A DNA stretch of 41,157 nucleotides from a virus. Taxonomy: Duplodnaviria > Heunggongvirae > Uroviricota > Caudoviricetes. Shown piece after piece: positions 1-41,157 of this stretch. Numbering within the stretch: the stretch's first letter is position 1; every line of letters starts with the position of its first letter. The translations under genes and the position numbers were made by a program. The notes beneath the pieces were generated by a model that had not been told where the DNA came from, ran no database searches, and saw only the letters and a list, made by a program, of their open reading frames with translations. The stretch lies in IMG/VR virus record IMGVR_UViG_2648501336_000006, positions 1 to 41,157 of that record; one strand, given 5' to 3'.

Positions 1-1284
1 CTACTTCTTCGCCTCTGCAACCACTTTGCTACCCACGCCGCGGTTATTGTATTCCCACATGCGGTTGTAGTTAGTGTCATTCAGATTGCGCTGTACTTCG
101 TCGTTATCATCAACGCTGCCGGTGTTACCCGCAAATGGACGATTAGAGATCACCGCATCAGCCCACGGTTTGGCTGTGTTAAAACCTTCGTTGATGGCGC
201 TATCACGGATCACTACCTGACCGTTGGTATTGGCATCAACATCCAGCGAGCGGCCCAGTTGCGCCACGCCATCACCGGAAGCATTGAAACGGCTGTTTAC
301 GGCGAGGAAACCGTAGTAAATGTTGGACAGCGTAGCCGGTGCAAACACATACGCTTCTTGCTGGGTACGGGAGTTCACCACGCGGAATTCGGTGTTATCG
401 AACACCACTGCGCCGCGACCAGAAACGATATCCACATCCCCTTCAATATAGCTGTTGGTCACCAGCGTACGCGGCTGACGATTCGTTTCCAGACGGTTCT
501 GCACACCGCTGTTGGTGACAAAGAAGGTGTTCTGACGACCGAGAATGTTGACGTTATTGATCTGCACTTTGTCGCCATCAGTACGCAGTGCCACCGCCGG
601 ATGGTTACCCGCATCTACGCTATCGCCCAGCGTGTTTTCGATGGTCAGGTTTTGCAGTTGCAGGCCATTGTTTTGTGACCAGAAGACCGCAGAGCAGAGA
701 ACACCGATACTGTCGCTGCGTTTACTCTGGCAGCTATCGTACATATACCACGCCGGTTTACCTGGCATATATTTGCCGCGCGGGTTGACGTCGTGACGCC
801 AGTCGGCAGGGCTCATGCCACCATCAAGGGAAAGCCCAATCTTCACATCAATCGGTTTTTCACCCGTACCGTACAGAGTAATTCCACCCGGAGCGGCAGG
901 GACATACACCGTTCCCTGATACTCACCAGGCATCACGGCAATATACTGGCGCTTGTTGGTACGCTTGATAATTGCCGCATCTACCGCCGCCTGAATCGTG
1001 GTATGCGTTACACCTTGAGTACCCGCCGGGCCGACAACAAAGTCAGGTTGCGCAGGCAGGGTAATCGGGGAAGGATTCCACGCTGCCGCACCTGGTGTCA
1101 GGGATGCAAAATAGTGTTGAGCATCGAAATTCTGCGCTTCTTTTGCCGACAGAATCGGGCGCGAAGAGGTACCAGGCGCGGTTTGATCAGAAGGACGTTG
1201 ATCGGGCGGTGTTGAGCTACAGGCGGTCAGCGTCACGCCAAAAGCCAATGCCAGCGCCAGACGGGAAACTGAAAATGTGTTCAC
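1..1284 (-). CDS. ybhC: Host lipoprotein YbhC (putative pectinesterase / acyl-CoA thioesterase family), complete 427 aa
   Basis: Full-length ORF with lipoprotein signal peptide and lipobox (LTAC) at the N-terminus; recognised as E. coli YbhC, the gene flanking attB-lambda; stop codon at bases 1-3. Confidence 0.85.
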   Translation of the reverse strand: MNTFSVSRLALALAFGVTLTACSSTPPDQRPSDQTAPGTSSRPILSAKEAQNFDAQHYFASLTPGAAAWNPSPITLPAQPDFVVGPAGTQGVTHTTIQAAVDAAIIKRTNKRQYIAVMPGEYQGTVYVPAAPGGITLYGTGEKPIDVKIGLSLDGGMSPADWRHDVNPRGKYMPGKPAWYMYDSCQSKRSDSIGVLCSAVFWSQNNGLQLQNLTIENTLGDSVDAGNHPAVALRTDGDKVQINNVNILGRQNTFFVTNSGVQNRLETNRQPRTLVTNSYIEGDVDIVSGRGAVVFDNTEFRVVNSRTQQEAYVFAPATLSNIYYGFLAVNSRFNASGDGVAQLGRSLDVDANTNGQVVIRDSAINEGFNTAKPWADAVISNRPFAGNTGSVDDNDEVQRNLNDTNYNRMWEYNNRGVGSKVVAEAKK

Positions 1285-1330
1285 AGGTTGCTCCGGGCTA
1301 TGAAATAGAAAAATGAATCCGTTGAAGCCT

Positions 1331-1345
1331 GCTTTTTTATACTAA
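1331..1345. other. attL: attL core (lambda-type 15-bp core GCTTTTTTATACTAA) at the host-prophage junction
   Basis: Exact lambda core sequence; left flank (GTTGAAGCCT) matches the bacterial B arm, right flank (GTTGGCATTATAAAAAAGCATTGCTTATCAATTTGTTGCAACGAACAGGTCACTATCAGTCAAAATAA) matches the lambda P' arm as recalled from memory. Confidence 0.9.
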
Positions 1346-1418
1346 GTTGGCATTATAAAAAAGCATTGCTTATCAATTTGTTGCAACGAACAGGTCACTA
1401 TCAGTCAAAATAAAATCA

Positions 1419-2489
1419 TTATTTGATTTCAATTTTGTCCCACTCCCTGCCTCTGTCATCACGATATTGTGATGCCATGGTGTCCGACTTATGCCCGAGA
1501 AGATGTTGAGCAAACTTATCGCTTATCTGCTTCTCATAGAGTCTTGCAGACAAACTGCGCAACTCGTGAAAGGTAGGCGGATCCCCTTCGAAGGAAAGAC
1601 CTGATGCTTTTCGTGCGCGCATAAAATACCTTGATACTGTGCCGGATGAAAGCGGTTCACGACGAGTAGATGCAATTATGGTTTCTCCACCAAGAATCTC
1701 TTTGCATTTATCAAGTGTTTCCTTCATTGATATCCCGAGAGTATCAACATGCAATGTTGTAGGGATGGCAATTTTTACACCTGTTTTGCTTTGCTCGACA
1801 TAAAGATATCCATCTACGATATCAGACCACTTCATTTCGCATAAATCACCAACTCGCTGCCCGGTAACAACAGCCAGTTCCATTGCAAGTCTGAGCCAAC
1901 ATGGTGATGATTCTGCTGCTTGATAAATTTTCAGGTATTCGTCAGCCGTAAGTCTTGATCTCCTTACCTCTGATTTTGCTGCGCGAGTGGCAGCGACCGG
2001 GTTTGTTGTTATATGGCCTTCAGCTATTGCCTCTCGGAATGCATCACTCAGTGTTGATCTGATTAACTTGGCTGACGCCGCCTTGCCCTCGTCTATGTAT
2101 CCATTGAGCATTGCCGCAATTTCTTTTGTGGTGATGTCTTCAAGTGGAGCATCAGGCAGACCCCTCCTTATTGCTTTAATTTTGCTCATGTAATTTATGA
2201 GAGTCTTCTGCTTGATTCCTCTGCTGGCGAGGATTTTTTCGTAGCGATCAAGCCATGAATGTAACGTAACAGAATTATCACTGTTGATTCTCGCTGTCAG
2301 AGGCTTGTGTTTGTGTCCTGAAAATAACTCAATGTTGGCCTGTATTGCTTCAGTGATTGCTATCCTCCTGTCTCGGCCTAATCCAAACTCTTTACCCGTC
2401 CTTGGGTCCCTGTAGCAGTAATATCCATTGTTTCTTATATAAAGGTTAGGGGGTAAATCCCGGCGCTCATGACTTCGCCTTCTTCCCAT
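1419..2489 (-). CDS. int: Lambda-type integrase (tyrosine site-specific recombinase), 356 aa
   Basis: ATG start confirmed; N-terminus MGRRRSHERRDLPPNLYIRNNGYYCYRDPRTGKEFGLG recognised as lambda Int; length identical to lambda Int; adjacent to attL P' arm. Confidence 0.97.
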   Translation of the reverse strand: MGRRRSHERRDLPPNLYIRNNGYYCYRDPRTGKEFGLGRDRRIAITEAIQANIELFSGHKHKPLTARINSDNSVTLHSWLDRYEKILASRGIKQKTLINYMSKIKAIRRGLPDAPLEDITTKEIAAMLNGYIDEGKAASAKLIRSTLSDAFREAIAEGHITTNPVAATRAAKSEVRRSRLTADEYLKIYQAAESSPCWLRLAMELAVVTGQRVGDLCEMKWSDIVDGYLYVEQSKTGVKIAIPTTLHVDTLGISMKETLDKCKEILGGETIIASTRREPLSSGTVSRYFMRARKASGLSFEGDPPTFHELRSLSARLYEKQISDKFAQHLLGHKSDTMASQYRDDRGREWDKIEIK

Positions 2490-2685
2490 TTCTGATCCTC
2501 TTCAAAAGGCTACCTGTTACTGGTCGATTTAAGTCAACCTTTACCGCTGATTCGTGGAACAGATACTCTCTTCCATCCTTAACCGGAGGAGGGAATATCC
2601 TGCACTCGCGTACCCATCGACGAACTGTTTCAAGGCTTCTTGGGCGTCGCTGGCGTGCGTTCCACTCCTGAAGTGTCAAGTACAT
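2467..2685 (-). CDS. xis: Excisionase Xis, 72 aa
   Basis: Sequence MYLTLQEWNARQRRPRSLETVRRWVRECRIFPPP recognised as lambda Xis; 3' end overlaps int start as in lambda. Confidence 0.95.
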   Translation of the reverse strand: MYLTLQEWNARQRRPRSLETVRRWVRECRIFPPPVKDGREYLFHESAVKVDLNRPVTGSLLKRIRNGKKAKS

Positions 2686-2712
2686 CGCAAAGTCTCCGCA
2701 ATTACACGCAAT

Positions 2713-2736
2713 AAAAAACCGCCATCAGGCGGCTTG
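2713..2736 (-). terminator. Intrinsic terminator-like hairpin (GCCGCC-TGAT-GGCGG then T-run on minus strand) just upstream of xis
   Basis: Minus-strand sequence AAGCCGCCTGATGGCGGTTTTTTATT; GC stem followed by a run of 6 T. Confidence 0.55.
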
Positions 2737-2892
2737 GTGTTCTTTCAGTTCTTCAATTCGAATATTGGTTACGTCTGCATGTGCTATCTGCGCCCATATC
2801 ATCCAGTGGTCATAGCAGTCGTTGATGTTCTCTGCTTCGATAACTCTGTTGAATGGCTCTCCATTCCATTCACCTGTCACCCGGAAGTGCAT
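2725..2892 (-). CDS. Small hypothetical protein (55 aa, MHFRVTGEWNGEPFNRVIEAENINDCYDHW...)
   Basis: ATG start preceded by GGAG Shine-Dalgarno about 7 nt upstream; not in the ORF track (below 60 aa); translated by hand. Confidence 0.4.
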   Translation of the reverse strand: MHFRVTGEWNGEPFNRVIEAENINDCYDHWMIWAQIAHADVTNIRIEELKEHQAA

Positions 2893-2964
2893 TTATCATC
2901 TCCATAAAACAAAACCCGCCGTAGCGAGTTCAGATAAAAGAAATCCCCGCGAGTGCGAGGATTG

Positions 2965-3249
2965 TTATTCATTGCCGATATTCACCTTTATCGCGAACAC
3001 CTTTACCGGTTTATCACCGAAGTGTGGATGTGTGATTGTTTTTATTTCATATCCGTTATACGGGACGTCAATTCTGCGACTGAAGTCTTCGCGCTTCGGA
3101 TATCCCTTTGTGATAATCAGGCGGTCATACTTACGGTTAACGAGGCGCTTATTCCAGTAGTCATTACACAGGCGATACTCTTCCGTTTTATCTCCGCGAA
3201 TCATGGCATCGAAGTATTCACCTTTGACGGCAAGTTGCAGGTTAGCCAC
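2965..3249 (-). CDS. Hypothetical early protein (94 aa), GTG start
   Basis: GTG start with AGGAGG 6 nt upstream; overlaps the stop of the upstream gene (translational coupling). Confidence 0.6.
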   Translation of the reverse strand: MANLQLAVKGEYFDAMIRGDKTEEYRLCNDYWNKRLVNRKYDRLIITKGYPKREDFSRRIDVPYNGYEIKTITHPHFGDKPVKVFAIKVNIGNE

Positions 3250-4114
3250 GGTTAACCTCCTGCGGCGGCTCCGGTAGCGGCATCCAGTGGGTTACTTTCG
3301 ATGCCGGTTCTTCCCCATCGTCAGTAACTGCCCACCATTTGTTTCTCGACCAATCGTAATACCCTTCGAAGGTATCGCACTCAGTCCAGCCGTAAGACTT
3401 CCCCCAACACCAAACATACTGTTTATCGTTCGGCATTCGCTCACTACAGCTTATCCAACCATCCGGAGTTACCGGAGAGTTGCCTGCCAGTCTACGCAAA
3501 ACAGCCTTAACAGCCTCAATACGGTCATCATCGTAACTTTCCGCCGTATCTATGCGGTCGAGCATGATGATTGCGTTATCAATATCAGGATTGCCGGTCC
3601 ACTCATTACCGCGATTGGATTCGGCAGCCTGGTTGCCGCGTACTGGTTGATTGTCGGCTTTACCCAGTCTGTCGTCGCTGCATGAATGCCCTTCCAGCCA
3701 GGCCAATGCTTGTCGCATGAAATACGCAATATGTTTGCCGTGGTAATCGTCTTCATCGATGTGAAAAGCGATACTACGAATGTATTCAATTGCGTTTTCA
3801 ATGGCCTCTAACGCTATCGGCGCTGGCGGAGTGGTGTATAGTTTTCGACATTTGTATATCCAACCGGCATGGTCAGGCGTGTCTGTAAAACGCAAATCGT
3901 CTTCGTAGCACTCACGACTACGTTCTTTCCATTCCGTCCACGGAACACCGCTATTCCAGGTGGGGCGAGTGCAGGACTGATACAGAACAGGCTCTGCTTC
4001 CAGCGATGCCAGTGCGATTTCATAAGCACGGCGCTCAATATCGTCTCGCACGTCCAGGCTGCCGATTCGCTCTTTGATTTCTTTAATCAGTTCTTTGTCG
4101 GTAAAAGTGCTCAT
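3242..4114 (-). CDS. Phage protein with C-terminal DUF551-like domain (290 aa from internal ATG)
   Basis: ORF track entry starts at TTG; internal ATG at 4114 has AAGGAGA SD; C-terminal W/Y-rich segment ending HWMPLPEPP resembles DUF551. Confidence 0.65.
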   Translation of the reverse strand: MSTFTDKELIKEIKERIGSLDVRDDIERRAYEIALASLEAEPVLYQSCTRPTWNSGVPWTEWKERSRECYEDDLRFTDTPDHAGWIYKCRKLYTTPPAPIALEAIENAIEYIRSIAFHIDEDDYHGKHIAYFMRQALAWLEGHSCSDDRLGKADNQPVRGNQAAESNRGNEWTGNPDIDNAIIMLDRIDTAESYDDDRIEAVKAVLRRLAGNSPVTPDGWISCSERMPNDKQYVWCWGKSYGWTECDTFEGYYDWSRNKWWAVTDDGEEPASKVTHWMPLPEPPQEVNRG

Positions 4115-4115
4115 C

Positions 4116-4553
4116 TCACTCTCCTTTGATGCGAATGCCTGTTGCAATGCTGTTTATGATGCTGTCAGTGCATGGGGTAGAAAGCTGGGCATCTCCAGCA
4201 ATTTTCATGACCTCAACATCTGCATATCGAATACCGAGGTGTATCAGACCGGCTATGCCTGACTTAAGCCGAGCATTTTCCATAAATAGAACCTTTGCCC
4301 GCTGTTTTTCTGCTTCAAGCTCAACGCGCAGCTTCCCTACCGTTAGCGCAATATCCTCGTTCTCCTGGTCACGGCGTTTGATGTATTGCTGGTTTCTTTC
4401 CCGTTCATCCAGAAGCGCCAGCACAATGTGTGGCGTTATCAAGGACTCAAATTCGGCAACAGCTTGCTCGCCTCGCTTGTAATTCTTAATCCCACCTAAA
4501 TCTTTCGCGTTCTGTGCCGCCTCACGCAGTGCCTGATAGTCAATCTTGATCAC
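4116..4553 (-). CDS. Hypothetical early protein (145 aa), coiled-coil rich, GTG start
   Basis: GTG start with AAGGAGG SD 7 nt upstream; GTGA overlap with upstream stop. Confidence 0.6.
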   Translation of the reverse strand: MIKIDYQALREAAQNAKDLGGIKNYKRGEQAVAEFESLITPHIVLALLDERERNQQYIKRRDQENEDIALTVGKLRVELEAEKQRAKVLFMENARLKSGIAGLIHLGIRYADVEVMKIAGDAQLSTPCTDSIINSIATGIRIKGE

Positions 4554-5023
4554 TGGTTGCCTCCTTTGCGAAGCTGGGCGGCGAACTCGTTAAGTGATAT
4601 GTAGCAATCTCCAAATGTTAACGAACCGCTCGACTGCATATGCTCCATAGCCATCTCCACGCCCTGCGCACGTACTTCAGCCAGGAAAGCATCGGTGGCT
4701 GGGGTTTTGATTTCGTTAAGCGCATCACTGAATCCACCACGCTCCATACCTAGCTCTGCTTCGTAATCGGCATCGAATGCAGCGTCTTTGCAGAACTTCT
4801 TCATCCCCGAACTCTCCGCTGCCAGCGCCGCGCACTTGGCCTCAAGGTTATCAATCGTGATTCCAGCAGAACGACACTCCCGCAACGCAGCTTCTAGTTT
4901 TGATTCAAGTTCACCGAACTTACGGACAAGATATTCAGCGTTTGTTTCGTTAACCTTTAAATCTCGTGGGATGCATTTACCTTTCAGAAATCCATCCATC
5001 TCAATTAGTGTCATTTGTTTCAT
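4550..5023 (-). CDS. Hypothetical early protein (157 aa)
   Basis: ATG start; part of a tightly coupled leftward operon; no recognisable domain. Confidence 0.6.
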
Positions 5024-5184
5024 TTTTTCCCACTCTGCAACATCGCATTCAGATATTTGTTTTGATTTACTGACGGAAAAGAATTTCTCTTAAGCAATTC
5101 CTCTCTCGATGGCATTGGCTTTACGCGTTGGCGAATAATCATTTCTGCCGGAAGAATGCCGGGATTGTATGCAAGTCCTCTCAT
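5020..5184 (-). CDS. Small hypothetical protein (54 aa, [34 protein letters not shown]...)
   Basis: Hand-translated; ATGA start/stop overlaps with both neighbouring genes; below ORF-track length cutoff. Confidence 0.35.
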
Positions 5185-5471
5185 GATTTACTCTCAACGA
5201 ACTGGTCAATAGCCATGCTAAGTGACATACCTAAAGTTTCGATATGCTGCTGAATATCCTGTAGCGTCTGCGCCTGAGATAACAGGATTTCACGGTTGCA
5301 TAACTCTTTGACCAGATGCTCAAACTTGCTGTAATAACCGATACGACTGAGCGTTTCTTTCCCTGCATTCTCACCTTCTTTGATAATTCCTCTTTCATTA
5401 AGAATCAGGTCGTGTTTGGTTCCGGTAATAACGTATTTGCCGAGGTCGATGTTTAGCTTCATTGTTTTCAT
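5181..5471 (-). CDS. Hypothetical early protein (96 aa from [13 protein letters not shown]...)
   Basis: ORF track start trimmed to the ATG at 5471, which has GAGGAA SD 6 nt upstream. Confidence 0.55.
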
Positions 5472-5481
5472 TGTTAATTCC

Positions 5482-5775
5482 TCAGTCATTACTGATAGCG
5501 CCATAGCGTGAGCGGTAATTACGCAGGCGCGGGTCAATTTCAGGGAAGTGGGTATATGTGGCTTTGCGGAATGGTCGGATTGATGTCTGGTAAATTCGCT
5601 CGCGTTCTTCTTTCTCTGCAAGCCATATACAGTGGCGAAATTCCTTTTCCTCTTTCGTTTCCTGTGGTAGCGACATTATCCGATCGTAGTTTCTTCTGAA
5701 TTTATCCAGCACCTCCGATACGGAATTGCCGGAACAGCGGCGCGCGTCATCCGCACCATACAGAGGCGCTGGCAT
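5482..5775 (-). CDS. Hypothetical early protein (97 aa)
   Basis: ATG start with AGGAGA SD 6 nt upstream. Confidence 0.6.
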   Translation of the reverse strand: MPAPLYGADDARRCSGNSVSEVLDKFRRNYDRIMSLPQETKEEKEFRHCIWLAEKEERERIYQTSIRPFRKATYTHFPEIDPRLRNYRSRYGAISND

Positions 5776-5791
5776 GGTTTTCTCCTGTTGA

Positions 5792-6340
5792 TTATTTAGC
5801 TAACTTTTTCCAGATCGCTGAAACGTATTTGGCTTGGTGAATGGCATCATCAAGCGCGTTGTGGCGAGTTCCTTTGAATGGCATATCTCGCTTAGGGTCG
5901 AATCCTATTACCTTCCCAAGTTCGACGATTGTTCTTACGTCGCGGTCATTCCACCACTGCCACGGAACTGGCTGCCCTGTCAGCGAATAACTGTTGCGGA
6001 GAATAACGCAGTCAAATGATGCTCCATTCCCCCAAACCTGAACGAATTTGTGGTTAGCGTTCTTTATGATGAATTCAGATAACCATGAAAGAGCCGTTGA
6101 AAGCTCCTGAGTGTTGCTGGTTAGCGATTTTCTGGCTTCTTCACTCTGTTCCAGCCACCATAAAATCGTTGAAGCGTCAGGACGCGCCCGATATCGCATT
6201 GATGACTCAAGCGAGATATTTACCGAGAACTCTTCTCCTGTTTCTCCGGTATTCGGGTCAAAGAATACTGCCCCAATAGAAATAACTGGCGCGTATGGCC
6301 CGTTGCCCATTGTTTCAAGGTCAACCATCAAGTGATTCAT
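5792..6340 (-). CDS. DnaQ-like (DEDDh) 3'-5' exonuclease, 182 aa
   Basis: Exo motifs visible: DLET (Exo I), GASFD (Exo II), HNALDDA (Exo III); ATG start with AAGGA SD. Confidence 0.75.
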   Translation of the reverse strand: MNHLMVDLETMGNGPYAPVISIGAVFFDPNTGETGEEFSVNISLESSMRYRARPDASTILWWLEQSEEARKSLTSNTQELSTALSWLSEFIIKNANHKFVQVWGNGASFDCVILRNSYSLTGQPVPWQWWNDRDVRTIVELGKVIGFDPKRDMPFKGTRHNALDDAIHQAKYVSAIWKKLAK

Positions 6341-6348
6341 GTAAGTCC

Positions 6349-6855
6349 TTAAATTGCGTGAATAGCGTGACGAGGGAAGGGGAGAGTTACTGGTGCAAAG
6401 GGTATATCGTCGTCAAAATCCATCGGAGGTTCGTTGTGTTGTGCTGGTGATGATTGCTGCTGTGGCTTCTGTGATTGCCTGCTGGCTGCTTGTTGTTTGC
6501 TGTCGCCAATGCCGCCAAGCATTTGCATCACGCCATTAATTCCGACATGAACCTCGGTTGTGTAACGGTCTTGTCCTGACTGGTCTTTCCACTTTCTGGT
6601 TCTCAGCATTCCCTCGAAATAAATCTGATCACCTTTTTTCACATACTGCCCCACGACCTCAGCCAGTTTCCCGGATACAGCAACACGATGCCATTCAGTC
6701 AATTCCTTTTGCTCGCCAGTATTTTTATCTCGCCATTGTTCTGACGTGGCTATTGTCAGGTTAGCGAACGCTGTTCCTGATGGTGAGTATCGAACTTCCG
6801 GGTCTTGTCCTACCCGACCAAGGATAATCACCTTATTTACGCCTCTGCTTGCCAT
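6349..6855 (-). CDS. ssb: Single-stranded DNA-binding protein SSB with 15-aa extension beyond the DDDIPF tip
   Basis: OB-fold region closely resembles E. coli SSB ([27 protein letters not shown]...); contains [10 protein letters not shown] followed by [15 protein letters not shown] before the stop. Confidence 0.9.
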
Positions 6856-7563
6856 TTATGCCGCCTGTTTTAGTTCGTTAACTCTGATGTTCATTACCTG
6901 AACGCATTTAGCCTGCGCATCCTCATTGCCAGCCATTAATTGCCAGTCACGCTGATAACGCTCGATGAGTTTTTTCTTGTCAGTTTCTGTTGATGCATAA
7001 TCGCTGAAGTCTTTCAGGATTTGTTCGCAGTCAACCGATGGAGATTTCTGGTTGGTATTTTCTGGTGATGGTTTGTTATCTGATGCTGGGATTGCCCATA
7101 CCAGCAGCGATGGAGGGAGCCAGTAAAATCCTGTTCCATCCTTCAGTTTTGCCCTGTGCCACCCCTGTTTTTTATCGAGAGATGTTTGTGCGAAACCTTC
7201 CTCAAGGTTATACAGATACCGACCGATTCCCCACTGAACGGCAGCGCGCTTCATTGCACCGGAACGACCACCTTTGACGGCTTCTACCTGCGTGTTTTCA
7301 GCAGCATCCCATTTGGTTACCCATTCGGAATCAATCTTGATTGATATGCCGCATTCAACTCCGCCGTTGTTGGGAATATCGCGGTATTCATTGCGCCATC
7401 CTGCTTTGCCGCAAACATCGTCCAGGCGTTTCATGATTGCCCTGTTCGTGACATAAGCCAGCACCATAGCCCACACCTTGCCATCGCGTGTTTTACCGCT
7501 TTGCTGTATTCGCCATTCGATATCTTCAGGGCTGAATGGCTCATCGAATTTGTTCAAATCCAT
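6856..7563 (-). CDS. Rad52/22-family single-strand annealing protein (recombinase), 235 aa
   Basis: Family assignment from sequence recollection and from position next to ssb in the recombination module; ATG start with GAGGTG SD. Confidence 0.6.
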   Translation of the reverse strand: MDLNKFDEPFSPEDIEWRIQQSGKTRDGKVWAMVLAYVTNRAIMKRLDDVCGKAGWRNEYRDIPNNGGVECGISIKIDSEWVTKWDAAENTQVEAVKGGRSGAMKRAAVQWGIGRYLYNLEEGFAQTSLDKKQGWHRAKLKDGTGFYWLPPSLLVWAIPASDNKPSPENTNQKSPSVDCEQILKDFSDYASTETDKKKLIERYQRDWQLMAGNEDAQAKCVQVMNIRVNELKQAA

Positions 7564-7662
7564 AATTCACCTCAGAATGGACACGGCCCAAGGAAATAAC
7601 GCTGATTTAATACTTCGACTCGGGACAAATTAAGGCATACCCGCATTCCTTCGCGGTCGCCA

Positions 7663-7821
7663 TTATGGCGATACCAGAGAGCTTTCTGCGTGTACATGCG
7701 CCTCTGTAACTTGCTCTCCTTCACTGTGGTTGCAAGTGACATGAATATCTCCTTCGTTGCCGATTAATTCTTTCATCTGACGAATGAATTCTTCGTCTGA
7801 CCAGTTATCTGTAAAACTCAT
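7663..7821 (-). CDS. Small protein in kil position (52 aa from internal ATG)
   Basis: ORF track start is TTG; internal ATG at 7821 overlaps the cIII-like stop (ATGA); call as kil-like is positional only. Confidence 0.4.
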   Translation of the reverse strand: MSFTDNWSDEEFIRQMKELIGNEGDIHVTCNHSEGEQVTEAHVHAESSLVSP

Positions 7822-7988
7822 GGACGGCCTTGTTGTTTCAAAATATCCCAAAGCTTTTCGAGCAAACTTTTCATTCTTGGTTGTTTAAAGTCTGCTCCGG
7901 TTAAAATGTTTTTTCGTGAATGCTGCACCGATAAAATTGGGTTGAAAGGGCGAACCGATGCCGCCCCTGCAATAGCGAACTGTTGCAT
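7818..7988 (-). CDS. cIII: CIII-like protein (FtsH inhibitor family), 56 aa
   Basis: MQQFAIAGAASVRP...LWDILKQQGRP parallels lambda CIII (MQYAIAGWPVAG...LIDILNQPGVP); strong GAAGGAG SD 7 nt upstream of ATG. Confidence 0.7.
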   Translation of the reverse strand: MQQFAIAGAASVRPFNPILSVQHSRKNILTGADFKQPRMKSLLEKLWDILKQQGRP

Positions 7989-8212
7989 AGGATGCTCCTT
8001 CTGTTTGATTGCATAACGAAAATGCCTCAAGTGAAGCGTTATTGGTATGCATATAAAAAGGCCCTCACATCGGAGGGCAAAGAAGATTTCCAATAATCAG
8101 AACAAGTCGGCTCCTGTTTAGTTACGAGCGACATTGCTCCGTGTATTCACTCGTTGGAATGAATACACAGTGCAGTGTTTATTCTGTTGTTTATGCCAAA
8201 AATAAAGGACGA

Positions 8213-8836
8213 TTATGCGACCTCGGAAGGAAGTCCAATCATCTTATTCAAATCTTCTACCCGTAAAGCAGGAAGTGCTGTACTTGCTTTATCTGCTTCT
8301 TTTGGTAGCAACTCTTTGCTTTCAGGCCAAACTTCAATAAGTCGCTTAACTGTTGTGACTGAGTTCAAAGCAGCCCATACATTTGATTCGATATCCTTTT
8401 TCTTGGCTTCAAGTTTTTGTTGCAATGCGCAGATTTCATCAAACCTTTTTGTTATTTCGTGTTCTGCGCTAAACATGCATTTATCTTTGGTCGGAGTAGG
8501 GAGCAATATATCTTCGCCGTTGCCGTCTTTCCCATATGAATACCAGCCAACCCTTCTGCCAGATACAGTCAGATAAATTGAAGTTGAACGGGCATCGCAT
8601 GAGTAAAATGAACATCCCAGCTTTTCAAGTTCTTCGCTTATAGCCATTAACTTGGATGATAACTGATCCACTTCCTCAGTTTTCTTTTTACCGCCAAACA
8701 CAACAACTCTGGCGTCAAGTGCAAGCTGGTTCTTTAACTTTGTTACTTCTTCAAGCTCAGTGAAAACCCCAGATTTAATTAAAGCGTTACGAGCGATTTT
8801 CTCTTTCATACTCGTTGTTAAGCGGATTGATGACAT
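8213..8836 (-). CDS. Hypothetical 207-aa soluble protein in the N-cIII accessory slot
   Basis: ORF track start trimmed to the ATG at 8836 with GAGAGGAA SD; no transmembrane segment; no recognisable domain. Confidence 0.6.
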   Translation of the reverse strand: MSSIRLTTSMKEKIARNALIKSGVFTELEEVTKLKNQLALDARVVVFGGKKKTEEVDQLSSKLMAISEELEKLGCSFYSCDARSTSIYLTVSGRRVGWYSYGKDGNGEDILLPTPTKDKCMFSAEHEITKRFDEICALQQKLEAKKKDIESNVWAALNSVTTVKRLIEVWPESKELLPKEADKASTALPALRVEDLNKMIGLPSEVA

Positions 8837-8950
8837 ATTAATTCCTCTCAAATAAGTGGTTTGCTGCCTAATTTCATTTTCTGGCGACCAACACAAGTCA
8901 CGCCCATTTCACTGCGTGGTTTGCTGTAGTAAATTCGGTTAGTTCAGACA

Positions 8951-8975
8951 ATAAAAAACCCACCGAAGTGGGCTA
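8951..8975 (-). terminator. Intrinsic terminator (tL1-like) downstream of the first gene after N
   Basis: Minus strand CCCAC-TTCG-GTGGG stem-loop followed by TTTTTTATT. Confidence 0.65.
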
Positions 8976-9311
8976 TGACCATTTTTTATTTGGATTTCGT
9001 TGGTGAGCGTGGTTAACAACCCTGTGCATTACATCCTCATATTTTTCATCTTCAATTTTTTCAACATCGCGAGGAAATGGTGTTGCTAATGCTTTGTCAA
9101 CTTTGTCCATTGGGTCTTCATTAATCTTATATTCAGGACCGTCATCTATAGCATTAAAGCCAGGTGTTACACCGTTTTTTAATGCATATGCTATCCTCTT
9201 TTCCCATCTCGCTATTCTCCTCCTGTCTCGAGATGTAAGACCTCTATCAGATACTTTTCTATTTTGTCCGTGGTCGGGATTAACATAAATAGTCTTTTTC
9301 ACCATAAGCAT
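8973..9311 (-). CDS. Hypothetical protein (112 aa) immediately downstream of N
   Basis: ATG at 9311 two nt after the N stop codon; no recognisable domain. Confidence 0.55.
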   Translation of the reverse strand: MLMVKKTIYVNPDHGQNRKVSDRGLTSRDRRRIARWEKRIAYALKNGVTPGFNAIDDGPEYKINEDPMDKVDKALATPFPRDVEKIEDEKYEDVMHRVVNHAHQRNPNKKWS

Positions 9312-9313
9312 AC

Positions 9314-9619
9314 TCAATAAGCACCGTACGGTGGTTTACTGTACAATTTTATTTTTTGGACTGCATGTATTTTGTTTCCTAATGGGTTTGAATCCTTGTA
9401 ATAAATACTTCTATTTTTTCGAACGACTTCTTCTTTCTTCTTGCAGCAAAGGCTTCCTAGTGATGCTGCTTTGTCTGCTCTGACGCAACCAGAGAGCTTT
9501 AGCGCAATTTTTCGCGCCAGTGCTTCATTACTGCGTCGCTCGGCAATAAGTTCTGCTCTGCGAGCTTTGTAGCGGCTTTTTGCCGTACCTTTGGATTCTT
9601 TCCAGACAATGGTTACCAT
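9314..9619 (-). CDS. N: Antitermination protein N, phage-21 type arginine-rich motif (101 aa)
   Basis: N-terminal GTAKSRYKARRAELIAERR matches the phage 21 N boxB-binding peptide as recalled; AAGGAGA SD; lies between pL/nutL and the leftward operon. Confidence 0.85.
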   Translation of the reverse strand: MVTIVWKESKGTAKSRYKARRAELIAERRSNEALARKIALKLSGCVRADKAASLGSLCCKKKEEVVRKNRSIYYKDSNPLGNKIHAVQKIKLYSKPPYGAY

Positions 9620-9728
9620 GATGGTCTCCTTTAAGTGGCTTTGGCGCATGACGCGTCGAGGTGCTTATCTTCTCGATCGCTGTCTTGCAGCTGCAATTCG
9701 CGCCATCCCCAAAACCACTCAAGTTCTG

Positions 9729-9770
9729 GTCTCAACGGTTAGGTTGAGAGTCCGTCGATGTTAAAGAGCC
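9729..9770 (-). promoter_or_regulatory. nutL: nutL: boxA (GCTCTTTAA) and boxB hairpin (CTCAAC-CTAACC-GTTGAG)
   Basis: Read on the minus strand: GGCTCTTTAACATCGACGGACTCTCAACCTAACCGTTGAGACC, immediately upstream of N. Confidence 0.75.
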
Positions 9771-9815
9771 TGCCAATCTGTTCCGTTTGGCTTCCAGCGT
9801 CCTGCTGATGGCTTA

Positions 9816-9844
9816 AATTTAAGACTTCTTAATTTATTGGTCAA
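9816..9844 (-). promoter_or_regulatory. pL promoter with overlapping OL operator (ATTTAAGACTTCTTAATT)
   Basis: Minus-strand TTGACC, 17-bp spacer, TAAATT; 18-bp TTAAGA-type palindrome at 9817-9834 overlaps the -10. Confidence 0.6.
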
Positions 9845-9910
9845 GTGCATTTTTGAAGAAAACTTAATTTTATGGGCGTGAATTTAGTTTGTCTTTGATT
9901 TTTAACGGGA

Positions 9911-9935
9911 AATAAAAAAGGGGCGAAAGCCCCTT
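9911..9935 (-). terminator. Intrinsic terminator after the repressor gene
   Basis: Minus strand GGGGC-TTTC-GCCCC followed by TTTTTTATTT, starting at the c2 stop codon. Confidence 0.7.
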
Positions 9936-10584
9936 AAGGAAGGTTTGCTAGCTTGGCATCAACGACAACGCCAATGATTTTACAGTTCCCATTGATTTCA
10001 ATCATTGGGTATTGTGGATTGAGTGGTTTCAGGAATTTTCTACCGGCATCAATAACTAACTTTTTGAATGTCGCCTCGTTTTCTCCTTCAAGTTTGGCGA
10101 CTACCAGCTTTCCATTACGTGGTTCGACTTCTGGGTCGACGAGAATAATCATCCCCTCAGGAATACTCAGTCCTGCCGGGGCAGTCATTGAGTCGCCTTT
10201 AACATCGAGCCAAAAAGAGTCTTCAGAACAATCTACCGTTGTGTCGTACCAGTTATCTATTGCACGCCTATGATATGGCTCTACAGCTTCCATCCAACAT
10301 CCTGCGCTTACCCAACTAATTAGAGGATACGAACCTCTTGGATCATGCCTGCTGTGATAGGCAATGTTTGAAAGACTATCCTCTCCTTTCAACAGGTAAT
10401 CAGGGGAGCACTGCAAAGCCTTGGCTAAGGCCAATAGGTTTTCGCCATTGGGCTCAGTTTCAGATCGCTCCCATTGGGAAATAGCAACATTAGACACGCC
10501 AACCATCTTGCCAAGGGCAGCCTGCCTAATCTTGAGTTCTTTTCTGCGAGCGCGAATACGCTCACCCATCAGTTGTGTATTCAT
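9934..10584 (-). CDS. c2: P22-type C2 (CI) repressor with LexA-like autocleavage domain, 216 aa
   Basis: Near-identical to P22 C2 as recalled (MNTQLMGERIRARRK...IGVVVDAKLANLP); same length. Confidence 0.95.
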   Translation of the reverse strand: MNTQLMGERIRARRKELKIRQAALGKMVGVSNVAISQWERSETEPNGENLLALAKALQCSPDYLLKGEDSLSNIAYHSRHDPRGSYPLISWVSAGCWMEAVEPYHRRAIDNWYDTTVDCSEDSFWLDVKGDSMTAPAGLSIPEGMIILVDPEVEPRNGKLVVAKLEGENEATFKKLVIDAGRKFLKPLNPQYPMIEINGNCKIIGVVVDAKLANLP

Positions 10585-10650
10585 AGTTAAGACATCTTAA
10601 ATAAACTTGACTTAAGATTCCTTTGGTGGATAATTTAAGTGTTCTTTAAT
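10585..10650. promoter_or_regulatory. OR3-OR2-OR1 operators with pR (TTGACT-17-ATAATT) and pRM region
   Basis: AGTTAAGACATCTTAAAT (10585-10602), CTTAAGATTCC (around 10611-10621), ATTTAAGTGTTCTTTAAT (10633-10650); -35 at 10607-10612 and -10 at 10630-10635. Confidence 0.75.
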
Positions 10651-10664
10651 TTCGGAGCGAGTCT

Positions 10665-10850
10665 ATGTACAAAAAAGATGTTATTGACCACTTCGGAACC
10701 CAGCGTGCTGTTGCTAAAGCACTAGGCATTAGCGATGCAGCAGTCTCTCAGTGGAAAGAAGTTATCCCAGAGAAAGACGCCTATCGATTGGAAATCGTTA
10801 CAGCTGGCGCCCTGAAGTATCAAGAAAGTGCTTACCGCCAAGCGGCATAA
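10665..10850 (+). CDS. cro: Cro repressor, P22 type, 61 aa
   Basis: MYKKDVIDHFGTQRAVAKALGISDAAVSQWKEV... recognised as P22 Cro. Confidence 0.95.
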   Translation: MYKKDVIDHFGTQRAVAKALGISDAAVSQWKEVIPEKDAYRLEIVTAGALKYQESAYRQAA

Positions 10851-10856
10851 GCAAAT

Positions 10857-10899
10857 TGCTCTTTAACAGTTCTGGCCTTTCACCTCTAACCGGGTGAGC
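10857..10899 (+). promoter_or_regulatory. nutR: nutR: boxA (TGCTCTTTAACA) and boxB hairpin (CACC-TCTAACCG-GGTG)
   Basis: boxA at 10857-10868; boxB TTCACCTCTAACCGGGTGAGC at 10879-10899, matching the phage 21 boxB as recalled. Confidence 0.75.
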
Positions 10900-10965
10900 A
10901 AACATCAGCGGCAAATCCATTGGGTGTGCCGCTATAACTCAATATCAATATAGGAAAATTAACAA

Positions 10966-11262
10966 ATGGCACAAGCAAGCTACAGCAAGCCAACACAGCG
11001 AGAAATTGATCGCGCTGAAACTGATTTACTCATCAACCTGTCAACGCTTACCCAGCGCGGTCTGGCAAAGATGATTGGCTGTCATGAATCGAAGATAAGC
11101 AGAACGGACTGGAGATTTATTGCTTCGGTCTTGTGTGCTTTCGGAATGGCATCAGACATCAGTCCGATTAGCAGGGCTTTTAAGTATGCGCTTGATGGAC
11201 TCACCAATAAAAAACGCCCGGCGGCAACCGAGCGTTCTGAACAAATCCAGATGGAATTTTAA
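10966..11262 (+). CDS. cII: CII-like transcriptional activator, 98 aa
   Basis: C-terminus TNKKRPAATERSEQIQMEF identical to the lambda CII C-terminus as recalled; position after cro/nutR. Confidence 0.85.
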   Translation: MAQASYSKPTQREIDRAETDLLINLSTLTQRGLAKMIGCHESKISRTDWRFIASVLCAFGMASDISPISRAFKYALDGLTNKKRPAATERSEQIQMEF

Positions 11263-11284
11263 CAACATCCAACGAGGTAATTAT

Positions 11285-11557
11285 ATGCGAAACAAAGGCT
11301 TTAATCCACCTGATACACACAAAGAAGCTAAGCGTTTGCGCTTCCTTCGTTCCATTGATGAAAGAACTCAAATCTCTTTTGTGAAAGTTGCCAGAACTGA
11401 GCTTCTGAAGGCTGAGGCGAGGGCGTTGCTCCCGTCTCTACCAAAAGAGGATGGATATACGTTCATTCCAAACGCATTTCTGGAAAAGCTGCTCAAAGAA
11501 GACATATCCGTAAGTCAGTTTAACGATGTTCTTAAGGTCTTTCGTCAAGGCAGGTAG
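11285..11557 (+). CDS. Hypothetical protein (90 aa) between cII and the replication genes
   Basis: ORF track entry trimmed to the ATG at 11285 (GAGG upstream); no recognisable domain. Confidence 0.5.
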   Translation: MRNKGFNPPDTHKEAKRLRFLRSIDERTQISFVKVARTELLKAEARALLPSLPKEDGYTFIPNAFLEKLLKEDISVSQFNDVLKVFRQGR

Positions 11558-11559
11558 TT

Positions 11560-12507
11560 ATGAGCAACACAGCAAAAATCTACGATTTCAGCGCCGCACA
11601 CGAGCGCAGGAGCAACAGGATGGAGAACCAGAAAACTGGTTACATTCCGTTGTACCGGAGCATTCTGAAACAGTCATGGGCGAAAGATGTTTATCTTCGC
11701 ACCCTGTGGGAAAACCTTCTCCTGAATGCCGCCAGAAAGCCATACAAAGCGAATTTCAAAGGTCATGAATGGCATCTGCAACCCGGTCAACTGGTTGTGA
11801 CAGCAGCTGATTTAGGTCTTCAGTTATGCGACAGGCATGGCAAGCCAGCAAGCCGCGATCAGGTTGAGCGGATGCTTCAGGTTTTTGTGAAAGAGGGGAT
11901 GATCACCATTGATGGAGAGAAGCAAAAAGGTCGTGTGATTACCATCACAAATTACCATGAATATGCTCAAAAAATGGACGATTCACCCGCACATGAAGCC
12001 GCACAAACAACCGCACATGATGCCGCACATGACGAAGCCAGTAATGGCGCGGCTTTCAGAGTACATGCCGCACAAACAACCGCACATGATGTCGCACAAA
12101 CAACCGCACATCATGAACAAGAAGGTATTAACAAGAATATAAATAATACCCCCCTACCCCCCAATGGGGGCGGCGATGGGCAGGTTAAGCCTGAACGTCG
12201 CAAGGCAGAACGCATCGACTACGAATCCTTCCTGAACGCCTACAACACCGAAGTCGGTGACAGACTGCCACACGCTGTTGCGGTCAACGAGAAACGCAAA
12301 CGCCGCCTGAAGAAAATCATCCCGCAACTGAAAACGCCAAACGTGGACGGTTTCAGAGCGTATGTCAGGGCGTTTGTACATCAGGCCAAGCCGTTTTACT
12401 TCGGAGACAACGACACTGGCTGGACGGCAGATTTTGATTACCTGCTGAGGGAAGATTCGTTAACGGGAGTACGGGAAGGGAAGTTTGCAGACAGGGGGAT
12501 TGCATGA
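11560..12507 (+). CDS. Replication initiator (O-like), with origin iterons inside the coding sequence
   Basis: Position upstream of the helicase; internal repeated CCGCACATGA motifs encoding repeated AAQTTAHD peptide; stop overlaps helicase start. Confidence 0.8.
11985..12180. repeat. Putative origin of replication: iterons, AT-rich tract and G/C inverted repeat
   Basis: At least five copies of CCGCACATGA-type repeats (11987-12113), AT-rich 12121-12147, then CCCCCC-AAT-GGGGG palindrome. Confidence 0.65.
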
Positions 12508-13880
12508 GACAGGATATCGAAGCGAGCGTTATCGGTGGCCTGCTGATTGGTGGATTAACACCAACTGCCAGTGACGTTCTGGCAACGCTTGAGCCGGAAG
12601 CGTTTTCAATTCCGCTCTACCGGAAAGCCTTCGAGGTTATCCGCAAACAGGCGCGAAACAGAAACCTAATCGACGCGCTGATGGTTGCCGAGGCGTGCGG
12701 AGAGGAGCATTTCACGTCAATCCTGATGACCAGCAAAAACTGCCCGAGTGCCGCAAACCTGAAGGGATATGCCGGAATGGTCGCGGATAACTATCACCGC
12801 CGTCTGGTGCTGGAAATCATGGATGAAATGCGTGAACCAATTCAGAGCGGAACCATCGACGCATCAAGTCAGGCGATGGATGAACTTGTAAAGCGTCTTT
12901 CAGCCATCAGAAAGCCCCGTGACGAGGTTAAACCTGTACGGTTAGGGGAAATCATCACCGACTACACTGACACGCTTGACAGGCGTCTGAGGAACGGAAA
13001 AGAGTCAGATACCCTGAAGACCGGAATCGAAGAACTTGATGCCATCACCGGAGGGATGAACGCGGAAGACCTGGTGATAATCGCTGCTCGTCCTGGTATG
13101 GGGAAAACCGAACTGGCGCTGAAGATTGCCGAAGGCGTTGCAAGCCGCGTTATTCCTGGTTCTGACGTCCGGCGCGGGGTATTGATTTTCTCAATGGAAA
13201 TGAGCGCATTGCAGATTGCAGAGCGAAGTATTGCCAACGCCGGGAGGATGTCGGTTAGCGTGCTGCGAAATCCTGCATCGATGGATGACGAAGGCTGGGC
13301 GCGCGTTGCTAACGGCATGAGTCAGCTTGCAGATTTGGATGTATGGGTAGTCGATGCCTCGCGGTTATCGGTCGAAGAAATACGCTCAATCGCAGAACGG
13401 CACAAACAGGAAAATCCAAACCTGTCACTCATCATGGCGGATTATCTTGGCCTGATTGAGAAGCCGAAAGCAGATCGCAACGACCTCGCAATTGCTCACA
13501 TCTCCGGAAGCCTTAAGGCGATGGCGAAAGACCTGAAAACGCCTGTGATCTCCCTAAGTCAGCTTTCGCGCGATGTTGAGAAGCGACCAAACAAACGCCC
13601 GACAAACGCAGATTTGCGTGATTCAGGAAGCATTGAGCAGGACGCAGACTCAATCATCATGCTCTATCGGGAAGCGGTATATGACGAGAACAGTAGCGCC
13701 GCGCCATTTGCTGAAATCATCGTGACGAAAAACCGTTTTGGCTCACTTGGTACGGTTTACCAGCGGTTCTGCAACGGACACTTTGTTGCATGTGATCAGG
13801 ATGAAGCCAGACAGATTTGCACAGCATCAAATGCACCTGCTGCGCGTGGCAGACGATATGCACAAGGGGCTGACGTATGA
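12504..13880 (+). CDS. DnaB-like replicative helicase (P22 gene 12 type), 458 aa
   Basis: Walker A ([11 protein letters not shown]) and DnaB-family motifs; same length as P22 gp12. Confidence 0.9.
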
Positions 13881-13906
13881 CCATCTACATTACTGAGCTA
13901 ATAACA

Positions 13907-13937
13907 GGCCTGCTGGTAATCGCAGGCCTTTTTATTT
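13907..13937 (+). terminator. Intrinsic terminator (tR2-like) between the helicase and the nin region
   Basis: GGCCTGC-TGGTAATC-GCAGGCC stem-loop followed by TTTTTATTT. Confidence 0.75.
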
Positions 13938-13953
13938 GGGGGAGAGGGAAGTC

Positions 13954-14394
13954 ATGAAAAAACTAACCTTTGAAATTCGATCTCCAGCACATCAGCAAAA
14001 CGCTATTCACGCGGTACAGCAAATCCTTCCAGACCCAACCAAACCAATCGTAGTAACCATTCAGGAACGCAACCGCAGCTTAGACCAGAATCGAAAGCTT
14101 TGGGCTTGCCTTGGTGACGTTTCGCGTCAGGTTGAATGGCATGGTCGCTGGCTGGATGCAGAAAGCTGGAAGTGTGTGTTTACCGCAGCATTAAAGCAGC
14201 AGGACGTTGTTCCTAACCTCGCCGGGAATGGCTTTGTGGTAATAGGCCAGTCAACCAGCAGGATGCGTGTAAGCGAATTTGCGGAGCTATTAGAGCTTAT
14301 ACAGGCATTCGGTACAGAGCGTGGCGTTAAGTGGTCAGACGAAGCGAGACTGGCTCTGGAGTGGAAAGCGCGATGGGGAGACAGGGCGGCATGA
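13954..14394 (+). CDS. ninB: NinB (Orf-family recombination mediator), 146 aa
   Basis: ORF track start is TTG; ATG at 13954 with GGAGAGGGAAG SD; recognised as NinB. Confidence 0.8.
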
Positions 14395-14573
14395 GACGAC
14401 AGCGACGAAGTATCACCGACATCATCTGCGAAAACTGCAAATACCTTCCAACGAAACGCTCCAGAAATAAACGCAAGCCAATCCCAAAAGAATCTGACGT
14501 AAAAACCTTCAACTACACGGCTCACCTGTGGGATATCCGGTGGCTAAGACATCGTGCGAGGAATACAAGGTGA
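14391..14573 (+). CDS. ninD: NinD-like small zinc-ribbon protein (60 aa)
   Basis: ATG overlapping ninB stop (ATGA); [23 protein letters not shown]... matches lambda NinD as recalled. Confidence 0.7.
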
Positions 14574-14740
14574 TTGACCCAAATCGAAGTTACGAACAAG
14601 AAAGCGTCGAGCGGGCTTTAACGTGCGCTAACTGCGGTCAGAAGCTGCACGTGCTGGAAGTTCACGTGTGCTCCGATTGCTGCGCAGAACTGATGAGCGA
14701 TCCGAATAGCTCAATGTACGAGGAAGAAGACGATGAATGA
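14570..14740 (+). CDS. ninF: NinF-like protein (56 aa), GTG start
   Basis: [33 protein letters not shown] matches lambda NinF as recalled; GTG overlaps ninD stop; GAGGAA SD. Confidence 0.7.
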
Positions 14741-15455
14741 GTTAATAAATGGCAATGCCATCAAAATGACAAGCATTGAAATCGCTGAGTTGGTGGGTAA
14801 GCGTCATGACAATGTGAAACGTACCATCGAAACGCTGGCTAAAAATGGTGTTATCCGGCTTCCTCAAATTGAGGTTTCCGAAAGAATCAATAACTTAGGG
14901 TTCAATGTTCAGTACGAGCATTACGTCTTCGAAGGCGAACAAGGTAAGCGAGATAGTATTGTTGTTGTTGCCCAGTTGTCGCCAGAGTTCACCGCTCGCC
15001 TTGTTGACCGCTGGCGAGAGCTTGAAGAAGCTGCGGTTAATATCCCCAACACGCTACCAGAAGCGTTGCGCCTTGCTGCTGACCTTGCTGAGCAGAAAAT
15101 GCAACTGGAAAACCAGCTCGCAATTGCCGCACCTAAAGTTGAGTTTGCCGATCGCGTTGGCGAGGCCAGCGGAATTTTGATTGGAAACTTTGCAAAGGTT
15201 GTTGGAATTGGTCCAAACAAACTGTTTGCGTGGATGCGCGATCACAAAATTCTTATTGCTTCAGGTTCCCGGCGAAATGTGCCAATGCAGGAATATATGG
15301 ATCGCGGCTATTTCACAGTGAAAGAAACAGCGGTCAACACAAATCACGGAATACAGATATCGTTCACCACAAAAATCACCGGGCGTGGTCAACAGTGGCT
15401 GACCAGAAAGCTGCTCGATAACGGAATGCTGAAAGTAACAGGGGAGGCTGCTTAA
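14733..15455 (+). CDS. Rha/KilAC-domain phage regulatory protein (Roi-like), 240 aa
   Basis: N-terminal MTSIEIAELVGKRHDNVKRTIE typical of Rha-type DNA-binding proteins; nin-region position. Confidence 0.6.
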   Translation: MNELINGNAIKMTSIEIAELVGKRHDNVKRTIETLAKNGVIRLPQIEVSERINNLGFNVQYEHYVFEGEQGKRDSIVVVAQLSPEFTARLVDRWRELEEAAVNIPNTLPEALRLAADLAEQKMQLENQLAIAAPKVEFADRVGEASGILIGNFAKVVGIGPNKLFAWMRDHKILIASGSRRNVPMQEYMDRGYFTVKETAVNTNHGIQISFTTKITGRGQQWLTRKLLDNGMLKVTGEAA

Positions 15456-15745
15456 TGGCTAACCTACGCAAAGAAGCACGCGGCAGAGAATGCCAGGTAC
15501 GTATTTACGGCGTATGCAATGGCAATCCTGAAACTACAGTTCTGGCACATTACAGGATGGCTGGAATTTGCGGAACGGGAATGAAGCCTGACGACCTGAT
15601 CGGCGCATGGGCTTGTAGCGCGTGTCACGATGAAATCGACCGACGCACCCATAACCTCGACAACAAAGACGCCAGACTTTACCACCTCGAAGGCGTGATC
15701 AGGACGCAGGCGATACTGCTGAAGGAGGGGAAGATTAAGTCATGA
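15455..15745 (+). CDS. Cysteine-rich nin-region protein (NinX/DUF1364-like), 96 aa
   Basis: CxxC pairs (CQVRIYGVC, CSAC); position before rusA. Confidence 0.5.
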   Translation: MANLRKEARGRECQVRIYGVCNGNPETTVLAHYRMAGICGTGMKPDDLIGAWACSACHDEIDRRTHNLDNKDARLYHLEGVIRTQAILLKEGKIKS

Positions 15746-16104
15746 ACGAATATCAGTTTGTGCTTCCATACCCGCCGTCGGTGAACACCTACTGGCGAAG
15801 ACGGGGAAGCCAATATTACATCAGCGATAAAGGCCAGAAATACCGAAAAGACGTTCAGCAAATCATCCGCCAACTTAAGTTAGACATTTTCACCAAATCA
15901 CGACTCCGCATCAAAGTCATCGCAGACGTTCCAGACTCCCGCCGCCGCGACCTCGATAACATCCTGAAAGGTTTACTCGACTCACTTATCCACGCCGGAT
16001 TTGCGGAAGACGACGAGCAATTCGATGACATTCGCGTAATTCGTGGTGTGAAAGTACCAGGCGGAAGGCTTGGAATAAAAATCACCGAACTGGAGAGCGC
16101 ATGA
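15742..16104 (+). CDS. rusA: Holliday junction resolvase RusA, 120 aa
   Basis: Same length as E. coli RusA; shared DxxRRRDLDN-type catalytic motif (PDSRRRDLDNILK). Confidence 0.9.
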   Translation: MNEYQFVLPYPPSVNTYWRRRGSQYYISDKGQKYRKDVQQIIRQLKLDIFTKSRLRIKVIADVPDSRRRDLDNILKGLLDSLIHAGFAEDDEQFDDIRVIRGVKVPGGRLGIKITELESA

Positions 16105-16289
16105 ACGCCACAATTCAAACGATACCAGAGCTTCTTATCCAGACACGAGGCAATCAGACCGAAGTGGCGAGGATGCTTTCCTGCGCAAGAGGAACAGTGC
16201 TCAAGTACAACCGAGACAGCAAAGGCGAGCGTCATGTAATAGTTAACGGCGTCCTGATGGTCAAACAGGGCAAGAGGGGAAGACGATGA
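16101..16289 (+). CDS. ninH: NinH-like protein, 62 aa
   Basis: GNQTEVARMLSCARGTVLKY resembles lambda NinH (GNQTEVARRLKCSRGTVRKY). Confidence 0.8.
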   Translation: MNATIQTIPELLIQTRGNQTEVARMLSCARGTVLKYNRDSKGERHVIVNGVLMVKQGKRGRR

Positions 16290-16804
16290 GCATAAGAGAA
16301 CTAAACCTCACCAAAGAACAGCACGATTGGCTGAATGGCTGGCTTGAACTGTGGGGCGCATGGGTTTATTCAGGTCGCCTGGAAAAGCGCATGAGCAGCG
16401 TAATAGCGAAGTTCATGGAGAGCGTAGAGCCGGGAAGAGTTATGACAAGGCCAATGTGTAATGATGATGATGGAATGTTGATTTCTCAGGTCGTCGATTC
16501 CGTCATGTACATTGACAAGAAAGCCTTTGGCATCCTCCTCAGCTACTACGCGCATGGTTCATCTAAGCGAGCAATTGCATCCTACTATCACGCGACTGCA
16601 AAGCCACGCAAGATGTGTGGACGTGGTGGCGAGGGATGGAGAAAACCTTCACTGGCAACCTGTAGAAACGAAATTGACGACATCCTGAAAGCGTCATTAT
16701 TTGTTTTATACCAGCCGATGCAAAATGCTTTCAAAATGCGTAAACGTGTTGAGAAAGTTAAGCATGTTGCTGTTAAAAGCCTTGACATGCAATTAGCCAT
16801 TTAG
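16286..16804 (+). CDS. Q: Late-gene antiterminator Q (non-lambda Q type), 172 aa
   Basis: Position (after ninH, before pR' and lysis genes) and size; family assignment not verified by search. Confidence 0.65.
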   Translation: MSIRELNLTKEQHDWLNGWLELWGAWVYSGRLEKRMSSVIAKFMESVEPGRVMTRPMCNDDDGMLISQVVDSVMYIDKKAFGILLSYYAHGSSKRAIASYYHATAKPRKMCGRGGEGWRKPSLATCRNEIDDILKASLFVLYQPMQNAFKMRKRVEKVKHVAVKSLDMQLAI

Positions 16805-16811
16805 CCATAAT
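16782..16811 (+). promoter_or_regulatory. pR'-like late promoter (TTGACA-18-CATAAT) overlapping the 3' end of Q
   Basis: TTGACA at 16782-16787 and CATAAT at 16806-16811. Confidence 0.6.
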
Positions 16812-16821
16812 TAGAAGGTAA

Positions 16822-16866
16822 GCTGCCGTTAGTGACTCTTAAGTTGCAACGGTGGCTTTTTTATTT
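16822..16866 (+). terminator. tR'-like intrinsic terminator about 10-50 nt downstream of the pR'-like promoter
   Basis: 9-bp stem GCTGCCGTT/AACGGTGGC (two GU pairs) followed by TTTTTTATTT. Confidence 0.6.
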
Positions 16867-17314
16867 GCACAACAGGTAAGAGCATTGAACCCGCAGACCT
16901 CGCGGAATTGGCGAAAGGTGCCGCGCAGTGCTCTTATCGTTGTGGTGAAGCTCAATGGCGAGCTAGCAGATAGGCGATAGTGAAAATACTAGTCATGTAG
17001 CTGACCGCCGCGCGTACTGCAATCGGCAGCGCACCGATGGAAGTCGGTTCGATTCCGGCCGCCACAACCCAAACTGAGCCGTAGCCACTGGCTATCATGA
17101 ATTCATCAGTGATAGTTATGCTGCGGCCTTCTACACATGACCTTCGTGAAAGCGGGTGGCAAGAGGTTGCGCTAACAACCTCATGCCGTTTTGCCCGTGC
17201 ATATCGGTCACGAACAAATCTGATTACTAAACACAGTAGCCTGGATTTGTTCTATCAGTAATCGACCTTATTCCTAATTAAATAGAGCAAATCCCCTCAA
17301 TGAAGGGGTAGAGC

Positions 17315-17518
17315 ATGTACCGTATGGACAAAATCAGAGAATGGTTCAGTTACAGCTTCGGAGGACTGACTGCGATGGGTGGCATTCTCTCCCTGAATGA
17401 CTGGGCTGTCATCATTGGTATTCTTTGTACTGTCGGCACATTTGGCATCAACTGGTACTACAAGCGCAAAGAGCGCGAGGACAGATTGAATGGCAATGTC
17501 ACCGGCACTACGAAATAG
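17315..17518 (+). CDS. S: Class II holin / probable pinholin with dual-start motif (MYRMDK), 67 aa
   Basis: Two predicted TMDs; M1/M4 dual start analogous to phage 21 S (MKSMDK); upstream hairpin CCCCTCAATGAAGGGG; precedes a SAR endolysin. Confidence 0.75.
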
Positions 17519-17993
17519 CGTAATAGCGGCGATAAGTGGCGGGGCTATTGCTATAGCATCTGTGTTAATCACTGGACCAAGTGGTAATGATGGTCTGGAA
17601 GGTGTCAGCTACATACCATACAAAGATATTGTTGGTGTATGGACTGTATGTCACGGACACACCGGAAAAGACATCATGCTCGGTAAAACGTATACCGAAG
17701 CAGAATGCAAAGCCCTCCTGAATAAAGACCTTGCCACGGTCGCCAGACAAATTAACCCGTACATCAAAGTCGATATACCGGAAACAACGCGCGGCGCTCT
17801 TTACTCATTCGTTTACAACGTGGGTGCTGGCAATTTCAGAACATCGACGCTTCTTCGCAAAATAAACCAGGGCGATATCAAAGGCGCATGTGACCAGCTA
17901 CGTCGCTGGACATACGCTGGCGGTAAGCAATGGAAAGGCCTGATGACTCGTCGTGAGATTGAGCGTGAAGTCTGTTTGTGGGGGCAACAATGA
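17490..17993 (+). CDS. R: SAR endolysin (R21-type lysozyme with N-terminal signal-anchor-release domain), 167 aa
   Basis: N-terminal G/A-rich hydrophobic SAR segment ([17 protein letters not shown]) then lysozyme domain; near-identical to phage 21 R as recalled. Confidence 0.9.
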
Positions 17994-18427
17994 GCAGAGT
18001 AACCGCGATTATCTCCGCTCTGGTTATCTGCATCATCGTCTGCCTGTCATGGGCTGTTAATCATTACCGTGATAACGCCATTACCTACAAAGAACAGCGC
18101 GATAAAGCCACATCCATCATCGCTGACATGCAGAAGCGTCAACGTGACGTAGCAGAACTCGATGCCAGATATACAAAGGAGCTTGCTGATGCTAACGCGA
18201 CTATCGAAAGTCTCCGTGCTGATGTTTCTGCTGGTCGTAAGCGCCTGCAAGTCGCCGCCACCTGTGCAAAGTCAACGACCGGAGCCAGCAGCATGGGCGA
18301 TGGAGAAAGCCCAAGACTTACAGCAGATGCTGAACTCAATTATTACCGTCTCCGAAGTGGAATAGACAGGATAACCGCGCAGGTTAACTACCTGCAGGAG
18401 TACATCAGGACTCAGTGCCTGAAATAA
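17990..18427 (+). CDS. Rz: i-spanin Rz, 145 aa
   Basis: ATG overlapping endolysin stop; N-terminal TMD then coiled-coil; contains embedded Rz1 frame. Confidence 0.85.
18189..18365 (+). CDS. Rz1: o-spanin Rz1 (lipoprotein embedded in Rz, +1 frame), 58 aa
   Basis: Signal peptide with lipobox (LLVVSAC) followed by proline-rich segment ([16 protein letters not shown]); AAGGAG SD 8 nt upstream. Confidence 0.8.
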
Positions 18428-18458
18428 TTTTTTTGCAAATCACAAAGTCCATTTAATG

Positions 18459-18486
18459 AGCCTCGCATTCGCGGGGCTTTTTTATA
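18459..18486 (+). terminator. Intrinsic terminator after the lysis cassette
   Basis: AGCCTCGC-ATTC-GCGGGGCT stem-loop followed by TTTTTTA. Confidence 0.65.
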
Positions 18487-18626
18487 TCCGCAGTAAACGC
18501 GCATCTCACGCGCATATAAACGAGAGCCTTTCAGTAAGCGAGCCTGAGAAATGCCGTTATAGGTGGCGACCTCTCTCGGGCGGCTTTTCTGTGAGACAGG
18601 CTCACTTTCTAAAAGGTAAAGACGCC

Positions 18627-19148
18627 ATGAATATCGTGCCACTTAATTACAAAGGTGAAATTGTCAGTTTCAACACTGATGGTTGGATCAACGTCACAGG
18701 TGTTGCTGAGAGATTTGGGAAACGCATTGATAACTGGATGCGTTTGGCAGAAACGCTTGAATACGTTCGTGCTTTAGACGAAGCGTTGACCGGGAAAGAA
18801 TCTCAAATTTTACATCCCTCACAATCGAGGTATGTAAAAACCAGCAAGGCACGAAAGGACAGGGGTGGTGGTACGTGGCTACATCCAAAACTTTCAGTTG
18901 CATTTGCCCGTTGGTGTGATGCTCGTTTTGCTGTGTGGTGCGACCTGCACATTGATGGTCTGCTTCGCGGTGAATTGACTGAGCATCAGAAATATGAGCA
19001 AGCGTGCCGCATTCGCGATGACCGGAAATCAAAAGCCAGCAATGGGGCAAGAGAGATGGCTCGCTGGCGATGGGATAAGCCGGTTATTGAAGCAAATGTC
19101 GAGTACTGGCGCGAGCAACTGCAGTTGACTCTCGATATCGCGTGCTGA
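18627..19148 (+). CDS. KilA-N domain DNA-binding protein (173 aa from internal ATG)
   Basis: ORF track N-terminus trimmed to the ATG at 18627; N-terminal region resembles KilA-N/APSES-type domain; sits between lysis and terminase genes. Confidence 0.55.
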   Translation: MNIVPLNYKGEIVSFNTDGWINVTGVAERFGKRIDNWMRLAETLEYVRALDEALTGKESQILHPSQSRYVKTSKARKDRGGGTWLHPKLSVAFARWCDARFAVWCDLHIDGLLRGELTEHQKYEQACRIRDDRKSKASNGAREMARWRWDKPVIEANVEYWREQLQLTLDIAC

Positions 19149-19512
19149 TGGCAAACGCAAAACTGCGTTATCGGAAAAATCAAAGCATTACGAGAACTGA
19201 GCAACGGCTATCCATTACAAAGCCCATCTACGGGTGGGCTTGATAATGAAACCGGAGTTAATTTCTGGTCACTAATTAACGGCAGTACAGCGAAACAACC
19301 CAAGCCAGTAAGTGGGGAAATAACACTGGCAGCCACTGAAAGATGAACCTCCAGCCTTATGGCAAAAAAGATTCTTTGTGGTGGCGGACTGATGGAAAGA
19401 CATCCTAATTCCAGCCAAACATTGAAGGAGTTGTTATGTCAGCAGAAGGTTTTAATAACCCATCAAAATTCCGGGATGAGTGGGATAAGCAAACAGAAGG
19501 GAAATAATCAAT

Positions 19513-19938
19513 ATGGCGACTGAGAAAAAGAATGTCGGTCGCCCTTCGGATTACCTGCCGGAGGTGGCTGATGATATCTGTGCGCTGCTTGCCTCCGGGG
19601 AAAGTCTGGTTAAGCTTTGCAAGCGCCCCGGCATGCCAGCAAAGGCTACTGTATTTCGCTGGCTGTCAGAGCATGACGAATTTAGAGACAAGTACGCGAA
19701 GGCAACTGAGGCGCGAGCTGATTCTATTTTCGAAGAGATATTCGAAATTGCTGACACTGCGATTCCAGATGCTGCTGAGGTGGCAAAGGCAAGACTTCGC
19801 GTTGATACCCGCAAATGGGCGTTGGCCCGAATGAATCCCCGTAAGTATGGCGACAAGGTAACTAACGAGCTTGTCGGCAAGGACGGCGGCGCAATCCAGA
19901 TTGAAACATCACCGATGAGCACTCTATTCGGAAAATGA
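19513..19938 (+). CDS. terS: Terminase small subunit (Sf6 gp1 type), 141 aa
   Basis: Recognised as Sf6 gp1-like (GRPSDY.PEVADDIC...ARLRVDTRKWALARMNPRKYGDKV). Confidence 0.9.
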   Translation: MATEKKNVGRPSDYLPEVADDICALLASGESLVKLCKRPGMPAKATVFRWLSEHDEFRDKYAKATEARADSIFEEIFEIADTAIPDAAEVAKARLRVDTRKWALARMNPRKYGDKVTNELVGKDGGAIQIETSPMSTLFGK

Positions 19939-21350
19939 CCTCGATTAATCCTATCTTTGAACCGTTCATTGAGGCGCATCGCTACAAAGTCGCCAAAGGC
20001 GGTCGAGGTAGCGGTAAATCATGGGCAATCGCGAGACTGCTTGTTGAAGCGGCGCGTCGGCAGCCGGTGCGTATTCTCTGCGCTCGCGAACTGCAAAACA
20101 GTATCAGCGATTCAGTAATCCGGTTGCTTGAAGACACCATTGAGCGGGAAGGGTATTCGGCTGAGTTTGAAATTCAGCGTTCCATGATTCGTCATCTCGG
20201 AACGAATGCTGAATTCATGTTCTACGGCATCAAAAACAACCCGACGAAGATTAAATCGCTCGAAGGCATTGATATCTGCTGGGTGGAAGAAGCGGAAGCG
20301 GTAACAAAGGAATCATGGGACATCCTGATACCAACCATCCGCAAGCCGTTTTCCGAAATATGGGTGAGCTTTAACCCGAAAAACATCCTCGACGATACCT
20401 ATCAGCGATTCGTTGTAAACCCTCCTGATGATATTTGTCTGCTGACGGTGAACTACACCGACAACCCGCACTTTCCTGAAGTTCTCCGTCTGGAGATGGA
20501 AGAGTGTAAACGCAGAAATCCGACACTGTATCGTCACATCTGGCTTGGTGAGCCGGTAAGCGCAAGTGATATGGCAATCATCAAACGAGAATGGCTTGAA
20601 GCTGCAACCGATGCGCACAAGAAACTCGGATGGAAAGCGAAAGGCGCGGTTGTCTCTGCGCATGACCCATCAGATACAGGGCCAGATGCTAAAGGTTATG
20701 CATCGCGTCACGGTTCGGTAGTTAAGCGCATTGCCGAAGGTCTGCTGATGGACATCAATGAAGGTGCTGACTGGGCAACTTCGCTGGCGATTGAAGACGG
20801 CGCTGACCACTACTTGTGGGATGGCGATGGCGTTGGTGCAGGGCTACGCAGACAGACAACGGAAGCATTCTCCGGTAAGAAAATCACCGCTACGATGTTC
20901 AAGGGCAGCGAATCGCCATTTGATGAAGATGCACCATATCAGGCCGGAGCATGGGCTGATGAAGTCGTGCAGGGCGACAACGTTCGCACTATTGGCGATG
21001 TATTCCGCAATAAGCGAGCACAATTCTATTACGCGCTGGCTGACAGGCTGTATCTGACATATCGGGCGGTTGTTCACGGTGAGTATGCAGACCCAGACGA
21101 CATGCTGAGTTTCGACAAAGAAGCGATAGGCGAGAAGATGCTGGAGAAGCTGTTTGCAGAACTGACGCAGATTCAGCGCAAATTCAATAACAACGGGAAG
21201 CTGGAGCTTATGACTAAGGTCGAAATGAAGCAGAAGCTCGGTATTCCATCTCCTAACCTGGCTGATGCGCTGATGATGTGTATGCATTGCCCGGAGTCGG
21301 CTGCGCAAACCGACTATTCCAGTTACTCAATTCCTTGTGGTGTAGGTTGA
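19935..21350 (+). CDS. terL: Terminase large subunit (Sf6 gp2 type), 471 aa
   Basis: Walker A KGGRGSGKS near N-terminus; N-terminus matches Sf6 gp2 as recalled; start overlaps terS stop. Confidence 0.95.
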   Translation: MTSINPIFEPFIEAHRYKVAKGGRGSGKSWAIARLLVEAARRQPVRILCARELQNSISDSVIRLLEDTIEREGYSAEFEIQRSMIRHLGTNAEFMFYGIKNNPTKIKSLEGIDICWVEEAEAVTKESWDILIPTIRKPFSEIWVSFNPKNILDDTYQRFVVNPPDDICLLTVNYTDNPHFPEVLRLEMEECKRRNPTLYRHIWLGEPVSASDMAIIKREWLEAATDAHKKLGWKAKGAVVSAHDPSDTGPDAKGYASRHGSVVKRIAEGLLMDINEGADWATSLAIEDGADHYLWDGDGVGAGLRRQTTEAFSGKKITATMFKGSESPFDEDAPYQAGAWADEVVQGDNVRTIGDVFRNKRAQFYYALADRLYLTYRAVVHGEYADPDDMLSFDKEAIGEKMLEKLFAELTQIQRKFNNNGKLELMTKVEMKQKLGIPSPNLADALMMCMHCPESAAQTDYSSYSIPCGVG

Positions 21351-21351
21351 T

Positions 21352-23550
21352 ATGGCAGAAAAAAAGATGACTGACTGGCATCGCAAGGTGCTGTGCAACT
21401 TTGATAATGCCTGGTCAGCAACGCAGGATATGCGTGAGCAGATTATTGAGGCTCAACGTTTCGTCCGGGTATCCGGCGCACAGTGGGAAGGCAGCACAAA
21501 CGCTGGTTACTCATTTGATGAAGGCAGGTTTGAGCATTACCCGCGCTTTGAACTGAATAAGATTGCCCGTGAATGTGATCGCATCATTGGCGAGTATCGA
21601 CAGAATCGCATCAGCGTTAAATTCAGGCCGAAGGACGATAAGGCATCGGAAGCGTTAGCCGAAAAGATGAACGGCAAATTCCGCGCTGACTATCAGGAAA
21701 CATCCGGTGGTGAAGCGTGTGATAACGCATTTGATGATGCTGTAACGGGCGGATTCGGTTGTTTCCGCATGTGTGCCGATTACGAAGATGAAATGGATCC
21801 GAGTAACGAGCAGCGCCGCATCAGCCTTCTTCCTGTTTACGACCCAGCGACATGCGTCTTCTTCGATCAGGACAGCAAGCAATATGACCGCTCTGATGCT
21901 ATGTGGGCTATGGAAATGTTCTCCATGACGCCTAAAGCGTTCGAGACTGAATATCCTGATTCCATCGCGGCAAGCCTTTCTCGTGATGACACTGGTACTC
22001 AGTATGACTGGTCAACGCCCGATGCCATCTATGTTGGACGCTACTACGAAGTTCGCATAGAGAAGGTGAAGCTCACGGCGTGGCGCAATCCTGTCAGCGG
22101 AGAAACAGCAATCTATGATGAAGAGCAAATCAAAGATATTGTCGACGAGCTGACCGATGGTGCATTCGAACTGATTGGCGAGCGAACGGTGAAGAAACGC
22201 CGCGTTTATTGCGGTCTTCTGTCTGGCGCTGAATGGCTGGAAGAACCGAAGCGTATTCCGGGCGAACATATTCCTCTCATCCCGGTATATGGGCGTCGCT
22301 CATTTGTTGATAATCAGGAGCGAATCGAAGGCCACGCAGCAAAAGCGATGGATGCACAGCGTCTTGAGAACCTGATGGTTTCCATGATTGCAGATAACGC
22401 TACTCAGGCTGGCGGTGATGGCATTCCTGTAGTTGATGTTGACATGATTCCTGGTCCTCTCGCCACTCATTGGGCGGAGCGCAACAAAAAGCGCCCGGCG
22501 TTCCTGCCGATGGTCAGTCTGAAAAACAAAAACGGAGATATTACTGCGCAGGCTCAGGTCAGCAGTTATACGCCTCCGACACAAATGCCTCCAGCTCTTG
22601 CCGGGCTATTGCAGTACACCGGAACGGCTATTCAGCAAATTACAGGTGCGTCGCAGCTTGAGAACATGCCGAGCAACGTCGCCACCGATACCGTTGATAG
22701 CATCTTTAACCGGATGGACACGCAGTCCTATATCTACATGGACAACATGGCTAAATCCATGCGCCGCGCTGGCGTCGTGTGGCTTTCTATGGCGCGTGAG
22801 GTCTATGGCAGTGATACGCCGATGCGTATCGTTAATGAGGACGGCAGCGATGACGTGGCGCTGATGACTGGTGAAGTGGTTGACCGTCAGACAGGGCAGG
22901 TTATCGCGCTTAACGACCTTTCGCAGGGTAACTATGAAGTGACTGTCGATGTTGGTCAGTCGTTCGCTACTCGCCGTGATGCAACGGTTAAGTCGTTACT
23001 TTCCATGCTGGCACTTATCCCACCAGGAACGCCGAAGCACGACCTTGTATCGTCGATGATTCTCGACAATATGGACGGTGAAGGGATGGACGACCTTAAA
23101 GAATACAACCGCAATCAGTTGCTTCTGTCTGGAGTTATCAAGCCGAGAACACCAGAAGAACAGCAGATGGTTGAGCAGGCGAAACAACAACAGGCCAGTC
23201 AGCCAGATCCGGCTATGGTTGCTGCGCAAGGTCAGCTTCTTGCTGGTCAGGCTGAATTGCAGAAAGCGCAGAACGAACAGGCAGCCATTCAGGTTAAAGC
23301 ATTCCAGGCACAGACTGATGCTCAGGTTGCAGCGGCAAATGTTGTGAAAATACTCGCATCTGCCGATAGTCAGCAGAAATCTGATATCCGCGAGGCTCTG
23401 AAACTGCTCGGACAGTTCCAGCAACAGCAAGGAGACAATGCCCGTGCTGATGCAGAGCTTGTCCTGAAAAGTCAGGCACAGGGTCATGCGCAGCGCATGG
23501 ACATCAGCAGCATCCTGCAAAAATCAACTCAGCAACAACCACAGCAGTAA
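21352..23550 (+). CDS. Portal protein (P22 gp1 family), 732 aa
   Basis: Conserved segments shared with P22 portal (VYCGLLSG..GEHIP.IPV.G) and Q-rich C-terminal barrel region; position after terL. Confidence 0.9.
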   Translation: MAEKKMTDWHRKVLCNFDNAWSATQDMREQIIEAQRFVRVSGAQWEGSTNAGYSFDEGRFEHYPRFELNKIARECDRIIGEYRQNRISVKFRPKDDKASEALAEKMNGKFRADYQETSGGEACDNAFDDAVTGGFGCFRMCADYEDEMDPSNEQRRISLLPVYDPATCVFFDQDSKQYDRSDAMWAMEMFSMTPKAFETEYPDSIAASLSRDDTGTQYDWSTPDAIYVGRYYEVRIEKVKLTAWRNPVSGETAIYDEEQIKDIVDELTDGAFELIGERTVKKRRVYCGLLSGAEWLEEPKRIPGEHIPLIPVYGRRSFVDNQERIEGHAAKAMDAQRLENLMVSMIADNATQAGGDGIPVVDVDMIPGPLATHWAERNKKRPAFLPMVSLKNKNGDITAQAQVSSYTPPTQMPPALAGLLQYTGTAIQQITGASQLENMPSNVATDTVDSIFNRMDTQSYIYMDNMAKSMRRAGVVWLSMAREVYGSDTPMRIVNEDGSDDVALMTGEVVDRQTGQVIALNDLSQGNYEVTVDVGQSFATRRDATVKSLLSMLALIPPGTPKHDLVSSMILDNMDGEGMDDLKEYNRNQLLLSGVIKPRTPEEQQMVEQAKQQQASQPDPAMVAAQGQLLAGQAELQKAQNEQAAIQVKAFQAQTDAQVAAANVVKILASADSQQKSDIREALKLLGQFQQQQGDNARADAELVLKSQAQGHAQRMDISSILQKSTQQQPQQ

Positions 23551-23640
23551 TTAACCCATAACGTGCAATGGCTGTCTTTATGAGGCCTGGCATCCTATTG
23601 CCTTCCGATGGGCTGAACATCGAGTAAACAGGGGTAACAA

Positions 23641-24534
23641 ATGGACCAGATGGCAGAAAACACACCAGAAGTTGAAATCGAAACCGACGCGTCAGAGCAG
23701 ATTCCTGATGATGTCGAACTGGCTGAAGAAGTCGAAACAGAAGATGGCAGTGAGTCCTCCGGCAATGATGCAGAGGAAGCTACTGAAACTGATGACGACG
23801 AATCAGAACAGGAATTCTACTTTGGTGACGAAAAGCTGGATTCGCCAACCAGCGAAGATAGCGCAGAGCATGGACTGGTAAAACACCTGCGCAAGACGAT
23901 TAAAGAGAAAGACCGCGAGCTGAAAGAGCTGATGCGTCAGTCTCAGAAACCCGTCGAGCAGCAGCCGGTAATCACTCAACCACCGCGAATGCCAAAACTG
24001 GATGATGAGGACATCGGTTTCGATGAAGAAATCTATCAGCAACGCATGGCTAAGTGGGCAGAGGATAACGGAAAGTACCAGCAACAGGAGATGGCTCGCA
24101 AGCAGAAGGAGCAGGAGCTTCAGGCTGCCTATCAAGAGCGATTATCCAAATATCAGCAACGTGTTAAGGCTCTCAAAGTTCCTGGCTATCAGGAAGCTGA
24201 GCAGGCCGTACTCGAGGAAATTCCCATCGAGACACAAAGCGCGATCCTGTTTGAGTCAGAGAAGCCGGAAATCGTTGTTCTGGCGCTCGGTCGCAACGCT
24301 GAACTGCGCAAGCAACTGGCAGAAGCTACTAACCCCGTAGCAATTGGTCGTCTGCTGGAACGTATCGAATCGAAGGCCAGAATCATGCCAAAAGCAAAAA
24401 CCACGGCAGCCACAACCCCGACAGTTAAGGGGAGCAACGGCGCAGTAATCAATAACCTCGACAAACTGAAAGCCAAGGCGCTGGAAACTGGTGACTGGAC
24501 GCCGTATTTCGCCGCTAAAAAGGCAAAAAAATAA
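23641..24534 (+). CDS. Scaffolding protein, 297 aa
   Basis: Acidic N-terminus, coiled-coil body, basic C-terminus; position between portal and coat. Confidence 0.8.
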   Translation: MDQMAENTPEVEIETDASEQIPDDVELAEEVETEDGSESSGNDAEEATETDDDESEQEFYFGDEKLDSPTSEDSAEHGLVKHLRKTIKEKDRELKELMRQSQKPVEQQPVITQPPRMPKLDDEDIGFDEEIYQQRMAKWAEDNGKYQQQEMARKQKEQELQAAYQERLSKYQQRVKALKVPGYQEAEQAVLEEIPIETQSAILFESEKPEIVVLALGRNAELRKQLAEATNPVAIGRLLERIESKARIMPKAKTTAATTPTVKGSNGAVINNLDKLKAKALETGDWTPYFAAKKAKK

Positions 24535-24552
24535 CCTATCGGAGCATTAAGC

Positions 24553-25806
24553 ATGGCTAACCATTTAGCAAAAGACCTTGAAATCATGTTCGAAAACTAC
24601 GTTGAAGGCTTTGAGGCCGCCTGCGTAGTTTCCCGTAACGCTAAAAAATTCCGTCCCGGTGATACAGCAATGCAGCGAGCAGGTGATGTTCTGTATCGTC
24701 CGCAGCATTACCACATGAACATTGAGGAAGGCCTCGATCTCAGCAGCAAAACACCAACAGCACTGGTTCAGCGCCTTGTTCCTTCAGTGTTCAAGGAGCC
24801 GAAAAACATTCTGTACACTCTGGATGCGCGTGAAATGCGTGACCCGGAACATAAAACTGAAGCTGGTCGCGCCGCAGGTATGCGCCTTGCTGCACAGATT
24901 GACTCTGACCTGATTTCCATGGTCACGCAGCGTGCTACTAACGTGATCACAATGGCTGACTCAACCACTGGTTCACAGGGCCGTGATTTGTGGAACTGTG
25001 CGGCAGGTATTGATGCCACCATGACGGCGATTGGTGTACCACAGGGTATCAACCGCCGCTCTTTCTGGAATCCCTTCAACTATAAAGACCTTGCTGGCGA
25101 GCTTGGTCACCGTGCTTATGCTCAGGGCGCAACCCTGACAGCATACGAAAAAGCGCAGATCCCTCCGGTTGCGTCCTTCGATAGCTACAAGACCGATATT
25201 TCCGGTCGTGTTCCGAAGGGTACAGCAACTTCCATTACGCTGGCAGCAGCACCTGCGCACAAGGTTGAAGCGAAAGATGCTAACGATATGCCAGTGGATA
25301 ACCGACAGGGGACCATTACGGTATCTGCTGAAGGTTTGCAGGTTGGCGATGCGTTTACCATCGCAGGGGTGAATTCCGTACACCAGATCACCAAAGATAC
25401 CACTGGGCAGCCGCAGGTATTCCGCGTTCTGGCAGTTAGCGGAACTACCGTAACAATTTCTCCAAAGATTCTCCCTGTTGAAAATACTGATGTTGCGAGT
25501 CGTCCATATGCAAACGTCGATGCCAAACCGGCAGAATCAGCAGCAATCACCATTCTCAACAAGAATGCCGCACCGGCTAACCTGTTCTGGGCTGATGGTT
25601 CTGTTGAGCTGATGTACGGCAAACTGGCGTTCCCGACTGGTCAGGGTCCACAGGTAATGACAGCAACCACCGAGCAGGGCGCTACGCTGATCATGTCTTA
25701 CTCCTTCGACCACATCAAAGGCGTAACCACTGCTCGTTTCACCACTCTGTACGGTTGCTCTGTACTTGTTCCTGAATATACGGGCATCGTTATTGCCGGG
25801 CAGTAA
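24553..25806 (+). CDS. Major capsid (coat) protein, 417 aa
   Basis: Position and size; followed by a strong terminator; not similar to P22/Sf6 coat as far as recalled. Confidence 0.8.
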   Translation: MANHLAKDLEIMFENYVEGFEAACVVSRNAKKFRPGDTAMQRAGDVLYRPQHYHMNIEEGLDLSSKTPTALVQRLVPSVFKEPKNILYTLDAREMRDPEHKTEAGRAAGMRLAAQIDSDLISMVTQRATNVITMADSTTGSQGRDLWNCAAGIDATMTAIGVPQGINRRSFWNPFNYKDLAGELGHRAYAQGATLTAYEKAQIPPVASFDSYKTDISGRVPKGTATSITLAAAPAHKVEAKDANDMPVDNRQGTITVSAEGLQVGDAFTIAGVNSVHQITKDTTGQPQVFRVLAVSGTTVTISPKILPVENTDVASRPYANVDAKPAESAAITILNKNAAPANLFWADGSVELMYGKLAFPTGQGPQVMTATTEQGATLIMSYSFDHIKGVTTARFTTLYGCSVLVPEYTGIVIAGQ

Positions 25807-25813
25807 TTTTGGT

Positions 25814-25836
25814 GGGGCTTCGGCCCCATTTTTATT
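25814..25836 (+). terminator. Strong intrinsic terminator immediately after the coat gene
   Basis: GGGGC-TTCG-GCCCC stem-loop followed by ATTTTTATT. Confidence 0.8.
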
Positions 25837-25847
25837 GGGAGAAGACA

Positions 25848-26036
25848 ATGGCACGAACAATGCTCTATAAGCCTGGCAACATGATCACCTGTGGTCAGTT
25901 TGCTGTCGATTACATCATTGTTGATGACGAAGAAGTTAAATCTCACCTGAAAAAAGGCTGGGTAAAAACTCCTGAAGAAACCGCAACGAAGCAAAAAGTG
26001 GCTAAGGCGGAAGAAGATGGCGAAAACGAAGGGTGA
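25848..26036 (+). CDS. Small hypothetical virion-module protein (62 aa)
   Basis: ORF track start is TTG; ATG at 25848 with GGGAGA SD. Confidence 0.5.
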   Translation: MARTMLYKPGNMITCGQFAVDYIIVDDEEVKSHLKKGWVKTPEETATKQKVAKAEEDGENEG

Positions 26037-26478
26037 TCTCGTTCTTAAGGCTTTACGAAAAGCCGGGCTGTATTCCAATGCCACGTTGACAGATGCTGAC
26101 CCTCAGGCAATTGAAGATGCCATTAATGACCTCGAAGACATGATGGCAGCATGGCAGGCGAAAGGTATCGAGCTTGGGTATCAGTTTGCTGATACAGAAA
26201 ACGGCATCATGCCGTTACCTGACGATGATTCAGGTATCCCTGCATGGGCAAATGATGGAGTCGCTTTGAAACTCGCTGTGCAAGTGTGCATGGATAACGT
26301 CATTCAGCCGTCAGACGCTCTCCTTACCGCTGCTGACTGTGCATATCAGACAATCTGTATCGCTTTAACCAAAATACCACCACTTGAGCGGCGAAATGAC
26401 ATGCCTCGCGGTAGTGGTAACAAAAGCGCGTTTACGTGGAATCGGTTTTACATCGAGAAAGATGATCCGAGTACGTGA
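26017..26478 (+). CDS. Head completion / tail adaptor protein (P22 gp4 homolog), 153 aa
   Basis: Similar to P22 gp4 as recalled (KTKGDLV..ALRK.G..S.ATLTD..PQ...DA..DLE.MMA.W). Confidence 0.85.
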   Translation: MAKTKGDLVLKALRKAGLYSNATLTDADPQAIEDAINDLEDMMAAWQAKGIELGYQFADTENGIMPLPDDDSGIPAWANDGVALKLAVQVCMDNVIQPSDALLTAADCAYQTICIALTKIPPLERRNDMPRGSGNKSAFTWNRFYIEKDDPST

Positions 26479-26487
26479 GGTGAATAA

Positions 26488-27906
26488 ATGCCGATTCAGC
26501 AACTTCCGCTTATGAAAGGTGTCGGAAAAGACTTCCGAAACGCCGACTATATCGACTATCTGCCAGTGAATATGTTGGCTACACCCAAAGAAATCCTGAA
26601 CAGCAGCGGATATCTTCGTTCATTCCCGGGAATTACCAAACGTTCTGATGTGAACGGCGTATCGCGGGGCGTCGAGTACAACATGGCGCAGAATGCTGTT
26701 TATCGTGTGTGTGGCGGCAAGCTCTACAAAGGCGAAAGCGAAGTCGGTGACGTCGCCGGAAGTGGTCGCGTATCAATGGCACATGGTCGGACATCTCAGG
26801 CTGTAGGCGTTAATGGTCAACTGGTCGAGTATCGTTATGATGGCACGGTTAAAACAGTCTCAAACTGGCCTACAGACAGCGGATTCACGCAGTATGAGTT
26901 AGGTTCAGTCCGCGACATTACGCGCTTACGTGGGCGTTATGCGTGGTCAAAAGACGGCACTGATTCATGGTTTATCACTGACCTTGAAGACGAATCACAT
27001 CCTGACCGATACAGCGCACAATATCGTGCCGAGTCTCAGCCTGACGGCATCATCGGCATCGGAACATGGCGAGACTTCATCGTCTGCTTTGGTTCATCGA
27101 CGATTGAATATTTCTCCCTGACTGGTGCAAACACCGTTGGTGCCGCTTTGTATGTTGCACAGCCATCACTGATGGTGCAGAAAGGAATTGCCGGGACTTA
27201 CTGTAAAACGCCGTTTGCTGATTCGTATGCGTTTATCAGCAATCCGGCAACAGGTGCGCCGTCTGTATACATCATCGGCTCCGGTCAGGTGTCACCAATC
27301 GCCAGCGCGAGCATTGAGAAAATACTACGCTCCTACACTGCTGATGAACTGGCTGATGGCGTGATGGAGTCTCTGCGATTTGATGCGCATGAGCTGCTGA
27401 TTATTCACCTGCCGCGCCATGTCCTCGTGTACGACGCATCTTCAAGCGCCAATGGTCCGCAATGGTGCGTACTGAAAACAGGCCTGTATGACGATGTGTA
27501 CCGCGCTATCGACTTCATTTACGAAGGCAATCAGATAACGTGCGGCGATAAGCTGGAGTCCGTGACCGGAAAATTGCAGTTCGACATCAGCAGCCAGTAT
27601 GGGCTACAGCAAGAACACCTGCTGTTTACTCCACTCTTCAAAGCAGATAACGCCAGATGCTTTGATCTGGAGGTGGAATCATCGACGGGTGTCGCTCAGT
27701 ACGCCGACCGCCTGTTCCTCTCGGCAACCACTGATGGCATCAATTACGGTCGTGAGCAGATGATTGAGCAGAATGAACCGTTCGTTTACGACAAACGCGT
27801 TTTGTGGAAGCGAGTTGGGCGCATCAGGAAAAATGTCGGCTTCAAATTGCGTGTTATCACTAAGTCACCTGTCACTCTGTCAGGCTGCCAGATAAGGATC
27901 GAGTAA
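26488..27906 (+). CDS. Tail accessory protein (P22 gp10 homolog), 472 aa
   Basis: Near-identical to P22 gp10 as recalled ([46 protein letters not shown]); same length. Confidence 0.92.
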
Positions 27907-28859
27907 TGGCTGATTCGAATCTCAATGAGCCGGTAATCATTCAGGCTACACGACTCGACACATCAGTCCTTCCACGCAATATCTTCTCGCAGTCATATCT
28001 GCTGTACGTTATCGCACAGGGTGCTGATGTTGGTAACGTGGCTAACAAGGCCAACGAAGCAGGGAAGGGGGCTTATGATGCACAGGTGAAGAATGATGAG
28101 CAGGATGTCACCCTTGCAGACCATGAATCCAGAATTGCTGCTGCTGAAGCAACTCTCGTCAATCATGAACATAGAATCGCAGCAGCGGAAAGCACTCTTG
28201 CAGATCATGAAACAAGGATTACGGCTGCCGAAACAGAGCTGGCTGATCACGAGACGCGAATTGCTGCCAATGAATCTGAGTTAGCAAACCATGATGCGCG
28301 AATAACTCAGAATACAACCGATATCAACGCACTTGATACCAGGCTCACAGCGGCAGAGGGAAGTATTTCGACGCTACAAAGCACAGTTGGTGATCACTCA
28401 ACAAGAATATCTGCGCTTGAGTATGCCACCACGAGCAAGAAATCAGAGGTTGTTTACTCAGGAGTATCGGTAACCATTCCAACAGCGCCGACCAACCTTG
28501 TTAGCCTGCTGAAAACGCTCACACCGTCATCCGGCACGTTGGCACCATTCTTCGACACCGTTAACAACAAGATGGTTGTGTTCAACGAGAACAAAACCCT
28601 GTTCTTCAAGTTGTCGATTGTCGGGGCTTGGCCCAGCGGAACCGCCAACAGATCAATGCAACTAACCTTTTCCGGCTCTGTTCCTGACACACTTGTGAGC
28701 AGTCGTAATGCGGCGACAACAACCGATAACATCTTGTTAGCTACGTTCTTCAGCGTGGATAAAGACGGCTTTCTTGCCACAAATGGCAGCACGTTAACCA
28801 TTCAGTCAAATGGTGCGGCGTTTACTGCCACAACCATCAAAATCATTGCGGAGCAGTGA
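27906..28859 (+). CDS. Tail needle (P22 gp26 homolog) with extended C-terminal knob domain, 317 aa
   Basis: N-terminus matches P22 gp26 ([34 protein letters not shown]); 317 aa versus about 233 aa in P22; 14-residue repeat coiled coil. Confidence 0.9.
28115..28310 (+). repeat. Tandem 42-bp (14-codon) repeats, about 4.5 copies, inside the tail needle gene
   Basis: Peptide units [14 protein letters not shown] / [14 protein letters not shown] / [14 protein letters not shown] / [14 protein letters not shown] / [14 protein letters not shown]. Confidence 0.8.
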
Positions 28860-29338
28860 TGGAAATAAAGCTCATCGATAATCCGGTGAAGCTTGCAGAA
28901 TTCCTCAACAACCCGGCAAACACGGGAAATATCGTAGACAGTGGAGATAAATACTACATCAAGCCTGATGCGGTATATCTCGGCATCTACGAAGGATTAG
29001 TGCTGGCTGGCGTTCATGAAGTGCGTAACTTCTGGCATAGCGTTGTTGAATGCCATGCGGTGTATGACCCCGGATTCCGTGGCGAATATGCACTGCAAGG
29101 GCATCGATTATTCTGTAAATGGCTTCTCGAAAACTCACCATTCCTTAACAGCATTACCATGGTTCCTGACACCACGAAATACGGACGGTCAATTATCCGT
29201 TTGCTTGGCGCTACCCGTGTTGGTCACCTTGATGATGCTTATACCAGCAATGGAAAGCCTGTAGGCATCACGATTTATCAGTTACCGCGCTCAAAATATG
29301 AGGAGCTAAAGAATGTTAATTTTCCAGATTGCCAATAA
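28859..29338 (+). CDS. Virion protein in gp14 position, 159 aa
   Basis: Positional homolog of P22 gene 14; ATG overlaps the tail needle stop (GTGATGG); GGAG SD. Confidence 0.6.
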   Translation: MEIKLIDNPVKLAEFLNNPANTGNIVDSGDKYYIKPDAVYLGIYEGLVLAGVHEVRNFWHSVVECHAVYDPGFRGEYALQGHRLFCKWLLENSPFLNSITMVPDTTKYGRSIIRLLGATRVGHLDDAYTSNGKPVGITIYQLPRSKYEELKNVNFPDCQ

Positions 29339-29987
29339 GCACCTCAGCAAAGCTGTTTACTGCAAAGGTGGCAGTGATGGCGGTTCAAAAGCCCAGGCAC
29401 GCGCAACTGAAAAGGGTATCGAATTGCAGCGTGAAATGTGGCAGACGAACATGCAAAACCTTGCACCGTTCACTCCACTCGCTCAGCAGTATGTATCAGA
29501 GTTGCAGAATCTTTCCTCTCTTCAGGGGCAAGGTCAGGCGCTTAACCAGTATTACAACTCCCAGCAGTATAAAGACCTTGCAGGGCAGGCGCGTTACCAG
29601 AGTCTGGCAGCAGCAGAGGCAACGGGTGGATTAGGGGCTACAGCAACAGGAAACCAGTTAGCAGCAATCGCACCTACACTCGGTCAAAACTGGCTGTCAG
29701 GTCAGATGAACAACTACAACAATCTGGCAAATATCGGCCTTGGTGCTCTTACAGGTCAGGCAAATGCCGGACAGAACTACGCTAACAACGTCAGCCAATT
29801 GTATCAACAGCAGGCGGCAGCATCTGCGGCTAATGCTAACCGACCATCAGGACTGCAATCAGCCTTGGGTGGTGCCATGAGCGGTGCTGCATCAGGGGCG
29901 ATGATTGGCTCTGTGGTGCCAGGAATAGGTACGGCTGTTGGCGCTATTGGTGGCGGCATTATCGGTGGTCTTGGATCATTGTTTTAA
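29313..29987 (+). CDS. Ejection protein (gp7-like), 224 aa, Q/N/G/A-rich
   Basis: Position and low-complexity composition typical of P22-like E-proteins. Confidence 0.7.
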   Translation: MLIFQIANKHLSKAVYCKGGSDGGSKAQARATEKGIELQREMWQTNMQNLAPFTPLAQQYVSELQNLSSLQGQGQALNQYYNSQQYKDLAGQARYQSLAAAEATGGLGATATGNQLAAIAPTLGQNWLSGQMNNYNNLANIGLGALTGQANAGQNYANNVSQLYQQQAAASAANANRPSGLQSALGGAMSGAASGAMIGSVVPGIGTAVGAIGGGIIGGLGSLF

Positions 29988-29996
29988 GGTGGGAAT

Positions 29997-31340
29997 ATGG
30001 CTACTTGGCAACAAGGAATCAACTCAGGCGGTTTTCTTGCTGGCATTGGTGCGCAAAACGAGAATGCGCCAAAGGCAAGCGACGTTAACGCAACGCTTGG
30101 TCTGATCCGCGAAAACAATGAACTGGCTCGCTCAGGTGCAAATAACGTTGGTCTGACCGCGTTACGTGGTCTGGCTGGAGTTGCTGATATTTATAAGCAG
30201 GAACAGCAACAGAAAGCGATTAATGCGTTCAATAAGGTTCATGCTGATGCATGGGCTTCTGGTGATCCATCGGGACTATTTAAGTTTGCCCAGGAAAATC
30301 CAGCGTTTGTTGCACAGGCACAACAGGCATTTTCCGGTCTTAATGAGCAGCAACGCAACGATATGGGCGATTTAGCCATGAGGGCTAACGTCGCTCTTTC
30401 TCAGGGACCGGAAGCCTACAGTAAATTCATTACTGACAACAAGGACAGGTTAAATCGCGTGGGAGCGAATGCTGACTGGATGATTCAGACAGGTATTCAG
30501 AATCCAGAGCAGCTATCACACATGCTGACCACTATGACGCTAGGGGCTGTTGGCCCGGATAAAATGCTGGATTATCAGGATAAGATGGTTGGTCGCCAAC
30601 TTGAGAAAGGGCGATTGGATGAAAGCATCCGTCAGGCTGACATGGAGAACGCGAGAGGATGGGCAAATATCCAAAACGCTCAACTAGACAGGGCTCAGCG
30701 GGCACAAATGCACTCAGATGAGATGGGATTGAAGCTAATGGAGCTGGGGCAAAAAGGTAAGCCGTCAGCAGACTTAATTAAGGGATTAAATTCTGATATT
30801 ACCAATTTTGGCAAAAATTATAACTCTGTCAGAGCGGCGGCAAACTCTCTGCAAGCCCTTAGCAAGGTAAATACTGGCGCTGCCCAACTTGGGATTATCT
30901 TTAATTACATGAAGTCTCTCGACCCTCAGTCAGTTGTTCGCGAAGGTGAACAGGTTCAGGTCATGCGCTCTGATGGCATATGGGGGCAGATAAAAGGATA
31001 TGTAGACCAGCTTAATGCAGGGAATGGCTTGTCACAGGAAGCGAGGGATAACATTGTTAACGCAGCCAAAATTAACGCCAACGCTATGGGGCAGCAGTTT
31101 AACCAGCAGGTAGACGAATATCTGGATACGTATGGAGATACTATTCCTCAAGGGCTGAAAAAAAGCTTAGGGAGAAGGAAGGCCAAGCTATTTGACGATG
31201 TCCCAGCGCAGCCTACACCACAAGGTGGTAATGGGCAGACAAAAGCTGCGCCAAGTGGGATATCAGAAGGCGCGACGGCAACGAACCCTAAAACTGGTCA
31301 GAAACTCATTTATAGGAACGGACAATGGCAACCGATGTAG
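29997..31340 (+). CDS. Ejection protein (gp20-like), 447 aa
   Basis: N-terminus [12 protein letters not shown] resembles P22 gp20 as recalled; position. Confidence 0.75.
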
Positions 31341-33493
31341 GTTTACCCGAAGGATTTGTTCTCGATAATCAGCCTGATAACTCACAGCTTCCTGATGGTT
31401 TTGTGCTTGATTCCCAACCAGAACAGCAGCAATCTCCTTTGGTTTCACCAGAGGAAAATTCCCGACAGGAAAATGTTGTTAATAATGCTAACGGTTTCGA
31501 CCGTTTTATGTATGGCGTTCTCAGTGGATTGATGGATGTTGGTAAAGGTGTTGGCCTGTTTCAGGATATGACACCAGAAGAGCAAGCCGCAATTCAGTCT
31601 CTACAGCAGAAGTTAGCGGCAAAACCATCAACCGCACAAGATGTTGGTGAGTTCGTTGGACAAGCAGCGCCATTTGTTAGTGGCGGTGGGATTATTTCTC
31701 AGGTTCCCAAAGGGGCGGCAAGGCTGGCTGCCGCCGCAGGGCTTGGTGCGGTTGAAGGTGGTGTTGTTGCTAACGGAACCGGTGGCAATGTAACTACAGG
31801 GGCGACTATAGGTGCTGCCGCTGGTCCAATTGCTGAATTGGCATCTCCAGTGATTAGTAAAGCAGTCAGTGCGGTTACGAAGAGGTTTAGGCCTCCATCG
31901 GCAGAAATGTCTCAGGCATCTGAACTTAGTGGAATGGCGAAGGTTGCAACGAAAGCTACAGATGTGAATCCAATAACAGGAAACAGATCTGGTTTGAATG
32001 CTCTCGCGGAAGCTGTTTCACCAGATGATTCTGTGCTACAGGCCGCCCGCAATCTTGGGATGGAGGATGCCTTAACTCCCGGCATGTACTCCAGCAACCC
32101 TTCTTACCGCGCGTTTGAAAATGCTTTAGCTGCAACCCCAGGTAATAAACTGTTCCACGCACAGAGAGAGGCCATTAGTAGGCTTGGAGAGCAGGCAGAT
32201 AAATTTATTAATGATTTTGGTGGGAGCGTTGATAAGGACTTTATCAATCAAAAGGTAAAAAGCTCTTATGAGGAGTTAAGATCAAAACTGAAGCGCCAAG
32301 AAGACACTCTATACAATCAAATTAGAGCAAAAATTCCAACCAGAGCTACCGTAGATACCTCCCATACCACTAACGCCATTGAGGATATTGCAGATGATGT
32401 CGGTGGGCTAGAAAAACTAAAATCTCTATATCCTCAACTGTCAAAGACCTTGGAACAAATAGACCCAAACACCGCCCCGACTTATGGTCTTCTTGATGCA
32501 GTTCGACGGCAGGTTGGAAGGGCTCTTGGCAAAGAGATGGATAAAGGGCCATATAGCGGCATCGACGCTCGGCACCTTGGAATTCTTGAAAGCGCACTGA
32601 TACAAGATCAAGGAGCCGCTGCTGCCAAATATGGTGCAGAGGATACATGGAATTTAGCTAGAGAGATCGGGAGAAAGAGATTCGCAGTACAGGCAGCCGC
32701 CATTCAAAATCTTGGCAGAGACCTGGATAAAGGAATAGTGCCGCAATTGCAGCAAGCTATCGTCGACATGTCTCAAGGAAAGGGCGGTGACTTCCGTCGC
32801 CTAGTTTCAAATCTTCCTGATGACATGGTGCAACCAGCTGTTGCCACCGCAATGAATAGGGCTTTCACTACGTTCGCTAAATCTCCCGGGCAGTCACTCG
32901 GTGTTCCTGGATTTGTTAAGTGGTATGGAGGTCTATCAAGAAACAAATCAAATATGCAGGCATTGAGCCGGGCAATTGGCTATCCGGCTACGCGTAGGTT
33001 GAGAAACATCTATGAGGTGGCTTCTGGCATGCAAAGGGTGGGCAGCGAGAAGGTGTATTCCTCCTCTCAAATTGACCGGATGATGAATCAGTTCGCAGGA
33101 GAGAAGGGAATGCTTGGGCGTATATATGGAATAGGAAAAGACGTGGCTAAAGCAGAGGGGCTAACCACTGCCATCGGAGCGCCGGGAGCCGGTACGGCAG
33201 GAGTACTCTTTAGCCTACTCCGTTCTGGTAAAAACTCAAGAATGGCTGCCGCTGATGAATTAATAGCATCTCCGGCTTTTAAAAATCTCTCAAAAAGGAT
33301 TGCCGCAGGTCACGCCAGCACTCCAGCCTCTAGGAAATCGGTGGATGCTTCAATGAAGAAAGTGAAACCATATAGGGATTGGGTAAATACGCTATCAGCG
33401 GACGAGAAGAAAAATCTAGCCCGCGTTGGTATTGTCGCTTTTCTCAGTAGTAACGATTCTTTGCCCACAGAGCAACAAGCAGGGCAACAATAA
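31325..33493 (+). CDS. Ejection protein (gp16-like), 722 aa
   Basis: Position after gp20; large low-complexity protein; overlaps gp20 stop. Confidence 0.7.
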
Positions 33494-33538
33494 TCGAACC
33501 GACTGTTACCATATTAACCTCCCGATAGCCATGGATGG

Positions 33539-33838
33539 CTATTCTGACATCCTTTTTAATTTATTGTATGACTCTATAGAATCTGTGCACAACTTCATGA
33601 ACTCTTGAAGTGACATTCCTAGGCGAGAAATTTCCGTATTCAAAAAACGTTCAATAAATTCATCTCCGCCTGGCATCTGGGTTGCTTCTTGAAAAGCAAA
33701 CATTTGTTTAAATGTTCCACACATACCAGCAACTTTAGCTGTAACTAACATGTCGTTAGCAAATTTCAGATCCTTATCTTGCGATTGTGCAAGACCACTA
33801 ATTAGAAAACAGAATGCACCTATAACCCATCGCTTCAC
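33539..33838 (-). CDS. Small secreted protein (99 aa) with Sec signal peptide, antisense to the virion operon
   Basis: GTG start with GGAGG 5 nt upstream; signal peptide KRWVIGAFCFLISGLAQS-QD; AT-rich context. Confidence 0.55.
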   Translation of the reverse strand: MKRWVIGAFCFLISGLAQSQDKDLKFANDMLVTAKVAGMCGTFKQMFAFQEATQMPGGDEFIERFLNTEISRLGMSLQEFMKLCTDSIESYNKLKRMSE

Positions 33839-34219
33839 ACCAACCTCCAACCTCCTTAGTTTTGAGCAGGATACCAGATGATACTTTATTGGTGGAGTGG
33901 TGTGTGAAAACGTGTCAACGACAAACCATCCACAACTTGGACGAATGATTTAGCAAAAAGTGCTATTTTTGGTGTTTAGTGTCATAGAAAAGTGAATAGC
34001 TCACTTTTCAACATTGCATGAAACTTGCAGGAAATGTGACATTACCTTATAGGTAACTTCGGCGAAAATGCAGTAAATGTGAAACGTAATGATTTAAACG
34101 TGTCGAGAAAGTGGTTGTAAGTTAGCCTCTGAAGGATTGATGACAGCTTTGTTATGGTATTAAATGCAACTTGACACAGTTGTATACATAGCTGCGGCTA
34201 TCAAGATGGAGGTATGTTT

Positions 34220-34663
34220 ATGCTCACTTGTTTTGATGTCGCCGACTACTTCTTGGCGCATTGCGATGAAGAAAGTGGCGACATTATCTCTAACCTAAAA
34301 ATTCAGAAGTTGACGTATTATGCCCAAGGGTTTTCTCTGGTTCTTCTGGGTAAGCCGCTATTTAATGAGAAAATTGAAGCCTGGATGCATGGGCCAGTAG
34401 TTCCTGAATTGTATCGTAAATATAGGGACTGTGGTAACGGAGCTTTACCTGCGCCAGAAAACTTTGACGCTAAAAAATTCAGTGAAGATGAAATTGAATT
34501 GCTGGATGAGGTGTATAAAGTTTATGGTCAGTTTTCTGCCTGGAAACTGCGCAATATGACTCACGAAGAGCAGCCATGGAAAGATGCTTACATTGAGGGT
34601 GCGGTTAGCCAAGAAATCACACTTGATTCTATGAAAGGTTTTTTCAAAACGTTAATTAACTGA
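34220..34663 (+). CDS. Panacea (DUF4065)-like domain protein, putative antitoxin-type component, 147 aa
   Basis: Motifs KIQKLTYYAQGFSL...GKPLF.E.IEAWMHGPVVPELY recalled as typical of DUF4065/GepA/SocA-like proteins; GGAGG SD 7 nt upstream of ATG 34220. Confidence 0.55.
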   Translation: MLTCFDVADYFLAHCDEESGDIISNLKIQKLTYYAQGFSLVLLGKPLFNEKIEAWMHGPVVPELYRKYRDCGNGALPAPENFDAKKFSEDEIELLDEVYKVYGQFSAWKLRNMTHEEQPWKDAYIEGAVSQEITLDSMKGFFKTLIN

Positions 34664-34668
34664 CGTGT

Positions 34669-35091
34669 ATGTCTAGAGTTAAGGGAAGAATAAAACAGAG
34701 GGATAAAGAGAGCTCTGCTACTGTTGGCCTCTCTATCCATCACGAATCTCATGATGTAGACAAAAGTCCGCCTGTATTTTCTCTTAGATACCTACAAAAG
34801 GGGTATTGCCTGGATTGCTGCCAAAAGCATGAAAAGGCAGCATTTGCAGATAGGCTGTTCAGGTTAAGTCAGATGTCATGGGATGAGATACGAAAATCTG
34901 ATAAACACGGACTTGGGACGGAAAAAATTGCCAGAAACGCGATAAAGGCTCCGATTCCTAAGCATGTTACTCAAGATGTGGATTTCATTGCGTTCAGGTT
35001 TTGCTCTAAGGCACCTATGGTTGGTTATAAGATTGGAGCCACTTTTTATGTCTTATGGCTCGACAGGGAGTTCAAGCTATACAAGCACTAA
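34669..35091 (+). CDS. Unknown 140-aa basic protein, operon partner of the Panacea-like gene
   Basis: ATG 5 nt after the upstream stop; followed by a terminator; no domain recognised. Confidence 0.55.
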   Translation: MSRVKGRIKQRDKESSATVGLSIHHESHDVDKSPPVFSLRYLQKGYCLDCCQKHEKAAFADRLFRLSQMSWDEIRKSDKHGLGTEKIARNAIKAPIPKHVTQDVDFIAFRFCSKAPMVGYKIGATFYVLWLDREFKLYKH

Positions 35092-35095
35092 TAAA

Positions 35096-35122
35096 ACCCA
35101 CCGTCAGGTGGGTTTTTTATCT
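35096..35122 (+). terminator. Intrinsic terminator after the two-gene cargo operon (hairpin shared with convergent gene)
   Basis: ACCCACC-GTCA-GGTGGGT followed by TTTTTTAT. Confidence 0.75.
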
Positions 35123-35370
35123 TCTCCGTACATGCTGCTGAGAGTCTTAAGAAGAGCCTCCCTAAATTTTTCAGATTCTTGTTGAGCAAAACCTTCTATC
35201 GATCTTGGTGATTTTTCTTCATCAATAGCGGCTTGCAAGATCATAACTATTTCTGAATTTAATGAACGACCGTTTCTCGATGCCCTTATGGTCAAGTCGC
35301 GCTTGAGGCTATCTGGCATTCTTACGCTATATGGGGCTATGTCTCTAACCTTTGTTTTCATCGTTGCCAT
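35104..35370 (-). CDS. Ribbon-helix-helix (Arc/Mnt family) DNA-binding protein, 88 aa
   Basis: RMPDSLKRDLTIRASRNGRSLNSEIV motif (NGRS.NSEI) characteristic of Arc/Mnt RHH repressors. Confidence 0.7.
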   Translation of the reverse strand: MATMKTKVRDIAPYSVRMPDSLKRDLTIRASRNGRSLNSEIVMILQAAIDEEKSPRSIEGFAQQESEKFREALLKTLSSMYGEDKKPT

Positions 35371-35602
35371 ACATGCATTTCAACTTCTCAACATCATGCT
35401 CAAGATCTATCAATCGTGATGCTATAGTTGCAAGATCTAGTGCTTGAATGTGTTTGTTTTTTTCGGTCCATGCTTCAAGTGCTGCGACCATCTCAGCATT
35501 TAATGAACGAGAATTAGCCTCAGCCAGTTCAATAAGACGTTCCTTTATCTCTACAGGAAGCCTCAGATTCACTTGAGGGTTTTTGTACTTACGATCAGAC
35601 AT
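35345..35602 (-). CDS. Mnt-like ribbon-helix-helix repressor, 85 aa (positional mnt)
   Basis: NLRLPVEIKERLIELAEANSRSLNAEMV; divergent from the arc-ant promoter; overlaps downstream RHH gene by 26 nt. Confidence 0.7.
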   Translation of the reverse strand: MSDRKYKNPQVNLRLPVEIKERLIELAEANSRSLNAEMVAALEAWTEKNKHIQALDLATIASRLIDLEHDVEKLKCMYGNDENKG

Positions 35603-35648
35603 CGGCGCATCCTGAATAAATTTTTACCACAGGATATGTAGGTATCTA

Positions 35649-35677
35649 TTGACTATCAATGCGTACCTAAATACTAT
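35649..35677 (+). promoter_or_regulatory. Pant-like promoter (TTGACT-17-TACTAT) with flanking imperfect palindromes
   Basis: Hexamers at 35649-35654 and 35672-35677; repeated GCGTACC motifs nearby. Confidence 0.55.
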
Positions 35678-35707
35678 GTATGCGTACCACATACAACGGA
35701 GGACGCA

Positions 35708-35848
35708 ATGAAGGTAAAAACACTGCGTATGCCAGAGAAGTTAGAAAAAATCCTTGAAGAGAAAGCAAAGGAAGAGTGTCGCTCATTTAGCGCAGAAGTA
35801 ATTAAACGGGTGATGGACAGCCTGAAGAGAGAGGGGATAACGGTGTGA
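35708..35848 (+). CDS. Arc-like ribbon-helix-helix repressor, 46 aa
   Basis: Hand-translated MKVKTLRMPEKLEKILEEKAKEECRSFSAEVIKRVMDSLKREGITV; GGAGG SD 6 nt upstream; below ORF-track cutoff. Confidence 0.6.
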   Translation: MKVKTLRMPEKLEKILEEKAKEECRSFSAEVIKRVMDSLKREGITV

Positions 35849-36080
35849 TTCGCTTGGATGCAGTAGTCAAAGAGATTGCGATTACCATTTTAAGACCAAA
35901 TTTTGTTCATGGCGAATCATTTGGCACGAACGAAAAATTGAGAAGAGAAAGAGTATTCAGTGGCAAGCGCACGTTTTCAGAAGTGATGCTTGATGCGGCA
36001 AAGAAATCAAAACAGTGAAGCCCCAACTGCTGGAACAGTCAGGGCTTCGGTTGTCGGTAAATCCGTGGAGAAAAACCAAC

Positions 36081-36983
36081 ATGAATAGTATAGCAATTTT
36101 AGAAGCAGTGAACACCTCTTACGTACCATTCAACGGTCAGCAAATTATCACCGCCATGGCTGCCGGAGTTGCATATGTTGCGATGAAGCCAATCGTTGAA
36201 AACCTTGGAATGAGCTGGTCAACGCAGCAAACAAAACTCATGAAGCAGATTAGCAAATTCAACTGTGTTCATATGAACATGGTTGCCGCTGATGGAAAGC
36301 TTCGTAAGCTACTCTGCCTTCCTTTGAAGAAGTTAAATGGATGGCTGTTCAGCATCAACCCTGAGAAAGTTCGTGCTGACATCCGCGATAAACTGATTCA
36401 GTACCAGGAAGAATGCTTTACTGTGCTGCATGACTACTGGACAAAGGGAAAGGCAGAAAATACACGTAAGAAAACATCTGTTGATGACAGGACTCCGCTT
36501 CGTGATGCTGTAAATATGCTGGTCAGCAAAAAGCATCTAATGTACCCAGAAGCTTATGCAATGATTCATCAGCGTTTCAATGTGGAAAGTATTGAAGAGC
36601 TTGATGCATCTCAGATACCGCAAGCCGTAGAGTACATCCACAGGGTAGTGCTTGAAGGTGAGTTCATCGGCAAACAAGAGAAGAAAACCAACGAGCTTTC
36701 TGCAAAAGAAGCAAACAGCCTTGTATGGCTATGGGATTATGCCAACCGCTCACAGGCATTATTCCGCGAACTGTATCCGGCATTAAAACAAATTCAATCG
36801 AACTATTCCGGCAGATGTCATGACTGCGGTTATGAGTTCTCCCGTATTATCGATATAGCGAGAGACGTTTTAATTAATCACACACGAGATGTTGATATCA
36901 ATGAGCCAGACGGACCAACGAATCTTTCCGCATGGATGAGGCTTAAGAATAAAGAATTGCCGCCTTCTGTTCATCTGTATTAA
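36081..36983 (+). CDS. ant: Antirepressor Ant (P22 Ant type), 300 aa
   Basis: ORF track start is GTG; ATG at 36081 gives 300 aa, the P22 Ant length; N-terminus [22 protein letters not shown] recalled as P22 Ant. Confidence 0.8.
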
Positions 36984-37066
36984 TGACGCATCTGGCGGTG
37001 AAAAAAACCGCCAGTGTGCTGCTGGCGGCCTATGTCACACCCTTACTACCACATAAGGAATGCCTA

Positions 37067-37795
37067 ATGACTTTTAAGAATGTAGCAAACATCGGATCCG
37101 TTGTCACGGATAAAACCATTGACAGCCAGCGCCTGCTTGAGATGGTAAATCAGGCTCGTAGACAGTGCGGTGAGCCGGAGGTTCGTAATAACAAATTCAT
37201 CGAGAAAATTGAAGATGAATTGGATGGAGAGCACTACACAAAAAGTGTAGTGCAAAAAGCGAACAAAACTTCGATGGTTATCATTGAGATGTCAATCAAG
37301 CAAGCATTGCGAGTTGCCGCTCGCGAGTCAAAAGCCGTTCGCCGCTCACTGGTAGACCAACTTGAAAGTATGCAAGAAGCGCACATTAAAAGCGGTAAAT
37401 CAGCGAGTGGACTTGTTGAGTATCGTCAAGCGCGAACATTGAAAATGACGGTTGAAGCTGTTACCAATCTGTTCGATCTGATGCCAAATCTTGCGCCGGA
37501 AGCAAAGCAGACTGCTGCAGCAAGCATAATCAACCCGCTCGTTGGTTTTAATGCAATACCTCTTCCGGCAATAGAAGAGCATTACTACTCAGCAGGGGAG
37601 GTTGCAGAGCAGCTTGGAGTAACGGCCAACAAGATTGGTCGCATTGCTAACGCAAACAACCTCAAAACTGAGCAGTACGGGAAGTTCTTCCTGGATAAAT
37701 CTGCGCATTCCAGCAAACAGGTGGAAGCATTCCGCTACAATGAGGAAGGCGTTAAAGCACTACAACACCTGCTACATGGCTCAAATGTGGCGTAA
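37067..37795 (+). CDS. Hypothetical protein downstream of ant (242 aa)
   Basis: ATG at 37067 with AAGGAA SD; followed by a bidirectional terminator; no domain recognised. Confidence 0.5.
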   Translation: MTFKNVANIGSVVTDKTIDSQRLLEMVNQARRQCGEPEVRNNKFIEKIEDELDGEHYTKSVVQKANKTSMVIIEMSIKQALRVAARESKAVRRSLVDQLESMQEAHIKSGKSASGLVEYRQARTLKMTVEAVTNLFDLMPNLAPEAKQTAAASIINPLVGFNAIPLPAIEEHYYSAGEVAEQLGVTANKIGRIANANNLKTEQYGKFFLDKSAHSSKQVEAFRYNEEGVKALQHLLHGSNVA

Positions 37796-37814
37796 CATTT
37801 TATAATGAAAACTA

Positions 37815-37840
37815 AACCCGCTTAATCGCGGGTTTTTTCT
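37815..37840. terminator. Bidirectional terminator hairpin between the ant-region gene and the convergent Mnt-like gene
   Basis: ACCCGC-TTAATC-GCGGGT followed by TTTTTTCTTTCC on plus; A/T-rich on the other side. Confidence 0.65.
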
Positions 37841-38079
37841 TTCCTTAGAATTTCAGCCGCAACTTCTTTTACTCGTTCCGAGATTAATGAGGCCAGCCTC
37901 TCTTCTTCATCACGATACCCGCTTACAGGTGATGGTTTGGAGAGTGATTCTTCCATCGTAGCCACAATTTCGGAATTGATAGACCTGTTATTCATTTTTG
38001 CACGCTGCTTAATCTTAGCGTGCAACTCGTGTGTAAGCCTCAAGTGGAACTGCGCCTCATCGTATTTGCTGTACATCAT
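37822..38079 (-). CDS. Second Mnt-like ribbon-helix-helix repressor, 85 aa, divergent from the tailspike gene
   Basis: FHLRLTHELHAKIKQRAKMNNRSINSEIVATMEESLSKPSPVSGYRDEEERLA closely parallels P22 Mnt (RSMNSELLQIVQDALSKPSPVTGYRNDAERLA) as recalled. Confidence 0.8.
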   Translation of the reverse strand: MMYSKYDEAQFHLRLTHELHAKIKQRAKMNNRSINSEIVATMEESLSKPSPVSGYRDEEERLASLISERVKEVAAEILRKEKTRD

Positions 38080-38211
38080 CAATGCCTCACCAAATGGGTG
38101 GAATGGCATCGTAAAACCCACTGTACAAATCAACAATCGTACCGTTTCGGTATGTAACAAATGCCAACCGTAGCCATGCTGCGGCCATTCCTTGTATCTG
38201 GAGCAAATTAA

Positions 38212-41157
38212 ATGACAGACATTACAGCCAATGTTGTAGTGAGTATGCCTTCGCAACTCTTCACTATGGCGCGTTCTTTTAAAGCCGTAGCCAATGGCAA
38301 AATTTATATCGGAAAAATTGACACTGACCCGGTAAATCCTGAAAACCAGATTCAGGTTTATGTAGAGAACGAAGATGGATCTCACGTTCCTGTTTCTCAA
38401 CCAATCATCATTAACGCTGCTGGATATCCGGTATATAACGGACAGATTGCCAAATTCGTTACCGTGCAAGGCCATTCTATGGCTGTTTATGATGCGTATG
38501 GTGCGCAGCAGTTCTATTTTCCTAATGTGCTGAAGTATGATCCTGATCAGTTACGGCAGCAATTAGAAGACACAGATGGAGCGAATAAATACCCAAAACT
38601 TCAGATAGCAAGATGGAGAGACAGTTATGATGTAAGAGGTTGGGGGGCTATTGGTGATGGTGTTCATGATGACACATCAGCTCTATCAGAATTACTTTCT
38701 GTTGCAACAGGTGGTGAAAAGATAGATGGGCGAGGGCTTACTTTTAAAGTATCAACTCTTCCAGATGTCAGTCGATTTAAAAATGCTCGTTTTTTATTTG
38801 AGAGAATACCGGGTCAGCCTCTTTTTTATGCTTCTGAAGATTTTATCCAGGGAGAGTTATTTAAAATTACAGATACACCGTGGTACAACGCCTGGACGCA
38901 GGATAAAACGTTTGTATATGACAATGTCATCTATGCGCCTTTTATGGCTGGAGACCGCCATGGTGTAAATAACCTCCATGTTGCATGGGTTCGCTCAGGA
39001 GATGACGGGAAGACCTGGACAACGCCGGAATGGCTTACAGATTTACATGAAAACTATCCCACAGTTAACTATCACTGCATGAGTATGGGGGTTGTCAGAA
39101 ATCGCCTTTTTGCTGTAATTGAGACGCGGACCGTGAGCGGAAATAAACTGCAGGTTGCAGAGTTGTGGGATCGCCCAATGAGTCGCAGCCTTCGCGTTTA
39201 TGGTGGTATAACGAAAGCAGCAAATCAGCAAGTCGCTTATATTCGCATTACTGATCACGGATTATTTGCTGGTGATTTTGTCAACTTCTCAAACTCTGGT
39301 GTTACAGGTGTTACCGGGAATATGACGGTGACTACTGTCATTGATAAAAATACTTTTACAGTTACGACGCAAAATACCCAGGATGTGGATCAGAATAACG
39401 AGGGTAGATACTGGAGTTTTGGTACATCATTTCACTCGTCACCATGGAGAAAAACCAGTCTTGGAACTATTCCTTCTTTTGTTGACGGAAGCACTCCTGT
39501 TACTGAGATTCACAGTTTTGCGACGATTAGCGATAACAGTTTTGCTGTTGGCTACCATAATGGTGATATTGGTCCACGCGAGCTTGGGATACTCTATTTC
39601 TCTGATGCTTTCGGTTCTCCTGGTAGCTTTGTTCGCAGACGCATACCTGTAGAATATGAGGCGAATGCATCTGAGCCATGTGTAAAATATTATGATGGCA
39701 TTCTGTATCTGACGACCAGGGGGACATTAAGTACTCAACCCGGTAGTTCATTGCACAGAAGCTCTGATTTAGGTACATCATGGAATTCTCTTCGCTTCCC
39801 AAATAATGTTCATCACTCAAACCTTCCTTTTGCCAAAGTTGGCGATGAGCTGATTATTTTTGGCAGTGAGCGCGCATTTGGTGAGTGGGAAGGAGGAGAA
39901 CCTGATAACCGTTATGCAGGAAATTATCCAAGAACATTTATGACCAGAGTTAACGTCAATGAGTGGAGTCTGGATAATGTAGAGTGGGTTAATGTTACTG
40001 ATCAGATTTATCAGGGCGGAATAGTTAACTCTGCGGTTGGTGTTGGTTCAGTTTGTATCAAAGACAACTGGCTGTACTACATTTTCGGTGGGGAAGACTT
40101 TCTAAACCCATGGAGCATAGGGGATAACAACAGAAAATATCCTTATGTTCACGATGGTCACCCGGCTGATTTGTATTGTTTCAGGGTGAAAATTAAACAG
40201 GAAGAATTTGTTTCAAGGGATTTTGTCTACGGAGCCACTCCTAACAGAACGCTTCCTACTTTTATGTCGACGTCAGGCGTGAGGACGGTTCCTGTACCCG
40301 TTGATTTCACAGATGATGTTGCCGTCCAGTCACTGACTGTCCATGCCGGTACATCAGGACAAGTTCGCGCGGAAGTCAAACTTGAGGGTAATTACGCCAT
40401 TATTGCGAAGAAAGTACCGTCTGATGATGTTACCGCTCAGAGATTAATCGTTAGCGGCGGTGAAACAACGTCTTCAGCAGATGGTGCAATGATAACGTTG
40501 CATGGTTCCGGAAGCAGTACTCCACGTCGCGCGGTATATAACGCACTCGAACATCTTTTTGAGAACGGAGATGTTAAACCTTATCTTGATAATGTAAATG
40601 CTCTTGGTGGTCCGGGAAACAGGTTCTCGACAGTTTATCTTGGCTCCAATCCTGTGGTTACCAGTGACGGAACATTAAAGACAGAGCCGGTCTCTCCTGA
40701 CGAAGCATTGCTGGATGCCTGGGGTGACGTCAGGTATATCGCTTATAAATGGCTGAACGCTGTCGCTATAAAGGGAGAAGAAGGGGCGAGGATACATCAT
40801 GGTGTAATCGCGCAGCAACTTCGTGATGTTCTTATTTCTCACGGACTCATGGAAGAAGAAAGCACAACATGCCGCTATGCCTTTCTTTGCTATGACGATT
40901 ATCCCGCAGTATATGATGACGTCATTACTGGCCAAAGGGAAATTCCGCTGACTGATAATGACGGGAGCATCATTGTTGATGAGGATGATAATCCAGTGAT
41001 GGTAATGGAAGACATCATTGAGCGCGTTGAAATAACGCCAGCAGGATCTAGATGGGGAGTCAGACCTGATCTCTTATTCTATATCGAGGCAGCATGGCAG
41101 CGCAGAGAAATAGAGAGAATAAAAGCTAGGTTAGACTTAATAGAAGGGAAGCACTAA
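38212..41157 (+). CDS. Tailspike: P22-type head-binding domain + endosialidase-like beta-propeller + C-terminal intramolecular chaperone domain, 981 aa
   Basis: N-terminus [43 protein letters not shown] matches P22 gp9 head-binding domain; Asp-boxes SGDDGKTW and SSDLGTSW; C-terminal SDGTLK (Ser818/Lys823) resembles the autoproteolytic S/K dyad of endosialidase chaperone domains. Confidence 0.85.

Follow-up and report, generated by a model that had tools for sequence, protein, structure and literature searches.

A predicted K1-capsule-degrading tailspike on an apparently intact, mosaic P22-like prophage of Escherichia coli

Mosaicism is normal among the P22-like phages. The best relatives of the prophage described here are CUS-3 (CP000711), a K1-specific P22-like prophage of E. 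coli RS218, Kapi1 (vB_EcoP_Kapi1, MT813197), an O-antigen-specific temperate phage of the mouse commensal E. coli MP1, and three P22-like prophages located at the lambda attB between ybhC and ybhB, namely 720R6 (vB_EcoP-720R6, ON470605) and those of E. coli 998 and MS20659. Kapi1 produces plaques, and its induction by mitomycin C depends on recA (PMC8787464).

From position 1331 onwards, the window, i.e., the whole stretch of 41,157 nucleotides that was analysed, very probably contains most of a temperate podovirus prophage of the P22-like group (Lederbergvirus, structural subtype of CUS-3): about 39.8 kb out of an estimated total of 40.5 kb. The prophage would have inserted into the lambda attB of E. 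coli by means of a lambda-type Int, and its lambdoid and P22-like blocks, all of them known, would have been brought together by recombination in a new arrangement. Judging from the sequence, an apparently intact E. coli P22-like prophage carries a predicted K1-capsule-degrading tailspike. The alignments indicate that the mosaic is real, a fresh shuffle of phage gene blocks already known. Of the 50,697 phage records and 5,426 complete E. coli genomes searched, none contained at least 80% of either half of the window. The original prediction had regarded the module boundaries as likely recombination joints worth mapping, and about 28 joints could indeed be placed, most of them at the borders of genes or domains or at known 'boundary sequences'; these positions, like the sequence identities, domain content and intact reading frames given below, are direct observations.

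Its mosaic reading was also borne out: rather than uniformly high identity to a single described phage, the best relatives aligned over only 52-65% of the prophage (CUS-3 58.4%, Kapi1 61.0%, 720R6 51.8%, strain 998 60.6%, MS20659 64.6%), and none of the phages or complete E. coli genomes exceeded about 65%. An isolate of an already described phage (CUS-3, Kapi1 or 720R6) would fit the tailspike (99% to CUS-3 and 720R6), the int/xis region without mismatches to 720R6 and the large blocks identical to Kapi1. However, tested by alignment, this reading was unsupported, as just 51.8-64.6% of the prophage aligned to any of the five relatives, and CUS-3 and Kapi1 use argW and a different integrase; we consider it extremely unlikely. 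With regard to the six module assignments made originally, the four for integration, N/nut, terminase and tailspike stood, while the two for immunity and holin proved imprecise.

Attachment site and integration genes

The left end of the window comprises the following features:
1..1284, minus strand, ybhC, host gene flanking lambda attB, annotated as such in E. coli 998 and MS20659
1331..1345, plus strand, attL core GCTTTTTTATACTAA (lambda O core), equal to lambda 27724-27738, followed by the P' arm to about 1418
1419-2489, minus strand, int (356 aa), lambda-type, Pfam Arm-DNA-bind_1 and Phage_integrase
2467-2685, minus strand, xis (72 aa), lambda-type, Pfam Exc

Homology to lambda sets in exactly at window 1331, where the 15-bp core begins (lambda 27724), and extends to 2968 with 97.9% identity, core and P' arm (1331-1466) showing no mismatches. 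The preceding 1-1330 (ybhC and B arm) match E. coli 998 and MS20659 with 100.00% identity. Int and Xis share 99% protein identity with lambda and 100% with 720R6, from which the DNA between 1419 and 2711 differs at no position. This agrees with the predicted lambda-type att core, int and xis at the lambda attB beside ybhC, and the prophage very probably sits between ybhC and ybhB. The P arm and attR lie beyond the window; the existence of an attR is predicted. The relatives at the same site (720R6, 998 and MS20659) have their attR core 617-620 bp past the tailspike stop codon.

Early region, immunity and lysis genes

From 2725 to 19148 the following features were assigned:
2725..8093, minus strand, early-left accessory and recombination genes (lambda orf55 homologue, DUF551/Ea22-like genes, abc2, exonuclease, ssb, erf, kil, cIII)
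5792-6340, minus strand, Rv2179c-like 3'-5' exonuclease (Pfam PF16473)
6349-6855, minus strand, ssb
6856-7563, minus strand, erf
8062..13944, Kapi1-like block (2 mismatches in 5,883 bp) spanning the Nmad5 gene, nun, N, imm21 and cII to P, including the O and P replication genes
8213..8896, minus strand, Nmad5-domain gene (PF18757, E=1.8e-70)
8973..9299 (open frame to 9311), minus strand, nun, HK022-type transcription arrest (lambda exclusion) factor, 109 aa (phrog_5632 'Nun-like', E=2e-70)
9314..9619, minus strand, N antiterminator, a chimera
9719..10909, both strands, imm21 immunity region, nutL to nutR
9719-9779, nutL
9817-9898, OL1-3
9934-10584, minus strand, cI
10585-10650, OR1-3
10665-10850, plus strand, cro
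10849-10909, nutR
10966..13880, plus strand, cII (21-type), small orf, O and P (CUS-3/HK97-type)
11560-12507, plus strand, O
12504-13880, plus strand, P, DnaB-type helicase
13936..16289, plus strand, nin region (ninB, ninE, ninF, roi, hkbD homologue, rusA, ninH)
16286..16870, plus strand, Q, Q21 family
17315..18427, plus strand, lysis cassette (holin, endolysin, Rz, Rz1)
17315-17518, plus strand, class II holin (PF16080, HP1 holin family)
17490-17993, plus strand, SAR endolysin
17990-18427, plus strand, Rz
18162-18365, plus strand, Rz1
18456..19148, plus strand, KilA-N domain protein (PF04383), in a segment 92.5% identical to Salmonella phage Emek

The early-left genes (2725..8093) form a patchwork of 720R6, mEpX2, Sf6 and HK97 segments with 95-100% identity; the kil and cIII labels were taken from annotated homologous genes in the 720R6, HK97 and mEpX2 records. 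The 5' end of the Nmad5 gene overlaps a 94-bp remnant of the phage 21 N 3' end (8847-8940, 95.7% identity to phage 21 33640-33733). The nun product differs from the HK022 Nun reading frame at one residue and retains H93 to W108. The adjacent N agrees completely with phage 21 N in residues 1-57, among them the arginine-rich motif, and its C-terminal third corresponds to the N remnant upstream of HK022 nun; this chimeric N is also present in the viable phages Kapi1 and mEp235. Within the crossover zone (9397-9473), 14 of 77 bp differ from phage 21; the next 1,731 bp contain 4 mismatches. Phage 21 also has the same sequence in two 61-base stretches over boxA/boxB, one in nutL and one in nutR. The proposed phage-21 type thus holds for the arginine-rich motif of N and for the nut sites.

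In contrast, the c2/cro/operator region, originally assigned to P22, turned out to be phage-21-type: cI and cro are 100% identical to phage 21 at the protein level, compared to 94% and 98% for P22; all six operators match phage 21 and two of the six match P22; and the DNA identity is 98.7% versus 83.8%. The cII protein is 96% identical to phage 21 and gave no match to P22 c1. Therefore, N/nut and immunity constitute one phage-21 block (the 1,731 bp with 4 mismatches) rather than two modules. Identity in the nin region is 97-99%, for ninB to ninF with phage 21/lambda and for roi to ninH with HK620, CUS-3 and Kapi1. Q shares 98% protein identity with Sf6 gp59 and 85% with Q21, and late promoter, Q-binding repeats and tR' have the Sf6 form.

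A 21-type holin/endolysin pair had been proposed, which applies to the endolysin (95% protein identity to R21, same SAR segment) but not to the holin, for which BLAST gave no match to S21 and PF04971 (P21 holin S) scored under the cut-off. The segment 17142-17996 is 98.1% identical to Emek. Rz and Rz1 are Sf6/P22-type, with 97-98% identity to Sf6 versus 57% to phage 21.

Packaging, virion proteins and tailspike

The remainder of the window is organized as follows:
19513..21350, plus strand, terS (141 aa) and terL (471 aa), Sf6-type
21352..26478, plus strand, portal, scaffold, coat, small orf and gp4, CUS-3 structural type
26488..28859, plus strand, gp10 and gp26 tail needle with knob (317 aa)
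28856..33493, plus strand, gp14 and ejection proteins gp7, gp20 and gp16, Kapi1-type (99-100% protein identity)
34214-34663, plus strand, SocA/Panacea antitoxin-domain protein (PF13274, E=2e-24)
34669-35091, plus strand, 140-aa partner of the SocA/Panacea gene (phrog_8366)
35104..38109, both strands, immI-type 'ant moron'
35104-35602, minus strand, two mnt-like genes
35845-36018, arc
36014-36080, minus strand, sar RNA (Rfam sar, 83.9 bits)
36015-36983, ant (85% protein identity to P22 Ant)
36983-37795, second antirepressor (phrog_1726)
37822 to about 38109, minus strand, Arc/Mnt-like gene (Arc domain match)
38212..41157, plus strand, endosialidase tailspike (981 aa), P22-type head-binding domain (aa 1-113), then endosialidase and C-terminal chaperone domains

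The order terS, terL, portal, scaffold, coat, gp4, gp10, gp26, gp14, gp7, gp20, gp16, ant moron, tailspike is the same in the CUS-3, Kapi1, Sf6 and P22 records. In accordance with the predicted Sf6-type terminase, TerS and TerL share 89% and 100% protein identity with Sf6, and TerS matches Pfam Sf6_terminase (PF20901, E=4e-44). Portal to gp4 are 96-100% identical to CUS-3, Kapi1 and 720R6 at the protein level but only 29-56% to Sf6 and P22. Gp10 shares 98-99% identity with all P22-like phages of E. coli. For gp26, the identity amounts to 98% with 720R6 and to 79-80% with Sf6 and Kapi1. A second block shared with Kapi1 (28698-33845) has no mismatches in 5,148 bp. Swapping ejection-protein sets as a unit among P22-like phages has yielded viable phage (PMC10883804).

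The accessory pair (34214..35091) is 99% identical to phage EC.P3, and ant DNA is 97-99% identical to epsilon34 and phiv205-1. The tailspike was rightly predicted to be a K1-type endosialidase: it is 98.9% identical to CUS-3 siaK1 in DNA and 99% in protein, the latter also to 720R6, and all endosialidase domains and the S74 chaperone are present (PF09008, PF12218, PF12217, PF12195, PF12219, PF13884). The joint between head-binding and endosialidase parts lies at about 38552-38565.

The CUS-3-type portal, scaffold, coat and gp4, the Kapi1-type ejection proteins, the HK022 nun and the complete immI region had not been mentioned in the original prediction.

Functional state and comparison with known systems

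All activities of the prophage and its inducibility we infer from known homologues. In this reading, pL and pR would be held off by a RecA-cleavable cI repressor of phage 21 specificity, with the immI circuit (mnt, arc, sar, ant) as a putative second control layer. SOS induction would lead to N acting at nut sites of phage 21 specificity and to extended early transcription, DNA replication by O and the DnaB-type P, and late transcription switched on by the Q21-family Q. The Sf6-type terminase is predicted to package DNA by the headful into CUS-3-type heads, the DNA would be delivered by ejection proteins identical to those of Kapi1, and the endosialidase tailspike would cut the K1 polysialic acid capsule. 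Lysis may proceed by class II holin, SAR endolysin and Rz/Rz1. Nun is probably expressed by the prophage and would exclude phages with lambda-type boxB. Recombination presumably brought the blocks together where genes or domains end and at short conserved 'boundary sequences'.

Inducibility had originally been derived from the mosaic combination, a step that fails because relics are mosaic as well. A functional phage is nevertheless plausible from the sequence, since every core gene has a homologue with 89-100% protein identity that covers 96-100% of its length, these homologues belonging to phages that have been propagated, and since the switch and replication block is 2 of 5,883 bases off Kapi1, itself inducible. 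The N fragment at 8847-8940, beside an intact N, was the sole reading-frame remnant seen, and no transposase or IS was found among the scanned proteins or DNA matches of the window. A defective relic that looks intact but no longer excises or grows (attR lost, regulation mutated or blocks incompatible) appears unlikely. The position of attR outside the window would allow for it, decay occurs in the lineage, as MS20659 at the same site has an IS100 insertion and a split helicase gene, and the exact block combination occurs in none of the 50,697 phage records and in no propagated phage; some blocks may be incompatible, e.g., the 720R6-type needle and the Kapi1-type gp14. Against a relic, however, the core reading frames are all full length, attL, nut sites and operators are identical to functional prototypes, neither IS nor frameshift was found in the window, and two blocks are near-identical to the inducible Kapi1.

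Blocks with zero or near-zero divergence from Kapi1 interleave with blocks about 96% identical to it, a pattern that collapsed repeats could in principle yield in a contig assembled from at least two related prophages of one genome, e.g., a Kapi1-like and a 720R6-like one; E. coli genomes often carry several lambdoid prophages (median of 4 matching places per genome). Such a chimera is very improbable, as the transitions coincide with gene borders, domain borders or known boundary sequences and produce in-frame genes within a complete single-copy syntenic set, several joints (e.g., N-nun, N/imm21 and head-binding/endosialidase) recur independently in other genomes, and the left flank is a clean attL.

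CUS-3 resembles the prophage in the tailspike DNA, in portal, scaffold, coat, gp4 and gp10 (96-99% protein identity), in O, P, the roi to Q genes and one mnt gene. It differs by integration at argW with an unrelated integrase, another N arginine-rich motif and nut sites, immunity DNA only 85% identical, the lack of nun, another ant moron, a lambda-type holin/endolysin and terS with only 30% protein identity; gp14 and gp16 share 23-25%, and gp7 and gp20 match along only a part of their sequence (71% and 84%, respectively). Kapi1 shares the two blocks 8062-13944 and 28698-33845 and, at about 96% DNA identity, the head genes, but integrates at argW with a different integrase and has RecT-type recombination genes, a lambda-type Q and lysis cassette, tRNA genes and its own tailspike receptor-binding domain and ant moron. 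720R6, 998 and MS20659 share attL, int/xis, the 981-aa endosialidase tailspike (99.2-99.3%) and CUS-3-type heads; they differ in the immunity region (720R6) or in the replication, lysis and ejection-protein blocks.

Phage 21 (OL657228) shares the stretch from N residues 1-57 through nutL, OL, cI, OR, cro and nutR to cII, and in addition the SAR endolysin, the Q family and ninB to ninF. In contrast, it is a lambda-like siphovirus with cos packaging that integrates in icd with its own integrase, has the S21 holin, lacks nun and carries tRNA genes downstream of tR' that are missing from the window. HK022, whose Nun is nearly the same, has only an N 3' end remnant upstream of nun, whereas in the window this segment is fused in frame to the 5' part of phage 21 N, giving a complete N. 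The N-nun tandem of mEp235 and mEpX1 is 97.5-98.2% identical to that of the window, and both genes are annotated there.

Integration site and mosaic structure of the prophage

The window opens with ybhC (1-1284, minus strand), and its first 1,330 nucleotides matched both the urine strain E. coli 998 and the blood strain MS20659 at 100.00% identity. The lambda core of 15 bp, GCTTTTTTATACTAA, follows at 1331-1345, joined to the bacterial B arm adjoining ybhC, and from 1331 to its end the window consists entirely of prophage. Homology to lambda starts at the same position (lambda 27724 to 29361, 97.9%), with zero mismatches across the core and P' arm (1331-1466). Int (356 aa) and Xis (72 aa) share 99% protein identity with lambda and 100% with prophage vB_EcoP-720R6 (720R6; ON470605), and the lambda arm-binding domain (PF09003), the catalytic domain (PF00589) and the excisionase domain (PF07825) were all identified. 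As core, P' arm, Int and Xis are all of the lambda type, the original prediction of lambda-type integration at attB(lambda) was confirmed.

The window terminates with the stop codon of the tailspike gene (981 aa), and attR lies beyond. P22-like prophages at ybhC/ybhB in 720R6, 998 and MS20659 share int and the endosialidase tailspike of 981 aa with the window. In these relatives, 617-620 bp separate the tailspike stop codon from the attR core, which is accompanied by a lambda-like P arm; this predicts a prophage size of about 40.5 kb. The prophage type is already known from these three examples. K1-capsule-specific P22-like prophages are not limited to argW, the site of CUS-3 (the K1-specific P22-like prophage of E. 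coli RS218; CP000711); in blood and urine isolates of E. coli they are also found at lambda attB. The MS20659 prophage at the same site (positions 4572-7422 and 15726-18119 of its locus record, L018) contains an inserted IS100, and its helicase gene is split, so members of this prophage lineage do decay.

A single donor for the prophage was rejected, as 80% or more of either half of the window was present in none of the 50,697 phage records or 5,426 complete genomes of E. coli searched. Together with the alignable fractions of 52-65% for the closest relatives, which include phage vB_EcoP_Kapi1 (Kapi1; MT813197), this indicates that no single described phage matches the prophage over its full length. 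The uniformly high identity to one phage that would have spoken against a mosaic was therefore not observed.

Table. Alignable fraction of the prophage part of the window (full local alignment)
MS20659 prophage: 64.6%
Kapi1: 61.0%
Strain 998 prophage: 60.6%
CUS-3: 58.4%
720R6: 51.8%

Joints were mapped with sliding windows of 200 bp, in which identity to each of 16 reference loci was calculated, and by listing mismatch positions. About 28 transitions were found in 39.8 kb, most of which coincide with recognizable features:

2968, between the orf55 homologue and the gene that follows it
5775/5792, junction of abc2 and the exonuclease gene
7570, between erf and the next open reading frame
8051-8062, tL2 region, corresponding to Sf6 'bsq4'
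13877-13944, tR2/ninA region, corresponding to Sf6 'bsq6'
16286-16290, between ninH and Q
17055-17310, corresponding to CUS-3 'bsq3'
17310, start of the holin gene
17996-18000, between R and Rz
19487-19507, immediately before terS
about 21767, portal gene, downstream of its conserved 5' part
26478, between gp4 and gp10
about 28135-28214, gp26 needle, after its conserved N-terminus
36975-37000, end of ant
38552-38565, tailspike, junction of the head-binding and endosialidase domains

The joints at 8051-8062, 13877-13944 and 17055-17310 are short conserved segments that carry boundary-sequence annotations in Sf6 and CUS-3. Lambdoid and P22-like phages in general have been described as showing this overall pattern of joints (PMC2629481; PMC10883804). 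Four segments (4115-4520, 16950-17044, 35120-35340 and 38020-38166) had no good match among the 16 reference loci. The mosaic structure originally proposed is real and was for the most part accurately described, with two labels, immunity and lysis, requiring correction; the interpretation attached to it was partly supported.

Antitermination, immunity and lysis

N (9314-9619, minus strand) is an intact chimera. Its residues 1-57, including the arginine-rich motif GTAKSRYKARRAELIAERR, are identical to N of phage 21 (OL657228). The protein is not phage 21 N over its full length, as the C-terminal approximately 44 residues have diverged and stem from an HK022-type segment upstream of nun; this C-terminal third corresponds to the N remnant found upstream of nun in HK022. 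The crossover was located to 9397-9473, and a leftover of the 3' end of phage 21 N is present at 8847-8940. Both nutL (9719-9779) and nutR (10849-10909) are 61-base stretches comprising boxA and boxB that are identical to phage 21, and the P22 nut sequences differ from them. With the arginine-rich motif and both nut regions matching in this way, the assignment of N/nut to the phage 21 type was correct.

Directly downstream of N, between N and a gene for a nucleotide modification associated domain 5 (Nmad5) protein, lies nun (8973-9299, minus strand). Compared to the HK022 Nun reading frame, a single residue, number 13, is changed (H for S). The arginine-rich motif and the C-terminal sequence HRVVNHAHQRNPNKKWS are retained, as are the RNA-polymerase-contacting residues (H93 to W108). 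The gene would predict exclusion of lambda-type phages. The N-nun tandem was rejected as a novelty, as annotations of it already exist in mEp235, mEpX1 and PA28; 22 phage records and 213 of 5,426 E. coli genomes contained 80% or more of this segment of 951 bp. The Nmad5 gene itself (8213-8896, minus strand) belongs to the early-left operon. Its listed reading frame begins inside the phage 21 N remnant, and the real start is therefore probably located further downstream.

The immunity region had been labeled P22-type, which holds at the family level only, since in their specifics cI, cro, the operators and cII are of the phage 21 type. The cI and Cro proteins are 100% identical to phage 21, versus 94% and 98%, respectively, to P22. 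All six 18-bp operators are identical to those of phage 21 and two of the six to those of P22. cII shares 96% identity with its phage 21 counterpart, and P22 c1 gave no match. At the DNA level, positions 9474-11204 contain 4 mismatches in 1,731 positions relative to phage 21, compared to 83.8% identity to P22. The region thus carries repressor, Cro and six operators of phage 21 specificity (imm21), and the identity extending across N, nut and immunity indicates one contiguous phage 21 block without an internal joint. The repressors of P22 immC and phage 21 have the same specificity, a relationship to which the sequence comparison made here also points and for which a literature search returned no citation. 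imm21 predicts that a carrier would show cross-immunity with phage 21 and with lambda imm21.

Q belongs to the Q21 family and, like its promoter, binding repeats and terminator, has the Sf6 form. In phage 21, Sf6 and Kapi1, genes for tRNA-Asn and tRNA-Thr directly follow tR', whereas in the window the corresponding stretch (16868-17070) has an unrelated 177-bp segment instead. Corresponding tRNA genes downstream of tR' were rejected here, as neither ARAGORN nor Rfam identified any; ARAGORN also found none elsewhere in the window, and the sole Rfam family reaching threshold in the window was the sar antisense RNA (36014-36080). What is left is a residue of about 26 bases (approximately 17045-17070) homologous to the 3' end of Sf6 tRNA-Thr.

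The designation of the lysis genes as 21-type applied to the endolysin and failed for the holin and Rz/Rz1. The endolysin (PF00959) shares 95% protein identity with R21 and has the same N-terminal SAR segment. The holin does not belong to the S21 family (PF04971; 19.5 bits versus a cut-off of 26); its best family was PF16080 (75 bits), and tblastn gave no match to S21. Salmonella phage Emek has an identical holin, and positions 17142-17996 share 98.1% identity with this phage. In shape the protein is S21-like, with 67 aa, a dual-start motif and two hydrophobic segments, features from which we infer that it probably acts like a pinholin alongside the SAR endolysin. Rz and Rz1 share 97-98% identity with the Sf6/P22-type proteins, versus 57% with phage 21.

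Virion genes, tailspike and accessory genes

The order of the late genes (terS, terL, portal, scaffold, coat, gp4, gp10, gp26, gp14, gp7, gp20, gp16, ant moron, tailspike) is that of CUS-3, Kapi1, Sf6 and P22. Packaging is Sf6-type, as had been proposed, with TerS containing the Sf6_terminase domain (PF20901, E=4e-44) and sharing 89% protein identity with Sf6, and TerL sharing 100%. Portal, scaffold and coat are of the CUS-3 type (96-100% protein identity, versus 29-56% or no match in Sf6 and P22), and so is gp4 (96-100% versus 29-56%). The tailspike consists of a P22 gp9-type N-terminal head-binding domain (aa 1-113, PF09008, E=5e-67) followed by the endosialidase N-terminal extension, beta-propeller, beta-barrel and stalk and a C-terminal S74 chaperone (PF12218, PF12217, PF12195, PF12219 and PF13884), the same architecture as described for the CUS-3 tailspike (PMC5380687). 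With 99% protein identity to CUS-3 siaK1 and DNA identities of 98.9% to CUS-3 siaK1 and 99.2% to 720R6, the tailspike is a K1 endosialidase of the CUS-3/K1F type, in agreement with the original prediction. Gene synteny, the CUS-3-type portal, scaffold and coat and the gp9-type head-binding domain place the prophage among the P22-like phages (Lederbergvirus), in the CUS-3 structural subtype.

Between gp16 and the tailspike, two gene sets are present. One is a pair whose segment is 99% identical to phage EC.P3:

34214-35091, plus strand, SocA/Panacea antitoxin-domain protein (149 aa), followed by a 140-aa partner

The partner (34669-35091) matches phrog_8366, and the pair looks like a toxin-antitoxin or defense gene pair. 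Searching the accessory genes for known defense systems with PADLOC yielded a weak NsnC-like match at 34669-35091 (E=2e-7) and nothing else convincing. The other set, immI, comprises two mnt-like genes, arc, sar, ant, a second antirepressor and an Arc-like gene. The second antirepressor (phrog_1726, 270 aa) and the divergent Arc/Mnt-like gene lie between ant and the tailspike (36983-38109), with Klebsiella phage phiKp_30 as closest match (92%). In the early region, a gene for an Rv2179c-like 3'-5' exoribonuclease-domain protein (5792-6340, minus strand) is located between abc2 and ssb/erf; phage mEpX2 has it at 98-99% identity, and CUS-3, Kapi1, Sf6 and P22 lack it.

Exchange with Kapi1-like phages and functional state

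Two blocks are nearly indistinguishable from Kapi1: 8062-13944 (5,883 bp) differs by two mismatches, and 28698-33845 (5,148 bp; gp14, gp7, gp20 and gp16) by none, compared to only about 96% identity of the head genes in between. This pattern indicates a very recent exchange with a Kapi1-like phage of another receptor and attachment site, as the Kapi1 lineage is O-antigen-specific and integrates at argW, whereas the phage in the window has a K1-type tailspike and uses lambda attB. The near-identity of these blocks shows that cassettes for immunity/replication and for ejection proteins were recently transferred between phages that differ in receptor. The ejection proteins arrived as one co-adapted set, and swapping the whole set between P22-like phages has been shown to be viable (PMC10883804).

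The combination of modules had further been taken to argue for a possibly inducible and functional prophage, an argument that does not stand, since mosaicism itself says nothing on function versus relic. Other evidence does bear on this question. Each core gene matches a homologue of a propagated phage over its whole length; attL, the nut sites and the operators show no difference from their prototypes; and no IS elements or frameshifts were seen in the prophage. In addition, the switch and replication block is essentially that of Kapi1, which is mitomycin-C and RecA inducible and plaque-forming (PMC8787464). These features, along with the ejection-protein set, were counted in favor of function, and the position of attR outside the window was counted on the side of a relic. 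Taken together, we consider it fairly likely that the prophage is inducible and productive.

A wider reading, which we regard as possible but put forward only tentatively, is that of an active K1-specific temperate phage whose genome records a very recent exchange with a phage of different lifestyle and which stacks several prophage-borne protection functions. These may include imm21, HK022 Nun, the Panacea-domain toxin-antitoxin-like pair and immI with its two antirepressors, and the host may be an extraintestinal-type E. coli. If true, the edges of the zero-divergence blocks would represent natural joints, at base resolution, between phages with different receptors and attachment sites.

The prophage is a new mosaic combination within a well-known group in which mosaicism is expected. 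It extends the well-documented shuffling of modules among lambdoid and P22-like phages by a further natural combination and leaves the current understanding unchanged.

Follow-up and report, generated by a model that had tools for sequence, protein, structure and literature searches.

The recombination block of the phage sequence analysed here (the whole stretch of 41,157 nucleotides, hereafter the window) encodes a mosaic annealase, in which a Sak/Rad52-type annealing domain is fused to an Erf-type C-terminal helical domain, and next to its SSB gene it carries a predicted DEDDh exonuclease gene as a clean, optional cassette of ∼560 nt. In the clade to which it belongs, this exonuclease gene follows an SSB gene almost without exception, whichever family of annealase precedes them, and I tentatively suggest that the enzyme trims 3′ ends on SSB-coated recombination intermediates.

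Three ORFs of the window lie back to back on the minus strand between positions 5792 and 7563, and with their immediate neighbours they form a module in the order small ORF, annealase, SSB, exonuclease, Abc2. The features referred to below are as follows.

7572-7742, minus strand: small ORF of 56 amino acids, in the arf/hkaM position just upstream of the annealase (PHROG 1723, E 9.4e-36)
6856-7563, minus strand: annealase, 235 amino acids (Pfam Rad52_Rad22, E 5.1e-26, 91.9 bits against a cut-off of 20.3, residues 4-136)
7084-7563, minus strand: N-terminal domain of the annealase, amino acids 1-160, predicted to be a Rad52/Sak-type ssDNA-annealing domain (Pfam, identity to ul36 Sak, fold)
6859-7095, minus strand: C-terminal region of the annealase, amino acids 157-235, a disordered linker and a three-helix bundle of Erf type (identity to P22 Erf, model)
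6349-6855, minus strand: SSB, 168 amino acids, OB-fold (Pfam SSB PF00436, E 1.6e-36; TIGR00621 ssb, E 4.5e-49, 166.9 bits against a cut-off of 53.95)
6352-6396, minus strand: 15-residue extension of the SSB past its DDDIPF tip (alignment with the E. coli, Sf6 and ul36 SSBs)
5792-6340, minus strand: predicted DEDDh 3′-5′ exonuclease, 182 amino acids, DexA/EcD/Rv2179c family (Pfam PF16473, E 2.9e-73, profile positions 1-177 of 177)
5776-6348, minus strand: limits of the exonuclease cassette, the gene with short flanks, flanked by the stop codon of ssb and the ribosome-binding site of abc2 (five-way DNA alignment)
5482-5775, minus strand: Abc2, RecBCD-modifying (anti-RecBCD) protein (Pfam Anti-RecBCD_p2 PF11043, E 1.9e-62; 92% identity to P22 Abc2)
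4116-4553: Ea22-like gene, on one flank of the module (profile search)
3242-4147: DUF551 gene, on the same flank as the Ea22-like gene
7818-7988: cIII-like ORF, on the opposite flank from the Ea22-like and DUF551 genes

The identities given to the three ORFs in the first-pass annotation, namely a Rad52-like annealase, an SSB and a DEDDh exonuclease, are all confirmed by Pfam profiles; NCBIfam held no model for the exonuclease, the annealase, Abc2 or the 56-residue ORF. The genes are tightly packed: the stop codon of the annealase gene abuts the ssb ATG (a gap of 0 nt), 8 nt separate ssb from the exonuclease gene and 16 nt separate the latter from abc2, and no promoter-like site was found ahead of the exonuclease gene. 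All genes adjoining it are predicted to act on DNA. The placement of this set between the ea genes and kil/cIII stood in part, with the Ea22-like gene on one side and the cIII-like ORF (so assigned by its resemblance to annotated cIII proteins of relatives) on the other, but no kil homologue was recognised in these surroundings, and the small ORFs at 7663-8052 gave no Pfam match. The 56-residue ORF shows no similarity to P22 Arf, and its reading as Arf was dropped; it is kept upstream of Sak-type annealases in many loci of the exonuclease's own clade (clade A, defined below), and its equivalent is annotated in mEp235 and in Sf6 (gene 29). A tblastn search of the window with P22 Abc1 gave no match. 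The module may lie in the early-left (pL) operon of a temperate phage of P22 type and serve general recombination of the P22/HK620 type, a reading that I hold with even confidence.

Classification by HMM places the annealase in Rad52_Rad22, with no match to the ERF profile PF04404 (at E ≤ 0.01) or to the RecT Pfam profile, and PF04098 is present in 120 of 120 annealase homologues among the matches listed. The N-terminal domain is 58% identical to Sak of Lactococcus phage ul36 over 155 amino acids (E 3e-65). It was only the Pfam profile and the fold search that linked the protein to RAD52 and Mgm101, the comparison with PDB sequences having given no meaningful match with either the single sequence or a 7-sequence profile. 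When the AlphaFold model (pLDDT 86) was compared to the PDB with Foldseek, every one of the top 16 matches was either yeast Mgm101 or human RAD52 (probability 0.96-1.00, E 4e-4 to 2e-2), with modest TM-scores of 0.3-0.48 normalised to the target, and no RecT or Red-beta structure was found in the top 50.

A BLASTP comparison with P22 Erf aligned only the C-terminal 79 residues of the annealase, at 65% identity to Erf residues 134-205 (E 3e-31), and this same region is 30-37% identical to ERF-family annealases from Tbat2_3, L019 and L027. In the model it consists of helices at residues 179-192, 196-209 and 214-234, preceded by a low-confidence linker (residues 163-175). The annealase is thus a mosaic of a Sak/Rad52 annealing domain and an Erf-type C-terminal helical domain. 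Membership of the ERF family, suggested by the label "Erf-like" of PHROG 1097, was considered and rejected, as the label is a name only and the protein possesses no ERF N-terminal domain. Sak, Erf and Red-beta have been placed in a single Rad52-like superfamily (PMC2896510), so that the exchange of annealase seen here is a change of family within a superfamily.

In the SSB, the acidic tail does not end in a free ...DDDIPF C-terminus; in an alignment with the E. coli, Sf6 and ul36 proteins, the DDDIPF motif is internal, with 15 residues beyond it. The extension is found in 31 of 40 clade A SSBs, where synonymous codon changes predominate (such as 7 synonymous to 0 nonsynonymous, and 5 to 0), and tails of a related kind are carried by SSBs of Proteus and Vibrio phages and by gp39 of PVP-SE1. 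An exhaustive search with the last 35 residues of the SSB returned 14 matches, enough to define a motif rather than to survey its carriers, and gave the consensus AP-[IV]-[GT]-L-x-[YF]-x-x-H-[AT]-I-[YH]-x-[IL]-COOH. The extended tail is present in 166 phage records, far above the number that carry the exonuclease. Judging by these codon changes and records, purifying selection acts on the extension, which occurs widely in phage SSBs. The consensus also terminates an HNH endonuclease and a non-SSB protein in rV5-like phages. I considered a tie between the exonuclease and the extended tail, and abandoned it: HK75 has the tail and no exonuclease, and in 4 loci the exonuclease follows an SSB with the canonical tip. 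The extension buries the canonical partner-binding tip of the SSB, and two published studies point to this tip as what determines annealase-SSB compatibility (one of them PMC5928155). In HK620, the phage's cognate SSB stimulates its annealase via the last six residues of the SSB (PMC5928155).

The exonuclease possesses the clear Exo I-III motifs claimed for it, with D7 and E9 in MVDLETMG, D110 in WGNGASFDCVIL, and H160 and D165 in HNALDDAIH. These five residues are invariant across 31 homologues and in an alignment that reaches out to T4 DexA, and conservation of the protein extends down to 57% identity across genera. The DEDDh active site is therefore predicted to be intact, and the reading as a pseudo-enzyme was rejected, since all catalytic residues are invariant. 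The model (pLDDT 93) has an RNase-H-like fold with T4 DexA as its best match in the PDB (8KEN/8KEL, TM 0.80, E 3e-12), followed by RNase T, REXO2, Cap18, RNase AS and Orn; T4 DexA is also the best solved structure by sequence (E 1e-13). Identity is 41% to the E. coli exonuclease EcD and about 31-32% to T4-type DexA. By sequence and predicted fold the protein belongs to the family of T4 DexA and E. coli EcD, and since DexA and EcD act on DNA I infer from the family that its substrate is probably DNA and its polarity 3′-5′. W130, in QWWNDRD, aligns with DexA W152, in KFWNQRD. At the position of DexA D90, an aspartate required for the tetramer, there is a gap, Thr or Ala and no Asp (EcD has A78), and DexA D169 aligns with Val or Gly, with an Asp 2-3 residues off, in a loop where the alignment is unreliable.

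When the DNA of the window was aligned with that of mEp235, HK75, Sf6 and Bas106, the exonuclease gene behaved as a discrete unit. In HK75 and Sf6, ...CACGCAATTTAA is joined directly to TCAGGAGAAAA-ATG, the start of abc2, and between those same points the window has GGACTTAC-ATG...AAATAA-TCAACAGGAG. HK75 and ECP1 carry the same annealase-SSB-Abc2 set with the exonuclease absent; in Sf6 and ES18 its spot is taken by an HNH gene. The exonuclease is thus a clean optional cassette and not a core component of the module. In complete E. coli genomes, the annealase was found in about 402 of 5,426 and the exonuclease in 173.

Its gene neighbourhood was then compared across 80 viral-contig loci, among them many near-identical prophages that are not independent observations. 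Clade A comprises the 42 loci in which the exonuclease is at least 70% identical to that of the window. The upstream neighbour is an SSB gene in 36 of these, an HNH gene itself located behind an SSB gene in 4, Sak4 in 1 and the contig end in 1, so that an SSB gene precedes the exonuclease, directly or via the HNH gene, in 40 of 41 informative loci. The annealase gene upstream encodes Sak in 31, Sak4 in 5 and ERF in 3. The grouping of the exonuclease with the annealase and the SSB, made from the window alone, is supported at this level by a conserved order that spans three annealase families. Loci sampled independently show it too: ERF-SSB-exonuclease in Klebsiella and Tbat2_3, Rad52-SSB-exonuclease in Pectobacterium, Sak4-SSB-exonuclease in Providencia, and ERF-HNH-SSB-exonuclease and AAA_24-SSB-exonuclease in other contigs; more distant relatives in ZCEC13 and RcPacific lie behind Gp2.5-like or Enc34-type ssDNA-binding proteins. 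The prophage L053 carries two exonuclease paralogues. A sister clade at about 60% identity (38 loci) never adjoins an SSB or annealase gene; there the exonuclease gene lies beside xis, with a 5′-deoxynucleotidase gene 1.5-3 kb upstream in most loci. For the family as a whole, a tie to recombination genes is absent, judging by the gene contexts of this sister clade and of EcD. The adjacency of SSB and exonuclease, whichever the annealase family, points to an accessory step, so far unstudied, in phage recombination by single-strand annealing, and could affect recombineering toolkits.

The first-pass annotation had the module standing instead of the Erf/Abc set of P22. [quoted passage not shown] The abc2 gene at 5482-5775 had been overlooked in that first reading. 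Abc2 converts RecBCD into a 5′-3′ exonuclease, as stated for P22 and HK620 (PMC5928155), and by analogy 5′-3′ resection most likely comes here from RecBCD hijacked via Abc2. The puzzle that had been raised over the polarity of the exonuclease, wrong for classic resection, largely vanishes, as the reprogrammed RecBCD is expected to supply that step; with Abc2 present, a 3′-5′ exonuclease need not do it. The exonuclease itself was rejected as the resection nuclease on these two counts, its polarity and the presence of Abc2.

I propose the following sequence of events. Abc2 would bind RecBCD and turn it into a 5′-3′ resection enzyme that prepares ends for the phage annealase; after resection of a double-strand end, the phage SSB would coat the 3′ single strand, which the annealase would pair with a complementary strand. 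The exonuclease, predicted to be a Mg-dependent 3′-5′ DNA exonuclease with a preference for single strands, would trim unpaired 3′ ends (non-homologous tails or flaps, and surplus 3′ ssDNA), after which the junction could be extended and sealed. This would parallel the part of T4 DexA in recombination started by a homing endonuclease: DexA prefers ssDNA, and its 3′-5′ activity aids I-TevI-initiated intron homing (PMC12153337). The exonuclease would be helpful yet dispensable, because near-identical modules do without it. My confidence that 3′-end trimming on SSB-coated intermediates is its role falls somewhat short of even; the mechanism of the module taken as a whole, trimming exonuclease included, I place at an even balance. 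Against this reading stand the optional nature of the cassette, the smaller number of E. coli genomes with the exonuclease than with the annealase, and the gene contexts of the sister clade and of EcD. An enzyme that degrades ssDNA from the 3′ end might just as well remove the very tails on which annealing depends, and for the short E. coli homologue, the one study with experiments describes selective attack on 5hmC-DNA and protection from T4, with no role in recombination (PMC12153337).

That study bears on a different reading of the gene, as a weapon or defence between phages ("HREX") that mainly destroys the hydroxymethylcytosine DNA of rival T-even phages, its position in a recombination block being incidental. 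EcD, to which the exonuclease of the window is 41% identical, cut the T4 genome and not unmodified dsDNA, and cells expressing it from a plasmid were protected (PMC12153337). The equivalent of DexA W152 is kept as W130, that of D90 is missing as it is in EcD, and the two paralogues in L053 argue for non-redundant roles. However, the gene of the window lies within a repressor-controlled pL operon and has no promoter-like site of its own, so that expression in a lysogen is not expected, and EcD, too, comes from the early operon of a P2-type prophage, its protective effect having been measured from a plasmid only. The DexA residue D169, proposed to read the hydroxymethyl group, is not aligned with an Asp here, in a stretch where the alignment is unreliable; the match returned by PADLOC is weak and to a generic DEDDh entry only, with no defence-system assignment made; and the adjacency of SSB and exonuclease across three annealase families is left unexplained. 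I regard a defence role as unlikely, though deserving of some weight. EcD is absent from the best 120 homologues listed for the exonuclease, and its published reverse primer (a 20-mer) gave one spurious match against the viral contigs. The gene was located via part of the forward primer; the reverse primer as printed appears to contain one extra A relative to genomes. That EcD, a proposed bacterial defence exonuclease, is an early gene of a P2-type prophage alters the reading of the defence claim.

Further readings were weighed against trimming. A role in salvage or clean-up, in which ssDNA and oligonucleotides left by RecBCD-Abc2 or other nucleases are turned into mononucleotides for phage replication, would recall DexA, which supplies mononucleotides and is required in optA hosts (PMC12153337). 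The position of the sister clade downstream of a 5′-deoxynucleotidase gene, and the oligoribonucleases among the fold relatives, fit such a role, but no deoxynucleotidase was matched in the window and placement right behind SSB genes is not predicted. Breakdown of the host chromosome for precursors is not known from temperate lambdoid and P22-like phages, and salvage seems to me quite improbable. The same holds for a mobile, moron-like passenger lodged behind ssb at a recombination hot spot and adding nothing to the module, to which I give little credence. The insertion or deletion is clean with conserved flanks, the same junction also takes an HNH endonuclease gene, and presence varies between near-identical modules, all as a passenger would have it; against this stand the invariant active site, conservation to 57% identity across genera, and the recurrence of the same position with unrelated SSB types, different annealases and non-homologous flanking DNA. 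That the protein is a 3′-5′ exoribonuclease like Rv2179c/RNase AS, with transcripts of phage or host as its targets, is very improbable indeed. The name of the Pfam family and the product names at NCBI do say "3′-5′ exoribonuclease", and RNase AS, RNase T, REXO2 and Orn are among the fold matches, but DexA and EcD, its nearest relatives in both sequence and fold, are DNA exonucleases (E 3e-12 and TM 0.80 for DexA, against E about 3e-5 for RNase AS), and the neighbouring genes all act on DNA. It is the Pfam family name that describes Rv2179c as an RNase. Trimming of 3′ ends is thus the role that I retain for the exonuclease. In a more far-reaching version, which I consider rather improbable, it would be a dedicated third component of the module acting on SSB-coated strands, and the SSB extension would be an undescribed interaction or regulatory motif that controls which nucleases and partners gain access to phage ssDNA, for instance by keeping host SSB-binding proteins off the tip and letting phage factors in. 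The anti-T4 activity of EcD would then be a by-product of an enzyme of recombination or replication.

Set beside known systems, the locus is an ordinary, already annotated recombination block of a P22-like E. coli phage, each component of which comes from a studied family; GenBank records of mEp235 and mEpX2 (97% nucleotide identity) and of epsilon34 and g341c (90%) list these four genes under the same names. The arf-erf-abc1-abc2 genes of P22 occupy the same pL position and share Abc2 (92%), the C-terminal end of Erf (65%) and the logic of an annealase with a hijacked RecBCD. Here, however, the annealing domain is of Sak/Rad52 type, ssb and the exonuclease gene replace abc1, and the upstream ORF is unrelated to Arf. 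The HK620 genes hkaM-sak4-ssb-abc2 (Hutinet et al., 2018; PMC5928155) have the same layout of small ORF, annealase, cognate SSB and Abc2, and HK620 likewise has no Abc1 or Arf homologue (PMC5928155), but it uses the RecA-like Sak4 as annealase, lacks a DEDDh exonuclease, and has an SSB whose free tip reads NDYPPF. In ul36, whose Sak is the prototype phage Rad52 homologue, ssb directly follows sak as it does here, whereas the C-terminal region of Sak differs and neither Abc2 nor an exonuclease is encoded beside the sak-ssb pair.

As to the exonuclease, EcD (Kang et al., 2025; PMC12153337) is a short enzyme of DexA type, encoded by a prophage in an early lytic operon, but its neighbours in that P2-type prophage are small early genes on one side and a Dam methylase gene on the other, with no SSB or annealase gene nearby. 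T4 DexA (8KEL/8KEN) has the same DEDDh pentad; it is 45 residues longer, with extra loops, and its gene is not beside that of an SSB or annealase, whereas the window protein has no counterpart of D90. The E. coli exonuclease I is a DnaQ-superfamily 3′-5′ ssDNA exonuclease that acts on SSB-coated DNA, and it docks on the free C-terminal Phe of SSB. In the phage SSB the tip Phe is not terminal, and exonuclease I serves as a model for how an SSB-adjacent exonuclease could be recruited.

The recombination genes lie in the early-left operon of a mosaic, P22-like genome whose nearest overall matches are CUS-3 and Kapi1, a position fixed by the surrounding genes. Five minus-strand ORFs (5482-7742) follow each other almost without gaps.

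Recombination genes and their surroundings in the window (E-values are for Pfam matches unless stated otherwise).
1464-2691: integrase and excisionase
3245-4147: DUF551
4119-4553: Ea22-like
5482-5775, minus: Abc2 (P22 anti-RecBCD protein), 97 aa, E 2e-62
5792-6340, minus: exonuclease, 182 aa, Rv2179c-like DEDDh exonuclease, E 3e-73
6349-6855, minus: SSB, 168 aa, SSB family, E 2e-36
6856-7563, minus: annealase, 235 aa, Rad52_Rad22, E 5e-26
7572-7742, minus: small ORF, 56 aa, in the arf/hkaM position
7818-7988, minus: cIII-like ORF, beginning MQQFAIAGA (...SLLEKLWDILKQQGRP)
8213-8896, minus: Nmad5 protein (nucleotide-modification-associated domain 5), 227 aa, full-length domain, E 1.8e-70
9314-9649: N-like ORF
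9934-10584: C2-type repressor

The annealase, SSB and exonuclease genes reported in the first-pass annotation are present as ORFs at the positions it gave, with matching Pfam identities, and the identity of the module can be regarded as secure with high confidence. No promoter-like site was seen ahead of the exonuclease gene, and no kil homologue was recognised between the cIII-like ORF and the recombination genes, although mEp235, Bas106 and P22 do have kil. The Nmad5 gene has the N-like antiterminator region on one side and the cIII-like ORF on the other. The small ORFs 7572-7742 and 7663-7821 (minus) have 80 nt in common, read in different frames, and both are annotated in mEp235; the former carries the uninformative PHROG label 'recombinase'.

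Judged by sequence, the annealase is a mosaic of a Sak-like N-terminal part and an Erf-like C-terminal part. Residues 6-159 share 58% identity with the Lactococcus phage ul36 protein Sak, whose family was among the queries that Lopes et al. used in defining the phage Rad52-like superfamily (PMC2896510). Residues 157-235 match the C-terminal end of P22 Erf at 65% identity and other ERF-family proteins more weakly. In the AlphaFold model (pLDDT 86) a beta/alpha domain at the N-terminus is joined through a disordered linker to a bundle of three helices; when its fold was compared with the PDB, yeast Mgm101 and human RAD52 took all of the top 16 places, with no RecT or Red-beta among them. The Sak identity and these folds class the annealing domain as neither Erf nor RecT, so the outcome named at first pass as refuting does not arise for that domain, although the protein bears an Erf tail. 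Since Sak, Erf and Red-beta belong to one superfamily (PMC2896510), the exchange of annealase is a family swap within it.

For the exonuclease, the Exo I-III motifs noted at first pass hold up, the catalytic residues D7, E9, D110, H160 and D165 being invariant in an alignment reaching to T4 DexA. A sequence search of solved structures returned only T4 DexA (PDB 8KEL and 8KEN, E 1e-13), and a fold search with the model again placed DexA best (TM 0.80, E 3e-12), far ahead of RNase T, REXO2, Cap18, RNase AS (Rv2179c) and Orn. DexA, a 3'-5' DNA exonuclease preferring ssDNA, is a source of nucleotides and takes part in the intron homing that I-TevI initiates (PMC12153337); the same study characterises EcD, a short homologue from E. 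coli, as acting against T4 and cutting 5hmC DNA. Using the primers in the supplement of that study, I located the EcD gene in 26 complete E. coli genomes; the reverse primer has one A more than the genomic sequence. Residue 78, numbered from the construct's internal Met, is Ala, in agreement with the publication, and EcD shares 41% identity with the window exonuclease. The gene (L018:6989-7570, E. coli 2013C-3033 chromosome; coordinates count within the fetched locus, here and below) forms part of the early operon of a P2-type prophage adjoining btuC, with an integrase, HTH regulators, a Dam methylase and a gpA replication endonuclease among its neighbours; the text of PMC12153337 nowhere mentions prophages. 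In Stx prophages the DEDDh domain sits at the C-terminal end of a large exonuclease of ~820 aa. In a Stx2a-phage record (PPompW element; L005:1588-4055) the gene for it adjoins xis and is frameshifted. Pfam matched nothing in the N-terminal 497 aa, and the 'exodeoxyribonuclease VIII' label on small homologues probably derives from this large protein.

A five-way DNA alignment reveals the exonuclease gene as a clean insert of ~560 nt that follows the ssb stop codon and precedes the abc2 ribosome-binding site. It is one of two optional genes, the other encoding an HNH endonuclease, and all four combinations were found: neither gene in HK75, the exonuclease alone in the window and mEp235, the HNH endonuclease alone in Sf6, and both in Bas106.

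I then surveyed 80 viral-contig loci carrying exonuclease relatives, labelling neighbours by tblastn with a reference panel. In clade A (exonuclease identity at least 70%, 42 loci), where counts overstate independence because many near-identical prophages were sampled, as in clade B, the upstream neighbour is SSB in 36, an HNH gene following SSB in four, Sak4 in one and the contig end in one; the annealase is Sak in 31, Sak4 in five and ERF in three, and Abc2 lies downstream in 38. In clade B (~60% identity, 190 aa, 38 loci, L072-L109; also L013:4501-5073 and L014:4501-5070) the exonuclease never adjoins SSB (0/38), and no SSB or annealase was seen nearby. It is the last early-left gene before xis, mostly after DUF551 or sb31-like genes, with DUF2303 (YfdQ-like) and a 5'-deoxynucleotidase 1.5-3 kb upstream. 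One prophage carries both clades (L053:7339-7908). What makes the survey informative is that the pattern recurs with unrelated annealases and SSB types. Separate look-ups gave the order ERF-SSB-exonuclease in Klebsiella and Tbat2_3, Rad52-SSB-exonuclease in Pectobacterium and Sak4-SSB-exonuclease in Providencia, and an identical exonuclease is preceded by ERF-HNH-SSB in one contig and by AAA_24-SSB in two more. In more distant members the gene comes after one for a Gp2.5-like or Enc34-type ssDNA-binding protein and ahead of a DNA polymerase gene. RcPacific and ZCEC13 (L006:2722-4097, L007:1440-4031) encode, in this order, a PD-(D/E)XK/Cas4-type nuclease, a Gp2.5-like or Enc34-type ssDNA-binding/annealing protein, the DEDDh exonuclease and a DNA polymerase, for which the exonuclease might be an in-trans proofreader.

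The first-pass observation is borne out and its interpretation supported in part; the locus itself is an ordinary one, already known. A 2.4-kb block shares 97% DNA identity with mEp235 and mEpX2, annotated in GenBank with a Rad52/22-family protein, SSB, exonuclease and Abc2, and 90% with Salmonella phages epsilon34 and g341c, which annotate the same four genes under different product names. The identical exonuclease protein is present on at least 1,000 contigs, its gene (at least 95% identity) in 173 of 5,426 complete E. coli genomes, and the annealase gene in 402 of these.

In the window SSB the canonical DDDIPF tip is internal, and 15 further residues follow (6352-6396, minus), the last 14 of which are identical to the C-terminus of the Sf6 HNH endonuclease gp26. 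The breakpoint between HNH presence and absence falls exactly at the IPF codon of ssb (Sf6 gp26, L003:2893-3372; Bas106, L011:2385-2864; window, 6349-6396). Where HNH is present, the SSB stops at ...DIPF and the HNH protein has the 14-residue tail; where it is absent, the SSB has the tail. The HNH gene resembles an insertion of the homing-endonuclease type into the ssb 3' end. Of 40 clade A SSBs, 31 have the tail; their bodies differ, and the annealases that accompany them include Sak, Sak4 and ERF. Synonymous/nonsynonymous changes in its 15 codons between diverged loci are 7/0, 5/0, 5/1, 8/2 and 8/3; being mostly synonymous, they show purifying selection on the peptide itself. Related tails (L110:2087-2587, L111:2051-2587, L112:1355-2584), with the consensus AP-[IV]-[GT]-L-x-[YF]-x-x-H-[AT]-I-[YH]-x-[IL], are carried by SSBs of unrelated phages, one of Proteus (inside a RecE-like/RecT module) and one of Vibrio, by gp39 of the rV5-like phage PVP-SE1, which has 409 aa and is not an SSB, and by metagenomic proteins; literature searches turned up no account of the motif. 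Since annealases read the last 6-7 SSB residues in two studies (one being PMC5928155), the tail probably matters for the working of the module.

As to the exonuclease, the favoured but tentative reading, possible rather than probable, is 3'-end trimming on SSB-coated intermediates, suggested by the conserved SSB-exonuclease adjacency, the family's preference for ssDNA and the action of DexA in homing-associated recombination. The enzyme would remove non-homologous 3' tails or flaps, and the annealed ends would then be extendable. This reading is weakened by near-identical modules that do without the gene, and by clade B and EcD, which lack recombination genes nearby. EcD, the only short homologue with experimental data, points instead to attack on modified (5hmC) DNA. 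A possible role in defence has a weakness of its own: the EcD effect was demonstrated from a plasmid only, and all three contexts are lytic-phase operons, namely pL for the window, xis-proximal for clade B and P2 early for EcD. Resection is probably the job of something other than the exonuclease; Abc2 turns RecBCD into a 5'-3' exonuclease that readies ends for recombination (PMC5928155).

The arrangement of small ORF, annealase, SSB and Abc2 is the same as in HK620, where the phage's own SSB stimulates the annealase via its last six residues (PMC5928155), and in ul36 ssb directly follows sak, as it does here. The first-pass view that the module stands instead of the P22 Erf/Abc set is only partly sustained. 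Compared with the P22 order arf-erf-abc1-abc2, the window has another annealing domain, ssb and the exonuclease gene in place of abc1, and a 56-aa ORF unrelated to Arf, but it keeps the Erf C-domain and Abc2, the latter 92% identical to that of P22.

Follow-up and report, generated by a model that had tools for sequence, protein, structure and literature searches.

The window analyzed here is the complete 41,157-nucleotide stretch of the viral record IMGVR_UViG_2648501336_000006. By sequence comparison it is best read as a mosaic P22-like prophage, with a recombination-module region 98.6% identical to that of the siphovirus mEp235 and late genes 97.8% identical to those of the P22-like phage Kapi1. 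An integrase ORF lies at 1419..2489. The ORF at 1..1284 has no phage match (the listed phage matches begin at about position 1331) and may therefore represent host flank. The ssb gene is the second of four genes in an early-left recombination module read on the minus strand. Immediately upstream lies a gene for a Rad52/Rad22-family single-strand annealing protein (6856..7563; Pfam PF04098, E = 5e-26), and 8 nt past the ssb stop codon starts a gene for an Rv2179c-like (DnaQ-like) 3'-5' exonuclease (5792..6340; Pfam PF16473, E = 2.9e-73). The last gene of the module (5482..5775) is a homolog of abc2 (anti-RecBCD), named after the annotation of the 98.6%-identical mEp235 region.

The ssb gene itself (6349..6855) encodes a 168-aa single-stranded DNA-binding protein that matches Pfam PF00436 (E = 1.6e-36), scores 166.9 bits against TIGR00621 in an NCBIfam profile search (cutoff 54) and has 100% identical copies in many viral contigs. 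Its OB-fold domain for ssDNA binding and oligomerization (residues 1-114, 6514..6855; Pfam match to residues 6-104) is followed by a Q/P-rich, intrinsically disordered linker (residues 115-145, 6421..6513) with poorly conserved alignment columns, and then by the acidic tip DFDDDIPF (residues 146-153, 6397..6420). The protein thus has the OB fold and the disordered linker leading into D-[DE]-[DE]-I-P-F that mark the SSB family, but the acidic motif is internal and not the extreme C-terminus, as 15 further residues (residues 154-168, 6352..6396; hereafter the cap or tail, recognized from homologue conservation and dN/dS) separate Phe153 from the stop codon (6349-6351). The chromosomal SSB of E. 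coli likewise combines an OB fold and a disordered Q/P-rich linker with an identical DFDDDIPF; there the motif is terminal, whereas the window protein adds 15 residues and is encoded in a prophage recombination operon. In an alignment of 49 sequences (A1), residues F147, P152 and F153 of the tip are invariant, and D148-I151 are at least 90% conserved.

A first-pass annotation of this DNA had noted that the reading frame runs on for 15 residues beyond DDDIPF, and the ORF at 6349..6855, with the tail at 6352-6396, bears this out. The annotation had also named a stop or frameshift directly after DDDIPF as what would overturn its reading, and the window sequence contains neither. Reading of the ssb sequence likewise revealed no in-frame stop and no usable, in-phase slippery site through which recoding might end the protein at IPF. 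The match of the window SSB to the three curated models that reach their own C-terminus (TIGR00621, NF004972 and NF005170) ends at residue 153, so that the cap falls outside the curated SSB models. An AF2 monomer model places the OB-fold strands within residues 8-114 (block-mean pLDDT about 71-88) and assigns a pLDDT below 50 to residues 114-159 and of about 56 to the last 8-9 residues, with a short strand at 165-167. As modeled, the cap is probably an accessible, flexible peptide.

Conservation of the cap and selection on it

Fifteen sense codons beyond a lost stop are not unusual by chance; it is the conservation of the tail, not its length, that goes beyond chance when homologous sequences are compared. 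The comparison with other prophage ssb genes that the first-pass annotation had proposed showed that, of the 120 best clusters of homologous proteins, about 110 end in the same tail or a conservative variant of it; they come from E. coli, Salmonella, Klebsiella, Citrobacter, Enterobacter, Kluyvera, Pluralibacter and Phytobacter. (The representative of P0001, a cluster of 588 member sequences, ends ...PFPRHAI, lacking the last three tail residues.) The uninterrupted junction between tip and tail is found in 297 of 5,426 complete E. coli genomes and in the phage isolates HK75, mEp235, mEpX2, epsilon34, g341c, NM-3, HZ41, ECP1 and CP-1639. The tail follows the consensus [AS]-P-[VI]-[TG]-L-[PQ]-[FY]-x-[RK]-H-x-[IV]-[HY]-x-[IL]; in the 49-sequence alignment, P155 and L158 are invariant and P159, F160, R162, H163 and I168 are at least 90% conserved, next to a poorly conserved linker before the tip. 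The same tail is carried by OB folds only 28-76% identical to that of the window and therefore behaves as a C-terminal module of its own, uncoupled from the DNA-binding domain. When viral contigs were scanned for tail-coding DNA with a degenerate pattern, the tail was found to close two kinds of ORF only, SSBs of at least five body lineages and the endonuclease ORFs described below. Searching the rest of the window for the motif gave a single chance match, in a non-coding frame near 17505.

Proteus, Xenorhabdus, Tatumella, Pseudoalteromonas and others have diverged versions of the tail. When one genome per species was scanned for DDDIPF with [AS]P directly after it, the picture widened: among the matches listed, post-IPF tails include APLHHLAGA and APISRLLLNII in Pseudomonas, APEWR in Rhizobiales, APHFDGQF in Psychrobacter, APIGLQYPALLSVM in Alteromonadales and relatives, and APIGLPYPHIAIHII in Proteus, with further extensions in Xenorhabdus, Tatumella, Sodalis, Chromobacterium and others. 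Among these matches the tail families appear host-taxon-specific (L200-L319, e.g. L228:4606-5118, and L221 and L272 on the minus strand). The Ala-Pro start of most listed tails is partly a product of the [AS]P search pattern. In a sample free of this bias, made up of the 150 top-ranking representatives of 50%-identity clusters, a short extension follows the tip in 15 of the 80 tip-bearing proteins, roughly one in five, and 11 of these 15 extensions begin with Ala. The genes within 2.5 kb of capped SSBs at about 50 listed loci encode ERF (12), YqaJ (9), AAA_24 (7), RecT (6), Sak (1) and Rad52 (1) proteins, as well as methylases and integrases; since the neighbors are phage recombination genes, the sampled capped SSBs all sit in prophage recombination modules. 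Two genes with DNA polymerase III beta-clamp domains and two reverse transcriptases (RVT_1) also lie within 2.5 kb of capped SSBs (L200-L261) and may be either element-borne or chromosomal neighbors.

Substitutions in the tail point to its maintenance as protein. Across the 32 distinct tail-coding DNAs collected, some alleles differ from the window by 6-7 synonymous changes and no amino-acid change. Pooled Nei-Gojobori dN/dS came to 0.14 over the whole set and to 0.07 when TLPF-type tails were taken alone, figures that are descriptive, the sequences being related and partly redundant, but unambiguous in direction. Of 37 possible synonymous single-base variants, the TLPF-type alleles show 25; of 98 non-synonymous ones they show 11. 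At the level of sequence, then, a large clade of recombination-module SSBs from temperate phages possesses the extension as a native C-terminal peptide that is genuine and under selection.

The first-pass annotation had raised the possibility of a sequencing error or stop-codon change, that is, of a normal SSB that reads into junk through an artefact or a recent stop loss. Canonical SSBs do end right after IPF, where the curated models reaching their own C-terminus also end (residue 153). However, an identical or near-identical tail recurs in hundreds of independent assemblies and in isolated phages, and the synonymous-rich substitution pattern is that of a tail kept as protein under purifying selection, which leaves this explanation a negligible probability.

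Selection could instead act on DNA or RNA, through an endonuclease target, a mosaic boundary, translational coupling or an antisense ORF, with the peptide incidental. The mosaic junction with the downstream genes does lie exactly at the ssb stop, and the 45-nt stretch borders an endonuclease insertion site. Yet variation falls mostly at third codon positions of the ssb frame, and the ribosome-binding sites of the downstream genes lie 3' of the ssb stop codon; we regard a nucleic acid element as very improbable. An antisense ORF is present on the plus strand (6295..6450, 51 aa), codon-aligned with the ssb tail and tip, but it is not conserved, since the third-position variation of ssb falls on its first codon positions, and it is probably spurious. 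The pattern of third-position variation excludes selection on this ORF as well as on an RNA or DNA element.

Candidates for co-variation with the tail were also sought among the genes of the module. The annealing protein was rejected, as Rad52 proteins 97-99% identical lie beside both capped and uncapped forms of ssb and the tail also occurs with ERF and Sak4/AAA_24; the exonuclease and abc2 were likewise rejected, the exonuclease being present or absent with either form.

A putative HNH endonuclease cassette at the ssb 3' end

A few viral contigs encode an SSB that is 96-99% identical to that of the window but ends at residue 153. Each such short ssb is followed by an ORF of about 155-159 residues, starting 8-15 nt downstream and ending ...HKHNKPIYPDE[EA]...[HN]AI, with the same 14 C-terminal residues as the SSB tail. 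The 8-15 nt spacing holds for any upstream annealing protein. The ORF matches PHROG 2340 'endonuclease' and has two CxxC pairs, an invariant HH..Y..P..V..L...H...H core and, in the alignment, D115, W124, C126 and W133 at least 90% conserved. The family has no Pfam match, a PDB sequence search was empty, and Foldseek against PDB returned nothing significant. Two N-terminal types occur among the tail-bearing endonuclease ORFs, and in all 32 such ORFs collected (32/32) the tail is in frame. The gene of the MKxCSRC type (159 aa) is present in 95 complete E. coli genomes. In the 12 E. coli RefSeq genomes inspected (H69-H80), the 159-aa ORF is without an annotated feature in every case.

Comparison of the window with such contigs (L054, L075) locates the empty insertion site of the cassette at F153|A154-P155 (6391..6399, minus strand), and the window itself reads as the endonuclease-free allele of a polymorphic site. 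Presence and absence at this one site were confirmed in contigs (L054-L056) whose ssb bodies are 96-99% and Rad52 genes 97-99% identical to those of the window, and E. coli genomes with the endonuclease number 95, against 297 with the empty junction. Aligned with L054, the window loses identity about 27 nt upstream of where the Phe153 codon ends and regains it at CCA GTA ACT (Pro155). Over the tip, the window reads GAT TTT GAC GAC GAT ATA CCC TTT and L054 reads AAC TTC GAC GAT GAG ATC CCA TTT TAA; the endonuclease-free allele carries GATTTTGACGACGATATACCCTTTGCACCAGTA, compared with AACTTCGACGATGAGATCCCATTT in the recoded allele. The SSB of such alleles becomes the canonical short form because the cassette supplies a recoded tip together with a stop codon. 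Recoded tips (NFDDSDIPF, NFDDEIPF, DFDDSDIPF or DFDDQDIPF) were found in all 37 endonuclease-carrying loci and DFDDDIPF in none (0/37), while about 154 endonuclease-free long-form loci have DFDDDIPF-like tips, a correlation drawn from partly redundant loci.

Free-standing HNH homing endonucleases are familiar from phages, with the T4 mob genes and the I-HmuI-type enzymes of SPO1 and SP82 as examples. The ssb cassette resembles them in its small, putative HNH ORF, its precise site by a conserved gene, its polymorphism, its altered target and its decayed copies, so that the site carries the signature of a putative free-standing homing endonuclease. It is unlike them in belonging to a family with no Pfam match and in borrowing the last 14 codons of the interrupted gene. 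The endonuclease would be a homing-type selfish element whose target is the conserved tip-coding DNA, and the recoded tip would shield cassette-carrying alleles from it. A recent survey treats such HNH genes as possible genuine nucleases of the recombination module (PMC12315714).

The presence of one tail on two proteins raises the question of which of them owns it. Endonuclease homologues at 35-88% identity end a few residues past ...WHxxNxPxY, with ends unrelated to the tail (YPEGLEVA, YPEDLKAA, YGEAA); these tail-less homologues still lie directly downstream of a short-form ssb, with ERF, AAA_24/Sak4 or Rad52 as the upstream annealing protein. Since the relatives of the endonuclease elsewhere lack it, the tail is the SSB's own. 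The AF2 model of the endonuclease has a pLDDT of about 98 up to roughly residue 140, and its last two 10-residue blocks, which hold the tail, fall to 67 and 52, marking the tail as an appendage outside the confident fold. A tail native to the endonuclease was ruled out on both counts. As judged from these comparisons, the ssb 3' end is the specific association of the endonuclease family; in tail-bearing alleles its ORF came to read into the last 14 codons of the gene that it interrupts.

The opposite history would make the tail a neutral scar, left functionless in the SSB when a downstream HNH gene was deleted and ssb fused to its last 14 codons. The same 14 residues do close the endonuclease ORF in Sf6-type alleles, and other deletion fusions are known (P0131/P0135; P0144/P0169/P0172/P0174). 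Against such a scar stand the endonuclease relatives without a tail, the two N-terminal types that share the tail only in an ssb context, the low-confidence position of the tail beyond a well-predicted HNH fold, and dN/dS values of 0.07-0.14. Diverged tails on the SSBs of distant genera also imply a long vertical history, and each short-form ssb found in the window's lineage has the endonuclease gene next. We therefore consider a scar improbable by a wide margin and retain the reading of the tail as native to the SSB.

Several related arrangements were noted. P0131 and P0135 join an SSB N-terminus to an endonuclease C-terminus, and P0144, P0169, P0172 and P0174 join an endonuclease N-terminus to an exonuclease C-terminus; these fusions look like decaying cassettes, and some are annotated 'single-stranded DNA-binding protein' or '3'-5' exonuclease'. 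Another endonuclease gene, unrelated to the first and encoding 155 aa with PF13392 HNH_3 and HTH domains, lies between the Rad52-family gene and ssb in L029 (3537-4004; also in L030, L031, L037, L039, L047, L050 and L051) and overlaps the ssb start, where the SSB begins MSSRGINKV, against MASRGVNKV. Two E. coli matches (H41, H42) have an insert of ~460 bp with an annotated HNH endonuclease between Rad52 and ssb, probably the same HNH_3 gene. With this second endonuclease at the 5' end, both ends of ssb seem to be endonuclease insertion sites with flanking recoding. L078 (2734-3231) holds a third endonuclease type (165 aa; HNH_3, E = 1.6e-13) after a short-form ssb ending NFDDEIPF, with no tail DNA downstream. 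On the minus strand of a Sodalis sp. contig (L214), a long-form ssb (23-640) with the tail APLGLQYGRNFIYAIS precedes an ORF of 188 aa with a CxxC start (MAGISFMQSVKKCNKCKLIKPITEFYCHKE) like that of the endonuclease family; insertion 3' of the tail's stop codon may thus also occur.

Possible roles of the cap

Known partners of SSB dock its C-terminal Phe, for which the chain end must be accessible. Because docking requires a free C-terminal Phe at the chain end, the cap should block the docking of host partners. On ssDNA coated with the phage SSB, it would prevent canonical docking of ExoI, RecQ, PriA, chi and others, which would shield 3' tails for the neighboring annealing protein and suit a module in which the remaining genes serve to anneal ssDNA and to disarm RecBCD. 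An SSB with GFP fused to its C-terminus no longer binds ExoI and acts as a dominant negative (PMC7293020), and it is the final residues of SSB that phage annealing proteins use (PMC13490951; PMC5928155). The fusion is the best functional analogue available, in that the SSB-Ct is present and non-terminal, but its addition is a bulky domain, whereas the cap is a short, conserved and selected peptide. The conserved tail motif could also provide a different docking peptide for another partner. The first-pass annotation had suggested an SSB that binds ssDNA without recruiting host partners, or one with a different partner specificity, and in our analysis host-partner exclusion or changed partner specificity would be the most plausible functional readings. 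We favor, by a modest degree of confidence, a joint account in which a native, selected cap renders the tip internal and alters docking, and in which a homing-type endonuclease occupies the site.

The cap is not essential, as Sf6, IME10 and N7 are viable phage isolates with an uncapped SSB, and it may be removed in vivo by proteolysis. Capping may moreover be secondary to another function, since a mere block needs no conserved 15-residue motif. The tail could be a portable docking peptide that recruits its carrier, SSB or endonuclease, to one partner, which may be the sliding clamp, a protein of the recombination module or another host hub, with masking of the tip incidental. A specific motif is conserved, not just any sequence; the tail is in frame on the endonuclease in 32 of the 32 ORFs collected, OB folds with as little as 28% identity share the tail, and tail families follow host taxon among the matches listed. 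The sliding-clamp motifs QL[SD]LF and QLxLxL offer a comparison, PVTLPF resembling QLSLPL or QLxLF: PVTLPF and PIGLQY match at the hydrophobic positions and lack the Gln. This missing Gln counts against the clamp, the motif is not matched by the tails of Pseudomonas (APLHHLAGA) and Rhizobiales (APEWR), and no neighboring gene co-varies with the tail, so that any partner is more likely a host factor or SSB itself. Overall, we consider the docking peptide rather unlikely, though it deserves serious consideration.

A turnover or processing signal would make the C-terminus a protease tag or removable pro-peptide, timing the level of SSB or the exposure of its tip. The tails end in small or hydrophobic residues (HAI, YAI, HVI, AGA, NII), the tail is predicted with low confidence and is probably flexible and accessible, and the basic-then-A-I end of the SSB tail resembles RRKKAI, the ClpX motif of MuA. 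This is, however, a resemblance of motif only, and it leaves the conserved N-terminal half, P-V-T-L-P-F, unexplained; we consider such a signal improbable.

Extending the favored account of a native, docking-altering cap to the wider class, temperate phages of the Proteobacteria may mask the SSB tip and so hide their ssDNA from the host interactome, with the cap recruiting a dedicated partner and the endonuclease toggling natural populations between masked and unmasked states. We propose this only tentatively. If true, masking would keep SSB-stimulated ExoI and RecJ away from 3' ends, poison the restart and repair pathways of the host, or let the phage escape defenses that sense or depend on the tip.

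Relation to known systems and significance

A close natural comparison is with Sf6 gp27 (SSB) and gp26 (endonuclease) and the corresponding genes of IME10, N7, CurroJimenez_Bas106 and Huey, which have the same module and the same tail DNA as the window. There the endonuclease carries the tail and a recoded IPF closes the SSB, whereas the window allele is uninterrupted. The sole earlier mention that we found is in the Sf6 GenBank record, which remarks on 14 contiguous amino acids of gp26 identical to E. coli SSB. A precedent for partner-specific ends on phage SSBs is provided by HK620, another lambdoid phage with a ssDNA-binding protein in its recombination module: the last six residues of this protein (HhaK), NDYPPF, are needed to stimulate its cognate Sak4 (PMC5928155). 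HhaK differs from the window SSB in being of another sequence type with a free ...PPF end, and no extension past the aromatic residue has been described for it.

The first-pass annotation had also named, as a finding that would overturn its reading, an extension that is common and functional in characterized homologues. It is common, but characterized homologues are wanting: a 2025 survey of lambdoid recombination modules describes the SSB-1 proteins as experimentally unstudied and places partner-interaction domains outside its scope (PMC12315714). Our literature search returned no description of SSBs with a conserved post-IPF peptide, nor of an endonuclease family at the ssb 3' end. While the SSB family, the SSB-Ct and free-standing HNH endonucleases are well known, the conserved post-IPF peptide thus appears to be undescribed. 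We consider the observation solid and the evolutionary account well supported.

For annotation, the result means that capped proteins are labeled as ordinary SSBs and that the adjacent 159-aa endonuclease ORF goes unannotated in the RefSeq E. coli genomes inspected. Natural near-isogenic pairs, capped in mEp235 and HK75 and uncapped in Sf6 and N7, make the question of masking directly testable. Phage SSBs are emerging as triggers or targets of the retron and DRT defense systems, and a masked tip could bear on such defense. In the bacterial genome-maintenance hub, the free C-terminal Phe of SSB is regarded as the universal docking point, and it also underlies a design rule of recombineering, by which the annealing protein is chosen to match the seven terminal SSB residues. 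Common, selected phage SSBs in which this Phe is internal suggest that phages tune the access of proteins to their own ssDNA.

Follow-up and report, generated by a model that had tools for sequence, protein, structure and literature searches.

An Nmad5-family protein of the phage pL operon as a possible non-catalytic adaptor for phage DNA metabolism

What does the protein encoded behind the N region of this phage do, and when is it made? Its gene occupies positions 8213–8836 on the minus strand of the window, by which we mean the whole 41,157-nucleotide stretch of DNA analysed here. An initial annotation had proposed an anti-restriction, exclusion or defence protein with no recognisable motif.

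A full-length Nmad5 protein

The coding sequence begins with an ATG at 8836 and specifies 207 residues (23.1 kDa, pI 7.6). A Shine–Dalgarno element, GAGAGGA (8843–8849, minus strand), lies 6 nt 5′ of the ATG, overlaps the TGA stop of a fossil N frame described below, and is kept in phages HK542, mEp235 and Kapi1. The program-made list of open reading frames extends the same frame to a TTG at 8896 (227 residues), which the Kapi1 GenBank record takes as its start; the shorter reading is preferred because the MSS/MT position is the start in 18/18 aligned homologues. Among 80 related E. coli prophage loci, 78 have the frame undamaged, and dN/dS is 0.28–0.31; it is a real gene, predicted to be expressed in early lytic growth. 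The 207-residue frame, the strong ribosome-binding site and the lack of a transmembrane helix (highest 19-residue Kyte–Doolittle mean, 0.61) given in the initial annotation all held. Its description of the product as coiled-coil-containing is acceptable, as long helices predicted at residues 24–72 and 127–158 would pack as an intramolecular bundle.

With near certainty, the product belongs to the Nmad5 family, as a full-length protein made up of this one domain. Residues 4–203 align to positions 1–206 of the 206-position Pfam profile PF18757 with 238.1 bits against a cut-off of 27 (E 1.3e-70), the only Pfam match above threshold; the only PHROG match is phrog_1965, annotated as of unknown function. 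The earlier statement that no motif could be placed was therefore wrong, and homologues already bear the Nmad5 name in GenBank and RefSeq: the gene belongs to a catalogued family and is not a new kind of defence gene. Kapi1_018 is 100% identical to the window protein (tblastn), copies across hundreds of E. coli prophages are 92–98% identical, and Kapi1_018, mEp235 gp37 and HK542 gp33 show no sequence-level difference from it in family features. The RefSeq name "Nmad5 family putative nucleotide modification protein" occurs in 211 of 5426 complete E. coli genomes (3.9%). Beyond these, the family comprises 2255 clusters at 50% identity, with lengths of 190–220 residues in nearly all of the best 150 representatives, and reaches phages of Escherichia, Pseudomonas, Vibrio, Bordetella, Edwardsiella and other hosts; PF18757 stands alone in all 110 database relatives (110/110), as it does in the window protein.

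All family motifs are present: the N-terminal RL..I...I..NA..K.G, a GG pair, and the C-terminal T-x-[KR][KR]-L-x3-W-P-E-x2-E-L-L-P ... L-P-x5-L-N-x2-I-G-L-P. In the window protein these correspond to R5, L6, I14, A18, G23, R43, G48, G49, G93, T162, L166, W170, P171, E172, L176, P178, N197, G201 and P203. Across 60 diverse members the conserved polar residues are R5, K11, R43, T162, E172, E175 and N197, and none of the conserved positions is a His, Cys, Asp or Ser, which argues for a non-catalytic protein. Neither a nucleotide-binding motif nor a recognised DNA-binding or replisome-binding motif was found in the protein. Searches of the 207-residue sequence gave no NCBIfam profile match and no PADLOC match at E ≤ 1, and the PDB sequence search returned nothing below E 0.46 for the single protein or 0.53 for the 60-sequence profile.

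The structure is predicted with confidence (pLDDT 92, from a model separate from the input of the PDB and BFVD fold searches). The fold search against the PDB found no match, enzymes included. Foldseek against BFVD gave 10 significant matches (E ≤ 0.001; best E 2e-12, TM up to 0.74), and those with names are Nmad5-named or uncharacterised phage proteins that share the fold. No similarity to a known anti-defence protein or fold was found.

Transcription from pL and the region 3′ of the gene

The gene lies in a leftward operon with the anatomy of an N-controlled early unit, all of it on the minus strand. A promoter scan located a pL-like promoter, TTGACC-17-TAAATT, at 9844–9816 (within 9732–9844), followed by a nutL-like site with a boxA-like element (GCTCTTTAA, near 9768–9760) and a boxB-like hairpin (TCTCAAC..GTTGAGA, near 9751–9732). 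This region is identical in sequence to the one annotated as Nut boxA in mEp235; the exact lambda boxA, CGCTCTTA, is absent, and the P22/mEp235-type boxA-like site is present instead. An N-like antiterminator gene follows at 9314–9619 (phrog_271, E 3.7e-32; Pfam N_peptide below cut-off), and then a gene for a Nun-like transcription termination factor at 8973–9317 (phrog_5632, E 2.4e-70; so annotated in mEp235 and mEpX1), in the same transcription unit as Nmad5. Right after the Nun-like stop, the sequence and a terminator scan place a tL1-like intrinsic terminator, AGCCCACTTCGGTGGGTTTTTTATT, at 8950–8974 (scan position 8974–8957).

Between this terminator and the Nmad5 gene, positions 8848–8931 (minus strand) encode the fossil 3′ end of a lambda-type N gene, translating as SKPRSEMGVTCVGRQKMKLGSKPLI and a stop. 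Its translation matches the C-terminal end of the intact HK542 N exactly, its DNA is conserved, and it travels with the Nmad5 module; in HK542 itself, N ends exactly at the Nmad5 ribosome-binding site. The initial annotation had put the gene in the slot between N and cIII. Its accessory position downstream of N stands, but the Nun-like gene and the terminator intervene between N and the open reading frame.

A consensus scan for sigma-70-like sites found no promoter-like site between 8957 and 8836. Because pL, nutL, N, the Nun-like gene and a terminator all lie upstream and the scan showed no promoter belonging to the gene itself, its expression would need N and belong to the early lytic phase, not to the lysogen. 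The N-like product is expected to be required for read-through, and on this anatomy Nmad5 should be made only under N antitermination, early in lytic growth, and not in a lysogen. Prophages of Klebsiella, Providencia and Aeromonas are arranged alike, with Nmad5 heading a leftward early operon after cI.

On the 3′ side, folding predicts an RNA hairpin in the untranslated region at 8131–8178 (minus strand), with a 14-bp stem including 2 G–U pairs, a 4-nt CAAC loop and extended arms (8131–8152 and 8157–8178). The 126 nt around it have a minimum free energy of −37.2 kcal/mol (z −4.17). The hairpin is present in 59 of the 80 related loci, where copies are nearly identical, and is unchanged in HK542, mEp235 and Kapi1. 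A 9-bp inverted repeat noted earlier at about 8138–8167 is real and forms the core of this stem, its true position being 8141–8168; the 9-bp repeat by itself is not beyond chance (12 repeats of this kind in the window, 3 ± 2.2 in shuffled sequence). An Rfam scan of 7600–9950 assigned the hairpin to no family. A sub-threshold Rfam match to the ToxT thermometer, on the opposite strand and at 28 bits against 81, was read as chance.

The next gene downstream, cIII, bounds the slot at 7818–7988 (minus strand; phrog_550, E 1e-22). The 120-bp gap reported earlier had been measured to a mechanical reading frame; the true cIII start, at 7988, is 224 bp downstream. Between Nmad5 and cIII the terminator scan also detected a second intrinsic terminator overlooked in the initial annotation (GCCCTCCGATGTGAGGGC with CTTTTTAT, 8053–8078, minus strand; scan position 8078–8061). 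It is present in 51 of the 80 loci and coincides with the downstream mosaic junction of the Nmad5 module, Kapi1 diverging from the window directly past its stem.

This arrangement bears on whether the protein is a prophage-expressed superinfection exclusion or anti-phage defence factor, as had been suggested. The slot is the position of lambda sieB, the gene is flanked by terminators in the manner of a moron, and the list of undetected genes from RNA-seq of the Kapi1 lysogen omits Kapi1_018. Against this, reads from lytic genes are put down to spontaneous induction in the Kapi1 study, where Kapi1_018 is not singled out as highly expressed. In the window, pL, nutL, N and a terminator precede the gene and the scan gave it no separate promoter-like site; the product has neither a PADLOC match nor a transmembrane segment. 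The family is, moreover, common in strictly virulent phages (N4-like phages, Dhillonvirus and Yuavirus). Exclusion or defence is thus very unlikely.

Gene neighbourhoods and a possible adaptor role

In the 80 related E. coli loci the gene behaves as cargo of a variable slot after N, as the initial annotation had supposed: 77 have an N-family gene upstream, 9 have Ral directly upstream, and in Kapi1 the "anti-restriction" gene phrog_14587 is directly downstream. In many lambdoid and Klebsiella prophages Nmad5 is next to kil and cIII. In Stx2a phages it is split by an insertion sequence, and deleting the Dhillonvirus homologue leaves the phage viable; the gene is therefore dispensable.

Elsewhere Nmad5 keeps company with DNA metabolism. 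N4-like phages have ThyX or thymidylate synthase (TS), then Nmad5, a gp42-like "exonuclease", primase, Sak4 and SSB, with ThyX directly upstream in 6 of 21 dereplicated loci. A Z-genome phage has PolA and, further on, Nmad5, an RNase_T-like exonuclease, PurZ, MazZ and DatZ; in SN1 and M6 the order is aGPT-Pplase1, Nmad5 and TS/hydroxymethylase, with DNA polymerase further on. Nmad5 sits just upstream of replication protein O in Athena1, adjoins a helicase-primase in eiAU, and accompanies DUF2800, an ssDNA-binding protein and PolA in a Providencia prophage; orphan Dam, Dcm and MT-A70 methylases are among its neighbours in other loci. The window operon itself carries an Erf-like annealase, an SSB, a 3′–5′ exonuclease and Abc2 (5482–5775; PF11043, E 1.9e-62). 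An inhibitor of RecBCD of the Gam or Abc2 kind was considered for Nmad5 and dropped, there being no homology and an Abc2 already in the window; Stx phages also carry Gam.

The Nmad domains were reportedly defined by Iyer et al. in 2013. Nmad5 stands for nucleotide modification associated domain 5 (Pfam PF18757), and the family takes its name from gene neighbourhood only. That NCBI and Pfam name, together with kin adjoining aGPT-Pplase and TS/hydroxymethylase (SN1/M6), ThyX or TS (N4-like phages), PurZ, DatZ and MazZ, or DNA methylases, would suit a genuine nucleotide- or DNA-modifying enzyme, or an obligatory cofactor of one, that alters bases or the nucleotide pool. Such a role is improbable, as the protein has no conserved catalytic-type residues, nucleotide-binding motif or similarity to an enzyme fold, the literature searched holds no assay of nucleotide-modifying activity for Nmad5, and modification enzymes are missing near it in the window and in most lambdoid loci. 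In the window's pL operon, all of whose genes are accounted for, no nucleotide- or DNA-modification enzyme was found, and no window reading frame of at least 120 residues contains a [DNS]PP[YFW] motif, so there is no DPPY-type methylase partner. The comparison with the M6/SN1-type Yuavirus protein is instructive: it belongs to the same family, with similarity strongest at residues 121–207, but lies between aGPT-Pplase1 and a TS-like hydroxymethylase, near a DNA kinase, a radical SAM enzyme and a PLP enzyme, in a thymidine hypermodification cassette that the window lacks. A modification-enzyme neighbourhood is a contextual feature and does not define the family by sequence; membership in Nmad5 stands without it.

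The best explanation, to which we give a probability of about one in three, is that Nmad5 is an N-dependent, early-lytic and dispensable non-catalytic adaptor for phage DNA metabolism. The neighbours in the N4-like, Z-genome, SN1/M6, Athena1, eiAU and Providencia loci and in the window operon point to DNA metabolism, and the breadth of the family (2255 clusters, many hosts) is in keeping with a target common to all hosts, for example DNA or the replisome. The Tmn-escape residue of a Dhillonvirus homologue, the replisome link of the T2 trigger RIIB and the reported toxicity of the Dhillonvirus gene, all described below, are also counted in its favour. The protein may have as its target replicating phage DNA, or else the machinery of replication, recombination or nucleotide supply, a step that we propose with low confidence. 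Its binding surface might be built from the basic residues R5, K11, K21, K35, R43 and K164/R165 together with the C-terminal WPE..LLP..LNxxIGLP module. On this model it would serve as a helper of phage DNA metabolism and be neither an enzyme nor a prophage-expressed immunity gene.

Some observations stand against an adaptor. The protein has no recognised motif for binding DNA or the replisome. The lambdoid gene occupies the pL accessory slot by Ral and anti-restriction genes, not the pR replication module, and the nucleotide-metabolism partners of other loci are absent from the window. A replication helper would also have to be very dispensable, given the patchy spread of the gene (3.9% of complete E. 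coli genomes) and its disruption by an insertion sequence in Stx2a phages.

Counter-defence, toxicity and the Tmn link

A dedicated counter-defence protein, which binds, neutralises or decoys a nucleic-acid-directed or infection-sensing host defence early in infection, is the alternative that the slot itself suggests. The cargo of this slot includes Ral (9/80 loci) and phrog_14587 (Kapi1), the window operon encodes the anti-RecBCD protein Abc2, and other neighbours of the family protect DNA (orphan Dam, Dcm and MT-A70 methylases, thymidine hypermodification, dZ synthesis); the gene is dispensable and patchily distributed, and the protein has no conserved catalytic residues. By such guilt by association, the window protein may have an anti-restriction role. 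Lambda Ral and phrog_14587 share with it the N-proximal, pL-driven position and an accessory, dispensable character, but have no sequence or fold similarity to it; no sequence or profile similarity to the anti-restriction families examined (Ral PF11058, ArdA, Ocr and phrog_14587) was found in the window protein. Nor is the protein a DNA mimic, because it is not acidic (pI 7.6), and Ral and Nmad5 are not simple alternatives, because they co-occur in 9 loci.

Evidence from a defence system comes from Dhillonvirus. In phage SM_S22 the Nmad5 substitution K296E evades Tmn defence, whereas deletion of the gene is viable and gives no evasion (Yamashita et al. 2025, PMC11846954). In our alignment K296 corresponds to R165 of the window protein, next to the invariant L166 and to W170-P171-E172. 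Of 12 aligned sequences, 11 have K or R here, as do 70% of 60 diverse members; judged by this alignment, the window protein appears to carry the same basic character at the Tmn-escape position. The Dhillonvirus proteins (SM_S22 CDS6, SM_A8 CDS7) share with it the C-terminal T-x-[KR][KR]-L-x3-WPE..LLP..LN module and a dispensable accessory nature, but are 23% identical and have a large insertion in the beta region, and their gene is a lone opposite-strand gene within the head-gene cluster of a virulent phage. The C-terminal basic patch could be the surface that decides the outcome with Tmn in the Dhillonvirus homologue. In SM_S22 the anti-Tmn gene (ORF35) does not adjoin nmad5.

A K-to-E change at the R165 equivalent brings evasion and deletion does not, a gain-of-function pattern that is characteristic of binding proteins and that counter-defence would entail. 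The wild-type Dhillonvirus protein, however, gives no protection from Tmn, a very large and length-conserved family in distant hosts is unusual for a specific inhibitor, the gene has a fixed place within the replication module of N4-like phages, and the protein resembles no known anti-defence protein or fold. We regard counter-defence as a serious rival, somewhat less probable than the adaptor.

The Dhillonvirus gene was also reported to be toxic to clone, while its deletion had no reported cost (PMC11846954). A host-takeover toxin like Kil, blocking an essential host process (replication or division, for example) for the benefit of lytic growth, would fit that failure to clone, as it would the early expression and the kil and cIII neighbours in many lambdoid and Klebsiella prophages. 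Yet the toxicity is uncharacterised and belongs to one distant homologue, and conservation across very different hosts would require a universal target. With the absence of a reported cost of deletion added, a toxin is unlikely.

The trigger of Tmn in phage T2 is RIIB, described as a replisome component (bioRxiv 10.64898/2026.03.01.708804). Like Nmad5, RIIB of T2 and T4 is made early and can be dispensed with, and one substitution in it is enough to decide the outcome with Tmn. It differs in having no homology to Nmad5, in being membrane-associated and in that its nonsense mutants escape Tmn, whereas for Nmad5 missense alone escapes and deletion does not. The parallel between Tmn–RIIB and Tmn–Nmad5 is an analogy, not a result. 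The "NMAD" domain of a validated DefensePredictor defence system is Nmad2 (PF18753), not Nmad5, and is irrelevant here. HK542 figures in the OLD preprint solely as a phage sensitive to OLD.

Beyond an adaptor for DNA metabolism, we entertain, tentatively and at well under even odds, a wider reading: Nmad5 as a very large, structurally new family of early non-catalytic proteins that are not modifiers and that work where the phage replisome, or replicating DNA, meets host immunity. The family spans temperate and virulent phages of many hosts and has a confidently predicted fold without a solved relative. The lambdoid copies (Kapi1, mEp235 and HK542, in E. coli K-12 or MP1) are the easiest genetic system for its function, and the Tmn-escape residue aligning to R165, together with the reading of RIIB by Tmn, makes the question directly testable. 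If this wider reading is true, Nmad5 would, like RIIB, be detected by immune systems of the Tmn kind, or could weaken their action, and the lambdoid protein would be an N-dependent determinant of immune evasion or visibility in about 4% of E. coli genomes, Stx phages included. Should Nmad5 prove immune-evasive or immune-sensed, it would bear on the biology of Stx phages and on the engineering of phages for therapy.

Identity, predicted structure and constraint of the gene product

The ORF at 8213..8836 (− strand), located between N and cIII, encodes a 207-aa protein of 23.1 kDa (pI 7.6), described in the initial annotation as an unknown protein without a placeable motif. That description no longer stands: Pfam PF18757 (Nmad5, nucleotide modification associated domain 5) matches the protein end to end at 238 bits (cut-off 27; E = 1.3e-70), and the product is almost certainly an Nmad5 family member. 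Its PHROG match, phrog_1965, is of unknown function. The protein is 100% identical to Kapi1_018, the copy in lambdoid phage Kapi1, and 92–94% identical to the HK542 and Stx1a-phage copies; at the DNA level, the mEp235 gene is 97% identical. Database relatives bear the name 'Nmad5 family putative nucleotide modification protein', given by RefSeq in 211 of 5426 complete E. coli genomes. As a member of a catalogued family, the feature is already known and of low novelty. The 207-aa call is correct, since the MSS/MT position is the N terminus of every one of the 18 aligned homologues and GAGAGGA lies 6 nt upstream of the ATG at 8836; the mechanical ORF list instead uses a TTG at 8896, yielding 227 aa, a start shared with the Kapi1_018 GenBank record. 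The proposed absence of a transmembrane helix also agrees with the hydropathy profile, in which the highest 19-residue Kyte–Doolittle window of the 207-aa protein is 0.61.

AlphaFold2, run with a 60-sequence alignment, predicted a fold (pLDDT 92.0, pTM 0.83) comprising three N-terminal helices (residues 8–22, 24–47 and 50–72), a small beta region (about 86–122), a long helix (127–158) and a C-terminal mini-domain (163–200) with a low-confidence linker (185–189). Fold searches with the first model (pLDDT 83.7) gave no significant match in the PDB and only other Nmad5 proteins in BFVD. Across 60 diverse members, residues conserved in at least 80% are mostly Gly, Pro, Leu and Trp, the others being R5, R43, T162, E172, E175 and N197, and positions 5, 11, 21, 35, 43, 164 and 165 are Lys or Arg in at least 70%; none of the conserved residues is His, Cys, Asp or Ser. 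From this conservation pattern, we infer that Nmad5 would act by binding, not by catalysis. A literal nucleotide-modifying enzyme would agree with the family name, but fits neither the residue conservation, the fold nor the gene content of the window, and appears improbable.

Among the 80 closely related E. coli prophage loci in IMG/VR, 78 retain the intact 207-codon frame, and pairwise dN/dS is 0.28–0.31 among related loci; the gene is under constraint. It is also dispensable: Stx2a-converting phages such as LC616058 (locus L179, 238–2025) carry it split after approximately residue 33 by an insertion sequence. The inserted element contains two transposase-like ORFs of 108 and 296 aa, which by eye we take to be IS3-family-like. 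This split explains an abundant truncated database cluster (232 members), which corresponds to the leftover 152-aa fragment.

Operon order and expression

Reading leftward from cI, a terminator is followed by a pL-like promoter identified by promoter scan (9844–9816; this and the following features are on the − strand), a boxA-like GCTCTTTAA with a boxB-like hairpin, both matching the Nut-annotated region of mEp235 exactly, and an N-like antiterminator gene (9314–9619, phrog_271), immediately followed by a Nun-like termination factor gene (8973–9317, phrog_5632). Terminator scanning placed a strong intrinsic terminator just past the Nun-like stop (8974–8957) and a second one (8078–8061) between the hairpin downstream of Nmad5 and cIII; both terminators and the Nun-like gene had been missed in the initial annotation. 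A 120-nt leader separates the upstream terminator from Nmad5, and cIII starts at 7988, placing it 224 bp from the Nmad5 end rather than behind a 120-bp gap as first described. Beyond cIII and two small genes lies a recombination module of an Erf-like annealase (6856–7563), SSB (6349–6855), an Rv2179c-like 3′–5′ exonuclease (5792–6340) and the anti-RecBCD protein Abc2 (5482–5775), with DUF5405, DUF2737, Ea22-like, DUF551, xis and int downstream. The N-like and Nun-like gene pair (8973–9619, −) is also found in mEp235 and mEpX1; Nun of HK022 excludes lambda.

The promoter scan detected no promoter-like site from the upstream terminator to the Nmad5 start codon, so expression would occur only under N antitermination. 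Judged from this anatomy, Nmad5 is likely made early in lytic growth in an N-dependent manner. A lysogen-expressed exclusion or defence protein, as originally suggested, runs counter to the same transcriptional anatomy, is without a PADLOC match and conflicts with the occurrence of Nmad5 genes in virulent phages, making this explanation highly unlikely.

An N-family gene lies upstream of Nmad5 in 77 of the 80 loci (immediately upstream in 51), and Ral (PF11058) is the direct upstream neighbour in 9; Ral co-occurs with Nmad5, with no replacement of one by the other. Downstream neighbours include three cIII types, DUF2528 and three PHROGs of unknown function, the Kapi1 neighbour being phrog_14587 'anti-restriction protein'. 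mEpX1 has the same N–Nun–cIII frame with two other small genes where Nmad5 would sit. This swap, together with the varying neighbours, bears out the original view of the interval as a slot for accessory cargo.

Module joints and downstream elements

Within the leader, 8848–8925 (−) translates to SKPRSEMGVTCVGRQKMKLGSKPLI followed by a stop, a peptide identical to the C-terminal end of HK542's intact lambda-type N. This fossil (8848–8931) spans the last ~26 codons of N, with the old stop codon overlapping the Nmad5 Shine–Dalgarno sequence; the N gene of HK542 itself extends exactly to the Nmad5 ribosome-binding site. The Nmad5 module thus formerly lay directly behind a lambda-type N and has since recombined behind a different N and Nun pair, the retained fossil marking the old joint and explaining the spurious 227-aa TTG-start ORF of the Kapi1 record. 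The window and the Kapi1 locus share 99.9% identity from 8062 rightward and are unrelated leftward, the mosaic joint coinciding precisely with the 3′ edge of the downstream terminator stem (8061–8078). Breakpoints in other loci directly adjoin the hairpin, on either its upstream or its downstream side; hairpin and terminator seem to act as recombination boundaries.

The 9-bp inverted repeat reported around 8138–8167 is present, with its position corrected to 8141–8168. By itself it is unremarkable: perfect 9-bp inverted repeats with 3–20 nt loops occur 12 times in the window versus 3 ± 2.2 in shuffles, the window being hairpin-enriched as a whole, with many of the hairpins probably terminators. 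The repeat is the core of a longer hairpin, whose 14-bp stem (arms 8131–8152 and 8157–8178) closes on a 4-nt loop; the 126 nt around it have a folding energy of −37.2 kcal/mol (z = −4.2). With the hairpin in 59 and the downstream terminator in 51 of the 80 loci, both are frequent companions of Nmad5, not obligatory parts. At 8207–8222 (−), a 5-bp stem over the Nmad5 stop codon precedes TTTATTTTT; it is imperfect in the window and Kapi1 (GGTCG..CGTCC, T–T mismatch) and perfect in HK542 and mEp235 (GGCCG..CGGCC), and may with TTTATTTTT constitute a third, weak terminator closing the gene. A 31-aa ORF, MSLVTKQEPTCSDYWKSSLPSDVRAFLYAYQ (8039–8134, −), begins just past the hairpin and crosses the terminator, with GGAG merely 2 nt before its ATG; in 18 related loci, mechanical calling merges it with the coiled-coil gene (322 aa, phrog_1376) that lies downstream. 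It is probably non-coding, and its available copies are identical.

Family contexts and function

Profile searching of 1.84 billion representatives recovered 2255 Nmad5 clusters at E ≤ 1e-3. Nearly all of the best 150 representatives are 190–220 aa long, and a second domain was found in 0 of 110 annotated relatives. Hosts include Escherichia, Salmonella, Klebsiella, Vibrio, Pseudomonas, Bordetella, Edwardsiella and Sphaerotilus, with an alphaproteobacterial phage added by BFVD. In virulent N4-like phages, Nmad5 follows ThyX or TS and precedes a gp42-like 'exonuclease', primase, Sak4 and SSB; ThyX is the direct upstream neighbour in 6 of the 21 diverse loci left after dereplication. In virulent SN1/M6, aGPT-Pplase1 and Nmad5 are followed at intervals by a TS-like hydroxymethylase and DNA polymerase, and in a Z-genome phage (virulent group) PolA is followed at an interval by Nmad5, an RNase_T-like exonuclease, PurZ, MazZ and DatZ. 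Two further virulent contexts are eiAU, with Nmad5 downstream of helicase-primase, and the Dhillonviruses, in which it is a lone opposite-strand gene amid head genes. Among temperate phages, Nmad5 opens the leftward early operon that follows cI in prophages of Klebsiella and Providencia, adjoins DUF4406 and orphan Dam, Dcm or MT-A70 methylases in Aeromonas-type prophages, and closely precedes replication protein O in Vibrio phage Athena1. The shared context is early expression together with genes making, copying, recombining or chemically protecting phage DNA. The N4-like arrangement, with ThyX/TS directly 5′ and the gp42-like 'exonuclease' (without a Pfam match) directly 3′, spans several lineages (L003, L011, L101–L109), and pairing with a thymidylate-synthase-family enzyme recurs in the unrelated SN1/M6.

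Dhillonviruses SM_S22 and SM_A8 escape the host defence system Tmn through single Nmad5 substitutions, K296E and K216E, respectively; undoing the substitution brings back sensitivity, nmad5 deletion gives no escape, and the gene could not be cloned, apparently owing to toxicity (PMC11846954). K296 of SM_S22 aligns to R165 of the protein encoded here; the next residue, L166, is invariant, and the W170-P171-E172 motif follows. In T2, Tmn is triggered by direct RIIB binding (bioRxiv 10.64898/2026.03.01.708804). A consistent reading is that Nmad5 may be a further early phage protein engaged by Tmn's arms, the charge flip making it a non-activating or blocking ligand. The main rival explanation, a dedicated counter-defence binder, draws on this gain-of-function result and on the Ral and anti-restriction neighbours, but is weakened by how large and widespread the family is and by the constant position it holds in N4-like replication modules; we consider it possible, though doubtful. 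A host-takeover toxin, suggested by the one report of cloning toxicity, has a low probability.

The best explanation, to which we assign a probability of about one in three, is that Nmad5 is a dispensable, non-catalytic adaptor, which would bind replicating phage DNA or a replication, recombination or nucleotide-supply component through its conserved basic surface and C-terminal module. The interest lies in a very common, structurally new family, the function of which is experimentally approachable through the lambdoid copies, the R165/K296 correspondence and the Tmn–RIIB precedent.

What the first reader, a model, noticed from the sequence alone, without database searches (positions are those of the whole stretch)
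33539..33838. Oppositely oriented small secreted protein (moron) directly after the ejection-protein gene
A 99-aa ORF on the minus strand with a GGAGG SD, GTG start and a clear Sec signal peptide (cleavage predicted after AQS) sits antisense to the entire virion operon in AT-rich DNA. Its orientation and composition mark it as independently expressed cargo, most likely from the prophage state. Periplasmic phage morons are often superinfection-exclusion, immunity or host-interaction factors.
Basis: partly seen in the sequence, partly recalled or inferred. Interest (0 to 1): 0.5.

Follow-up and report, generated by a model that had tools for sequence, protein, structure and literature searches.

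The report
Secreted prophage protein in sieA slot
A real, conserved gene for a small secreted protein of unknown function sits in a P22-like prophage exactly where phage P22 keeps sieA, a gene that blocks infection by rival phages, so it probably protects the cell envelope in a similar way, though this is untested.

Summary
Window 33539-33838 (-) is a 99-codon GTG-start gene with a GGAGG ribosome site and a Sec signal peptide (cleavage AQS|QD). It has 37% GC against 47.5% for the window, and lies 45 nt from the stop of the 722-aa gp16-type ejection-protein gene.

It is not a chance ORF. It belongs to an uncharacterised family: 231 clusters at 50% identity, about 100 aa, two invariant Cys, motif FQxxTKMPGGDEFxxRF. 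The AlphaFold2 model (pLDDT 94) is a three-helix bundle. The family has no Pfam, NCBIfam, PADLOC, PDB or BFVD relative.

The main new result concerns its leader. The ~40 nt before its start codon are the same sequence that precedes the GTG start of P22 sieA. In P22-like prophages this leader drives 12 unrelated cargo clusters, 11 of them with an N-terminal signal peptide or TM-like segment, and SieA is one of them. Diverged paralogues are translationally coupled to the maintenance repressor mnt, in both short-tailed and long-tailed prophages. Others lie in integron-like arrays and on a CBASS-carrying element.

Best reading (about 0.4): a lysogen-expressed periplasmic exclusion or defence factor. 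Neither expression nor function was tested. I rate it a new member of a known kind, of moderate interest.

The parts
33539..33838 (-). CDS of the 99-aa precursor (GTG start, TAG stop at 33539-33541). It matches phrog_19844 and is the homologue of Kapi1_059.
   Evidence: phrog_19844, E 2.7e-27; 99.6% nt identity to Kapi1_059
33773..33838 (-). Signal-peptide coding part, residues 1-22: MKRWVIGAFCFLISGLAQS, cleavage AQS|QD.
   Evidence: Read directly from the sequence. DeepTMHMM note on Kapi1_059. 140/146 family members are signal-peptide-like. The signal peptides differ in sequence among relatives but are retained.
33542..33772 (-). Mature ~77-aa domain, a three-helix bundle. Invariant residues are G38, C40, Q50, E69, R72 and C84. 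The conserved loop-helix motif is FQxxT(K/Q)MPGGDEFxxRF.
   Evidence: alignment A2; AlphaFold2, pLDDT 94.1; helices 24-53, 58-73, 77-98
33839..33882 (-). Conserved 'sieA-slot leader': ATCATCTGGTATCCTGCTCAAAACTAAGGAGGTT[GGAGGTT]GGT. The same sequence precedes the GTG start of P22 sieA and of 11 other cargo clusters.
33868..33876 (-). TGGTATCCT, an extended -10-like element (TGnTATnnT) inside the leader. It is a candidate promoter and is not validated.
   Evidence: Read from the sequence. It is invariant in all 120 leader sites by construction of the pattern, and the preceding T is present in both upstream classes. The consensus promoter scan found nothing in this region.
33842..33857 (-). Two Shine-Dalgarno sites (AAGGAGG at 33851-33857, GGAGG at 33844-33848) created by a 7-nt tandem duplication of GGAGGTT.
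   Evidence: only the window and the identical locus L008 have the duplication; Kapi1-type copies have GGTGGTT
33494..33538 (.). 45-nt spacer between the convergent stop codons of gp16 and the ORF. With the last two bases of the ORF's TAG stop codon, it holds the small palindrome AGCCATCCATGGCT (33527-33540). There is no convincing terminator.
   Evidence: the spacer is conserved in 17 loci; in L019 homology ends 11 nt after the stop
31325..33493 (+). 722-aa gp16-type ejection protein (phrog_6704). This is context: the allele to which this cassette is almost always linked.

Best explanation
The gene encodes a Sec-exported precursor. The mature ~77-aa protein is a soluble, probably disulfide-bonded (C40-C84), three-helix periplasmic protein.

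The gene is an accessory cassette in the slot that phage P22 uses for its superinfection-exclusion gene sieA. It sits right next to, and convergent with, the gp16 ejection-protein gene. It is fused at the start codon to the same ~40-nt leader (an extended -10-like TGGTATCCT, a Shine-Dalgarno site and GTG) that precedes sieA.

I infer that it is expressed from the prophage, from this leader and/or by read-through from Pmnt. I also infer that it acts in the periplasm as an exclusion or defence factor that interferes with an envelope-crossing step of incoming phages. Candidate steps are assembly or function of the ejection-protein conduit, its passage through peptidoglycan, or a conserved host periplasmic cofactor.

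Shown: the gene is real and under purifying selection, it carries an export signal, its predicted fold, the cassette behaviour, the shared sieA leader, and the coupling of paralogues to mnt. Inferred: expression in lysogens, the disulfide, and the function.
For: (1) The gene is real and constrained.

(2) Export is a family-wide property.

(3) The leader is identical to the one before P22 sieA. The downstream ORFs fall into 12 unrelated clusters, 11 of them with an N-terminal signal peptide or TM-like segment. One cluster is SieA itself, at 92% identity to P22 SieA and matching phrog_7745. The cargo lies -4 to 57 nt from the gp16 stop. SieA is prophage-expressed, sufficient for exclusion with 85 bp of upstream DNA, and acts on the gp16/gp20 conduit (PMC10883804).

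(4) Paralogues at 47-48% identity overlap the mnt stop by 4 nt in 14 P22-like loci. A 45% paralogue follows an Arc/Mnt-like gene in a siphovirus immI-like module. Another follows an HTH repressor-like gene with a 4-nt overlap. mnt homologues are taken to be prophage-expressed (PMC2629481).

(5) Other members lie in contexts typical of defence cargo. These are an integrative element beside a CBASS system in Pseudomonas nitroreducens, a locus next to an integron-type integrase, and AlpA/integrase islands.

(6) Composition is foreign and the gene shows presence/replacement polymorphism.
Against: No experiment or transcriptome was available.

The consensus promoter scan found no sigma-70 site in 33300-34400. 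The window keeps only ~41 of the 85 bp used as 'PsieA' in P22.

There is no sequence or fold similarity to SieA, T4 Spackle or any known exclusion or defence protein.

A Kapi1 lysogen carries a near-identical gene and identical gp16/gp20. It is reported not to be fully protected against Kapi1 superinfection without the satellite EcCIMP1 (PMC11773190). This argues against strong self-exclusion.

The very strong conservation of the motif across distant Proteobacteria, Acidobacteria and others fits a conserved target better than the fast-evolving ejection proteins.

The tight linkage to one gp16 allele may be mere physical adjacency.
Confidence: 0.4

Rival explanations
1. It is an orphan immunity or inhibitor protein against periplasm-acting lytic enzymes or toxins delivered from outside. 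Candidates are lysozyme or SLT-type muramidases, T6SS amidases, and bacteriocin or Rhs toxins. It would protect the lysogen in interbacterial competition, or, like T4 Spackle, against the muralytic domain of an incoming phage.
For: It is small, soluble, periplasmic and helical, with two invariant Cys and one strongly conserved surface loop (MPGGDEF) that could plug a conserved active site. It is always stand-alone and mobile, as orphan immunity genes are. One member lies downstream of an SpvB/TcdB/Rhs toxin locus (L197). A 71% homologue lies next to an ejection protein that carries an SLT domain (L020, Pfam SLT E 3.3e-26).
Confidence: 0.2
2. It is a lysogenic-conversion factor that changes host envelope physiology rather than blocking invaders. 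Examples would be binding or titrating a conserved periplasmic protein or ligand, modulating stress responses, adhesion or colonisation.
For: High motif conservation across very distant bacteria suggests a universal periplasmic target. Kapi1 improves host competitiveness in the gut by unknown genes (PMC8787464). A plasmid carrying the flanks of Kapi1 'hyp19' was toxic in non-lysogens. By my back-count from hyp24/hyp25 through the GenBank table, hyp19 is probably the 722-aa gene, so the flank would include Kapi1_059. That gene assignment is my inference only.
Against: No known domain or ligand motif was found. The gene is rare (7 of 5426 complete E. coli genomes) and confined to mobile elements. 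Its slot-mates include a proven exclusion protein.
Confidence: 0.2
3. It has a lytic-cycle function tied to the adjacent ejection protein, for example a factor needed for gp16 function or for lysis timing. This would explain the near-perfect linkage to the 722-aa gp16 allele.
For: In 8 of 8 genomic places and about 17 loci, the near-identical gene lies 45-51 nt from a 98-100% identical 722-aa gp16 gene, while the other flank varies.
Against: It is on the opposite strand to the late operon, and exported, whereas virions assemble in the cytoplasm. The 94% and 71% copies sit by unrelated gp16 types (L019, L020). Paralogues occur far from any gp16, in siphoviruses, a Mu-like phage, integron-like arrays and islands. 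Phages with the same gp16 family but other cargo are viable (E212).
Confidence: 0.05
4. It is a chance ORF or decaying remnant with no function.
For: It is short, AT-rich and annotated 'hypothetical' everywhere. Two disrupted copies exist.
Against: There are 231 clusters at 50% identity with invariant residues. pN is far below pS. The AlphaFold2 model is confident. The signal peptide is conserved in function but not in sequence.
Confidence: 0.01

Closest known systems
P22 SieA (superinfection exclusion protein A; phrog_7745)
   Same: Same slot (next to and convergent with gene 16, antisense to the late operon). Same ~40-nt leader and GTG start. Both are small proteins targeted to the envelope and carried as accessory prophage cargo.
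   Different: SieA is a 164-aa multi-pass inner-membrane protein. This is a 77-aa soluble periplasmic three-helix protein with no sequence similarity to it. SieA homologues are confined to P22-like prophages of Enterobacteriaceae (PMC10883804), whereas this family spans many Gram-negative phyla and element types.
T4 Spackle (gp61.3), periplasmic inhibitor of the gp5 tail lysozyme
   Same: From my own knowledge: a ~97-aa precursor with a ~22-aa signal peptide; the mature protein is small, helical, disulfide-bonded and periplasmic, and the gene is a phage-encoded exclusion function. This is a model for how a soluble periplasmic protein can block entry.
'ant moron' / immI region of P22-like phages (Villafane et al. 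2008, PMC2629481)
   Same: The gene lies inside this known hypervariable, largely prophage-expressed insertion between genes 16 and 9. The window also has mnt-like, arc and ant genes and sar RNA.
   Different: In the passages I read, the literature describes the variability and lists 'genes of unknown function' (for example orf62 of phage L, PMC8022706). I did not see there the shared leader with alternating envelope cargos, nor this protein family.
phrog_19844 (PHROGs family of unknown function)
   Same: The protein matches it over residues 12-98 with E 2.7e-27.
   Different: The PHROG carries no annotation. The family found here is far wider than phage genomes.

Membership tests
Moron (independently expressed accessory gene inserted in a phage operon) | Present in some related phages and absent or replaced in others, at the same position | tested here: met
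   12 alternative cargo clusters lie behind the same leader. E212 has the same flank and leader but a 75-aa cargo.
Moron (independently expressed accessory gene inserted in a phage operon) | Base composition different from the surrounding operon | tested here: met
   GC is 0.37 for the ORF against 0.479 for gp16 and 0.475 for the window.
Moron (independently expressed accessory gene inserted in a phage operon) | Own promoter (and terminator), expressed from the repressed prophage | tested here: inconclusive
   An extended -10-like TGGTATCCT is conserved in the leader, but the consensus scan finds no promoter and only weak terminator-like hairpins. Expression cannot be tested with these tools.
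SieA family (phrog_7745) | Sequence homology to SieA types A-C | tested here: not met
   The only PHROG hit is phrog_19844. The SieA cargo forms a separate cluster.
SieA family (phrog_7745) | Multi-pass inner-membrane topology | tested here: not met
   There is a single N-terminal cleavable signal peptide and the mature part is a soluble helical bundle.
SieA family (phrog_7745) | Location between genes 16 and 9 of a P22-like prophage, behind the sieA leader | tested here: met
SieA family (phrog_7745) | Blocks DNA injection by P22-like phages | not testable with these tools
   Needs plating, K+ efflux and DNA-entry assays.
T4 Spackle-like lysozyme inhibitors | Fold or sequence similarity to Spackle | tested here: not met
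Known periplasmic lysozyme inhibitors and T6SS immunity families (Ivy, MliC/PliC, PliG, LprI, Tai/Tsi) | Match to the family profile | tested here: not met
   None of the 67 family members hits these Pfam or NCBIfam models.
Known periplasmic lysozyme inhibitors and T6SS immunity families (Ivy, MliC/PliC, PliG, LprI, Tai/Tsi) | Adjacent cognate effector gene (for immunity proteins) | tested here: not met
   No effector lies next to the gene in about 30 contexts. One member is ~1.2 kb downstream of an Rhs-type locus.
GGDEF diguanylate cyclase domain | ~170-aa alpha/beta GGDEF domain (PF00990) | tested here: not met
   Only the five letters GGDEF occur, in a loop-helix junction of a 77-aa helical protein. 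There is no PF00990 hit.
Known anti-phage defence systems (PADLOC-DB) | Match to a defence-protein profile | tested here: not met
   Only weak hits were found: best E 0.004 (PDC-S48), in 3 of 67 members.
phrog_19844 | Significant profile match over most of the protein | tested here: met
   E 2.7e-27, residues 12-98 against profile positions 15-101 of 105.

The most novel reading that the evidence does not exclude
The position next to gene 16 in P22-like prophages is a cassette hot-spot. One conserved ~40-nt expression leader is recombined onto a dozen unrelated envelope proteins, including SieA. The 99-aa protein represents a new class found across many Gram-negative lineages: small soluble periplasmic proteins that block phage genome entry by binding a conserved periplasmic target. 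That would make it a defence gene that works alone and has been missed by current defence catalogues.
Probability: 0.25. Interest if true: 0.7.

Novelty: new member of a known kind. Interest (0 to 1): 0.45.

Why it matters
Single-gene, envelope-level phage exclusion is poorly catalogued because the proteins are small, diverse and lack domains.

If this family is an exclusion factor, it would add a soluble periplasmic type alongside the membrane protein SieA. It is mobile, widespread among Gram-negative bacteria, and absent from Pfam, PADLOC and the PDB.

The shared sieA leader also gives a simple sequence handle (GGTATCCTGCNCAAAACTAAGGAGGTTGG) for harvesting a ready-made panel of about a dozen candidate exclusion genes from P22-like prophages. 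All of these could be tested with the assays already established for SieA.

If it is not an exclusion factor, it is still an unexplained, strongly conserved periplasmic protein carried by prophages, integron-like arrays and defence islands.

Tried and rejected
**Searches that found nothing**
- Pfam, NCBIfam and PADLOC scans of the protein and of 67 family members gave nothing credible.
- The PDB sequence-profile search gave only one chance hit, E 1.
- Foldseek against the PDB and BFVD gave a best E of 0.8.
- The consensus promoter scan found 0 sites in 33300-34400.
- Rfam found only sar RNA elsewhere in the window and nothing at the locus.

- The afdb50 library was not available.
- The single-sequence AlphaFold2 model was poor (pLDDT 58). 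The alignment-based model replaced it.
- The genome-contig scan with the broad alignment failed for lack of a conserved stretch. It was repeated with a narrower alignment and found only 6 loci.

**Ideas rejected**
- Lipoprotein: there is no lipobox before the Cys in the signal peptide.
- Diguanylate cyclase: only the GGDEF letters occur.
- Strict functional coupling to the 722-aa gp16: copies occur beside other gp16 types and entirely outside P22-like phages.
- TTG start at 33850: it is created by a window-specific duplication.

**Set aside**
- The hit to a 3052-aa repeat protein (P0089) was not followed up and is probably not meaningful.

Full report
**1. The observation**

The minus strand of window 33539-33838 carries a 99-codon ORF that starts with GTG. 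The longer 103-codon reading from TTG 33850 exists only because this window has a 7-nt tandem duplication of GGAGGTT in the ribosome-binding region. That duplication gives two Shine-Dalgarno sites, AAGGAGG at 33851-33857 and GGAGG at 33844-33848. Relatives lack the duplication and start at the GTG.

The N-terminus is MKR-WVIGAFCFLISGL-AQS|QD, a textbook Sec signal peptide. The GenBank record of the 99.6%-identical gene Kapi1_059 carries a DeepTMHMM call with the same cleavage site.

The stop codon lies 45 nt from the stop of the convergent 722-aa gene at 31325-33493. That gene follows a gp20-type 'Inj_translocase' gene, so it is the gp16-position ejection protein of a P22-like (Lederbergvirus) genome.

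GC content is 0.37 for the ORF against 0.475 for the window.

**2. It is a real gene**

The exact protein is indexed in 2604 blocks of public assemblies. An exhaustive HMMER search found 231 clusters at 50% identity with E <= 1e-3, of which 104 have E <= 1e-10. Almost all are about 100 aa long. A profile search found 269 proteins at E <= 1e-5. Every source name is 'hypothetical protein' and none has a Pfam domain.

The alignment of 67 members shows these features:
- invariant G38, C40, Q50, E69, R72 and C84;
- the motif AK..G.CG...Q...FQ..TKMPGGDEF..RF..TEAARLG......C......Y.

By a crude rule, 140 of 146 full-length members have a signal-peptide-like N-terminus. Those N-termini differ freely in sequence.

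Against a 71%-identical copy, synonymous sites are saturated (pS 0.81) while pN is 0.157. Against a 94% copy, dN/dS is 0.3.

AlphaFold2 with this alignment gives pLDDT 94.1. The model has helices at 24-53, 58-73 and 77-98 after the signal-peptide helix, which is a three-helix bundle. The two invariant cysteines lie on helices 1 and 3. The disulfide between them is inferred, not measured.

**3. No known relative**

- Pfam, NCBIfam and PADLOC give nothing credible for any of the 67 members.
- A profile search of PDB sequences gives one chance hit.
- Foldseek against the PDB and BFVD has no hit below E 0.8.
- The only named match is the unannotated phrog_19844.
- The letters GGDEF in the conserved loop are a coincidence with the diguanylate-cyclase signature. 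There is no PF00990 match and the fold is wrong.

**4. Where it sits: the sieA slot**

*Variable flank.* In 8 of 8 genomic places and in the viral-contig loci, the near-identical gene lies 45-51 nt from a 98-100% identical 722-aa gp16 gene. The other flank varies: P63C, HicAB, SocA/Panacea, YafO, Mnt and others.

*Conserved leader.* Aligning the upstream DNA shows that conservation stops about 41 nt before the start codon. The conserved stretch is ATCATCTGGTATCCTGC(T/G)CAAAACTAAGGAGGTTGGT-GTG.

The ORFs that follow it fall into 12 unrelated clusters. They include:
- a 129-aa secreted protein (phrog_2651, the commonest);
- 62-aa, 75-aa and 116-aa membrane proteins;
- two groups of 107-109-aa proteins with an N-terminal TM segment and coiled coil;
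- a 68-aa secreted protein;
- a 149-aa and a 106-aa anchored protein;
- one 140-aa protein without an export signal;
- this 99-aa protein;
- a 164-aa protein that is 92% identical to P22 SieA (phrog_7745).

*P22 has the same leader.* In P22 the sieA GTG is preceded by ...TTTTTTCATGGTATCCTGCACAAAACTAAGGAGGTTGGT. So the 99-aa gene replaces sieA precisely at the start codon, behind sieA's own translation-initiation region.

*Joints inside the signal peptide.* The exchange joints even run into the first codons. Phage E212 has the same SocA module and the same leader as the window, followed by MKRW-FLIIT... This is an unannotated 75-aa two-TM gene, where the window has MKRW-VIGAF....

*Linkage to gp16.* The cargo lies -4 to 57 nt from the gp16 stop. 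Each cargo type is mostly tied to one gp16 C-terminal type. This could reflect co-adaptation or just adjacency.

[quoted passage not shown] Its escape mutations map to the C-terminal parts of gp16 and gp20, and it is expressed from 85 bp of upstream DNA (PMC10883804).

**5. Expression**

The leader contains TGGTATCCT (33868-33876), which reads as an extended -10 element (TGnTATnnT). It travels with the cassette even in the minimal case L019, where homology runs only from about -33 to +11 nt around the ORF. This is a candidate promoter only.

The consensus scan found no sigma-70 site in 33300-34400 and only weak hairpins. The window shares only the proximal ~41 nt with the 85 bp used in P22.

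Independent support for lysogen expression comes from paralogues:
- In 14 P22-like loci, a 47-48% identical copy overlaps the stop of mnt by 4 nt.
- A 45% copy follows an Arc/Mnt-like gene in an immI-like module inserted among siphovirus tail genes.
- Another copy overlaps an HTH repressor-like gene by 4 nt.
- In Kapi1 the gene ends a minus-strand run of genes, mnt-062-060-059.

In the window, a plus-strand SocA_Panacea gene and its 140-aa partner separate the gene from the two mnt-like genes. Here it must therefore rely on the leader or on antisense read-through.

**6. Wider distribution**

Relatives occur in these contexts:
- next to an integron-type integrase in Methylophaga;
- in AlpA/integrase islands;
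- in a Mu-like prophage, between the F-like and S-like virion genes;
- by Pseudomonas phage tail genes;
- on an integrative element beside a CBASS system in P. nitroreducens;
- near an Rhs/SpvB toxin locus and hipBA;
- in Nitrosomonas, Luteimonas, Burkholderiales, Acidobacteria and Deferrisomatales.

The gene is always stand-alone and almost always on mobile DNA. It is rare in E. coli: 7 of 5426 complete genomes.

**7. Interpretation**

The best-supported reading is a lysogen-expressed periplasmic accessory protein that protects the cell at the envelope. Most likely it does so by interfering with genome delivery of incoming phages. It shares slot, leader and envelope targeting with SieA, and its paralogues ride with prophage repressors and defence cargo.

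I give this about 0.4, for four reasons:
- Nothing was measured.
- A Kapi1 lysogen is reportedly not fully protected from Kapi1 without its satellite (PMC11773190).
- The motif is too conserved for a target as variable as the ejection proteins.
- The fold gives no hint.

The rivals and my weights are:
- an orphan inhibitor or immunity protein against periplasm-acting lytic enzymes or toxins (0.2);
- a host-physiology conversion factor (0.2);
- a lytic-cycle partner of gp16 (0.05);
- a chance ORF (0.01).

The first rival overlaps mechanistically with a Spackle-like block of phage muramidases. A 71% homologue lies beside an SLT-bearing ejection protein.

**8. Novelty and verdict**

That this region holds morons is known. 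That this ORF is 'hypothetical' is all that any database says.

In the sources I could search, three things appear to be new:
- the definition of the family, its conserved core and its predicted fold;
- its breadth beyond phages;
- the finding that a single conserved leader, the sieA leader, is fused to a dozen unrelated envelope proteins.

I rate it a new member of a known kind (an envelope-targeted prophage moron and candidate exclusion factor), interest 0.45. The more novel reading is a cassette hot-spot of exclusion genes together with a new, widespread class of soluble periplasmic anti-phage protein. I give that about 0.25.

Noticed in passing
window 33839-34213: A 375-nt stretch without an annotated gene lies between the ORF and the SocA gene. 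Positions 33847-34200 are 95-99.7% identical in phages E212, EC.P3, phiv205-1 and Emek, where nothing is annotated. No consensus promoter was found. The RNA fold z-score is -2.1 on the plus strand.
   Followed up: partly
window 34214-35091 (+): A SocA_Panacea-domain gene (149 aa, Pfam E 2.2e-24) is followed 5 nt later by a 140-aa gene (phrog_8366, no Pfam). This looks like a PanA-type antitoxin/toxin pair inserted between the sieA slot and mnt. The identical pair occurs in E212 and in L033.
   Followed up: partly
window 35104-35602 (-): Two tandem Arc/Mnt-like ribbon-helix-helix genes (88 and 85 aa) overlap by 26 nt, where P22 has a single mnt.
   Followed up: no
window 36014-36080 (-): sar antisense RNA (Rfam RF00262, 83.9 bits) lies opposite the start of the ant gene, so the immI circuit looks intact. 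A second antirepressor-like gene follows ant at 36983-37795.
   Followed up: partly
window 33842-33855 (-): A 7-nt tandem duplication of GGAGGTT in the ribosome-binding region creates a second Shine-Dalgarno site and an in-frame TTG. Kapi1-type copies have GGTGGTT at the same place, and most relatives have a single copy.
   Followed up: yes
L188 (P22, AB362338) about 2100-2470, minus strand of the locus; also L027 6707-7072: An unannotated 121-aa ORF with an HExxH motif (IAHECAHM) runs divergently from sieA. Its start codon abuts the leader (CAT|GGTATCC). It has no Pfam hit.
   Followed up: partly
L020 6318-8828 (-): The gp16-position ejection protein of this P22-like contig (836 aa) has an N-terminal SLT lytic-transglycosylase domain (Pfam E 3.3e-26). 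The window's 722-aa protein has no such hit.
   Followed up: partly
L002 (phage E212, MZ043897) about 3776-4000: An unannotated 75-aa two-TM gene (phrog_7294) sits in the sieA slot behind the same leader. It shares its first four codons (MKRW) with the 99-aa gene.
   Followed up: yes
L021 1-500: This copy of the 99-aa gene is truncated at residue 34 by the end of an IS element (integrase-core transposase C-terminus). It is one of only two disrupted copies seen; the other is the frameshifted cluster P0007.
   Followed up: partly
L042/L043 1490-1975 and 5092-5577; L053 2807-3037: In several loci the paralogue is followed by a small lipoprotein gene: a 161-aa gene with lipobox LLAGC, or a 76-aa gene with LLQGC that overlaps it by 4 nt. 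This suggests small operons of envelope proteins downstream of mnt.
   Followed up: no
Kapi1 (MT813197) genes 058-060; paper PMC8787464: The authors could not delete 'hyp19', and the deletion construct was toxic in non-lysogens. They blamed a flanking hypothetical gene. By my back-count of hypothetical genes, hyp19 is probably the 722-aa gene, so the flank would include the homologue of this ORF.
   Followed up: partly
protein P0089 (3052 aa): A giant repeat protein scored E 4e-12 against the query in six stretches. This is probably an effect of its repetitive sequence.
   Followed up: no

Follow-up and report, generated by a model that had tools for sequence, protein, structure and literature searches.

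Phage P22 has one mnt gene in its immI region, whereas the sequence analysed here (the window, the whole 41,157 nucleotides of IMG/VR record IMGVR_UViG_2648501336_000006) contains a tandem pair of mnt-like genes and a third one beside the tailspike gene. An earlier note on this DNA had described the pair as part of an expanded ribbon-helix-helix (RHH) repertoire, and had suggested that its downstream member, convergent on the terminator of a cargo operon, could regulate that operon or be regulated together with it. The question raised by the locus is which of the two tandem genes is the repressor of this immI, where the other one came from and what it could be doing there.

Organization of the immI region

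The region is a canonical P22-type immI in which the full gene set, comprising Mnt-like and Arc-like genes, a P22_AR antirepressor, sar and divergent overlapping promoters, is found between gene 16 and the tailspike gene. Its flanks are a gp16-like gene (31325-33493) and the tailspike gene, starting at 38212 on the plus strand. The arrangement of two Mnt-like genes in tandem on the minus strand, divergent from a 46-aa Arc-like gene, was borne out with its coordinates: the promoter-distal gene RHH1 is located at 35104-35370 (88 aa from the ATG at 35370, or 85 aa from the ATG at 35361), the promoter-proximal gene RHH2 at 35345-35602 (85 aa) and the Arc-like gene at 35708-35848 on the plus strand. 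The out-of-frame overlap of the pair, given in the note as 26 nt, was confirmed at 35345-35370 and is reduced to 17 nt when the second ATG is taken as the start of RHH1.

The Arc-like gene is the first of the ant operon, with GGAGG 6 nt upstream of its ATG, and the prophages of STEC346 and LI60C3 encode the identical protein (WP_001386205). It is followed by orf57 (35845-36018, plus strand; phrog_17642, E 1e-43), a small gene between arc and sar/ant that is annotated in LI60C3, and by the sar antisense RNA gene (36014-36080, minus strand), identified at full length with Rfam RF00262 (83.9 bits, E 4e-17, gathering score 43) and provided with a terminator at 36048-36017. Other Rfam matches, snoR113 at 35313-35369, sroH at 35093-35115 and RyhB at 37786-37841, were far below their gathering scores and were dismissed. 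The antirepressor gene ant (36081-36983, plus strand; P22_AR_N E 3e-45, P22_AR_C E 1e-28) probably starts at the ATG at 36081, the mechanical ORF beginning at GTG 36015, and a homologue of 903 nt is annotated in LI60C3. A second antirepressor-family gene, orf270 (36983-37795, plus strand; phrog_1726 'anti-repressor', E 3e-101), is part of the same operon.

Overlapping back-to-back promoters were identified by promoter scan at 35631-35677, one on each strand and both sigma-70-like: a Pant-like promoter on the plus strand (-35 TTGACT at 35649-35654, -10 TACTAT at 35672-35677) and a Pmnt-like promoter on the minus strand (-35 TTGATA at 35659-35654, -10 TATCCT at 35636-35631). Their layout parallels the annotated Pant and Pmnt of P22, and the promoter region is almost unchanging across RHH2-type loci. 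A terminator scan identified a bidirectional intrinsic terminator (35093-35116) that serves the mnt operon as well as the cargo operon converging on it, and the stop codon of RHH1 (35104-35106) falls inside its hairpin loop; phage Emek has this sequence annotated as a terminator. The hairpin on which RHH1 had been seen to converge is real, but it has no special meaning, being the ordinary 3' end of the mnt module, found alike in 611R6 and SEN22 with the stop codon in the loop.

Gene order and orientation, the overlapping divergent promoters, a Mnt-sized RHH gene opposite a small arc followed by ant, the position of sar before ant and the location between gene 16 and the tailspike are all shared with P22. 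Differences besides the number of mnt genes are that neither tandem protein has the contact residue set of P22 Mnt, that Omnt (AGGTCCACGGTGGACCT) is not found in the window even at 3 mismatches, P22 Oarc being likewise absent, that the Arc-like protein of 46 aa lacks the N-terminal arm, and that the ant operon has two extra genes, orf57, with no P22 counterpart, and the second antirepressor gene.

Family and specificity of the Mnt-like proteins

Both overlapping ORFs conserve the RHH family signature, and all four RHH proteins scored over the gathering cutoff of Pfam Arc (PF03869, 20.4 bits): RHH1 with 35.1 bits, RHH2 with 40.1, the Arc-like protein with 37.0 and Mnt3, encoded beside the tailspike gene, with 52.4. 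P22 Mnt (1mnt) was the top PDB sequence match of RHH1 (E 1.4e-6) and of RHH2 (E 2.4e-5). The AlphaFold monomer models (mean pLDDT about 70) present the layout of Mnt, with two core helices (pLDDT 84-92) and a long C-terminal helix predicted at residues 59-81 of RHH1 and 50-78 of RHH2. The N-terminal strand was unformed, as expected without a partner chain, since the beta-strand fold of RHH proteins forms only in the dimer. Best Foldseek matches of both models were Arc, AmrZ and CopG, with probabilities of 0.9-0.99 and non-significant E values (>0.08).

At the contact positions of P22 Mnt (R2, H6, N8 and R10), the alignment places R, P, S and R in RHH1 and K, Q, N and R in RHH2. Judged by these residues, RHH1 and RHH2 are specificity types distinct from P22 Mnt and not strict orthologues of it. 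The two share 29% identity overall, with C-terminal regions that align poorly, and belong to separate PHROGs (2685 and 795, respectively). A recent tandem duplication was ruled out by this low identity, by the separate PHROGs and by the presence of each type as a stand-alone mnt elsewhere. It was also ruled out that one of the ORFs is spurious, as each scores above the Pfam threshold and is annotated in RefSeq prophages, and as the dN/dS values of RHH1-type genes are 0.03-0.17. RHH genes are indeed more numerous than in P22 (the two tandem Mnt-like genes, the Arc-like gene and Mnt3, all with the RHH family signature). The expanded repertoire of the earlier note holds in this sense of extra genes; the duplication that it implies does not, and the evidence points instead to heterologous alleles stacked by mosaic recombination.

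RHH2 and the candidate operator array

Because RHH2 is always found with GGTACGCAT boxes 21 bp apart, it is probably the Mnt analogue that belongs to this immI. It has the position of a Mnt-type gene, divergent from arc-ant and beside Pant and Pmnt, which RHH1 does not have in this genome. Its type is the sole mnt in SEN22, in the O104:H4 prophage and in most RHH2-type IMG/VR loci. The beta-strand segment of RHH2 is YKNPQVNLRLP, with the Arc-like contact residues Q, N and R. Over the family, at 51-100% protein identity and with any Arc type, neither the YK(N/H)PQVNLRLP segment nor the GGTACGYAT boxes vary.

The candidate operator array (35638-35695) is formed by a 21-nt direct repeat and inverted repeats. 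Its ATGCGTACC boxes were identified at 35659-35667, in the Pant spacer, and at 35680-35688, around +1, with a degenerate box at 35638-35646, and they are phased 21 bp apart. The box at 35680-35688 is inside the palindrome TGTATGCGTACCACATACA (35677-35695), which is unique in the window. The array boxes are retained in all RHH2-type loci, even in the two with an unrelated Arc partner (L160 and L163), and are missing where RHH2 is not promoter-proximal (L095). We infer from these associations which boxes each protein would bind. RHH2 most likely binds those overlying the Pant spacer and start, and it is favoured over Arc as the binder because the boxes are constant even where the Arc is unrelated; the Arc-like protein may also be bound at the same boxes. 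Two RHH2 genes are seemingly frameshifted (L164 and L167), which indicates that such regions suffer decay or sequencing errors.

RHH1 and the absence of its associated boxes

RHH1 shares 99% identity with the mnt that stands alone in phage vB_EcoP-611R6 and in loci L013-L026, where this allele is divergent from arc-ant and beside Pant and Pmnt. In total, the allele is the only mnt, promoter-proximal and with the same terminator, in 611R6 and 19 IMG/VR loci. Loci of this type contain three WCACNGTGW boxes in an intergenic region of about 75 bp (611R6 and L013 clusters). In the window, WCACNGTGW was identified neither in immI nor in the cargo promoter, and two isolated matches in distant coding DNA are at chance level; searched together, the 611R6-type palindromes (GTGATNATCAC and WCACNGTGW) gave chance-level matches outside immI only. 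Because the WCACNGTGW boxes are absent from this immI, RHH1 appears to have no target in cis. At the Pant start of its own genome, where a Mnt-type repressor has its cognate operator, the putative boxes are those of RHH2 and there is none for RHH1.

As the start of RHH1, PGAP chose the second ATG (35361) in the 99.6%-identical prophage of E. coli LI60C3, which gives the overlap of 17 nt. Neither candidate ATG has a good Shine-Dalgarno, and for this reason translation of RHH1 is probably coupled to that of RHH2; it is possibly poor, since the native start and Shine-Dalgarno were lost. A consensus scan gave no internal promoter for RHH1 within RHH2.

A different use of the pair would be that both proteins act on their own immI, RHH1 at a second site in 35603-35707 or in mixed RHH1/RHH2 tetramers, making a three-repressor circuit that tunes Pant and Pmnt. 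This agrees with the co-transcription of the two genes, whose products are probably made together, with the long predicted C-terminal helix of both proteins, similar to the tetramerisation domain of Mnt, and with an intergenic region whose three phased boxes and two palindromes are over the strict need of two proteins. However, the full box array is identical in many RHH2 loci without RHH1 and contains nothing specific to RHH1, whose associated box type is the one absent here. The low identity and the poor alignment of the C-terminal regions also argue against mixed action, as does the distal P22-type Mnt of other stacks, which keeps the P22 contact residues without Omnt. Such a circuit is considered improbable.

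The third gene, Mnt3 (37822-38079, minus strand, 85 aa), matches P22 Mnt over its full length (E 1e-15) and is divergent from the tailspike gene, a layout also seen for the lone mnt of phage L. Counterparts in the same position share 98% (JEP4) and 95% (VSe13) identity with it. The candidate Mnt3 operator is a 17-bp near-palindrome, CATACCGAAACGGTACG in minus-strand reading, at 38138-38154; in alignment A5 it occupies the position of the Omnt-like palindrome of phage L, AAGACCACGGTGGTCTT, and Mnt3 may bind there. Both phage L mnt and Mnt3 retain an upstream palindrome, whereas for RHH1 no site of this kind exists in the whole window.

Origin of the tandem arrangement

The overlap of the two mnt genes (35342-35370) contains the junction, with a breakpoint at about 35355 within the microhomology AAGGTTAGAGA, common to both sides. 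Locus L013, where RHH1 is the sole mnt and the cargo is the same, matches the window at 33847-35355 with 99.5% identity, and RHH2-type loci match it at 95-98%, beginning at 35355 (or 35342). By these matches, the pair is two distinct mnt alleles stacked by mosaic recombination, and the crossover stripped RHH1 of its native promoter, operators, Shine-Dalgarno and first codons. The RHH2+RHH1 junction is rare: one of 5426 E. coli genomes, that of LI60C3, and one IMG/VR contig have it. It occurs with three different downstream cargos.

RHH1 could then be a neutral by-product of a recent heterotypic immI recombination, functionless and bound to decay, that was simply carried between RHH2 and the terminator by a junction which removed its promoter, operators, Shine-Dalgarno and start. 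The rarity of the junction agrees with this explanation, and so does the identity of about 99% between RHH1 and its stand-alone copies, which leaves little time for decay. The ant moron is known for its rapid flux (PMC2629481), and the authors of the phage L study were undecided between 'another function' and 'a remnant' for its lone mnt (PMC8022706). Selection on the stacked RHH1 itself cannot be measured, because the junction is young and the gene so close to the stand-alone copies; the points against neutrality come from the persistence of this junction and from other stacks, as described below.

The convergent cargo operon

The cargo operon (34214-35091, plus strand) comprises a Panacea/SocA-domain gene (34214-34663) and orf140 (34669-35091), with matches to PF13274 (E 2e-24) and phrog_8366. 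RHH1 and this module are adjacent and have one terminator in common, the same cargo adjoins RHH1 in L013, and RHH domains are frequent in antitoxins, to which a weak FitA-like match (34.2 bits) can be added. On these grounds RHH1 might regulate or belong to the Panacea/toxin module, as a transcriptional regulator or as an RHH antitoxin.

The distribution of the two elements speaks against a functional link between RHH1 and the cargo: the cargo is present in 5 of 22 RHH1-type loci and missing from the other 17, and the Panacea cargo adjoins four different mnt configurations. In LI60C3 and IMG/VR locus L012 the identical RHH2+RHH1 stack is accompanied by a different cargo, and in L001 and L012 it lacks the Panacea cargo. 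No WCACNGTGW box was identified in the cargo promoter region (33851-34213), and the transcription of RHH1 is convergent to that of the cargo and not joint. The toxin-like orf140, convergent to RHH1, is already paired with the Panacea-domain gene, its own antitoxin-type partner. RHH1 was also rejected as the RHH antitoxin of a type II toxin-antitoxin system, as its same-strand neighbours are RHH genes or the terminator, with no co-oriented toxin. The regulation or co-regulation with the cargo suggested in the earlier note finds no support in the distribution or in the cargo promoter, and any membership of RHH1 in this module is very improbable.

Recurrence of stacked mnt genes and selection

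The distribution of the mnt types was surveyed across collections of phages, IMG/VR sequences and E. coli genomes. Stacked mnt genes were identified in 17 of the 80 RHH2-type IMG/VR loci, with at least four distal types and one triple stack (L095), in which RHH2 is second in order and without its boxes. CUS-3 and UTI89-type prophages (GenBank CP000711) share with the window the RHH2 type (94% identity), the intergenic boxes and the 46-aa Arc, and they have a second full-length mnt directly downstream, also without an operator of its own. CUS-3 is annotated with two mnt genes, and its junction is present in 45 of the 5426 E. coli genomes. In contrast to the window, with its 611R6-type distal gene, the distal gene of CUS-3 encodes a P22-type Mnt (about 80% identity), and it keeps the P22 leader and Shine-Dalgarno at 23 nt from RHH2, whereas the window has an overlap of 17-26 nt and no Shine-Dalgarno. 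The searched literature contained no functional study of the CUS-3 mnt pair; on second or tandem mnt genes its only relevant items were the description of the ant moron and the remark on phage L. At up to 3 mismatches, P22 Omnt was found neither in the whole CUS-3 genome nor in 11 of 12 further stacked loci; the exception, L094, has one match with 3 mismatches, located about 1.7 kb upstream of the P22-type mnt in that locus.

The distal mnt copies were intact in all stacks seen (about 20 loci of at least four types, including the triple stack). The CUS-3 lineage contains 13 distal P22-type copies with one identical junction, none of them disrupted. Their RHH domain has pS 0.35 and pN 0.02, a ratio of 0.06 that could come in part from recombinational import of functional-allele sequence. 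MARDDPHFNFRMP is conserved in all but two of the 13 copies (D4N in L095 and M12I in L098), and the contact residues R2, H6, N8 and R10 are unchanged in all 13. The distal copies of the CUS-3 lineage are under purifying selection. All of this stands against the neutral explanation: no distal copy was found broken, the CUS-3-lineage domain has a low pN/pS at a pS of 0.35 with invariant DNA-contact residues, the window-type junction persists with its three downstream cargos and stacks arose repeatedly. That RHH1 is functionless is considered less likely than not, but it is a serious alternative.

A proposed role in trans

The best explanation as a whole, held with slightly better than even confidence, is a cognate RHH2 with a stacked heterotypic RHH1 that acts in trans. 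RHH2 would be transcribed from the Pmnt-like promoter, would bind the 21-bp-phased GCGTACC boxes over the Pant spacer and start, and would shut off arc-orf57-ant-orf270 in the lysogen, with the 46-aa Arc-like protein and the sar RNA as the usual secondary controls. RHH1, a complete 611R6-type mnt, would have been joined behind RHH2 by the crossover at about 35355. Because the crossover removed its promoter, operators, Shine-Dalgarno and first codons, RHH1 would now be co-transcribed with RHH2, probably with coupled translation, and would be targetless in this genome. In trans it would repress the Pant of superinfecting or co-resident phages with an immI of the 611R6 type, and the outcome would be that a foreign broad-specificity antirepressor is prevented from inducing this prophage. 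As with the translation of RHH1, we infer this trans-immunity function from its sequence and context.

The slot directly 3' of mnt in P22-like phages is the site of lysogen-expressed cargo (sieA in P22), which is the reason for proposing a trans-acting role for the gene found in it; coupled cargo genes of many kinds were identified in this slot. Possible targets co-occur in the same host species, since the 611R6-type immI core is present in 318 of the 5426 E. coli genomes and the P22-type core in 174. The lone mnt of phage L/ST64T, with neither arc nor ant, is a precedent for an mnt kept without an ant to control. Antirepressors are known to hit non-cognate repressors, in the Gifsy/Fels prophages and in P22, which leaves a resident prophage exposed to an incoming Ant (PMC3121763); P22 Ant, for instance, disables the repressors of L, lambda and 21 (PMC3121763, citing Susskind and Botstein 1975). 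Those studies deal with the antirepressors, however, and describe no repressor of an antirepressor as an anti-phage defence.

More tentatively, and at less than even confidence, P22-like prophages may gather orphan foreign mnt alleles behind their own mnt as a trans-acting immunity library, in which each allele silences the antirepressor promoter of another class of relatives. The distal slot would be swapped like a cassette, with a 611R6-type allele here, a P22-type allele in CUS-3 and three genes in a row in L095.

Were RHH1 no more than a recombination scar, the breakpoints and the flux in the ant moron would still be precisely documented. The putative pairings of boxes and proteins form a natural series of RHH-DNA specificity, with Q/N/R and GGTACGCAT, R/P/S/R and WCACNGTGW, and H/N/R and GGTCCACGGTGGACC. 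Should stacked mnt genes indeed act in trans, the immI region would be more than the self-regulatory oddity known from P22: it would be an arena of competition between phages, in which a prophage that acquires the repressors of other immunity types becomes protected against their antirepressors too. This would give a function to the unexplained 'orphan' mnt genes of phage L/ST64T and CUS-3, and would add a class of prophage-encoded protection, acting on prophage induction rather than on infection.

The immI region and its genes

A complete P22-like (Lederbergvirus) prophage makes up the window. Its immI, or 'ant moron', occupies 33.5-38.5 kb, between the gene of a gp16-like ejection protein (31325-33493) and the tailspike gene (from 38212 onward). 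Every feature by which membership of the P22-type immI systems was judged is present in this locus. The three ORFs of the earlier note exist exactly where it placed them: two Mnt-sized ribbon-helix-helix (RHH) genes on the minus strand, the promoter-distal RHH1 (35104-35370, 88 aa) and the promoter-proximal RHH2 (35345-35602, 85 aa), and an Arc-like gene on the plus strand (35708-35848, 46 aa). The tandem arrangement, divergent from the Arc-like gene and with a 26-nt overlap in different frames, was confirmed; the overlap is 17 nt if RHH1 begins at its second ATG (35361), the start chosen by PGAP in the near-identical prophage of E. coli LI60C3. P22 has a single mnt and a single arc in the same arrangement, as had been noted, whereas the window immI has two tandem mnt genes.

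A promoter scan identified back-to-back, overlapping Pant-like (35649-35677, plus strand) and Pmnt-like (35659-35631, minus strand) promoters. The sar antisense RNA is full-length (36014-36080, minus strand; Rfam 83.9 bits), ant contains both P22_AR domains and a bidirectional hairpin terminator (35093-35116) holds the RHH1 stop codon inside its loop. Between arc and sar/ant, where P22 has no gene, is orf57 (35845-36018; phrog_17642), which starts with a GTG overlapping the stop codon of arc and ends directly against the sar terminator; 9 of the loci retrieved have this gene. Directly after ant is a second antirepressor-family gene, orf270 (36983-37795; phrog_1726, E 3e-101), with its start overlapping the ant stop, so the ant operon encodes two different antirepressors.

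The sieA slot (34214-35091) is occupied by a Panacea/SocA-domain protein (PF13274, E 2e-24) and a 140-aa protein (phrog_8366), which look like a PanA-type antitoxin/toxin pair and are probably a prophage defence or addiction module. The suggestion that the downstream RHH gene belongs with this cargo was not supported. The pair was identified in only 5 of 22 RHH1-type loci and adjoins four different mnt configurations, and the RHH2+RHH1 stack has other cargo in LI60C3 and in one IMG/VR locus (L012). Modules of mnt ordinarily end in such a terminator, and SEN22 and 611R6 have the same hairpin.

Two mnt alleles joined by recombination

RHH1, RHH2 and the Arc-like protein all score above the gathering threshold of Pfam Arc (PF03869), and P22 Mnt (1mnt) is the best PDB sequence match for both RHH1 and RHH2. 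Their AlphaFold models show two core helices and a long C-terminal helix, the Mnt layout, at moderate confidence (pLDDT about 70 overall, 84-92 in the RHH helices); Foldseek neighbours were Arc, AmrZ and CopG, with E-values that are not significant. A weak match (E 0.004-0.014) to RHH2 and to Mnt3, the mnt gene beside the tailspike, is chain G of the recently deposited PDB entry 9pio, described as a 79-aa 'Arc family DNA-binding protein'.

The two genes are not duplicates, being 29% identical, assigned to separate PHROGs (2685 and 795) and each the sole mnt elsewhere; judged by sequence, they are two different mnt alleles. In phage vB_EcoP-611R6 and each of 19 IMG/VR loci, the only mnt is of the RHH1 type (99% protein identity), promoter-proximal and next to its own divergent arc; in SEN22, the prophage of E. 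coli O104:H4 and the majority of 80 IMG/VR loci, it is of the RHH2 type. Since contact residues differ and Omnt, the P22 operator of Mnt, is absent, these Arc/Mnt family members are not P22 Mnt orthologues in specificity.

The left-hand parent is represented by IMG/VR locus L013, which matches window 33847-35355 at 99.5%; the Panacea cargo and the terminator of the window recur there, and RHH1 is its only mnt. From 35355 (or 35342) rightward, RHH2-type loci match at 95-98%. The breakpoint lies inside the microhomology AAGGTTAGAGA, which is both the RHH2 end (…AAA GGT TAG) and RHH1 codons 7-10 (AAG GTT AGA GAC). In the crossover RHH1 lost its promoter, operators, Shine-Dalgarno sequence and first codons. 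No good Shine-Dalgarno sequence was found at either candidate ATG, so translation of RHH1, if it occurs, probably depends on coupling to RHH2.

Candidate operators

Across RHH2-type loci of 51-100% protein identity, two elements are invariant: the N-terminal recognition segment YK(N/H)PQVNLRLP and the GGTACG(C/T)AT boxes around the back-to-back -35 elements TTGATAGTCAA. Both are kept even in L160 and L163, where the partner Arc is unrelated (N-terminus MKAQSPSSVRFP). The window has these boxes (plus-strand reading ATGCGTACC) in three places with 21-bp phasing: in the Pant spacer (35659-35667), corresponding to the position of Oarc, the P22 Arc operator; around +1 (35680-35688), within the unique palindrome TGTATGCGTACCACATACA at 35677-35695, corresponding to Omnt; and, in degenerate form, over the Pmnt -10 (35638-35646). 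Because segment and boxes stay constant together whatever the Arc, RHH2 is inferred to be the cognate Mnt analogue and to bind these boxes. In its strand, the residues Q, N and R correspond to Arc rather than to Mnt.

RHH1-type loci contain three WCACNGTGW boxes within the intergenic region of about 75 bp (3273, 3296 and 3332 in the 611R6-type locus L005, and likewise in L013). None was found in the window immI or near the cargo promoter; elsewhere in the window there are just two, at 15313 and 21074, each isolated and in coding DNA far away, against a chance expectation of about 2.5. RHH1 thus has no recognisable cis target in the window. Reasoning of this kind has a positive control: the cognate palindromes are easy to recognise beside the mnt of P22 (Omnt), that of phage L (AAGACCACGGTGGTCTT) and Mnt3 of the window (CATACCGAAACGGTACG).

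Mnt3 (37822-38079, minus strand) has 41% full-length identity with P22 Mnt, is divergent from the tailspike gene and has its own bidirectional terminator (37814-37835). In phage L/ST64T, JEP4 and VSe13 the lone mnt has this layout. Its 17-bp near-palindrome (38138-38154) lies where phage L has an Omnt-like palindrome and has the CGTACC core in common with the RHH2 boxes, which makes cross-talk between Mnt3 and the main immI conceivable.

Stacked mnt genes in other phages and prophages

Stacks of mnt genes were identified in 17 of 80 RHH2-type loci in IMG/VR, with distal genes of at least four types. In the deposit of phage CUS-3, two adjoining genes are both annotated 'mnt': the proximal one is RHH2 (94% identity), and the distal one, a true Mnt of P22 type (about 80% identity), retains the P22 leader as far as the junction. 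Omnt, allowing up to 3 mismatches, is absent from the entire CUS-3 genome and from 11 of 12 other stacked loci; in the twelfth, L094, the one match has 3 mismatches and lies about 1.7 kb upstream of the P22-type mnt. A triple stack, L095 (IMGVR_UViG_2541047931_000005, 2495-3536), consists of three genes of the same strand, 11 and 23 nt apart: a 79-aa mnt of the RHH1-like family B with its own boxes, RHH2 without GGTACGCAT boxes and a P22-type mnt without Omnt. Where no second mnt follows RHH2, the slot holds other genes, including a ClpP-like protein and small hypothetical proteins, frequently with ATGA stop/start overlaps; in P22 the same slot is the lysogen-expressed cargo position of orf59a and sieA. 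In L164 (2995-3257) and L167 (471-720) the promoter-proximal RHH2 is split into two ORFs, by frameshift or sequencing error; L164 also has a P22-type mnt in distal position, which is intact.

One identical junction is common to 13 CUS-3-type stacks (L003 2981-3003 in CUS-3, and 12 other loci); within it, RHH2 is followed by 13 nt, GAAAGTTAGAGAT, that are a fossil of the start of a family-B mnt, ahead of the P22-type mnt. The order of events suggested by this fossil is an RHH2 + family-B stack at first and replacement of its distal gene by P22 mnt afterwards. The CUS-3-type junction occurs in 45 of 5426 complete E. coli genomes (UTI89, NU14, IHE3034 and others) and the window-type junction in one, LI60C3. 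The rarity of the latter and the lost translation signals are compatible with the main rival to a trans-immunity function of RHH1, namely that it is a recent, functionless recombination scar. The authors of the phage L study raised the same alternatives for its lone mnt (PMC8022706).

All distal mnt copies seen are intact. The distal P22-type genes of the 13 CUS-3-type stacks carry many synonymous differences despite their identical junction, and pN/pS in their RHH domain (codons 1-47) is 0.06 (pN 0.02, pS 0.35). Of the 13 copies, 11 have the contact segment MARDDPHFNFRMP unaltered (L095 has D4N and L098 has M12I), and in all of them the contact residues R2, H6, N8 and R10 are the same. Variation is greater in the C-terminal part (ratio 0.31), which is exchanged in blocks. 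The low ratio and unchanged contact residues argue for purifying selection on DNA binding in these orphan copies, to which recombinational import from functional alleles could contribute. These figures concern CUS-3-type stacks, the window stack being too young for such a test to have power (its RHH1 is about 99% identical to stand-alone copies).

Proposed function of RHH1

Rapid flux of the 'ant moron' has been published (PMC2629481). The same work states that CUS-3 lacks arc; a 46-aa Arc-family gene, 93% identical to that of the window, is present after all (L003 3367-3507), unannotated within the 'bsq2' boundary feature. Tandem mnt genes were already annotated and no explanation was found in the literature searched, where a trans-immunity role of such genes is neither stated nor tested. 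New here are the heterotypic nature of the tandem alleles, the missing cis targets of distal mnt, the recurrent stacking with cassette-like exchange and, as argued for CUS-3-type stacks, the purifying selection on distal copies.

In the lysogen, one transcript from the Pmnt-like promoter would cover RHH2 and RHH1 and end at the hairpin at 35093-35116. RHH2 would repress Pant, silencing arc-orf57-ant-orf270, and Arc and sar would work as in P22. Having no site in the window, RHH1 could act only on DNA carrying 611R6-type boxes; immI regions of the 611R6 type are common within the same host species, in 318 of 5426 E. coli genomes, and those of the P22 type are found in 174. P22 Ant inactivates the repressors of phages L, lambda and 21, as a passage in PMC3121763 relates, citing Susskind and Botstein 1975, so a resident prophage would gain by silencing the ant of incoming heterotypic relatives. 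Trans-immunity of this kind, in which RHH1 would shut off the ant of such relatives to the benefit of the resident prophage, is proposed as the most likely function of RHH1.
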